This document shows positions 1 to 33,077 of a DNA stretch of 33,077 bases, one piece after another; within the stretch, counting starts at the first letter, position 1; each line of letters opens with the position of its first letter. This DNA is from Bacteriovoracaceae bacterium. Lineage in GTDB: Bacteria > Bdellovibrionota > Bacteriovoracia > Bacteriovoracales > Bacteriovoracaceae. Made by a program: the position numbers and the translations under genes. Below the pieces are notes generated by a model. The model was not told where the DNA came from and did no database searches. It saw only the letters and a program-made list of their open reading frames with translations. The stretch is taken from contig JBFGZE010000027.1 of the NCBI GenBank assembly GCA_041586955.1, forward strand, positions 1-33,077, read 5' to 3'.

Positions 1-19
1 AAATGACCTTTCCACTGAA

Positions 20-670
20 GTGAAAAGAGTTCTGGGCCATGATCATGGTCTTGATGTTTACGATAATTTTGACTTTTCTTATATCGAAAACTTATTTTCT
101 CTGGAGGAGCTGGTTTTTTACTCCCTCTACCATGAATTATCTCATTGCTTAGATAAGTATTATTTAATAAGTAATTACAGATCATTTCCTTCTGGTCATG
201 GTGTTCACCAAGCGGAATCCTTTGCCGAGGTGAATGCCCTTTTCTTGTTGGCGCAAAGGAAAAAGCTAAGAAAGCTTGGAGTCAAAAGAGCTCTCCTTAG
301 AAAGGTTTATAGTCAGTATATGGGGCCATATTTGGCAAGTGATAATGTAAAACCTTATGTCGGAAAATTGGTCAAGCAAGGGGGAGCCGTTTATTTCCTA
401 ACTCCTGCGATTCTAGCCGCTCAAAGGGAGATCGAAAAATTTGGGAAAGATGTTGTTAATTATAATTTAGAAGATACTTTATTACTTTCAAAAGAAATTG
501 TGGAGCACCACTCGATCAAGAACAGGACTTTTTCTGCAATGGTTAAATATTTTAAGTATGGCAAGAGTCACACCATGGAATACTACCGCGAATTATCTGA
601 GCGCGAGCCGGATCTTTTTTTAGCAACTTATTATGATTTGATTTATTTGACTTCTATTTTGGAAAATTAG
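20..670 (+). CDS. Hypothetical protein with HExxH zinc-metalloprotease-like motif (probably 5'-truncated by the window edge)
   Basis: YHELSHC followed by AESFAE (possible third zinc ligand); frame open from the window start. Confidence 0.6.
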   Translation: MKRVLGHDHGLDVYDNFDFSYIENLFSLEELVFYSLYHELSHCLDKYYLISNYRSFPSGHGVHQAESFAEVNALFLLAQRKKLRKLGVKRALLRKVYSQYMGPYLASDNVKPYVGKLVKQGGAVYFLTPAILAAQREIEKFGKDVVNYNLEDTLLLSKEIVEHHSIKNRTFSAMVKYFKYGKSHTMEYYRELSEREPDLFLATYYDLIYLTSILEN

Positions 671-733
671 AGCGTCATTGAGTGTGAATCCCTACGAACT
701 ATAAATATAGGGTGCAGATCTTTTGAGAAGGCC

Positions 734-882
734 TAACTGAGAAATTCCTCTACTTCGGCCCCCATCTTCCATTCACTCACCGAAATTTTCCAAAAAAATG
801 ATCATTTTAATTTAAAAATCAGCTTTTGGAGCGGGGAAGTATTGGTCAAAAAAAGCAAATTGACGCCTCATTTATCCTATTC
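734..882 (+). repeat. ~150-bp repeat copy 1 (putative IS91-family oriIS end)
   Basis: taactgagaaattcctc...ttttggagcggggaagtattggtc...gcctcatttatcctattc followed by tttc; closely similar to the other copies. Confidence 0.95.
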
Positions 883-930
883 TTTCCTGAAAAAAGGGTA
901 TAGCAATTTATGACATCTCAATTGAGAAAG

Positions 931-962
931 AAAAAAACCTTTGGACAAGCGCCCAAAGGTTG
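931..962 (-). terminator. Intrinsic terminator of the 971-1330 gene
   Basis: aaacctttgg/ccaaaggttt stem with an A-run on the + strand (U-tract on -). Confidence 0.7.
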
Positions 963-970
963 ATTAATTT

Positions 971-1330
971 TTAGATGTGGCAAAGATGCTCTGGTGCCGT
1001 AATACGATATAAGCTAAGGCCTAGTGGCGCGTAATTATCTTGGTCAATCTCAAGAACGATCTCTTGCTCTACATGTCCATAATCATGAAAAACTTTAATA
1101 AAGACCAGCATTTCTTTCGGTTGGCCTTGATCAATTGTCACATCTTTAATTTGATTAACCCGAAGGTGATATTCTGGGCCAAAGAGAAGATCATGGCATT
1201 TTTGCTGCAGGGATTCTTCAATAAAGGTCTTAAGTGTATCGTTTGGAGTGATAATGGGGTTATAGCTCAACCCGGCAAAGGCGCTTTGGATAGTGAAGAG
1301 TAGGGATAGGGTGACCATCAGCTTTTTCAT
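971..1330 (-). CDS. Secreted hypothetical protein
   Basis: Sec signal MKKLMVTLSLLFTIQSAFA, GGAGG RBS, own terminator. Confidence 0.8.
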   Translation of the reverse strand: MKKLMVTLSLLFTIQSAFAGLSYNPIITPNDTLKTFIEESLQQKCHDLLFGPEYHLRVNQIKDVTIDQGQPKEMLVFIKVFHDYGHVEQEIVLEIDQDNYAPLGLSLYRITAPEHLCHI

Positions 1331-1533
1331 TTCTTACCTCCTGGTAATGTTTTTGATTTGTAAACATTGAATATAAAATAAAGGGGAAAATCACAATCAC
1401 AATATGAAAGCTAACATATTTCTAACAGAGATATTACGTGGAGTAGGTCCTTGTATCGCTTAGCGATATCCCATTGTCTTTAATTACAAAGAAAATGTCC
1501 TTTGCGTTGCAATCGTCCAGAACAAGGGAATTC

Positions 1534-1646
1534 ATGGAGAGAAATAAATCTAAGACCATTATTGCCTTCTTAGCTGGGCTCCTGGGCCTTCTCTATATAC
1601 TTAACCCACTGCAGGACTGATTGAATTTATTCCAGATAATATTTTT
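1534..1646 (+). pseudogene. DUF1232/YkvA-like fragment, frameshifted and truncated at repeat copy 2
   Basis: MERNKSKTIIAFLAGLLGLLYILNP then, in a shifted frame, TAGLIEFIPDNI; the expected ..IGxxDD/E continuation is replaced by the repeat. Confidence 0.65.
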
Positions 1647-1789
1647 TAACTGAGAATTTCCTCCACTTTGGACCCCATTTTCCATTCACTCACCGAAATT
1701 TTCCAAAAAAATGATCATTTTCATTTAAAAATCAGCTTTTGGAGCAGGGGAGTATTGGTCAAAAAATGTAAATTGGTGCCTGATTTCTC
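1647..1789 (+). repeat. ~150-bp repeat copy 2 (right end degenerate)
   Basis: taactgagaatttcctcc...ggagcaggggagtattggtcaaaaaatgtaaattggtgcctgatttctc. Confidence 0.95.
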
Positions 1790-1953
1790 GTCAGTTTTTA
1801 ATTATCAGCAGCAATCTTCAAGAGGAGTGGCAAGCTTGAAAAATTCTGGCATTATCGCTGTCTAAAGACATATAAATAAAACTGAGCCCTTTATTCTTGA
1901 AAGGATACATGGACAAGTCATCACAGGTGCAAAGTGTCCTATTTTGGTGAGAC

Positions 1954-2949
1954 ATGATTAAGATAGCTTTTTACCAAACCCATAAATACGAAAAAGACAA
2001 GTTTTTTGAACTTGCACAGAAGAATAATATCGAGATTATTTTTCTTGAGCCTAGATTAACTGCTCAAACAGCAATTCTTGCCAAGGACTGTAATGTCGTC
2101 TGCTCTTTTGTAAATGATCAAGTCGATATTGAAACTCTCGACATTTTAAAAAAACAGACAAATATTAAATTGCTGGCACTCAGATCAGCAGGCTTTAACC
2201 ATGTCGATATTGAACATGCCACAAAGCTGAAAATTCCTGTCGTAAGGGTTCCCTCTTATTCTCCTAGTGCAATAGCTGAACATACGGTGTGCTTACTTTT
2301 GGCCCTCAATAGAAAAGTGCATAAGGCCCACTTAAGAATTCAGTCTTTAAACTTTTCTCTGGATGGACTCGTCGGTTTTGATCTGGCCGGAAAAACGATC
2401 GGTGTCATAGGAACGGGGGCCATTGGTTCAAAATTTGTTCGAATAATGAAAGGATTCAACTGTAATGTACTTGCCTACGATTTAATAGAATCAAATCATC
2501 TTAAGGAATATTGCGATTATGTTTCTCTTGACGAATTAGTAATGAAATCAGATGTCATTTCCCTACATGCTCCTTTGACTAACGACACTCATCATATTTT
2601 GAATCAAAAACGTCTTCACCAAATGAAAAAAGGTGTCATCATCATCAATACTAGCAGAGGTGCTTTAATCGATACCAAGGCCCTCATAACAGGGCTTAAA
2701 ACGGCTCAAATAGGGGGAGCTGGGCTCGATGTTTACGAAGAAGAAGAGTCTATTTTCTTTCATGATCTATCAGATCAAGTGCTACAGGATGATGTACTGG
2801 CACGTCTAATTTCCTTCCCTAATGTTTTAATTACCTCACACCAGGCATTTTTAACCAAAGAGGCCTTATCTCAAATTGCAGACACCACCATCAACAATAT
2901 CATAGAGTATTTTTCTTCAGGAAAATTGAATAATCAAGTCCAGTTTTAG
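1954..2949 (+). CDS. ldhA: D-lactate dehydrogenase / D-2-hydroxyacid dehydrogenase
   Basis: ALRSAGFNHVD, VPSYSPSAIAEH, GVIGTGAIG, NTSRGALID, GLDVYEEE, TSHQAF motifs. Confidence 0.9.
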   Translation: MIKIAFYQTHKYEKDKFFELAQKNNIEIIFLEPRLTAQTAILAKDCNVVCSFVNDQVDIETLDILKKQTNIKLLALRSAGFNHVDIEHATKLKIPVVRVPSYSPSAIAEHTVCLLLALNRKVHKAHLRIQSLNFSLDGLVGFDLAGKTIGVIGTGAIGSKFVRIMKGFNCNVLAYDLIESNHLKEYCDYVSLDELVMKSDVISLHAPLTNDTHHILNQKRLHQMKKGVIIINTSRGALIDTKALITGLKTAQIGGAGLDVYEEEESIFFHDLSDQVLQDDVLARLISFPNVLITSHQAFLTKEALSQIADTTINNIIEYFSSGKLNNQVQF

Positions 2950-3400
2950 CAAACTTGATTTGATTAAAAGCTTTAATCAAATCTTTCCTGGTAATAATAC
3001 CAACAAGTTTTCCATTATTCACGACTGCCAATATTTCAAAGTTTTTTGTCTCTAATTTATGTCACTCGTAATTACCACCAATTTGATAACTAAACATTTT
3101 AGTCAATCCCTTATGAATTGAGGTGCAAAGGAGATCATGAAATGGAGATGGCCTTATCCCCCTATCTGTATAAAGAAAACTCAAGTTCTTCGAATGACAA
3201 TCATTATTTCCAATTAAAAGGTTAAACCAAAACCATTTTAAAAACTGTGATAAGTCTTTTAGGGGAATGGCGCTATTGGCCTTGATTAATTTTTTTTGGC
3301 AAAAAGTTTTGGCCCTCCATCTTCTTCATATTTTTTCTAGAAATTAATCCCTCCGTTTGGATTCTTATAAAAATGGTGAGATATAAATGGAGGTTTTTTT

Positions 3401-3745
3401 ATGCTTAATCCAGAAATAGAAGTATAAAAAAAGATTGAGGTTCTTGCCCATGCTCAAAAATCAGGTAATATCTCATTTTCTTGTCAATATTATGGAGTCT
3501 TAAGGCAAGTTTTCTATAAAAGGTCTTGTATCGAAGAGGTCTGGGCCCGAAATCCAGCCGAGCCGAACACCTATGGGAATTGAAGAGAAAATTATCTACC
3601 TAAGAAAAAAATACAACTTTGGCCAAGAGAGAATTTGTTGGTATCTTCTCCTTATCACAGCATAAAAAATAGCAAGAGGTGGTGTTCGACAGGTTCTTCT
3701 TAGGAATGGTCTCAATAGGCTTTCAAAAAGTAAGCGGAAAATACT
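3401..3745 (+). mobile_element. IS481-family transposase 5' remnant (pseudogene), truncated at repeat copy 3
   Basis: MLNPEIEV*KKIEVLAHAQKSGNISFSCQYYGVLRQVFYK and TPMGIEEKIIYLRKKYNFGQERICWYL...GGVRQVLLRNGLNRL (HTH region); stop and frameshifts; no DDE domain. Confidence 0.75.
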
Positions 3746-3895
3746 TAACTGAGAAATTCCTCCGCTTCGGCCCCCATTTTCCAATTACTCACCGAAGTTT
3801 CCAAAAAAAAATGATCATTTTAATTTAAAAATCAGCTTTTAGAGCAGCGGAGTATTGCTCAAAAAATGTAAATTGATGCCTCATTTATCCTATTC
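3746..3895 (+). repeat. ~150-bp repeat copy 3
   Basis: taactgagaaattcctccgcttcggccccc...gatgcctcatttatcctattc. Confidence 0.95.
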
Positions 3896-4001
3896 TTCGT
3901 TTATGCAATGAAGTGATCTTAAGTACTATCAGGAATATAACGAACCATGTAAATATCACCAAAAGAGAGACAACTTCCAATCTATTAAATAAAATCAACC
4001 T

Positions 4002-4796
4002 ATGAACAGGTTAATTAATACAATATTTATTATCTTATTGGCCTTTGGCCTATCAGCGGCCGAGCCCTCCAGTTGTTTTCAAGAGCTTAATCTATTGATT
4101 ACCCATCAAGAGATTAAGACTTATGATTATGATATTTATAGATACCGTGAGGCAGAATCATTAATAGAGCTCGAGCGACTTTATGGAGATTCCAATTTAT
4201 TTGATGTCTATTCCCGCCTTCTTGAAAATGACATTAAAAATATCAATGATCATACGCTTAATATTATTCATAAAAACCAACTTGATGACGATGGTGTCGA
4301 GTTAACTGAAGTGCAATCTATTTTTGATCGCCTTATCGATAATTATAACTATGCCACTAAAAATATTCATAAAAGTATTTGTGATAGAAATGGGTTTTGT
4401 TATGCGCGTGCCACCATGGCGCATATGATGGCCCTGAAAAGGGGAATCAAGAGTAAAAACCTGAAAAAGATTTGGGTACTAGGGCAATTAAAATCAGATA
4501 TTAATGATATTTGGAATTATCACGTCGCCTTGGTCATAAAGGGAAAAGAAGATTCCTATGTACTTGATACCAGCTTTGGCCTCAAGACACTTAGCGAATT
4601 TCATGCACATTTTCAAAAAACAGAGAATCATTATGGTAAGCGGCCCTTGTCGGTCATGACGCAAGCAAGCCGTTATCAAATTGGTCATTCAGGGAGTTAT
4701 AATAGTTTTGAACTATTTCCTCCTCCGGAGCAGGATTGGAATTTTGGTTTTTACTATCGTGCTTTTGAAGAATTGCAAGAGGGCCATAGTAAATAA
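4002..4796 (+). CDS. Secreted protein-glutamine glutaminase (deamidase) family protein
   Basis: Signal peptide; GFCYARA, KIWVLG, WNYHVAL, YVLD give a Cys-His-Asp triad pattern as in Chryseobacterium protein-glutaminase. Confidence 0.75.
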   Translation: MNRLINTIFIILLAFGLSAAEPSSCFQELNLLITHQEIKTYDYDIYRYREAESLIELERLYGDSNLFDVYSRLLENDIKNINDHTLNIIHKNQLDDDGVELTEVQSIFDRLIDNYNYATKNIHKSICDRNGFCYARATMAHMMALKRGIKSKNLKKIWVLGQLKSDINDIWNYHVALVIKGKEDSYVLDTSFGLKTLSEFHAHFQKTENHYGKRPLSVMTQASRYQIGHSGSYNSFELFPPPEQDWNFGFYYRAFEELQEGHSK

Positions 4797-4853
4797 TGAA
4801 AGCTGTGCAGATTTTTGTTGGCATTTAATACTCATCCATAAAGTCGATGGGCC

Positions 4854-5002
4854 TAACGGAGAAATTCCTCCACTTCGGCCCTCATTTTCCATTCTCTCAC
4901 CGAAATTTTCCAAAAAAATGATCATTTTCATTTTAAAATCAGCTTTTGGAGCAGGGGAGTATTGCTCAGAAAATGTAAATTGGTGCCTGGTTTTTCCTAT
5001 TC
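4854..5002 (+). repeat. ~150-bp repeat copy 4
   Basis: taacggagaaattcctccacttcggccc...ggtgcctggtttttcctattc followed by tttc. Confidence 0.95.
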
Positions 5003-5450
5003 TTTCGAAATGCCATTTGGGTATATCTTTCCATTGGTATTAGATCACAAAACTTAGAGAGAGTTACATCTATAATCATACCATCCCTATAATTGGATGA
5101 GGGCACTATGCTTGGTAGAGCAGCAGTATTAATAATAACACCATGACAATTACCACAATTATATTTAAGCCGCTTGTTGCGTTGGATATAGTAGCGTTTG
5201 GGGATAACTTCTAATTTCTCTGTCGTATCATACAGGCCAGACTCCTTCATATTGTTCCCGCAGCATGGGCACTTATTAAGTTTCACGGGAAAGATTGTAT
5301 CCTCCCTTACTTCGATATTTGGGTATAGCTCAGAAATTCGTTTTATTTGACTCTTCTCTTTCTTGTCCTTTTTTCCTTCCCTTAATTGGATAATTTACTT
5401 TCGGAACCTTTTTCTTTTTTCCTCGACGAATTTCTTCTCGCTCAATAAGA
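5003..5450 (-). mobile_element. IS66-family transposase (TnpC) remnant, truncated at repeat copy 4
   Basis: CPCCG...TEKLEVIPKRYYIQRNKRLKYNCGNC...VTLSKFCDLIPMERY matches the IS66 zinc-finger region; upstream part has stops; the ORF reads into the repeat. Confidence 0.8.
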
Positions 5451-5721
5451 ACTCTGGCAACAGTAATTAAATTTTCAAGAGAAGTGTCCAGAGAGCTTAA
5501 TGATTGGCCTAGAAAAAAGGCCTACAAGGCCTGACATTTACGATGTTGCATAAGGGGGCGTATGTTTCTGATGATTTATATTCAATACGAGTCAATGGCT
5601 TGTCTTGGCCTTATGAATTCTCAACAGAATCATAACAATAAAAAATGATTTTAGCTAAATTGTCTTTTTCTACAAATTTAATATGTTAAAATAAAAAAAA
5701 CAATCATTTAGAGGTATATAT

Positions 5722-6516
5722 ATGAAGGTTACACTTAATCTAACTAAATTGTTAAAGGAAAAAGAGATAACAAAAGAGGATTATAATCGATTTGTTGCAC
5801 TCGCAAAAAAAGACACAAATTCACATGCCTTCTCAATGTTAATTGTATTTGCCTGTATCGCAATAGCAGTTGGATTTGTTGGTGTTAATGCAGACCTTTT
5901 CTTTAGAATTATTAAATTAATTCACGATGCTATAGGTGGTCAGGGATTAAAACTTTTAGGAACTGCACTTCTTCTTTTTATAGGTAGCAAAACTAATAGT
6001 GGGTTTTTAATTGGCTTGAGCCCGTTTATGATTTTAAGTTTACTGGGAGGCTCAACATTTTATCGTCACGCTTCTTATTTTATTGCGATTAAAGAACCAG
6101 CTATTTCGATTGTTGTTTTTTCAATTCTTGCCCTTATTGGATTATTTGTTTCTAAAAAGGTTGAGTTTGATAAAGAGAGATTGGCTTTGATATTTTCTAG
6201 GGTTTGTTTAATTATCGTAAACTTGGGATTTTGGATTGGTTCACTTTGGGGAAGTAAAATAGGCTCAACTGGTAATAAAATTTCTGATACAATTCTAACT
6301 GTACTTTGGGCCATCGCTCTTCTTTTATGTGGTGCTTGGGGAGCAAAAGAGGGTAGGAAGTTTGTTGTAAACACTTGTGCGGTTTTTGGATCGATTCATT
6401 TTTATACTCAGTGGTTTGAACGGCTCGGAGCATCTCCTGGTTCATTAATGGCCGCTGGTGTAATAGCTCTTTTGCTAATTTATGGTTTAAGGTCTTATAA
6501 TCAAAAAACAACTTAG
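5722..6516 (+). CDS. Multi-pass membrane protein of unknown function
   Basis: About 8 hydrophobic segments; GAGG RBS. Confidence 0.8.
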   Translation: MKVTLNLTKLLKEKEITKEDYNRFVALAKKDTNSHAFSMLIVFACIAIAVGFVGVNADLFFRIIKLIHDAIGGQGLKLLGTALLLFIGSKTNSGFLIGLSPFMILSLLGGSTFYRHASYFIAIKEPAISIVVFSILALIGLFVSKKVEFDKERLALIFSRVCLIIVNLGFWIGSLWGSKIGSTGNKISDTILTVLWAIALLLCGAWGAKEGRKFVVNTCAVFGSIHFYTQWFERLGASPGSLMAAGVIALLLIYGLRSYNQKTT

Positions 6517-6628
6517 TATATAAGCGCGGTAAGCACTCAAAAAAGTAAATCAATCATTTTTCAGATAACTCAAAGTAAAACAGAAAATGGTGTAGAGGCC
6601 CTCTAACATTATTAACCGGTTAAAATTC

Positions 6629-6673
6629 TTATTGTTTAAGATTGTGGATGCTCACCTCGGGTAGTTCGGGCAT
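6629..6673 (-). pseudogene. 5' stub of an Fpg/Nei (MutM-like) DNA glycosylase gene
   Basis: RBS (aagagg) + MPELPEV, the conserved Fpg/Nei N-terminus; stop after 14 codons. Confidence 0.55.
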
Positions 6674-6723
6674 TTGTCTTTTAACCTCTTAAGTTGATTC
6701 AACTTTATGCTAAGGGTAAAAGC

Positions 6724-6871
6724 TAACTGAGAAATTCCTCTACTTCGGCCTCCATTTTCCATTCACTCACCAAAATTTTCCAAAAAAATTATTATTTTAA
6801 TTTAAATATCAGTTTTTGGAGAGGGGAGTATTGCTCAAAAAATGTAAATTGATGCCTCATTTATACTATTC
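6724..6871 (+). repeat. ~150-bp repeat copy 5
   Basis: taactgagaaattcctctacttcggcc...gatgcctcatttatactattc. Confidence 0.95.
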
Positions 6872-7347
6872 TTATTACCAATCGGTAGCACCATTTGCCA
6901 ATTATGTGCTCTCAACAATTCAAAAGGCGAGTTCTATCACACCCTCCCCCTAAAGAGGTGTCCAATTTGTGGGAATCCTGAATTTCCTTTCTTAGGTCTT
7001 AAAGTGGGTCTGGAGATATCAAAGGCCTTTCAAGTAAAAATATCAATTGAGCAAGCATTAAAAAATGGACAATCACTTGTTGCCAAACAAATGAAAATCT
7101 CCCGGTACACAGACAAATCGTCTCGAAATCCATAGGGAACTAGATCTTTATAGTACAGAACTTTTTATTGGGAAATAAGGCCGCGCATTTTCCAAACTCA
7201 TGGCGGTAAAGAGTGAGCAGGAACATCATGTTAGATGCTCCTATACAAACTAATAAAATTCGCAGGTGATATACGTGCATGAAAGGTGTTGAAGATATTT
7301 TTACAACTCGGGACCGCTATCCTCAAGCAAACCCGAGTTTATTTTGT

Positions 7348-7749
7348 TCATAGATTATTTGGATTCCCTCTTGAGCACCAAGATTCCCTTACCCCGACGG
7401 TGCAAGCTCTTCGCCATTTTTGCTCCCAGGATCCTGTATTTGGGTCAAAGCAAGTCACTCCATTAACCCTTACCCATTCTGAACATTCAGAGAGAAAACT
7501 ATTAGGATTTTCTGTATGGCAGACTCTTTCTTGATCACAGTCCGGCCCCATATTTCCATGACGAGTGACGGAATTATACCAACAGGCATTTTCGCATTGA
7601 CGTCTATAAATATCGGCCAAACGGCCGGCAAAGACGCAGGAAACACCACCCTGTTTTTTCCATTCAGTACACTTATATTCTGATGCAATGCCCTGAGTTC
7701 CAAACGTGAGAAATATTAAAGCAATTAGATTAATGAGATTATTCTTCAT
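7348..7749 (-). CDS. Small secreted cysteine-rich protein with an internal repeat
   Basis: Start reassigned to MKNNL (GGAGGGAGG RBS, signal peptide); CTEWKKQGGVSC / CSEWVRVNGVTC repeat. Confidence 0.75.
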   Translation of the reverse strand: MKNNLINLIALIFLTFGTQGIASEYKCTEWKKQGGVSCVFAGRLADIYRRQCENACWYNSVTRHGNMGPDCDQERVCHTENPNSFLSECSEWVRVNGVTCFDPNTGSWEQKWRRACTVGVRESWCSRGNPNNL

Positions 7750-8262
7750 TTTTGCCTCCCTCCTTAAATAAATCATGCGAAATCTATAACCCAAGGTTTT
7801 ATTTGGCAACCGATGACCCGGCGCGGGACACCCTTTTACCTCAAATTTCACCACGAGAGGAGGCTGATGACATTAACCGCTGCCTGTAAGAGGTAGCTTA
7901 AGGACTTTAAAATAATAAAGTAATGCTTTGTTTTTATAATTTTATTACAACGCAGGCCGGCCGTCCCAAAAAATTATTCTGGGCACAAAACAACTTTTTT
8001 GAGTAATACTCACCTTCCTCCCATAGAACCGATTTTCAAATTTAAATAACAATTTACTAAAAAATAATTCGGTGGTTTTAGGAAAACGGCTTGTAGTAGC
8101 AAAAATTCAAATTGATAAAGTGGAATAGGCCTAAGAAAACGGTGGAAATAAAAGCACCTATAAGGCCGGATAGTACTGATTTTATAATTGATCATCAATC
8201 AGTATAATTTTTCCTCTTACCACCAGCGTTCTCTGCACACAAAGTCCCCGCCTCTTTAATTG

Positions 8263-8300
8263 AAAAAGAACTTGGGGGAAGGGGAAACATGCCCCAAGTT
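8263..8300 (-). terminator. Intrinsic terminator of the porin gene
   Basis: aacttgggg/ccccaagtt stem, U-tract on the minus strand. Confidence 0.65.
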
Positions 8301-8317
8301 ACTTAGTTTTTAAATGA

Positions 8318-9448
8318 TTAAAATTTATAAATGAAACCGACTTCTGTGAGATTGGCCTTTGATCGCTCGGCCGTATTGTTAGTGCTGAGGTAGTAAGATT
8401 GAAACCTTTCGTGGGAAAAGTATGTGTTTAAAGAATCATGTATATTGTATTCAGCTGCAATATTTGTTTTCCTGTTTTTAACTAGGCTTCCAAAAGTATA
8501 ATCTAATATATTATTTACTTTATCTTGCCCATACCCAATCCAGGCCGATCCATTTTTAAAACTATATTTTAAAGAGGCAAAAAGGCCACTCTCTTTATAC
8601 TTTTTATCATCAGTAACACGTGAGTTTGCCAAGGTTAAAAATCCCATATCTCCCAAGTTGTGGCCTCTGAAGTATTCCGCTTTAAAATTAACGGAATCAA
8701 AGCTTAATGAGTAAAACACTTTAGAGCCTGCGACTTTAGAGTTTTTGTTAGTCGCTGTATTAAGCTCCTTTTGTTTAAGCTCTCCTGTTATATACGCCAG
8801 GCCCAGGTGATGAGACCCTGAGTTGTAATCAAACCTTAGAGTTTGCGCTGGAACACCAAGTTCAGTATCCGTAGTATTGACTGATGAGTTTTGACCCTTA
8901 TTCCCCAGGGTCAGGTAGACTTTGAAATCACCTAAAGTGTGAGTATAACCAAATTCATTGCCGATAAAACCTGAGTTACCTGACCTAAATCCCGCCCCAA
9001 CCATATTGACTGTATGTGGATTTAAGCCCGCAAAAGTAACCCATTTTTGTCCCGCAAAAAAAGATCCACCCTGGGATAATTTAAAATGAATATGAGCTTG
9101 TCTTAACCTTATATTGGCCCCAGCAGAGGGAGAGCCGTTGTTTGCAGCTCCATCAAACTCTAAAATACCTTTAAGTCTTTCTCCTTTTTTAATCTTTACT
9201 CCCCAGCGAGTTTGAGCAGACTGAATTGAATTTTGAGACTGAGTATCTTCCCCTGCAACAACGGCGACACTAGAGTTTTGATTAGAGGCCTCTGTTGGAG
9301 CTCTAAAGCCATCACTTCCAAAGGACTTAAGGCCGTTATCAGAATTTGACAACCCGGCCTTAATAAAGCCGTAAAAATTATAATCAATATTAGCAAATGT
9401 GTAGCTTGAAATATTTATAAAGATCAAAGCGGTTAGGATTTTTGTCAT
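8318..9448 (-). CDS. Outer-membrane porin, DcaP-like
   Basis: Signal peptide, FYGFIK, QTRWG, GILEFD, IRLRQAHI, AGQKWVTF, amphipathic beta strands, C-terminal Phe. Confidence 0.75.
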   Translation of the reverse strand: MTKILTALIFINISSYTFANIDYNFYGFIKAGLSNSDNGLKSFGSDGFRAPTEASNQNSSVAVVAGEDTQSQNSIQSAQTRWGVKIKKGERLKGILEFDGAANNGSPSAGANIRLRQAHIHFKLSQGGSFFAGQKWVTFAGLNPHTVNMVGAGFRSGNSGFIGNEFGYTHTLGDFKVYLTLGNKGQNSSVNTTDTELGVPAQTLRFDYNSGSHHLGLAYITGELKQKELNTATNKNSKVAGSKVFYSLSFDSVNFKAEYFRGHNLGDMGFLTLANSRVTDDKKYKESGLFASLKYSFKNGSAWIGYGQDKVNNILDYTFGSLVKNRKTNIAAEYNIHDSLNTYFSHERFQSYYLSTNNTAERSKANLTEVGFIYKF

Positions 9449-9612
9449 GTTTACCTCTAGAATAGTGTTTTAAAAAGTTTATTCTTAAAATCATATTACA
9501 TTTAGACAAGAAATAATTTGCCCGACTACATAATTTATTTAATTCAGATTTTCTTAAGTTGATTCAAGTCCTAAATTGTCCACACAATATAATTTGGGGA
9601 GAAAAGGTCCAT

Positions 9613-9813
9613 ATGAATATAATAAAAAGATTATTACGGGCACCTGAATTTCAAGTGCTGTTATTCTTTGCATCGATAATTCTTTTTATTTGGCCAATTG
9701 TTATAACAGACAATGGAACTAATAATAAATTTGTTATTTATTCGCTATACGGTTCATGGGGTATCATTATCTTTATTCATATGCTTGTGCACAAGCTTAC
9801 TAAAGAGGAATAA
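9613..9813 (+). CDS. Small two-TM membrane protein upstream of the symporter-kinase
   Basis: ATG at 9613 after AAGG; two hydrophobic helices; ends 3 nt before the next start. Confidence 0.6.
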   Translation: MNIIKRLLRAPEFQVLLFFASIILFIWPIVITDNGTNNKFVIYSLYGSWGIIIFIHMLVHKLTKEE

Positions 9814-9816
9814 AGA

Positions 9817-12612
9817 ATGTTTAATGTTGCTACGGTTATAACAACGATCTTTGCATATGTTGTAGGTCTATTTGCGATTGCTTATTTTACTGAACGAAGA
9901 GACGATAAAGGTTTTAAATTAATTAATTCCCCCTTGATCTACTCCCTCTCTCTTGCGGTTTATTGTACGAGTTGGACCTTTTATGGTTCAGTTGGTTCCG
10001 CTTCCAAAAGCGGTCTTATATTTATCACAATTTACCTAGGGCCAATGATCTCCATGACTCTGTGGTGGAGCGTTCTCAGGAAGCTGGTACGGATTAAACA
10101 ACGATTGCGTATCACAAGTATCGTAGATTTTATCTCCGCTCGTTACGATAAGTCTGAAGGAGTCGGGGTTATTGCCGCTTGCCTTGTCACTGCCGGAACT
10201 ATGCCTTATGTTGCTTTACAGCTAAAGGCGATTGTTAAAACGATGAGTGTAATGGTATCAGACGTTGGACAGGCCGATACTGAGATCTTAGGTAGCAGTA
10301 CAGGCCTTTTTGTCGTTGGACTAATGACTCTGTGTACATTATTTTTTGGCGTCAGAAAGCTGGACTCATCTGAACGACACCCTGGGATGATTCTAGTCCT
10401 GGCAGTGGAATGCATCGTAAAGCTAGTTGCCTTTCTTTGCGTTGGATTCTTTGTTACCTATTCGCTTAATAACGGCTTCGATAACTTGATCTCTAAAATG
10501 CCTGAAGTCATGGATGACGCCTATTCTTTTGTTGGTATAAGGGATTTAAAAGATGTCCTTACTTGGATGACTTATTTAATCCTCGCCTCTTCGGCAATAC
10601 TATTTTTACCTAGACAGTTCCATGTTGCAGTTGTGGAAAACTCTCAGGAAAAACATATCAAGACTGCCAAATGGTTATTTCCTCTCTATTTAATTTTAAT
10701 CAATTTATTTGTTTTGCCGATCACTATCAGTGGAAAACTAGCGGGATTAGATGCAAGTTTAGCGGATACTTTTGTACTATTACTCCCCATCACACAGGGA
10801 CAAACAGCGCTGTCCATGCTTACATTCATTGGAGGCTTCTCTGCAGCAATGGGAATGATTATGATTGCGACGGTATCAGTTGCAACAATCATTACTAACC
10901 ATATTTTGATTCCTCTTTTTACAAGAGTTGATTCATTAAAGTTTCTCACAAAACACCTTATTAAACTACGTTGGCTAGTAGCTTCTTTGTTTATCATAGG
11001 CTCATACTCCTATATGAAAATAGTCGGTGGAAAGTACGCTTTAGTCGCAATGGGAATGGTTTCTTTTGCTGCTGCATTGCAATTTGCTCCCGTTATAATC
11101 GGGAGCCTTTATTGGAAGAAAGGAAGTCGATTTGGAGCTTATAGCGCATTAATTCTTGGCGCGACGATATGGTTTTACACTCTAGTGATTCCTGCGTTCG
11201 TAAAAAGTGGATGGATGAAAAGTTCTCTTTTAAATGAAGGCCTATTTGGTTCACGTTTTCTTCGACCAGAAGCACTCTTTGGGTTTGAGGGATATCATCA
11301 TTTAACTAATGCCGTCTTATGGACTATGATTTTTAATATTGGAGGTTATGTACTTGGCTCGATATTATTTCCTCAATCCAATTCAGAAAAAAGAATTGCA
11401 AAGGAATTTGTTGAGGCCTTACCCCACGATGAAATAAATACTGTTGATCTTGAAGGAGTTGAGGATACGATCGATTTATCAGAAAAGAAGGTGATACTTG
11501 AAGGGGTTCTCAATTCATATTATAACGATAATCAAGTGAGAGAGATAATTTCAAGTAGCCTTGAAAAGTTCAAAGTGGATTCTAAGGAAAAAATTTCTCT
11601 TCCACGATTATCCGACCTATTAGAAGAAATAGAAAAAGTCCTCGCTGGCGTTATTGGTACCGCTGCCGCCCACCAGGCCATATCATCTGCTAATTTACTT
11701 AGTAAAAACGAAAAAGATGAACTGTCTAAAGTTTATGGGGACATCATGGCCAATATGATGATCAGCCCAAGAGAAATGAATAAGAAAATCATTCTTTTTC
11801 AAGAAAGAGAAAAGATGATGGAACAGCAAACAAAAATTCTCGAGAATACTATTCAAAAACGTGAGCTAGAGCTCGAAGAACAAAAAGCAATTGCTTTTCA
11901 TGCTTCAAAAATGTCATCGCTAGGTGAAATGGCAGGAGGGATTGCGCACGAAATCAATAATCCCTTGGCAATCATTGCAAGCTCTATCGGTTTAATGCGC
12001 AAAATGCAGGAAAAAGGGAAAATGACCCCGGAAAAATTCAATAATATATTAGATAACATTAATGCTACCCTTGAACGAGTATCAAAAATTATAAGTGGTC
12101 TAAGAACTGTATCGAGAAGAACAGATGAAGATGATTTCAGGTTTATTACCATGTTAGATATGATGACGGATGTATTGGGTCTCTGTTCCGAGAAATTTAA
12201 AAATTATGGAATTCACATAGATATAAACCTTGAAGACCCCTTATATCAAATAGAATTGTATTGTGATCAAGTTCAATTTTCTCAAGTCTTGGTAAATTTA
12301 ATTAGCAATTCCTATGACGCGATTGAAATGTTGGAAGAAAAATGGGTTAAAATCAGACTTGAGCAAAGGGGAAACTATCTAATTCTTTCAATAGAAGATA
12401 GTGGAAAAGGAATACCTAAAGAAATTAAAGAGAAAATATTCCAACCCTTTTATACAAGTAAACCAATTGGAAAAGGTACTGGGCTTGGGCTATCAATTTC
12501 TAAAAAAATACTTGAAAAACATGGAGGATCTTTGGAGATAGATAATGAGTCTAAAAATACACGATTCATTATGACAATCCCCTTTAAGGATCGTTCTGAG
12601 GAAGCAAGTTAA
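9817..12612 (+). CDS. Sodium:solute symporter (SLC5)-histidine kinase fusion, CrbS/CbrA family
   Basis: YSLSLAVYCTSWTFYGSVG, LPRQFHVAVVEN, about 13 TM segments; H-box AHEINNPL; N, G1, F and G2 boxes (DSGKGI, FQPFYTSK, GTGLGL). Confidence 0.9.
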   Translation: MFNVATVITTIFAYVVGLFAIAYFTERRDDKGFKLINSPLIYSLSLAVYCTSWTFYGSVGSASKSGLIFITIYLGPMISMTLWWSVLRKLVRIKQRLRITSIVDFISARYDKSEGVGVIAACLVTAGTMPYVALQLKAIVKTMSVMVSDVGQADTEILGSSTGLFVVGLMTLCTLFFGVRKLDSSERHPGMILVLAVECIVKLVAFLCVGFFVTYSLNNGFDNLISKMPEVMDDAYSFVGIRDLKDVLTWMTYLILASSAILFLPRQFHVAVVENSQEKHIKTAKWLFPLYLILINLFVLPITISGKLAGLDASLADTFVLLLPITQGQTALSMLTFIGGFSAAMGMIMIATVSVATIITNHILIPLFTRVDSLKFLTKHLIKLRWLVASLFIIGSYSYMKIVGGKYALVAMGMVSFAAALQFAPVIIGSLYWKKGSRFGAYSALILGATIWFYTLVIPAFVKSGWMKSSLLNEGLFGSRFLRPEALFGFEGYHHLTNAVLWTMIFNIGGYVLGSILFPQSNSEKRIAKEFVEALPHDEINTVDLEGVEDTIDLSEKKVILEGVLNSYYNDNQVREIISSSLEKFKVDSKEKISLPRLSDLLEEIEKVLAGVIGTAAAHQAISSANLLSKNEKDELSKVYGDIMANMMISPREMNKKIILFQEREKMMEQQTKILENTIQKRELELEEQKAIAFHASKMSSLGEMAGGIAHEINNPLAIIASSIGLMRKMQEKGKMTPEKFNNILDNINATLERVSKIISGLRTVSRRTDEDDFRFITMLDMMTDVLGLCSEKFKNYGIHIDINLEDPLYQIELYCDQVQFSQVLVNLISNSYDAIEMLEEKWVKIRLEQRGNYLILSIEDSGKGIPKEIKEKIFQPFYTSKPIGKGTGLGLSISKKILEKHGGSLEIDNESKNTRFIMTIPFKDRSEEAS

Positions 12613-12626
12613 AAAAGGTATGGAAT

Positions 12627-13028
12627 ATGTTAAAAAGTGATTTTGTTTTATTAATCGTTGATGATGAACCACAAATCCGTGAAGTCCTTACACAATACTT
12701 CGAACTTAGCGATTACGCGGTAGAATCTGCTTCAGGCGGTAGAGAGGCCCTCGATATTGTAAGAAAAAAGAAGATTAACTTTATCATTTCGGATGTGCGT
12801 ATGCCCGATGGAGATGGTGAGGAGTTACTCGATGAAGTCAGAAAACTTCATCCAGACCTACCAATCATTGTGATGGTCACTGGTTTTGCTGAAATTTCAA
12901 AAGCGGAAGCTATTAAAAGAGGAGCTCTTGATCTTCTCGTCAAACCAATTAATATTAATTTTCTGGAGGATCTTGTAGAGGACGAGTTCCAGAGAGCTTC
13001 CCAATCAGAAGGATCTACTAAAATTTAA
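12627..13028 (+). CDS. Single-domain response regulator (receiver)
   Basis: LIVDDE, SDVRMP, VTG, KP motifs. Confidence 0.9.
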   Translation: MLKSDFVLLIVDDEPQIREVLTQYFELSDYAVESASGGREALDIVRKKKINFIISDVRMPDGDGEELLDEVRKLHPDLPIIVMVTGFAEISKAEAIKRGALDLLVKPININFLEDLVEDEFQRASQSEGSTKI

Positions 13029-13187
13029 CATTATTTCCAAATTAGTTGTGGCCTAATTAATATAAAGTTAGCTCAAAAGCATTGGATCACAGTACAAACT
13101 ATTTTGCGTTACAAAAGGCGTAAGTTGGGCCCTTGGTCCGTATTGAATATTTAAATATGAAAGTTTTAACCTCACCTGACGATCTCA

Positions 13188-13269
13188 GATTATTTTAATT
13201 TAAAAATTAGCTTTTGGAGCAGGGGAGTATTGCTCAAAAATGTAAATTGATGCCTGATTTCTCATATAT
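13188..13269 (+). repeat. Repeat copy 6 (3' half only)
   Basis: gattattttaatttaaaaattagcttttggagcaggggagtattgctcaaaaatgtaaattgatgcctgatttctcatatat. Confidence 0.9.
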
Positions 13270-13326
13270 TTTATGAATAACTTGATCATTTGCTAAGTCT
13301 TTTCCGGTGCAAAATAGCCTCAAAGT

Positions 13327-13731
13327 TTACTCCTGCAAGTTGCTAAAAACATTTTTTATTTTTTGTTCAAGAATTTCTCTGTTAAATGGTTTGACGATAT
13401 AATCATTGGCCTTTAACCGGATGGCATCAAGAATAAGTTCCCGCTCAGACTCTGTTGTTACCATAATAACAGGAGTTTTTTCATATATTGGTTGATTTCG
13501 TAATTCTTTGAGTAATTCAATACCACCCATTATAGGCATATGAATATCAATAAAAATTAAAGAGAAGGGTCGACTGCTATCGCTGGCCTGATTAAGCACA
13601 ATTAGGCCAGCGTGGCCATTTTTAGCTTCGGAAATATTGCTATGACCTAGTTCTTGTAATATTTCCGCCATTAGAGTGCGAGTAGATGCCTGATCATCAA
13701 CTATTAGAATTTTTAAGCTGGCCATGCTCAC
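13327..13731 (-). CDS. CheY-like single-domain response regulator
   Basis: ILIVDD, IDIHMP, MVTTE, YIVKPF. Confidence 0.9.
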   Translation of the reverse strand: MSMASLKILIVDDQASTRTLMAEILQELGHSNISEAKNGHAGLIVLNQASDSSRPFSLIFIDIHMPIMGGIELLKELRNQPIYEKTPVIMVTTESERELILDAIRLKANDYIVKPFNREILEQKIKNVFSNLQE

Positions 13732-13795
13732 TTATAGTCCTCCCGGCATTATATTCCTTAATTGTAAGGAAGGTTCATTTTAAAAACCACTAAAA

Positions 13796-13899
13796 ACCTA
13801 AATTTTTCAAAAAAATTATTATTTTCATTTAAAAATCAGCTTTTGGAGTAGGGGAGTATTGCTCAAAAAATGTAAATTGATGCCTGATTTCTCTTATAC
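13796..13899 (+). repeat. Repeat copy 7 (3' two-thirds)
   Basis: aaatttttcaaaaaaattattattttcatttaaaaatcagc...gatgcctgatttctcttatac followed by tttc. Confidence 0.9.
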
Positions 13900-14173
13900 T
13901 TTCCTGATATTGTTTTTTGGCCGTTATTCTTAATTGTTCATTTTAAGTATAAAAATCATATCAGGTTGTCGCATATTAGGATTGCCCAAAATATTTTTTT
14001 TACTCTAGCATGTCTTATGTACAATAATTTTTCTGTGCCCTCTTATTACCTCTATAATGACTCTTTTTTACAAACAATTAATTAGTTGTTGATGCGTCGC
14101 GCAGGAGGCTGTATGACAAATCTAATATAACTAATTTTAACGACGCCAAGAGGCATTAGTGGAGATTTTTACG

Positions 14174-14515
14174 ATGAAAAACTTTTTAATGGTCTTATTT
14201 ATGAGTTGCGCATTTTCTTTCTCAATCAAGGCCAAATGCGTAGGCAGTGTCAAACAAATCACCGGTACAAGCCCTGCTGAAGCTAAAGTTGACTTGCAAA
14301 TTACCTATGAGGACACCACAATCAAGAAACTACAAGGCGAATTAGATAATGCCTTCTTCTCAGTGACAGTAAATAGGGAAAACAAAATGGCCTTCTACCT
14401 TATTTCCAGTGGGCCTGATTATCTAAATGGTGTGACTTCTCGTTCCTCTTGGCCAAATGCCCGAGTGACTATGGTTCAACCACAAAGAACCTTAATAATT
14501 GAATGTGGTCGTTAA
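14174..14515 (+). CDS. Secreted hypothetical protein
   Basis: GGAG RBS, signal peptide MKNFLMVLF...IKA, Cys near both ends of the mature chain. Confidence 0.75.
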   Translation: MKNFLMVLFMSCAFSFSIKAKCVGSVKQITGTSPAEAKVDLQITYEDTTIKKLQGELDNAFFSVTVNRENKMAFYLISSGPDYLNGVTSRSSWPNARVTMVQPQRTLIIECGR

Positions 14516-14660
14516 TGACCTATTATTATGGGTGGGACAAATTAGCATGACGATACGTACGTTGAATTATTAAATTTAATTTTCCCACGCCCAAAAAAAT
14601 TAATATTTAAAAAAGTTAACGTAAATTTGGTGAAGATACAGGTATAGATCACTATTTTTT

Positions 14661-15671
14661 TTAGGGGTCACAACAATAGGCCTTAACAGTAATAAAATTG
14701 CCATCGTTAGGTCGCCTCCCCCTGATTTGATTGAAAATAATCTCTATTTCCATATTTTCTTTTCTATTATTTGAAGTTTTAAAATAATGCCCCCTTAATT
14801 CTTTACCGGCCGGACAAGTGGCCGTGGCCCAGGCAGGTCTCCAAGCGGTAGCTTCTGAAGTCCAGGCACAATTGACAGGAGGAAAAGATCCTCCAGGTAA
14901 AGGTTTACATACAAGAGTTCCGTCGGCATTTATTTTTTCTATATATTCTCCATTCGGACATTTCATGGGGTCTGTGTAATTTACAAACCGAGGGTCAAGG
15001 ATAGTTGTTACTTTATCAGTAAAGAAGTCATTAAGATGCTCTGTCGATACCCCATCAGAATTTTTAAGGGCGGTTACCGGGTTAAAGCCTATAAGGTCAC
15101 ACTTTGATGTAGCAGGGTCTAGAACTCCACCAATTGAGTTACATGCCTGTTCAACAGATGTTTCAATAGCATTTTCAGCTGAGGAATAACATTTAATTAA
15201 CTCATTTGATCCATTCACTTCAACTTTTATTGGTATTTTATAAGATTTTATTTTATTACCTTTGATAAGTTTACTCATTTTCTCTAAGGTGACTTCTACT
15301 TGAGCTTCTCCATAACTTCCCACGATATTTACGTCAACAACCCTTAAGTCTTGTAAGAGGATTAGCCTTGAACCATAAGTTTGGCCTTTAACAAAAATAT
15401 TATTTCCCACCTTATTTTTAATGGCGGCGAGCTCCTCCCCCTCCATAATCACTGTTCCCACCCCAAGGCTGTTGACGCAGGATTGAGAGTCGAGCAAGGC
15501 CTGAGATATATGATTCAAAATAGAGCTTGTTTCTAACCCTGTTTCCGCTCTTTTTTGGGTGATCGCCTGCTGATTGGTAATATTCATTAATAATAGTGAT
15601 AGAGCTCCTATCAGGCCAGCGGCGACCAAGACCTGAATAATCGAGAATCCGTTTTGATTTGTCATTTTCAT
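14661..15671 (-). CDS. Type IV pilin-like protein (prepilin cleavage motif) with Cys-rich C-terminus
   Basis: NQNG|FSIIQVLVAAGLIG class III signal (Q at +5). Confidence 0.75.
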   Translation of the reverse strand: MKMTNQNGFSIIQVLVAAGLIGALSLLLMNITNQQAITQKRAETGLETSSILNHISQALLDSQSCVNSLGVGTVIMEGEELAAIKNKVGNNIFVKGQTYGSRLILLQDLRVVDVNIVGSYGEAQVEVTLEKMSKLIKGNKIKSYKIPIKVEVNGSNELIKCYSSAENAIETSVEQACNSIGGVLDPATSKCDLIGFNPVTALKNSDGVSTEHLNDFFTDKVTTILDPRFVNYTDPMKCPNGEYIEKINADGTLVCKPLPGGSFPPVNCAWTSEATAWRPAWATATCPAGKELRGHYFKTSNNRKENMEIEIIFNQIRGRRPNDGNFITVKAYCCDP

Positions 15672-16089
15672 CTGTTAATTTTAACATAAAAGGCAATTCT
15701 GTTTTAATTTATAATAAATTTTTTAGTTGATCCTTAATTTGAGCGATTAAGTCCAAATTCTGCCATTTTCTGTTGGCACACATAATTTATTTTATTTCTC
15801 CTCTGTTATTTAAAAGCGAGAAATAAAAGGTTTTTAATTGAGCGACTATGCCTTCTTTCAAAAAGTCACACTCTATCCATGACCATTTTTTGGTGAAGAA
15901 AATATTGCCTTACGATTCCATTTTTATGAGCATGCAACATATTTATCTATGAGAAGACTATACGATTGAAGAATCACTACTTTTTCTCGCAGTTTTAGGG
16001 GGTAATGATTTCCTGTTTGACAAATATTAAAAAAATCTTTGACGAAAATCCTTTTAGTCCGAAACAGCTATATGAACCTAGGGCCAATT

Positions 16090-17769
16090 ATGAATTCAAT
16101 TAAATATCTATATATTGTTTTTACATTTGTTATTTCCTTTTCATGTTCACATGAAAGGCCAATAGATCGCTCTACCGCCAGTATTAATAAGACTAGTCAT
16201 GTAGATGGAAGCGAAAACATTCCTCAATCAATAAAGACAATGCTTGATGAGGAACAAAATCTTCATGTTAAAGGATTATGGCCTGCCGGTTCATTTTCAT
16301 CAGATATCTCTCCAGAATATGTTCCCGAAGTAAACCCAAAGTTTCCCATTGCCTATTATTTAATCCCGTCAGAGGATGCTAATTTTCTCTCCGCCAAATC
16401 CTTAGACCCTAGAGTTCTTAAACAAATCTCTATTCAAGACGATTCAGGAAAGAAATACTATAAATTATTTGTCCACCCAGAAAGTGAAGAACATTATTCA
16501 TTTTTAAAAGAGGTATATCAATACATCTCACAGGAAAATAGTGAACATATCGCTTCGCCAACTTCCAGTTATAGGTCACTAGTCTTATGGAATAAATATA
16601 ACTCTGCAAAAAAACCTTTTATTGCCAAGGTTAGTCTAGACAGAAACATCATTAGAAACATTGATAGATTAGTTTCATCTAATGAAGTGGAGCGTTCTAT
16701 CGCCAATCAAAATGCTTTTAATGAAATGGGGGAAAAATCTTTAGAGGAAATGAATGCAAAAATTTTTCCTGAATCTGCGGGACTCACGATTGCAAAATCC
16801 CATAGAGGGGAGCCAAGTAAATTAGGTGGCCAACTCATCAGGGAGATCCCAGATGAAGTTTGGACTGGTCATAAAAAATGGGTTGCCTGGGCAACTCTAA
16901 TTAGTCCAGAAAGAGGCCCTCCCATGATCCTTAAAGTGATAAAGGCCAGTGGATTATCTACTCGAGATTTTATCAATACGTATATGATAGAGGGCTATAT
17001 GACAATGTTCGAAAAGCTTTCTTTAAAAACAGGAATTAATTTTGAACCCCATAGTCAAAACTTAGGGTTTGAACTTATGCCTGACTTCTCCCCCACAGGC
17101 AAGTGGATCCATAAGGATTTTGGCGGTGTATGGCCGGACATTATAACACTTGAAAAATCGAAAGGACCACTTAGAGCTTATATGGAAAAAGGTAATGCTT
17201 TAAAATATAAATTCAAAGGAGGAAGAGCAAATGCAATCGGCAGCTACGTTTTTTTCTATAAAAGACAAATATTTGACTTTTTGATTAAAGAGCTAGAAAT
17301 ATATAGTAAGGACTTATTGAGCTCCGATATAGACTTCCTCAACAGAAAAATAAACACTCGCTTTGTAGCGTTAGTGAATAAACATTTAAACCTCAACCTA
17401 ACAGAAGTCCCTACGATGAAAACTTATAAAAAAATACAAAAGCTGGTTAATGGTGCAACAAGGCTTGATTCAAAGATAAAAAAGACTGAAATAAAGGACC
17501 GTAACGCTATAGGAGAGTATATCCAATCTAAAGCTTTAAATGACGAGTGGGTAACACTTAGTGACAGCAAAATTACTCAGGCCAGGTACTATATTACTGA
17601 TAATGGAGTCTACGAGTTAAGAGAAGGTATAGTCACAGGATTCGCTCTCTTTAATGACTTAGAAATGGCAAATTATAAACATTATGGGCCAAATATGAAA
17701 AAAATATCAACAAGGCCATACACTGGTGAATGCTCTTTCTTACTAACCTCAATCCTTTCCACTCTATGA
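16090..17769 (+). CDS. IucA/IucC (NIS synthetase)-like protein with lipoprotein signal
   Basis: HPES, PTSSYRS, AKVSL, REIP, EPHSQN, HKDFGG; lipobox-like SFSC; start probably MNSIK (16090), the ORF opens at 16039. Confidence 0.7.
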   Translation: MNSIKYLYIVFTFVISFSCSHERPIDRSTASINKTSHVDGSENIPQSIKTMLDEEQNLHVKGLWPAGSFSSDISPEYVPEVNPKFPIAYYLIPSEDANFLSAKSLDPRVLKQISIQDDSGKKYYKLFVHPESEEHYSFLKEVYQYISQENSEHIASPTSSYRSLVLWNKYNSAKKPFIAKVSLDRNIIRNIDRLVSSNEVERSIANQNAFNEMGEKSLEEMNAKIFPESAGLTIAKSHRGEPSKLGGQLIREIPDEVWTGHKKWVAWATLISPERGPPMILKVIKASGLSTRDFINTYMIEGYMTMFEKLSLKTGINFEPHSQNLGFELMPDFSPTGKWIHKDFGGVWPDIITLEKSKGPLRAYMEKGNALKYKFKGGRANAIGSYVFFYKRQIFDFLIKELEIYSKDLLSSDIDFLNRKINTRFVALVNKHLNLNLTEVPTMKTYKKIQKLVNGATRLDSKIKKTEIKDRNAIGEYIQSKALNDEWVTLSDSKITQARYYITDNGVYELREGIVTGFALFNDLEMANYKHYGPNMKKISTRPYTGECSFLLTSILSTL

Positions 17770-18602
17770 AAACTCTAGACCCACAAAATATTTCTTACAT
17801 ACAAAATCACCCTAAGTTAACTCAAGACCTTGAAACGATCATATTTATCCATGGCCTACAAAGTTCAAAAGACACTTTTTTAAGCACCATACAATCTGAC
17901 TTATTCACTAATTTCAATTGTATCTCTATCGACCAACGCGGTCACGGCAAGACTCCTCCTCTCGGAGATTCATATACAGCAGAATCGATGGCCCAAGATA
18001 TATATCATTTTATCACGTTCTATAATTTGTCAAAAATTCATCTCGTGGGGCACTCCATGGGGGGCAGAACGGCAATGGCCTTTCTTAAACTGTATCCCCA
18101 TTTATTAAAATCCATTACAATAGAGGATATGGGTGCTGAAATCAGACAGGTCCCTTCAGCTTTAAAAGACCAGAAAAATTTACAATTATTTAATGAACTA
18201 AGAAAGCTTCCCGTATTTTACTCTACAATAGAGGAGATAAGCGAAGTATTATCTCCCCTGTACTCTTATAGTGATAGTTTGATAAAAAGAAAAGTTGTGA
18301 AAAGCAAAGAAGGTTATTCTTTGAGTTTCTCCCCTTCTATTTCCGTCCGATATGGTTATCAAGCGAATAATTTAGATTATACCCATTATCTATCAACGGC
18401 CTCAGTTCCCATACAATTCCTTCAGGCCAATCCATCAATTGGTATTGGGTCCGCAATGACGGAAGAAAGTATTGCCAATATAAAAAAAAATATACCAAAC
18501 GCAAAAATCGAGTTTTTTCCATCAGCATGGCATTCAATTCACAAATCAGATGCAACTATGTTCAATGAGAAATTAAAAAACTTTATATTAAGATCCGTAT
18601 AA
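17766..18602 (+). CDS. Alpha/beta hydrolase (YbfF-like esterase)
   Basis: IHG, DQRGHG, GHSMGG nucleophile, WHSIH; ATGA overlap with the upstream gene. Confidence 0.85.
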   Translation: MKTLDPQNISYIQNHPKLTQDLETIIFIHGLQSSKDTFLSTIQSDLFTNFNCISIDQRGHGKTPPLGDSYTAESMAQDIYHFITFYNLSKIHLVGHSMGGRTAMAFLKLYPHLLKSITIEDMGAEIRQVPSALKDQKNLQLFNELRKLPVFYSTIEEISEVLSPLYSYSDSLIKRKVVKSKEGYSLSFSPSISVRYGYQANNLDYTHYLSTASVPIQFLQANPSIGIGSAMTEESIANIKKNIPNAKIEFFPSAWHSIHKSDATMFNEKLKNFILRSV

Positions 18603-18867
18603 ATTATGGGTGCAATATGTGCCAATGCGAGAGGCCTTATCATACTTTCACAAGGAAAGGGTTTTAAGTTCACAGAATGATGCTATAGGACTAATTTTTT
18701 GACTGGGTTAAGTAGGGCAGAAAGTCAAATATAGTATCAGTTGTGTCAATTAACTTATATATTAGTATGAAAGCATGCATACCTTTCTCGCCGGTAAAAT
18801 TCTTGGCGTATTGTTTTAGGACCAACCTTCTACGGCCGTATTACCCCTTTTGCTCATAAGTGGCCTT

Positions 18868-19186
18868 TTCAAACGAGTCATCGCCCTGGTTCCAGGCCCA
18901 CGGCAAAACCTAAAAAACCAAAGCTAAAAACAAAAATGTTTATGGAACCCCTTGGGCAGAACTTTTAAAACGAGTTTTTAAATATGAAGTCAATTATTGC
19001 GATCATTGCGGTACAAAATTGACACTAGTTGCCACCATCACCAGTCCAGGCGTCTGCAAAAGAATACTGAAACATTTCAACCTCGAAACCGAGTATGTAA
19101 GAACTCAACGGCCTCGCACACCACCCGAGGTCGGAGACAATCTAACTCTTGACGATTATTTATTTAATCAAGAGCAGGCCTGGTAA
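18868..19186 (+). mobile_element. IS91/ISCR-family rolling-circle transposase C-terminal remnant (pseudogene)
   Basis: KRVIALVPGPRQNL, then in a shifted frame PWAELLKRVFKYEVNYCDHCGTKLTLVATITSPGVCKRILKHF...RPRTPP, the typical IS91/ISCR C-terminal WxxLLxRVF-CxxCG-RxPP pattern; not in the ORF track. Confidence 0.85.
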
Positions 19187-19220
19187 GTGCTACCGCAGAA
19201 TAACATCCTAATTCCGACCT

Positions 19221-19368
19221 TAGCTGAGAAATTCCTCCACTTCGGCCCCCATTTTTCCATTCACTCACCAAAAATTCCCAAAAAAATTATCATTTTAATT
19301 TAAAAAACAGCTTTTGGAGGAGGGAAGTATTGCTCAAAAAATGTAAATGGATACCTGATTTATTATAG
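19221..19368 (+). repeat. ~150-bp repeat copy 8, directly downstream of the IS91-like transposase remnant
   Basis: tagctgagaaattcctccacttcggccccc...ggatacctgatttattatag. Confidence 0.92.
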
Positions 19369-19708
19369 TAGACAAAAAAGTTTCATTTGTATCCTTTGGT
19401 AACTTTACAGAAGCGGCTCAACACCAGAAATATAGAGGCAAGGTTTCTAGTCCGTTCTGATTGGCTTGCCAAAAAACGAACCTCGCAGTTCGATAAGTTG
19501 TCTGAAGCTTCAATATTAAAAATATTTCTGTGCTGTAATTTGACTCCTACATGTTCAGCTATAGGTTAACTGGAAGTTGTCAGAAATAGATGATTGGCAT
19601 CTATTGTAATCACAATGACCAATCTTTTCATAAGTCTTAGACAATAATCAACAAGCACAGCAACCCCGCATTGTATTTATTGTAATTCACTGCTTTCGCG
19701 ATTAGGCA

Positions 19709-19802
19709 AATTAGTTAAGTTAGCTAATTGTCTATATAAAATATTGTATTTATGTCATTTTAGCAAAATAACTAAAAAATTAACTGATTTGGTTAGCTGA
19801 TT
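19709..19802. promoter_or_regulatory. Cluster of TTARCTRATT motifs (putative operator) upstream of the 19831 gene
   Basis: Near-palindrome aattagttaa-g-ttagctaatt (19709-19729) and direct copies at 19780 and 19793. Confidence 0.4.
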
Positions 19803-19830
19803 GTGTTAGTATGGTTTTAAAGGAGGCAGC

Positions 19831-20280
19831 ATGAAGGCAAAAATTAACGGAATTGAAGTAGAAGGAACCCCGCAGGAGATAGCAGAATTAATTGAGATAC
19901 AAGAAAAAAGTAGCAAGTCTAAAAGGCCGAAAAGCTCATGGGAAGTGTTTGAATTGAAAGATGTGGGCCTAGATACTTTCTTTAATGGACTCTCCGCTCC
20001 GACTAGAAAATTAATAGAAGTAATCTTAGATGCAAAAGGCCACATTGTTGAAGATGAACTCTATATGAAAACTTCTAGTGATGGAACCAATGACGGGAAA
20101 AATGCGAGAGGAATTTTGAGTGGGATTACTAGAAGATGCGGAACACTTTCAGGAAAGAAAACAAAGCTCATTTCTTGCTACAAAAAAGACGACAAATGGT
20201 ATTTTAACTTTCCTGCTAAGCCTGACTCAAAAGAAACCCATGATGATAATTTTAACTTACTCACAAGCTATCTTAAATGA
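19831..20280 (+). CDS. Hypothetical protein, possibly a winged-helix DNA-binding protein
   Basis: Strong AGGAGG RBS; LSAPTRKLIEVIL...ELY...ARGILSGITRR plus a beta hairpin suggests wHTH (weak). Confidence 0.65.
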   Translation: MKAKINGIEVEGTPQEIAELIEIQEKSSKSKRPKSSWEVFELKDVGLDTFFNGLSAPTRKLIEVILDAKGHIVEDELYMKTSSDGTNDGKNARGILSGITRRCGTLSGKKTKLISCYKKDDKWYFNFPAKPDSKETHDDNFNLLTSYLK

Positions 20281-20423
20281 CATATTTGGGCAGAGGGAGT
20301 TTTTATAAATATTTGGTAAAAGCTCCAAGGACCCAAAATTACTTAGATTCTGGCCATGTAATAATCTGTAGTACTTTTGAAAAATCGATCAACAAAATAG
20401 GTGAGTTACAAAGCGCTCATCAC

Positions 20424-20639
20424 CTCCACCATTCATGGCCCCGTGCGCACCAGCTTCCTAAAGGCAGCCGGTTTTTCTCGTCTGAAAATTTAAATTTCTG
20501 TGCCTTTTTTAAAACGGGAGGACTATCTCTGAACGCTCAGGAGCCTGCTTTGCAACCTCGCTCCTTGTCGACGGGGTAGAGATGAACAAGGGGCCATAGA
20601 CTGACTTAGATTCCTACCCCGCTGGGCCATGTGGTGGAG
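20424..20639 (-). ncRNA. Candidate structured RNA with retron msr-msd-like layout
   Basis: Terminal inverted repeats 20424-20441 / 20624-20639, AGC just after the 5' arm on the minus strand, three internal stems; more GC-rich than its flanks. Confidence 0.4.
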
Positions 20640-20937
20640 CTGTTTAAGTACAGAGATAAGTAACAAAAAATCTGTGGTGTAACATTATCTTGTTACTATC
20701 ACGGTTTCTTTGAGAGAAGATGTGAATACGGGCGGCTAGGGATATTTTCATGTAACAAAATACGTCCAAATGTTAATATTGGGTAGATATTATTACATAA
20801 GCAGGAATGTGGTAAAATGTAAAAAAGTGCACCCAGTAAAGATGTGCGGGTTTGGGTTATTACATATAGAAGAATTGGAAAAAAGACCATTTTTCACGAC
20901 AAAAGATGTCTTTGATAAGCTTGAGCTGGTTTTTTAG

Positions 20938-21516
20938 TCAATACTGGTCCTTTAAAAATATCACAGTCTTTGTTAGCCCCTCGCGATCAGTTACTGAATG
21001 CAGGGACTCTATATACTCATCTAAATATTCTATTAAACCTGTGTGAGATGTATTGGCATAATCATCAGGATGACTCAAGTGAATTTCTCCTCTTGGTTGG
21101 AGGACTCTTAAAATTTCGGCCATCGTCGCTTGAGAAATAGGAGCATTTTCTAAGCTGACTTTATGGACACTGTCTGTTGGTAAAGGAATTGATTCACCCT
21201 TGCCATAGACCCAGCGAGGGATTTTCCTACCAGGTTCACCCGTAGTGCTAGTTAGGGGATAAGGGTTAATATTGATGGCATCAATATATTTTCCCTCTCC
21301 GCCAATATCGATATGAATTAATTGATTTTTATTTTTGGCATCTCGTAGAAGTTGAAGTGCCTTTCTTTCGGCATTTGGGGCATGATGATTAATTATATTA
21401 ATTACCTCATTGCAACTGAGCTTTGCAGTGAGATTTGAGGGGCCACGATAATTGTCCTGGTGGAGACTTGAGCACCCTATTAAAAAAGCAAGAATTATGA
21501 AAAAGTAACTTCTCAT
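20938..21516 (-). CDS. Lipoprotein with class I SAM-methyltransferase-like domain
   Basis: Start reassigned to MRSYF; lipobox LIGC; IDIGGEG, GESIPLPTDSV, EILRVLQPRG. Confidence 0.65.
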   Translation of the reverse strand: MRSYFFIILAFLIGCSSLHQDNYRGPSNLTAKLSCNEVINIINHHAPNAERKALQLLRDAKNKNQLIHIDIGGEGKYIDAININPYPLTSTTGEPGRKIPRWVYGKGESIPLPTDSVHKVSLENAPISQATMAEILRVLQPRGEIHLSHPDDYANTSHTGLIEYLDEYIESLHSVTDREGLTKTVIFLKDQY

Positions 21517-21590
21517 AAAAGGCCTATCGGTAAATAAAAACCACTTGTTTAACGAATGTCCAAAAAAGTTCAAGAAAAAGGACTTCTCGG

Positions 21591-21642
21591 TGAGAAATTC
21601 CTCCACTTCTGCCTTAATTTGTCATTAATTCACCGATTTTTT
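21591..21642 (+). repeat. Repeat copy 9 (diverged 5' third)
   Basis: tgagaaattcctccacttctgcc...cattaattcaccgattttt. Confidence 0.7.
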
Positions 21643-21911
21643 TCTTTCTTTTCCCAGGTTTTGATAATGGGATGTGCCCACCGTTGGGAATCAAAGACAG
21701 CTCATTTGAGTTAATTTCGGTGACTTCGTTTAGGTTATCAAAAGACATGAATCTACCTCGTTAAACTTTTTTGTGAATCAAAGCTGGATTGTTCTCGTCT
21801 GGTAATATTTCTTTTGTGGCCCTTCCTCATATAAGCGTAGTCGGGATAAAGTAATATAGGCCATTGGGGATCAAAAAACATTGGATGATCGTAAAATGGC
21901 CTCGGGGAATC

Positions 21912-21939
21912 AGCGTGGGAGTGTTGCAATCCCCACGCT
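21912..21939 (-). terminator. Hairpin downstream of the pectate lyase gene
   Basis: agcgtggg/cccacgct stem; weak U-tract. Confidence 0.5.
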
Positions 21940-21953
21940 AATATCTTCTTCCA

Positions 21954-24797
21954 TTACGGCAATAAACGCTCAAAGTCACCGGCCACCCAAGCGCTGTATA
22001 CTTCAAAAGCTGTGTAGCCAGCGTTGTTGACCAGTAGATAGTCGCCAAAGTTCCAATTGAGGATCACGTCCTCCGATGATTTAATTTTATGGGCCGCTTC
22101 AAAAGAGTCGGCGATTCCATTCCAGTTTGTATCAAGATAGGGCGTGCTGGCCGCTACTACTGGATGCTGCCAGTTGCTCTCGTCGGTACTTGCAACAGTG
22201 CCGTTGGCAATCGCGCTCAAATAGTTGTTGTCGACGCTATCTAGAGCGAAGACTGGATTGCCATTAGTATCGGTTGAGCGATTCGCACCCACCTGCTTGG
22301 CGATTACGTTTCGGTTATAGGCATCTAGGGCCGTGGTCGGTGTGTATCCAACTTTACTGTCGATAGGAAGACGGGTTGTTCTGAACAGCTTCTCAGGCAA
22401 CGGAAGGTCACTGTTAAAGTCTGTCCAAAGTAATTTGTTGTCAGCTTTTGGATTGGCAATGAATCCAGGCATTATGTTGCCTTCAGTAAAGATCGATGGT
22501 GGGTAGGGCCTACCGTCCTGTCTCAAGTGTTTGTTGTATTTATAGTCATATATATTAGGATACTTAGCTCCTTTTTTATAGTAGTTATAGGCAACGTCCA
22601 CCGTCGGAGCACCGACCAGGTTAGTCAAGCGCGACCTCCAGTCATAGACGACGTTGTTGTAGATGCGCCCATACATCCCCGTATCTCCTGCGAAATTTGG
22701 CGTTCTATGGGTGACACCGACATAGACGTTATTATGCCAGTTGACCGAGCCATGAGAGTTATATCCCTCGTCGGTCCAGCCAATCAGCGTCCCAGTGTTA
22801 TGTCCCTCCCTGCTTTGTCCGATGATATTATTCTGAACTATGATGTCATCGTAGGTGGATTCGATGTCACTACCGATAGAGAAAGTTTCATCTCCTCCCC
22901 AAGCAAATGATCCATGGTCAATACTGAACTTTGCACTCTTTCGGATCGTCAGTGCATCATCGTACTTCAACCTGGCCTGCTTGCCATAACGGAGCCTGAG
23001 AAATCGGATGATGAAGTCTTCGGTGTTTCTAACTATGATGTTGTTGTTGGTCACTGAGAACCCGCCCTTGGCCGCCAAGTGTCCATGGTAGGAAAACTTG
23101 CCGGCGTAGACGTTGATAGGGGATGATAAAGTAACAACGCCAGAAACTTTCGGGATGATATGCCTGGCCTGCGACAAACTCAAAGCACCTCGTAGGGTCC
23201 CTTCATAATGTTTATCGACACCAGAAGATGCGGGCACAAGCTTTGCTATAGAGGAGTTAGACAAGGAGGTGATGAAGAACTTAATGCCTCCTCTGCCGCC
23301 TGTGATATGGTCGGCGCCTTCTCCCCATAGGTCGGGAAACCCTTTCTTATGTTTCAGCGTAATGGTAGGTTGACCATTTCCTGCTGCTGGTGTTGATCCT
23401 GAACATTGACCGGACGACAAATCATCCCCAGTTAAGGTGATTTTATCAATATTCGCTAGGCCATCTGCACCTTTGGCCGTTACCAAAATGGCATTATCGC
23501 CAGCTTTTAAGGAAATATTAATAGTTTGAGTGTGCCAGGATGTCCATGCGCCAGAAGGGTCTAATGCTATTGTTTGACTATTAGCACCATTGACCGTTAT
23601 CGTGCCCGGTCGTGTTCTTGTACCACCATTGGCATAACGTATCTCAGCGGGGTAAATCCCCGCCTGTTTAGCGTTAATGTTCCAAAGTATTGAGGCCCCC
23701 AAGTAATTATCGGTATTAATAAATCCTTTGCCTGTAAATCCTACATTGTCAGAGTCGACAGTACCATTTACAGAACAAAAACAGCTTCCTTGTTCATCAA
23801 GGATGTATTGGACCTTGGGAGCTTGAATGACTTTAAAGATATCAAAGCTCACAGACGCTACATTGGGACTCGAAATATTATCCTTGTTTTTCACTTTATA
23901 GGTAAAGGAGTCTCTACCAACAAAATCTTTATTTGGATTATAAGAGCAAGAACGATCCCCAGCGATACCAGAGCATTCTACGGTCCCATTGCTCGGAGCG
24001 CCTACAATGATGTATTGTAATTGGGTCGGTGTACTTACGGGGTCACTCGCTTGGCTAACTAAAAATTTGAGTTCTGTATTTTCGGGGCCTTTAAAGTTTT
24101 GCCCCAAACCAATTTTGGGCGGAGCACTTTTAGAAATAATAATATTAACACGAGCATGGGATAAACTTTCCAGCCCTTCATCGTCCTTAATTTTATAAGT
24201 AAAAGTATCCTGACCGACAAAACCTTTTGTAGGTGTATAAAGACATTGACGAGGAGTAGTGCTATTAAAACATTTAAGAGTCCCACTAGCGGCTTGATCA
24301 ACGAGGTGATAGGTCAATTGGGAGTCGGGAGAATCGATGTCCTGGCCCATATTCACTTCGAATTGAAGAACTGTATCTTGTTGAAGATTTTCCTGTTGAT
24401 CAGCTCCTACCTCTGGTCGATCATTAACGCTATTGACCTTAAATTTAACTGTTGAAACATCCGATTTGAGCGCATTGTCCTCAACTTGCAATGAGATCGC
24501 ATCGCTACCAAAAAAATTTTTGTTAGGACGGTATATACATTTGATATGAGTGGCATTCACTTGACAGCCTTCTAGTTTGCCATTCGATGGGCCCTTAATG
24601 ACTTTAATAATTGGGTTAACGGCACCCACGGCCCTTGGGGCCTCATATTCAAACTTAAGCGGTACCTCTTCATTCGTTTCGTGGCCCTGATCTGCACCGT
24701 TTTCCACCTTTTGTAATCTAGTAAGGTCACTTTTCTTATTTGCCGGTAGACAGGAGACTAAGGTGAGAGTGATAAGAATCAAGTACCACGATTTCAT
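21954..24797 (-). CDS. Lipoprotein: 3x Ig-like (cadherin/tandem-95) repeats + CBM35 + pectate lyase-like beta-helix domain
   Basis: Lipobox LVSC; YxPxxxFxGxDxFTY repeats; GFTGKGFINTDN/RYANG/GLANID (CBM6/35); GFP..GEG..ITGGRGG, GTLR, DHGSFAWGGDET, HRTP, NNVVYDW. Confidence 0.85.
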   Translation of the reverse strand: MKSWYLILITLTLVSCLPANKKSDLTRLQKVENGADQGHETNEEVPLKFEYEAPRAVGAVNPIIKVIKGPSNGKLEGCQVNATHIKCIYRPNKNFFGSDAISLQVEDNALKSDVSTVKFKVNSVNDRPEVGADQQENLQQDTVLQFEVNMGQDIDSPDSQLTYHLVDQAASGTLKCFNSTTPRQCLYTPTKGFVGQDTFTYKIKDDEGLESLSHARVNIIISKSAPPKIGLGQNFKGPENTELKFLVSQASDPVSTPTQLQYIIVGAPSNGTVECSGIAGDRSCSYNPNKDFVGRDSFTYKVKNKDNISSPNVASVSFDIFKVIQAPKVQYILDEQGSCFCSVNGTVDSDNVGFTGKGFINTDNYLGASILWNINAKQAGIYPAEIRYANGGTRTRPGTITVNGANSQTIALDPSGAWTSWHTQTINISLKAGDNAILVTAKGADGLANIDKITLTGDDLSSGQCSGSTPAAGNGQPTITLKHKKGFPDLWGEGADHITGGRGGIKFFITSLSNSSIAKLVPASSGVDKHYEGTLRGALSLSQARHIIPKVSGVVTLSSPINVYAGKFSYHGHLAAKGGFSVTNNNIIVRNTEDFIIRFLRLRYGKQARLKYDDALTIRKSAKFSIDHGSFAWGGDETFSIGSDIESTYDDIIVQNNIIGQSREGHNTGTLIGWTDEGYNSHGSVNWHNNVYVGVTHRTPNFAGDTGMYGRIYNNVVYDWRSRLTNLVGAPTVDVAYNYYKKGAKYPNIYDYKYNKHLRQDGRPYPPSIFTEGNIMPGFIANPKADNKLLWTDFNSDLPLPEKLFRTTRLPIDSKVGYTPTTALDAYNRNVIAKQVGANRSTDTNGNPVFALDSVDNNYLSAIANGTVASTDESNWQHPVVAASTPYLDTNWNGIADSFEAAHKIKSSEDVILNWNFGDYLLVNNAGYTAFEVYSAWVAGDFERLLP

Positions 24798-25214
24798 TAT
24801 TTATCCTTTTTTATATAAGTAAAGTTTACCCATTTATTTTAAGGTAGGGAGGCGGCGTAGCAATCCTCTTTTGTGAAGATGAACAAAGCGCCTTTATTTC
24901 AAGTAGTTGAAAGTTCTTTTCAGTCAGTTTAGAGGCCATTCGTCTCAAGTTAATAATCTTTTTTATGATTGTATCTGTTTTAGGCGTTTTATTTGGAGTC
25001 GTTTTTTAAAATTGATAAATAAGTTGATGTCATTGTAGACACTTGCTAGCTTTTTTAACTCTGTTTTATACGTTAAAGAGTGCCAATTACAATTGGCGAA
25101 TAATGAGGGTTTATTTTAGAAAAGAATCGGACATAATTAGGAAATAAAAGAAAATGGTGGTGTAAATCTTAAGAATTACTGAAATTTTCAGCAAAATATA
25201 CCGATAAAAAAATT

Positions 25215-26576
25215 ATGAAATACTTTTTGAAATTATTCTTAATTTTATTAATGGTCCATCTTTATGCGAGTTGCAGTACTAATCAATCTGCTTCAGTCAC
25301 AACTCGCAATATAGCCCAAGTTTATAATCTTGAAAAAGTAGAGCTTCCATCCTCCATAAAAGCATTACTCGATTCTGAACAACTTTTAATCGATCGCTCT
25401 GTGGATGAAAATATAATCTATGCCCCAACAATTGAAGGTCAAGCGCTTGAATATAGGCCCGAACAACGTAATTGGTTTACCCTTAGAACTATTTGGATCC
25501 CAGAAGATGAACTTCAAGTCGCTGAATTAGAAAACAGTGAATTTAACAATTCAAATTTTATAAAAGAGGTGGATAACAAAAGATATTTTAGACTATTAAT
25601 TCACCCTGAATCAATAGGATATTACTCAAAGCTCATCGATAAGTATGAAGAGGGGGGAAGCTTTTTGGCAACGTCAACTTCTTCAAGTAGAACAGTATTG
25701 GTGACAGATAAAAAGGGATATTATTTCTTTGCCAAGCTTTCTTTAAATGTTGAATTAGCGGGTGTCGTTAGAACAATTCCAAAAGGTGAAGTTGCACGCT
25801 CTGTAGGTTATACAATGTTAACAGATAAAATAGATTCACCGAATACCAATTTCCATTTTATGCGAGAATCATTAGGTATCAACCCAAAAGGATTCGAGCG
25901 AGGTGGACAAATTTTAAGAGAAATTCCTGCTTCCGCTTTTAATAATGAAAATACAATTGTTCCTCTTTTTTCTCTTTATTCAAAAGCAAATGGCCTAGAT
26001 ACTATTCTGAAAAAGATGCTTGAAGGTGAGGATAGGCCTGTAAAGTTTATTGAAGATAAAATTCTTACTCCATTTGCAAAGGCTTGGGTCGCTTGGGCGA
26101 CAGATGCTAATCTTGTAATGGAAGCACATGCTCAAAATGTGTTAATCCAATTAGATAAATTTGGTAAACCAACAGGCCAGTTCTATCATCGAGATCTTGG
26201 TGGCGTTAATGCGCTATTAGGTAATGTGAAATTGAGTAATAAACTTCCTGTTTTTGATACATTGTCCAATGACTATCTTCAAACAAAACATAATGAAGCA
26301 ATTACGCAATCACTTCGGATATATTTTGAAGGTGGCTTTCTTTATAATGTAAATGATGAACTACAAAGACTCCATAATTCTAAAGTTGACTTAAGAGTTA
26401 TTTTTAGAAATAAAATTATTAAAGAATTGGGACGAAAATTAGGTTATCAACTCCAAGGACTCAATCATCATAATTTGTATTCCCAATTGGTGCAAATAGT
26501 TCAAACGATTAGAAGAAATGAACGACCGGCCTCCATATTAAGAAACTGTTTTGATATGATAAAAAGTTTTTTTTAA
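25215..26576 (+). CDS. Second IucA/IucC-like protein with lipoprotein signal
   Basis: HPES, TSSSRT, AKLSL, REIP, EAHAQN, HRDLGG; lipobox-like YASC. Confidence 0.75.
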   Translation: MKYFLKLFLILLMVHLYASCSTNQSASVTTRNIAQVYNLEKVELPSSIKALLDSEQLLIDRSVDENIIYAPTIEGQALEYRPEQRNWFTLRTIWIPEDELQVAELENSEFNNSNFIKEVDNKRYFRLLIHPESIGYYSKLIDKYEEGGSFLATSTSSSRTVLVTDKKGYYFFAKLSLNVELAGVVRTIPKGEVARSVGYTMLTDKIDSPNTNFHFMRESLGINPKGFERGGQILREIPASAFNNENTIVPLFSLYSKANGLDTILKKMLEGEDRPVKFIEDKILTPFAKAWVAWATDANLVMEAHAQNVLIQLDKFGKPTGQFYHRDLGGVNALLGNVKLSNKLPVFDTLSNDYLQTKHNEAITQSLRIYFEGGFLYNVNDELQRLHNSKVDLRVIFRNKIIKELGRKLGYQLQGLNHHNLYSQLVQIVQTIRRNERPASILRNCFDMIKSFF

Positions 26577-26848
26577 ATTACGAGCAAGGTCGTAATTAAA
26601 CTGTGACGAATATATTTCTTTTATTAAAGGAAATAGTCACATCATAATGCTTGGACGATCTCGTATCTTTTAGCATTCCTTCTCAAAGACCATTTGACTC
26701 CGATACTTTATTTTCGCTGTCAAGAATCATTTTTTCTAGAATGAAGTTTGCAGCCCAGAGCAACCAAAAAAGTCCGGGAATCGAATGCCCTGCATCTTTC
26801 CCGTAGTGGCCCCTACCCAGTATAGTTCTGTAAAGTAAAGGAGCGATA

Positions 26849-27544
26849 ATGGACATGACTTTACCCGCGAAAACTAAATGGGCCATATTATTGGGAATAT
26901 TTCTGTTCATATCTTCGTTTATCGGCAAGACTACTCTGCCCAAAAGAAATCCAATGATTATTTCTCTCTGTCGGTTACACGCCTCTCACAGCTTAGTTGC
27001 GTCCAAGGTGAAAAGGGCATATCAATATTTGGGATATGAAATTGAGTTCCAATATTTACCCTGTGGCCGCTCTCTTTTTGTTGCGAATAGCGGAACAATC
27101 GATGGAGAAATGGGACGAATTAAAACTGCTGTCCACAAGTTCAAAAATTTACTGGTTGTAGATTATCCTTTACTCGAATTTAAAGGTGTGGTCTTCTCAC
27201 ACAAAATTAAGTCGGACGTTAAATCTTTTAAAGATTTAGCTCCTTTTCGCATCGGGATCATTCGCGGAGAATTATACGCGGAAATTGGGACGCAAGGAAT
27301 GAATGTTTTTCCCTTTGGTAATTATCAACAATTATTGCAGAAATTAAAAGAGAATGAAGTTGATGTGGCAGTCGGTATCCATGAGAATTTCATGAGGGAA
27401 AAAAAGAGGGTGATTTTTTCGGAAAGTCAAATTAATATAATTGGTAAACCCGTATATGAATCACAACTCTATCACCTCGTTCATAAAAAAAATCGTGATC
27501 TTGTTCCTCGCCTTAAAACTGCCTTTGAAGCGACCAATCCTTAA
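26849..27544 (+). CDS. Periplasmic substrate-binding protein (family 3-like)
   Basis: N-terminal hydrophobic helix; LPCGRSL, G.IDG, IGIIRG, VDVAV, YHLVHKKN. Confidence 0.75.
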   Translation: MDMTLPAKTKWAILLGIFLFISSFIGKTTLPKRNPMIISLCRLHASHSLVASKVKRAYQYLGYEIEFQYLPCGRSLFVANSGTIDGEMGRIKTAVHKFKNLLVVDYPLLEFKGVVFSHKIKSDVKSFKDLAPFRIGIIRGELYAEIGTQGMNVFPFGNYQQLLQKLKENEVDVAVGIHENFMREKKRVIFSESQINIIGKPVYESQLYHLVHKKNRDLVPRLKTAFEATNP

Positions 27545-27696
27545 ATCGACACATACGCAACAATATGCCCGCAAATGCAAAGGATATCTTTTTCATAGAG
27601 AAAACTTCCAACTTAACAGAAAATTATTCTTTTAAATAAAAAAATGTCCATGTTAATCTTATACTCCCTTGCATTAGAATGTGATTGCCCATAGCT

Positions 27697-27730
27697 AAGG
27701 GCGGCGGAGTTAGAACTCCGCCTGCCTTTT
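27697..27730. terminator. Terminator hairpin between convergent genes
   Basis: ggcggagt-taga-actccgcc stem followed by a T-run. Confidence 0.7.
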
Positions 27731-27746
27731 AAATAAACTAGTTTTT

Positions 27747-28061
27747 TTAGTTGGTAACTTCAAGTGCCAATTGTGAGGTGGGTAACCTTTGGTGAGTTGG
27801 GTTTTGTTTGGCCTTTATTTTACGAATTTGCCTCATTATTGCATTCTGAGATTTTTCAAGACTTTTCCTTAGGTCTTGATCCGTTTTGAGTGCAATTAAA
27901 TCTGTCCTTTGAGGTACTGAGACTCGAACAAAAGTTTTAAATTTTTTCTCCGGAGTTTGATCGACCCTTACATCTATATGTTTTGCGTGAGGAAAAATTC
28001 TATAAATATGATCCTTCATTTTATTGATATGTTCATTATTTTGCAGACATTTTTGTTTCAT
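27747..28061 (-). CDS. HPF/RaiA-like ribosome-associated protein (divergent)
   Basis: Helix-beta-beta-beta-helix pattern ending DLRKSLEKSQNAIMRQIRKIK; GGAGG RBS. Confidence 0.6.
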   Translation of the reverse strand: MKQKCLQNNEHINKMKDHIYRIFPHAKHIDVRVDQTPEKKFKTFVRVSVPQRTDLIALKTDQDLRKSLEKSQNAIMRQIRKIKAKQNPTHQRLPTSQLALEVTN

Positions 28062-28167
28062 AAAACCTCCATTTCTTTGGAATAAGCAAGCTTTTCATTA
28101 TTGTTCTGTAAAACTATGAAGAAGCCGAAGAATAAATTTTCTAGAGATACAGGATGAAAGCTCCCTA

Positions 28168-28542
28168 TCAAACTTTACTGGGTTTAAAACCCCAATAATA
28201 CTTTGACCTTTCCGTTTGATTTAAAAATCGACCCTTTTTCCATTCCAAAATCTGACGGTCAACTTTTTGTTCAAGTCTTTTATATAAAATCCAAGGGTTA
28301 TTTCCTGTTAATTCGGCCCTGATTTTTTTTGATGCCCCTGAAATGGAAAGTACAGCTCTCGTTTTATGCCGCTCTTTAACGATCTCTAATTTTATTGAGG
28401 ACAATGCAGGGGCCTTTTCTTCGAGTAATTGAAGCCTCTCTTTGATTTTTAATCGATGATCTGGCCTCAAGGACATACCGACCTCATTAATAGTGAAACT
28501 TTCCTTCATAGAATGTTCCAAATAAGATGAAAGCGATTTCAT
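28168..28542 (-). CDS. Second HPF/RaiA-like protein (divergent)
   Basis: Start MKSLS with AGGAGG RBS; beta-alpha-beta-beta-beta-alpha pattern ending LEQKVDRQILEWK. Confidence 0.55.
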   Translation of the reverse strand: MKSLSSYLEHSMKESFTINEVGMSLRPDHRLKIKERLQLLEEKAPALSSIKLEIVKERHKTRAVLSISGASKKIRAELTGNNPWILYKRLEQKVDRQILEWKKGRFLNQTERSKYYWGFKPSKV

Positions 28543-28877
28543 AATACCTCCTTGATTGTATAGTTTTAATCGCGCATTGTTGTCGCAATGTTCTCTGTAC
28601 ACAAAATAAGGTTTGAAGCACTGGCCTTTGACTGGAATCTAGGGAAAAGCACCTGTCCAATCCAACAACCTAAGTTTTCAAACCTAAATTATTGAAAAGT
28701 TATGGATTATTCACCATTGCTTTTAAAATGTGTTCATCTGAAAAAAAGTCAAGTTTCTTTTTCTTTTTTTTTTTTGAGTCTTGACATTTTTTTTTCTAAT
28801 ATTATTTTTTTAAAAAATACTTTGTTCCTGTAAAGGCATCAAAGTTAAAATTTAAGAACTTAAGCAGGGAGGTTATC

Positions 28878-29192
28878 ATGAAGAAGAAGCGTTTTCATTT
28901 AATGATTCCAATTCTTACGAGCTTGTTATTTATTGGTAATGCTGTGGGGAAAGGAGTCCCTATAGGACTGTTAAACCTGAATAACGACTCCATTGAAAAA
29001 GAATATCGCATTCTAATCAATTGCCTCGAAGAATCACTTTGTCAAAATGATCAAATTGAATATCCTATTTTAAGAAAATCATGTAAAAACGCGTGCGATT
29101 ATATGGAGCTGTCCAATAATAGCTATTCGTTTTACGATAAGAACTTTGGATATGAGGGCAAAGATTTAAGTTCGGTTAGTGAAACTCGTTAA
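28878..29192 (+). CDS. Secreted hypothetical protein (4 Cys)
   Basis: GGGAGG RBS, signal-peptide-like N-terminus. Confidence 0.65.
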   Translation: MKKKRFHLMIPILTSLLFIGNAVGKGVPIGLLNLNNDSIEKEYRILINCLEESLCQNDQIEYPILRKSCKNACDYMELSNNSYSFYDKNFGYEGKDLSSVSETR

Positions 29193-29687
29193 ACAACTGA
29201 TTACATGGAGGATATCTATGAGTGCTGTTCCCCGCAACTTCTTTTTGTTGTGGCAAAAATATTGGTTTAAAAAAATACCTTCTTGTACTTATGGGTAAAG
29301 TACGACCCTAAGTGGCACGCCCTCTTTTTATAAAATTAATCAAAAACGTGCTGTTTTTTAAAAGGAAAAAAACTCCTAAGAATCTTAAATATAGTCAATT
29401 AATATTGGAATATTTTTGCAAGTCCTAGCTGAATGGCCAAAGCTCATTGGGAGGGCAATTTGTGGGTATATAGGTGAAGGATTGATTTATTAAAACTAAA
29501 GGTTAGATCTGGAAAATTGTTGAGAAAATAGTCCCCTTACATTATTAATAACAGTAGGTTATCGATTCTTCGACATTTTCTCGCCTATGAAAAGAGCAAG
29601 TCGTTTATTGAAATTATTTCAATTTCCTCGACCGAAAAAACTGAGATGTTAAATAAGGTCTACACAATATTAAAATAAGGATAACTT

Positions 29688-30293
29688 ATGAAAAAAATTA
29701 TAATTGCACTAGCGGTTTTATCTGCAACAGTCCCTGCTGAAACAGAGTTTAATACGGTAAAAAGCTTTGATGGGAAAGCTGTCCATTGTAAAACAATTCA
29801 CGACCTTTATAGAAATAAAACAGGTCTTTATTTGGCCAAAGCTACCGCTGCGACAATTGAAGACCAAAGGATTAGCTTTAAAATTAACTTGTCGTTTTTG
29901 GCCTGTGTGAAAGAAGAAGAGAGGTTTAAGTTTGTTTATAAAGGCCCATATGAAAAATTTCAGTACTCTACAGTTTTAGTTGAAGACATGATGGTGGCCC
30001 AGGCAAAAGAAGTAAAACTTAAGGCATATAAAGACGGCGTTTATAAAATACTAACAAGCCAAATAATTGAAGATGATTCAAAGCAAGTGCAGACAATTAC
30101 TGTTGACCTCAAGGACGTTTTAAACGCAGGCAATAAAAAGAGAGGAAGCATTGATTTTTGGGTTGTTAAGAAAATGAATTTTTCTATTGAGGGCCAAGGG
30201 GTTGATTTCGATGAGATGATTAATTATGGTTCTTATCGAATCAATTTTAATATCGTAAATACGGAAGAAGGACTAAAGGTTAATCTTTTATAG
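29688..30293 (+). CDS. Secreted hypothetical protein
   Basis: MKKIIIALAVLSATVPA signal; AAGGA RBS; terminator follows. Confidence 0.8.
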   Translation: MKKIIIALAVLSATVPAETEFNTVKSFDGKAVHCKTIHDLYRNKTGLYLAKATAATIEDQRISFKINLSFLACVKEEERFKFVYKGPYEKFQYSTVLVEDMMVAQAKEVKLKAYKDGVYKILTSQIIEDDSKQVQTITVDLKDVLNAGNKKRGSIDFWVVKKMNFSIEGQGVDFDEMINYGSYRINFNIVNTEEGLKVNLL

Positions 30294-30300
30294 TTTTCTG

Positions 30301-30327
30301 ATGGGCCACACTGAGCGTGTGGCCTAT
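30301..30327. terminator. Hairpin between convergent genes
   Basis: ggccacac-tgagc-gtgtggcc. Confidence 0.55.
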
Positions 30328-30423
30328 ATCTACTATTGCAAGGGCGCAGAAGCCTTTAGATCCTGTTGTGTGAATTATTTTAAACGTTCTGAACTACCAT
30401 GCTCCTAACGGCATAGTTGAATT

Positions 30424-30648
30424 TTATCCCTCTCCACCTATTTCCCGATAAAATTCATGGTCAATCTCATCTTCATCGCCGTCAATGTTGAGCTCACTAA
30501 TAATTTCTCGGCAATTGTCACAAAAATTAAATGGGCCTTGTGGAAGATTGAAAAGGGTAGAGCAGCAATTGTCACATATATCCAATCCGTGAAGTTCTTC
30601 CTTAGTATATTCCTTAATAGCGAATGAATTTGTTTTACTTATATTCAT
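30424..30648 (-). CDS. Small acidic CxxC...CxxC (zinc-ribbon-like) protein
   Basis: CDNCC and CDNC; AAGGA RBS. Confidence 0.55.
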   Translation of the reverse strand: MNISKTNSFAIKEYTKEELHGLDICDNCCSTLFNLPQGPFNFCDNCREIISELNIDGDEDEIDHEFYREIGGEG

Positions 30649-30806
30649 TTATGTCGTCCTTGTCGTGATACTTCTTCGCGTTAATGATTCGCATTATTTT
30701 TCTATTGTCTTTGTGTATAATTCACATTCCATGTCACCCTTAGAATTTATATTGAATGAACAATTTATCTTGTTTCTAAGGTCGACTTCTTTGTCGGGAA
30801 AATAGA

Positions 30807-31067
30807 TCAGCACGCTATTTTCTTAGACAAGGAAGTGATTTGGTTAATGGTAATGTATGGCCTTTTCTTTTCATTCATACTAATAGTACCGATCACTTGA
30901 ACTCTTTGGTTCATGAGATGTTTCAATTGATCAATTCCATCCTGGTACTCTACAAAGTAGTTTTCACCGCTCTCAGTATAAAGGCATGCCTTTTTAATGT
31001 TATTTCGATAGTCCCAGGTAACTGGAATGAGAAATCCATCAAATACTTGGTCTAAGTGGTCTAACAT
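30807..31067 (-). CDS. Small hypothetical protein, OB-fold-like
   Basis: LKHLMNQRVQVIGTI pattern; AGGGG RBS; directly downstream of a sigma-54 promoter. Confidence 0.7.
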   Translation of the reverse strand: MLDHLDQVFDGFLIPVTWDYRNNIKKACLYTESGENYFVEYQDGIDQLKHLMNQRVQVIGTISMNEKKRPYITINQITSLSKKIAC

Positions 31068-31102
31068 GTCATTACCCCTTTTAAGTTTGACTCTGTAGGT
31101 AA

Positions 31103-31119
31103 AGCAAGCTCTGTGCCAA
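31103..31119 (-). promoter_or_regulatory. Sigma-54 (-24/-12) promoter
   Basis: Minus strand TTGGCACAGAGCTTGCT matches the TGGCAC-N5-TTGC consensus; divergent from an enhancer-binding protein gene. Confidence 0.85.
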
Positions 31120-31220
31120 GTTAATGTTATGTGATTTCAGTTAGTTATGTGATCTGTGCTGCTAAGTTGCAGAAGTTTTTATTCATAAGGAAGAATTAAG
31201 AGTTCTCATATATATAAAGC

Positions 31221-32759
31221 ATGGCAAAAGGAGAGGTTTGGATCAAAAAGCGCGCCTATAACGATCAGATTTTTAATGACAATAAAATGAATCTATTGCA
31301 AGCTCAGATTATGCAAGAGGGAGACAGGATTTCTAAAATGAAAAGAATGTTAATTATCACGGATTTAGAAAGTACCAAGTCATTTTTTAAAGAGCATTTT
31401 TCGAATCAATTTAATTTAGTATTCGCATTAAATGCCAGTGATGCAATTTCTAATTTTGGGAAAGAGCTTTTTGAGTACATCCTTATTGATCTTTTGAATT
31501 TTAAGGAATTTAAATGCAAAGAGCTTAGCACTGAATTATTTAATCAATACTTTTCTTCTCTGGAACGCTCTTACCCAACGGCGAAAAAAATATTTATGGC
31601 AGAAAGGCGTCTTACGAAAGAGTGTGTCATAGGTATACGGCTAGGGTTTGATAATTATATCAATTACCCTTTAATCATTGAAGAGGTGCAATATGTCCTT
31701 GACTTAGTTGATGAGTCAGCAAGGCGCGAGGCCGTGTCTCAACATTTCGAAACAAAAATTTTAAAATCTATACCAAAATATAATTTCGATTCAAAATCAA
31801 TGGTGATGAGAAATATTTTTCAGCAGGTAGAGTCCGTCGCTCAAACGAAAACGACAGTACTGATAACAGGAGAGTCTGGGACAGGGAAAAGTGTTTTGGC
31901 CAAGACGATTCATGATTTAAGTAGTCGTTCAAATTGTAAATTTATTAGTACCCATTGCGGAGCTATTTCTGATGGACTTATTGAAAGTGAGCTTTTTGGA
32001 CATGAGAAGGGCTCCTTTACAGGAGCGATTAAGAGAAAGCTTGGCAAATTCGAATTAGCACATAATGGAACAATTTTCTTGGATGAAATTGGCACTGTTT
32101 CAAAGGCAACACAAGTTAATCTTCTCCAGGTGATTCAGGAACGGTTTTTTCAACGTGTCGGTGGAGAAGAGGATATCAATATTGACGTCCGGATTATTGC
32201 CGCTACAAATATTGATTTAAAGCAATCAGTGTTAGATAATTCCTTTAGAGAAGATTTATACTATAGACTCAATGTCTTTCCTATCGAGATCCCCCCTCTT
32301 AGAGAAAGGCCTGAGGATATTAAAGAGCTTTCCCTTCAAATTCTTTATCGGCTAAATTGTCTGTATAATAAAAAGATTGATTCCATTCATCGGGATGTTG
32401 AATTAGCGTTTTTAGGTTATTCTTGGCCAGGGAATATTAGAGAGCTTGAAAATGTCATTGAAAGAGCGTACGTCTTGGAAAAAACCAACGTCCTATCGCC
32501 TGAGAATTTTCCCGTTGAAATGTTTCAGGTGAAAGAAATACCAAAAAAAATAATTAATTATTATCCAACTCTCAATTTAAATGAGGCCAGGCGACATACA
32601 TTAGACAATTTTGAGCGCGAATACTTGCATGAGCTTTTCAAGGCGTCACAAGGAAGTTTGAAAAAAGCATCGGAACTATCTGGTGTAACAATCCGGCAAC
32701 TTCATAAATTTATTTCAAAGCATCGCATAAATAGAAAAGAGTTTTGTTTAACTTCTTGA
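31221..32759 (+). CDS. Sigma-54-dependent transcriptional activator (NtrC/Fis family; atypical receiver + AAA+ + HTH)
   Basis: GESGTGKS, ESELFGHEKGSFTGA, FLDEIG, FREDLYYRLNV, WPGNIRELEN; the true start may be a downstream Met. Confidence 0.92.
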   Translation: MAKGEVWIKKRAYNDQIFNDNKMNLLQAQIMQEGDRISKMKRMLIITDLESTKSFFKEHFSNQFNLVFALNASDAISNFGKELFEYILIDLLNFKEFKCKELSTELFNQYFSSLERSYPTAKKIFMAERRLTKECVIGIRLGFDNYINYPLIIEEVQYVLDLVDESARREAVSQHFETKILKSIPKYNFDSKSMVMRNIFQQVESVAQTKTTVLITGESGTGKSVLAKTIHDLSSRSNCKFISTHCGAISDGLIESELFGHEKGSFTGAIKRKLGKFELAHNGTIFLDEIGTVSKATQVNLLQVIQERFFQRVGGEEDINIDVRIIAATNIDLKQSVLDNSFREDLYYRLNVFPIEIPPLRERPEDIKELSLQILYRLNCLYNKKIDSIHRDVELAFLGYSWPGNIRELENVIERAYVLEKTNVLSPENFPVEMFQVKEIPKKIINYYPTLNLNEARRHTLDNFEREYLHELFKASQGSLKKASELSGVTIRQLHKFISKHRINRKEFCLTS

Positions 32760-33077
32760 ATGGTTAGATGGGAGAGAATGTTCCTCTGTGGTGCATCTCA
32801 GTTGTAGCTGGAGAGCACTTGTCTTGGAACTATTTTCTAATTTGTTTGTGTGAACGATATGGACCGAAAAGTAGGAATTAAAAGTTCACATCATCCATTA
32901 TTTTAATATACGTTCTTGTAATTTCTAGTACTTAGAGGGAACGCAGATTGGCCAACAATTTGCTTAATATCTTGTTACGATAACTTTAACAGGATGAAAT
33001 TGTGAAATTAAACGTAGTCAATTCTATTAATTATGAAGGCCTATTAATTGCTTCAGATTGGGATGAAGATGGAAATA

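Follow-up and report, generated by a model that had tools for sequence, protein, structure and literature searches.

The repeats spread over the analysed contig (the window, 33,077 nt from a Bacteriovoracaceae genome) are probably miniature right ends of an IS91/ISCR element, which moved in trans, carried along DNA lying to their left and thereby formed a co-oriented array that has since become a fossil. The observations set out below establish what the units are, how they connect to a transposase remnant, that they cluster and where exactly they join the flanking DNA. The IS91 interpretation offered by an earlier, sequence-only reading of this DNA is thus largely right.

A profile built from seven copies was searched against the whole assembly (3,459,555 bases in 194 contigs) and returned 11 copies, 10 of them on the 33-kb window contig and the eleventh right at the beginning of contig C181 (1.9 kb). 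This clustering is far beyond chance, and the even scatter over the genome that had been named as speaking against an array is not seen. Six units in the window are full, measure 150-153 bp, lie on the + strand and all start at a common left boundary, TAAC/TAGC followed by TGAGAA. These are copy 1 (734-885, 152 nt, terminating in TATTCTTT), copy 2 (1647-1798, with a decayed right end), copy 3 (3746-3898, terminating in TATTCTTC), copy 4 (4854-5005, again terminating in TATTCTTT), copy 5 (6724-6874, terminating in TATTCTTA) and copy 8 (19221-19371, with a decayed right end). Three further + strand copies are partial: copy 6 (13186-13272) and copy 7 (about 13817-13902, terminating in TATACTTT), which are 94% identical to each other, comprise only the 3' half, and copy 9 (21590-21642) only the first ~50 nt. 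Identity among the units is 81-89%. All nine starts given by the sequence-only reading correspond to real copies, but those placed at 13188 and 13796 are 3' halves, the latter beginning only at about 13817 (what precedes copy 7 is flanking DNA with 83% identity to contig C5), and the one at 21591 is the ~50-nt piece. The claim that every copy lies on the + strand fails, as a tenth, degraded copy is found on the - strand at 8089-7995 (internal part only, model positions 33-124, nhmmer E 1.6e-5). Co-orientation therefore extends to 9 of the 10 copies in the window (two-sided binomial p about 0.02). No similar repeat was found in 40 related genomes. Two features of the copies count against the preferred explanation: the ending TAT(T/A)CTTN is absent from three of the nine copies retaining their 3' part, and the left breakpoints differ among three 3'-half copies, which points to rearrangement.

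Copy 8 occupies its native place with respect to a transposase gene. It begins 33 nt past the stop codon (19185-19187) of a 3' remnant of an IS91-family transposase (18865-19187) on the same strand. By tblastn the remnant covers amino acids 347-362 and 394-458 of a 468-residue relative; it has suffered a 1-nt indel as well as an internal deletion. Positions 18902-19172 are identical at 243/272 nucleotides (89%) to an IS91-family (Pfam Y2_Tnp) remnant on contig C153. The assembly contains only three transposase fragments (C153, C107 and the window), which indicates that the array is old and decayed, a fossil rather than an active system. No intact IS91-family transposase is present in the 88%-complete assembly, a point against the preferred explanation. 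An intact IS91 transposase followed by the repeat, the absence of which was to refute the earlier reading, is thus literally lacking here, although the assembly is incomplete and holds fragments. The view of the units as transposase-less right-end (oriIS-side) pieces of an IS91/ISCR element is borne out by the remnant upstream of copy 8 and by a homologous unit in intact relatives.

The closest full-length relatives of the transposase (66% amino acid identity) are found in genomes G182 and G107, and in both a 152-nt unit, comparable to the 150-153 nt in the window, stands after the transposase homologue. The gene is intact in G182 and cut by the contig end in G107. The two right ends are identical for ~215 nt beyond the transposase stop and part directly after ...GGCTATACTT, which thus marks the end of the element, as confirmed by a plasmid with an uninterrupted site. 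The left boundaries are homologous, with CCTAATTCCGACCT followed by TAGCTGAG in the window and CCTAATTTCGGTCT followed by TAAATAAG in the relatives, and in G184 11 of 20 matches begin at this same boundary. The terminal 40 nt are similar between window and relatives (z 2.1-6.6), and the scores of copies 1, 3 and 5 were reached by none of 1000 shuffles. Over the whole unit the similarity to the live unit is distant (z 1.7-4.5) and weak for copies 2 (1.7) and 8 (2.3), which counts against the preferred explanation. G107 has four units within a contig of 6 kb, and in G182 three units lie in 12 kb; in both the solo units are 100% identical copies, co-oriented and downstream of the transposase gene, while the modules between them differ from one genome to the other. 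Arrays of related 152-nt units are also present in 19 PLSDB plasmids. The resistance genes flanked by the relatives' units encode Erm, CatB, class D beta-lactamase, Lnu and Tet(G), as well as FloR/CmlA-type proteins, Mph, Sul1 and tet(M). The transposase of the intact relative scores 301.8 bits against the NCBIfam model 'ISCR element clade Ia' and 116 bits against the IS91 model, below the respective curated cut-offs of 925 and 125; identity to the best plasmid-borne transposases stays below 40%.

The units separate unrelated modules, as the sequence-only reading had it, and their edges are junctions of unrelated DNA, but the modules are not neat cassettes: they reach 6 kb, contain fragments of genes and remnants of IS66, and have genes on either strand. 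Module 1 (891-1645) is an extra copy (75-77% nucleotide identity) of C73:~12238-12775. It comprises a small secreted-protein gene (971-1330, - strand) and, broken off at the left edge of copy 2, the 5' part of a small membrane-protein gene; this gene is whole on C73, where it weakly matches DUF1232 (18.8 bits, cut-off 23). A module with a single-domain response regulator (13279-13814, - strand), bounded by the 3'-half copies 6 and 7, is an extra copy (83% nucleotide, 75% amino acid identity) of C5:84225-84761. On either side of both modules, the homology to the C73 and C5 loci runs out at the edge of a unit. Copy 5 is abutted on its left by a 71-nt extra copy of the fpg promoter and first codons (6654-6723, - strand, 91.5% identical to C39), and at the right edge of copy 5 begins a frameshifted 3' fragment of a solute-binding-protein gene (6876-7117, + strand, amino acids 607-691), a 695-residue copy of which is on C43. 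An IS66 tnpC fragment (zf-IS66, 5006-5355, - strand), corresponding to amino acids 100-209 of an intact copy on C134, is truncated at the right edge of copy 4, and an IS66 tnpB pseudogene with stops and a frameshift (21647-21881, - strand) adjoins copy 9. An intact D-2-hydroxyacid (lactate-type) dehydrogenase gene (1954-2949, + strand) has matches with at least 45% amino acid identity in 15 of 70 family genomes searched. It is followed by a C-terminal pseudogene piece of a CBS-domain gene (2957-3058, - strand, C137-like) and a frameshifted pseudogene fragment (3337-3668, + strand) that resembles an ORF on C59 and for which no family was found. A secreted glutaminase/deamidase-like gene (Gln_deamidase_2, 4002-4796, + strand) has matches in 8 of the 70 family genomes, every one below 30% identity. 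As to age, identities between modules and their paralogues (70-91.5%) fall in the same range as those between units (81-89%), which counts in favour of the preferred explanation.

Truncated genes in the flanks, together with remnants of IS elements and additional incomplete copies of genes, fit one-ended rolling-circle transposition carrying neighbouring DNA. In the parent element the unit would follow the transposase stop codon by ~33 nt, its last bases being the oriIS end. A Y2 HUH transposase, acting in trans, would nick this end and the strand would be displaced leftwards. Were it to halt at the TAAC/TAGC left boundary, a site inside the element that is conserved, the 152-nt unit would move alone, whereas read-through past this boundary would take the DNA to the left along with it. 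Repeated events at or beside existing ori ends could build a co-oriented local array, in which the units would separate accessory genes, captured partial gene copies and remains of insertion targets; later the transposase would have decayed and the units drifted to 81-89% identity. Because genes are truncated, and extra partial copies break off, precisely at the borders of units, and because live arrays exist elsewhere, we infer the accretion of cargo in trans that the sequence-only reading proposed. In which direction and order things happened, and that the modules came in with the units instead of being interrupted by them, is likewise inferred. Insertion with subsequent recombination can yield the same picture. 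Several observations count against the preferred explanation. Nowhere in the window did the other halves of the cut genes turn up, and genes are truncated on right-hand flanks too (IS66 tnpC, solute-binding protein), so that a rule placing cargo to the left is insufficient without extra steps. Replicative capture from within the genome should leave the donors in place, and apart from C181 the profile search found no donor unit copies elsewhere in the genome. The two hairpins described in the units can be drawn but show little covariation. Their stability as DNA folds is no better than in shuffles (z only -0.4 to -2.6 for six units), again a point against.

Possible but unlikely is a course of events with the same unit identity and no gene capture, in which units hopped singly into an already variable region; homologous recombination between the co-oriented units, along with other illegitimate events, then deleted and shuffled DNA there, so that each unit still present stands between unrelated fragments. 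This would account for truncated genes on both sides of units, for the differing breakpoints of the 3' halves and for the junction of copy 7, which lies within a short stretch of flank/unit similarity, in a region rich in IS remnants (IS66 tnpC, IS66 tnpB, the C59-like fragment). Bardaji et al. (PMC3189936) likewise prefer reorganisation over one-ended transposition for most genomic IS801 fragments. In run X2 there are contigs that connect unit 1 to 2 and unit 3 to 7, as recombination would, but with 42 and 33 identical letters shared at these joints and a depth of about 3, they may be k = 31 assembly chimeras. Deletion alone, moreover, would not supply the extra partial copies of fpg and of the C73, C5, C43, C59 and C137 loci, all of which still have their originals at other sites. 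Co-mobilisation predicts just such a find as the 71-nt stretch from a distant locus that adjoins one unit on its left, and the live arrays of G107 and G182 set unrelated resistance genes between identical units. Mis-binning or a chimeric contig, with the repeat common in some other organism, is very unlikely. The assembly is 88% complete in 194 contigs and the first 20 kb of this contig are marginal in composition (GC 36.9% against 39.3% for the genome; tetranucleotide distance rank 91/99), yet pieces of the array match six loci on other contigs from this bin at 70-91.5% identity, the 89%-identical C153 remnant is in the same bin, contigs of run X1 contain 84% of the sampled words of 600-7000, and four pattern scans over the public collections of genomes and metagenomes yielded no further holder.

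Co-oriented repeats of similar size between gene modules would also be expected of attC-type recombination sites in an integron-like cluster that lost its integrase. We consider this extremely improbable: the contig encodes no tyrosine recombinase (the five in the genome are on C18, C81 and C33), no imperfect palindrome spanning a unit was found, and alignment folds revealed no attC-like structure, with two compensatory pairs on the + strand and none on the - strand. Modules of up to 6 kb with gene fragments and genes on both strands, and a unit attached to an IS91 transposase remnant, also argue against it. On this point the sequence-only reading, which described an array with neither integrase nor attC sites, is supported. 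Hardly more plausible is a role as a common regulatory leader, promoter or small-RNA gene, duplicated ahead of several genes. Several + strand genes do begin 90-150 nt past a unit (1954, 4002), and ISCR1 reportedly has outward promoters. The units, however, have no Rfam match, contain no consensus promoter or terminator and lack structural covariation; they are also followed by - strand genes and pseudogene fragments, and the transposase link explains their origin.

Capture by one-ended transposition is not new in kind, since both this activity of ISCR/IS91 elements and miniature IS801 right ends are already described (PMC3189936, PMC13023784 and PMC13181058). Gene gathering of this sort is known from antibiotic-resistance elements; here it appears old and decayed, in a marine bacterium. 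ISCR elements (IS91-like 'common regions' such as ISCR1 and ISCR2) resemble the present system in their IS91-family HUH transposase, whose gene has oriIS on its downstream side, and in arrays of unrelated genes beside ori ends. An ori region of ~100 bp is said to suffice for one-ended rolling-circle movement of adjacent DNA, and the terminal motif TTTAT..CCTAT(A/T)C is reminiscent of the ISCR1 22-mer (PMC13023784). In contrast to ISCR, the window has ordinary accessory and paralogous chromosomal DNA as cargo instead of resistance genes, solo units of 152 nt whose left boundary is fixed, and a decayed system. IS801 miniatures of Pseudomonas syringae are likewise transposase-less right ends with an internal site at the left. 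Fragments of 229, 360 and 679 nt bounded by an internal tetranucleotide were mobilised, and IS801 transports 290-1431 nt of upstream DNA, according to PMC3189936. IS801 miniatures are mobilised in trans, as the window units would have been. They belong to another lineage and host, are longer than the 152-nt unit and lie scattered, whereas the units here form a tight co-oriented array. Integron cassette arrays and integrase-less attC clusters share the co-oriented repeats between gene modules, but here the repeats are an HUH transposon end and the modules are not single promoterless ORFs. Like MITEs, the units are short, non-coding, transposase-less and IS-derived; unlike them, they are clustered rather than dispersed, with no terminal inverted repeats in the inverted-pair listing and no target duplications visible by eye in their flanks. 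The live arrays of G107, G182 and the 19 plasmids agree with the window in unit length and in co-oriented layout downstream of the transposase gene, and have a homologous left boundary and similar terminal 40 nt, but their copies are mutually 100% identical and flank resistance genes, while the window units are only distantly similar to them.

Based on a repeat search, the window contains a direct-repeat family of 157 nt with seven copies, and sub-families of 53 nt (eight copies) and 52 nt (seven copies), all on the plus strand. Their positions coincide with those of the sequence-only reading, which had listed nine copies on one strand. A nine-way alignment and anchoring on the conserved start and end motifs bear out these nine copies with small corrections. 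Six of them are full units of 150-153 nt on the plus strand, namely copy 1 (734-885), copy 2 (1647-1798), copy 3 (3746-3898), copy 4 (4854-5005), copy 5 (6724-6874) and copy 8 (19221-19371). Copies 6 (13186-13272) and 7 (about 13817-13902), also on the plus strand, comprise only the 3' ~90 nt, and copy 9 (21590-21642, plus strand) only the first ~50 nt. The start at 13796 previously given for copy 7 was wrong, the supposed divergent 5' part being flanking sequence that is 83% identical to another contig of the assembly (C5). With a profile search a tenth copy came to light at 8089-7995 (E = 1.6e-5), degraded, reduced to its internal part and lying on the minus strand, so that the common orientation holds for nine of the ten copies and not for all. 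At the start of the full units TAAC, replaced by TAGC in copy 8, precedes TGAGAA or GGAGAA; all five solo full units read TAAC+(T/G)GAG, and the same position inside the parent copy 8 reads TAGC+TGAG. The four best-kept copies end in TATTCTT+N, and TAT(T/A)CTT+N closes six of the nine copies that retain a 3' part. Pairwise identity of the six full copies averages 85%, with a range of 81-89%.

We then searched the whole assembly (3,459,555 bp in 194 contigs, 88% complete) by nhmmer with a profile built from seven copies. Eleven copies were found, ten in the window and one elsewhere; the latter comprises the 3' half only and begins at base 1 of a 1.9-kb contig, C181. No additional partial copies were detected in a short-word search of all contig ends. 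Among 40 relatives, all from other genera, there were merely matches of 20-32 nt (E 8e-4 to 8e-3), which we take as chance, and the same applies to a single 31-nt match within a methyltransferase gene in the plasmid collection (blastn with the window unit). The phage collection gave no match by blastn, and two IUPAC patterns each gave 0 matches in public genome and metagenome contig collections, in an exact-pattern scan that misses diverged relatives. Since ten of the 11 copies lie in the window and none of the matches elsewhere is credible, the repeat is not evenly scattered and forms a local, lineage-specific array rather than a genome-wide MITE. The units also lack the ends of a MITE: the repeat search of the window revealed no inverted pair at the unit ends, and comparison of the flanks by eye revealed no target-site duplication, as is characteristic of IS91/ISCR right ends. 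One contig from sequencing run X1 can be aligned with unit 7 over its 3' half (window 13850-13903), showing the variant letters of the C181 copy, but passes from there into a different flank, so there may be at least one further 3'-half copy that is absent from the assembly.

The region next to copy 8 carries a transposase remnant. Positions 18902-19172 are 89% identical (243/272) to C153:340-69 when the window is compared by blastn with the other contigs of the genome, and the contig C153 harbours the sole Pfam Y2_Tnp (IS91-family) match in the genome. A 468-aa relative aligns to the window over aa 347-362 and 394-458 (tblastn); the remnant corresponds to the final ~120 codons, interrupted by a 1-nt indel and an internal deletion. 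The stop codon of the transposase frame occupies 19185-19187, with 33 nt separating it from the first base of copy 8 (19221). Since the stop of the remnant directly precedes the unit on the same strand, copy 8 is a unit in its native place, forming the non-coding right end of an IS91-family element that has lost its 5' part. The sequence-only reading had supposed a transposase acting in trans. No intact gene of this kind was found in the 88%-complete assembly, where the IS91-family transposase is represented by three fragments only, the one in the window, one on C153 (aa 216-459, with a stop) and one on C107 (aa 12-96, with stops), and the proposed link to an intact transposase thus fails in this assembly. 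No unit was found after the C153 remnant, where the contig ends 50 nt past the stop. This contig (C153:1-700), which has the larger of the remnants, closes with 19 nt that also occur ~680 nt earlier in it, so the remnant could be tandemly repeated or the assembly could have looped. Given the divergence of the units, the decay of several of their ends and the three remaining transposase fragments, the array is a fossil.

To find relatives of the element, the C153 remnant was searched against 300 genomes of the phylum. Matches were obtained in 44 of 301 genomes, counting its own, the closest being in G182 and G107 (66% aa identity) and G184 (63%). The one-contig genome G182 has an open transposase frame of 468 aa; the G107 copy is cut by a contig end. 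The two are identical over the 3' 1.1 kb of the gene and ~200 nt past the stop, and since they diverge directly after ...GGCTATACTT, this marks the right end of the element. This is confirmed by the Psychrobacter plasmid NZ_CP132596.1, where the neighbouring erm region has the site uninterrupted, GTAACC being joined directly to TTTTTCC; the element therefore ends ...CTATACTT. All seven live units (7/7) and one plasmid unit end in CTATACTT+N, the base after CTATACTT in the seven G107 and G182 units being T, C, A, T, T, G and T. In the IS91/ISCR family a specific tetranucleotide of the CTTG/GTTC type adjoins the ori end; the empty-site comparison suggests that CTT is part of the element in the live lineage. 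The transposase of the relative scores 301.8 bits on the NCBIfam model 'ISCR element clade Ia', below the curated cut-off of 925, and 116 bits on 'IS91 family transposase', below the curated cut-off of 125. The plasmid collection yielded no close transposase gene: its best matches, ISCR1-family genes among them, stay below 40% amino acid identity. With the ISCR1 oriIS 22-mer, as quoted in PMC13023784, the unit has by eye only TTTAT and CCTAT(A/T)C in common, with a 4-nt gap.

A homologous unit follows the transposase gene in both G182 and G107, with a length of 152 nt compared to 150-153 nt in the window. Over their final 40 nt the window units resemble the right end of the relative (z 2.1-6.6); among 1000 shuffles, none reached the score of copies 1, 3 and 5, one that of copy 4, 15 that of copy 8 and 32 that of copy 2. 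Likeness over the whole unit is weaker (z 1.7-4.5). The left boundary is homologous as well, separating CCTAATTCCGACCT from TAGCTGAG in copy 8 and CCTAATTTCGGTCT from TAAATAAG in G182, and 11 of 20 matches in G184, which belongs to the same family as this genome, start at the left boundary of the live unit. The last bases of the unit coincide with the element terminus, as in an IS91/ISCR right end, and the units match the description of miniature one-ended products in PMC3189936, with an intact right end and one internal left site. As length and left boundary are common to three diverged lineages, they hint at a functional internal stop site. The interpretation of the repeat as an IS91 ori is thus supported by the transposase remnant beside copy 8 and by the unit after the intact gene in G182.

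Both relatives also contain live arrays of this kind. In transposase orientation, the 5,972-bp contig G107:C99:1-5972 carries units at 1167-1319 (gene-attached), 3310-3461, 4641-4792 and 5766-5918, and the stretch G182:C1:1949000-1968500 carries them at its positions 3730-3882 (gene-attached), 5248-5399 and 15491-15643. These units are 100% identical and co-oriented, and all start with TAAATAAGACCG, 45-48 nt after the stop. The modules between them are not alike in the two genomes, encoding Erm, CatB and a class D beta-lactamase in G107, and Lnu, Mph, TetR/Tet(G), a CmlA/FloR-type exporter and Sul1 in G182 (NCBIfam). In G182 an AadA-type gene (NCBIfam) is also present, but beyond the array, on the upstream side of the transposase gene. 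G107 and G182 carry an identical element and belong to different families. A 154-nt unit of the live lineage, 95-100% identical, also occurs on 19 PLSDB plasmids (Escherichia 10, Salmonella 8, Acinetobacter 1). Among the matches listed, 14 of 15 records have it in two places, the Acinetobacter record in one, and the units carry no annotation. The sole plasmid record examined, NZ_CP039857.1 (36904-49057), has tet(M) between two co-oriented copies, of which the second is truncated. Since G107, G182 and the plasmids show live counterparts, the co-oriented unit array is an intrinsic habit of this IS91/ISCR lineage, and the window is an old, non-resistance version of the live arrays.

The units in the window are not simple insertions. 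At the left edge of copy 2 a gene for a small membrane protein is interrupted, its complete version being on contig C73 (weak DUF1232 match); homology extends up to ...GATAATATT, and the continuation of the gene is absent on the other side of the unit. On the left of copy 5 lies a 71-nt, 91.5%-identical copy of the fpg promoter and first codons (C39), on the left of copy 7 a copy of the C5 response-regulator locus, and on the left of copy 3 a frameshifted fragment resembling an ORF of C59. On the right, copy 1 is followed by a C73-like module, copy 6 by a C5-like module and copy 5 by the last ~85 codons of a solute-binding-protein gene, a 695-aa copy of which is on C43. Two neighbours derive from IS66, of which an intact copy is on C134. 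A zinc-finger fragment of tnpC (5006-5355, minus strand; aa 100-209 of the intact copy) lies right of copy 4, its frame reaching the unit and ending at its edge, and a tnpB pseudogene with stops and a frameshift (21647-21881, minus strand) lies right of copy 9 and likewise ends at the unit edge. The modules 891-1645 and 13279-13814 are extra copies of other loci, with homology that stops at the unit edges on both sides. Originals of all these fragments persist elsewhere in the assembly at 70-91.5% nucleotide identity, which resembles the pairwise identity of the units (81-89%). A possible resemblance of 3504-3749 to the N terminus of IS481/IS3-type transposases was not borne out by Pfam, also after translation with X at the stops. 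Intact genes of the array seem to be accessory. A lactate-type dehydrogenase has matches of at least 45% aa identity in 15 of 70 family genomes, and a glutaminase-like protein has matches in 8 of 70, every one <30%. The composition of the first 20 kb of the contig is marginal (GC 36.9% vs 39.3%; distance rank 91 of 99), and mis-binning is unlikely because seven homologous stretches are found on other contigs of the bin.

According to PMC13181058 and PMC3189936, IS91 rolling-circle transposition begins at the right (ori) end and traverses the element. It terminates at the left end (ter) or at sites resembling it, and ~80-90 bp from either end are enough. For IS801, PMC3189936 describes one-ended events that stop early inside the element and leave miniature right-end fragments (229, 360 and 679 nt), and others that pass the left end and take upstream DNA along (290-1431 nt). 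Based on this behaviour we infer that the 152-nt units may be early-stop products ending at a conserved internal site, that the fragments fused to their left edges could be DNA carried along when this site was missed, and that repeated events at ori ends would have built a co-oriented local array like those in G107 and G182. The gene-capture array of the sequence-only reading is plausible in the light of these live parallels, but is not proven by the window data.

Single-unit insertions followed by recombination between units are equally allowed. The breakpoints of the three 3'-half copies differ, one junction sits in a patch of microhomology and truncated genes lie on the right of units, all of which favours recombination. 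Donor copies of the unit were not found elsewhere in the assembly, where C181 holds a 3' half only. Among assembled contigs from three sequencing runs, those of run X2, from a second sample, join unit 1 to unit 2 (766 to 1680) and unit 3 to unit 7 (3848 to 13853), inside the units. These joints may be real recombinants or module-less variants as well as k-mer assembly chimeras, since the common stretches of 42 and 33 nt exceed the 31-mer length and the depth is ~3, and no weight is placed on them. An integron is very unlikely, in keeping with the earlier statement on missing integrase and attC sites: there is no recombinase on the contig, and folding of the units gave no bulged imperfect palindrome of the attC type.

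Of the two potential hairpins noted earlier, CCAAAA..TTTTGG and GAGCA..TGCTC are able to pair, but fold energies lie at z -0.4 to -2.6 relative to shuffles, and alignment folds show no covariation. An Rfam search gave no match, tRNA and tmRNA scans gave nothing, and a consensus scan of 600-7000 placed no promoter or terminator within units, promoter-like sites in this region being fewer than in shuffles. A structured RNA or shared leader is very unlikely on the Rfam, covariation and promoter/terminator results, and a sigma-54 promoter (TGGAGC..TTGC) was rejected on its spacing, which by eye exceeds the norm by 4 nt.

IS91/ISCR-type elements are known best for gathering antibiotic-resistance genes on clinical plasmids. 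The window suggests that such elements have likewise assembled everyday accessory genes and pieces of genes into arrays on the chromosome of a marine bacterium, with co-oriented 152-nt end units where unrelated DNA joins as the fossil signature. In kind it is familiar from the one-ended transposition of ISCR/IS91 and the miniature fragments of IS801. New are the lineage, a 152-nt unit of fixed length whose boundary is conserved in three diverged lineages, and an array with ordinary chromosomal cargo in an environmental genome; a search of open-access literature yielded no description of an array of ~150-nt ISCR/IS91 solo units. The unannotated units on plasmids of Escherichia, Salmonella and Acinetobacter may help annotators to explain the contexts of resistance genes. 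More speculatively, and on balance doubtfully, the ~152-nt unit might be more than debris and serve one IS91/ISCR lineage as a dedicated module for making cassettes, comparable to an integron but strand-specific and working without an integrase. A conserved internal stop site ~33-45 nt after the transposase gene would then act together with the ori nick site, the HUH transposase would excise the bare unit or all DNA between two co-oriented units as a single-stranded circle, and the circle would re-insert beside another ori end. If true, ordinary chromosomal genes of environmental bacteria, as in the window, would be assembled by this module just as easily as resistance genes, for which G107, G182 and the unannotated units flanking tet(M) on enterobacterial plasmids are the examples.

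Several further features of the contig were noted. Paralogues of IucA/IucC-like (siderophore-synthetase-type) proteins with lipoprotein-like N-termini are encoded at 16039-17769 in the array region and at 25215-26576 outside it. The 5' kilobase of a gene for a 947-aa Big_9/CBM protein, with its upstream sequence (23812-24818), has a diverged paralogue, with 82% identity, at C1:8770-9776 and is not part of the array. Further right on the contig, past the array, lie genes for a sigma-54 enhancer-binding activator (31221-32759) and a short protein of the ribosome-hibernation/sigma-54-modulation type (27747-28061), both ordinary and unconnected with the repeats. The final 129 nt (32949-33077) recur with 100% identity at C10:59846-59718, which probably reflects overlap in the assembly graph or a repeat at the contig end.
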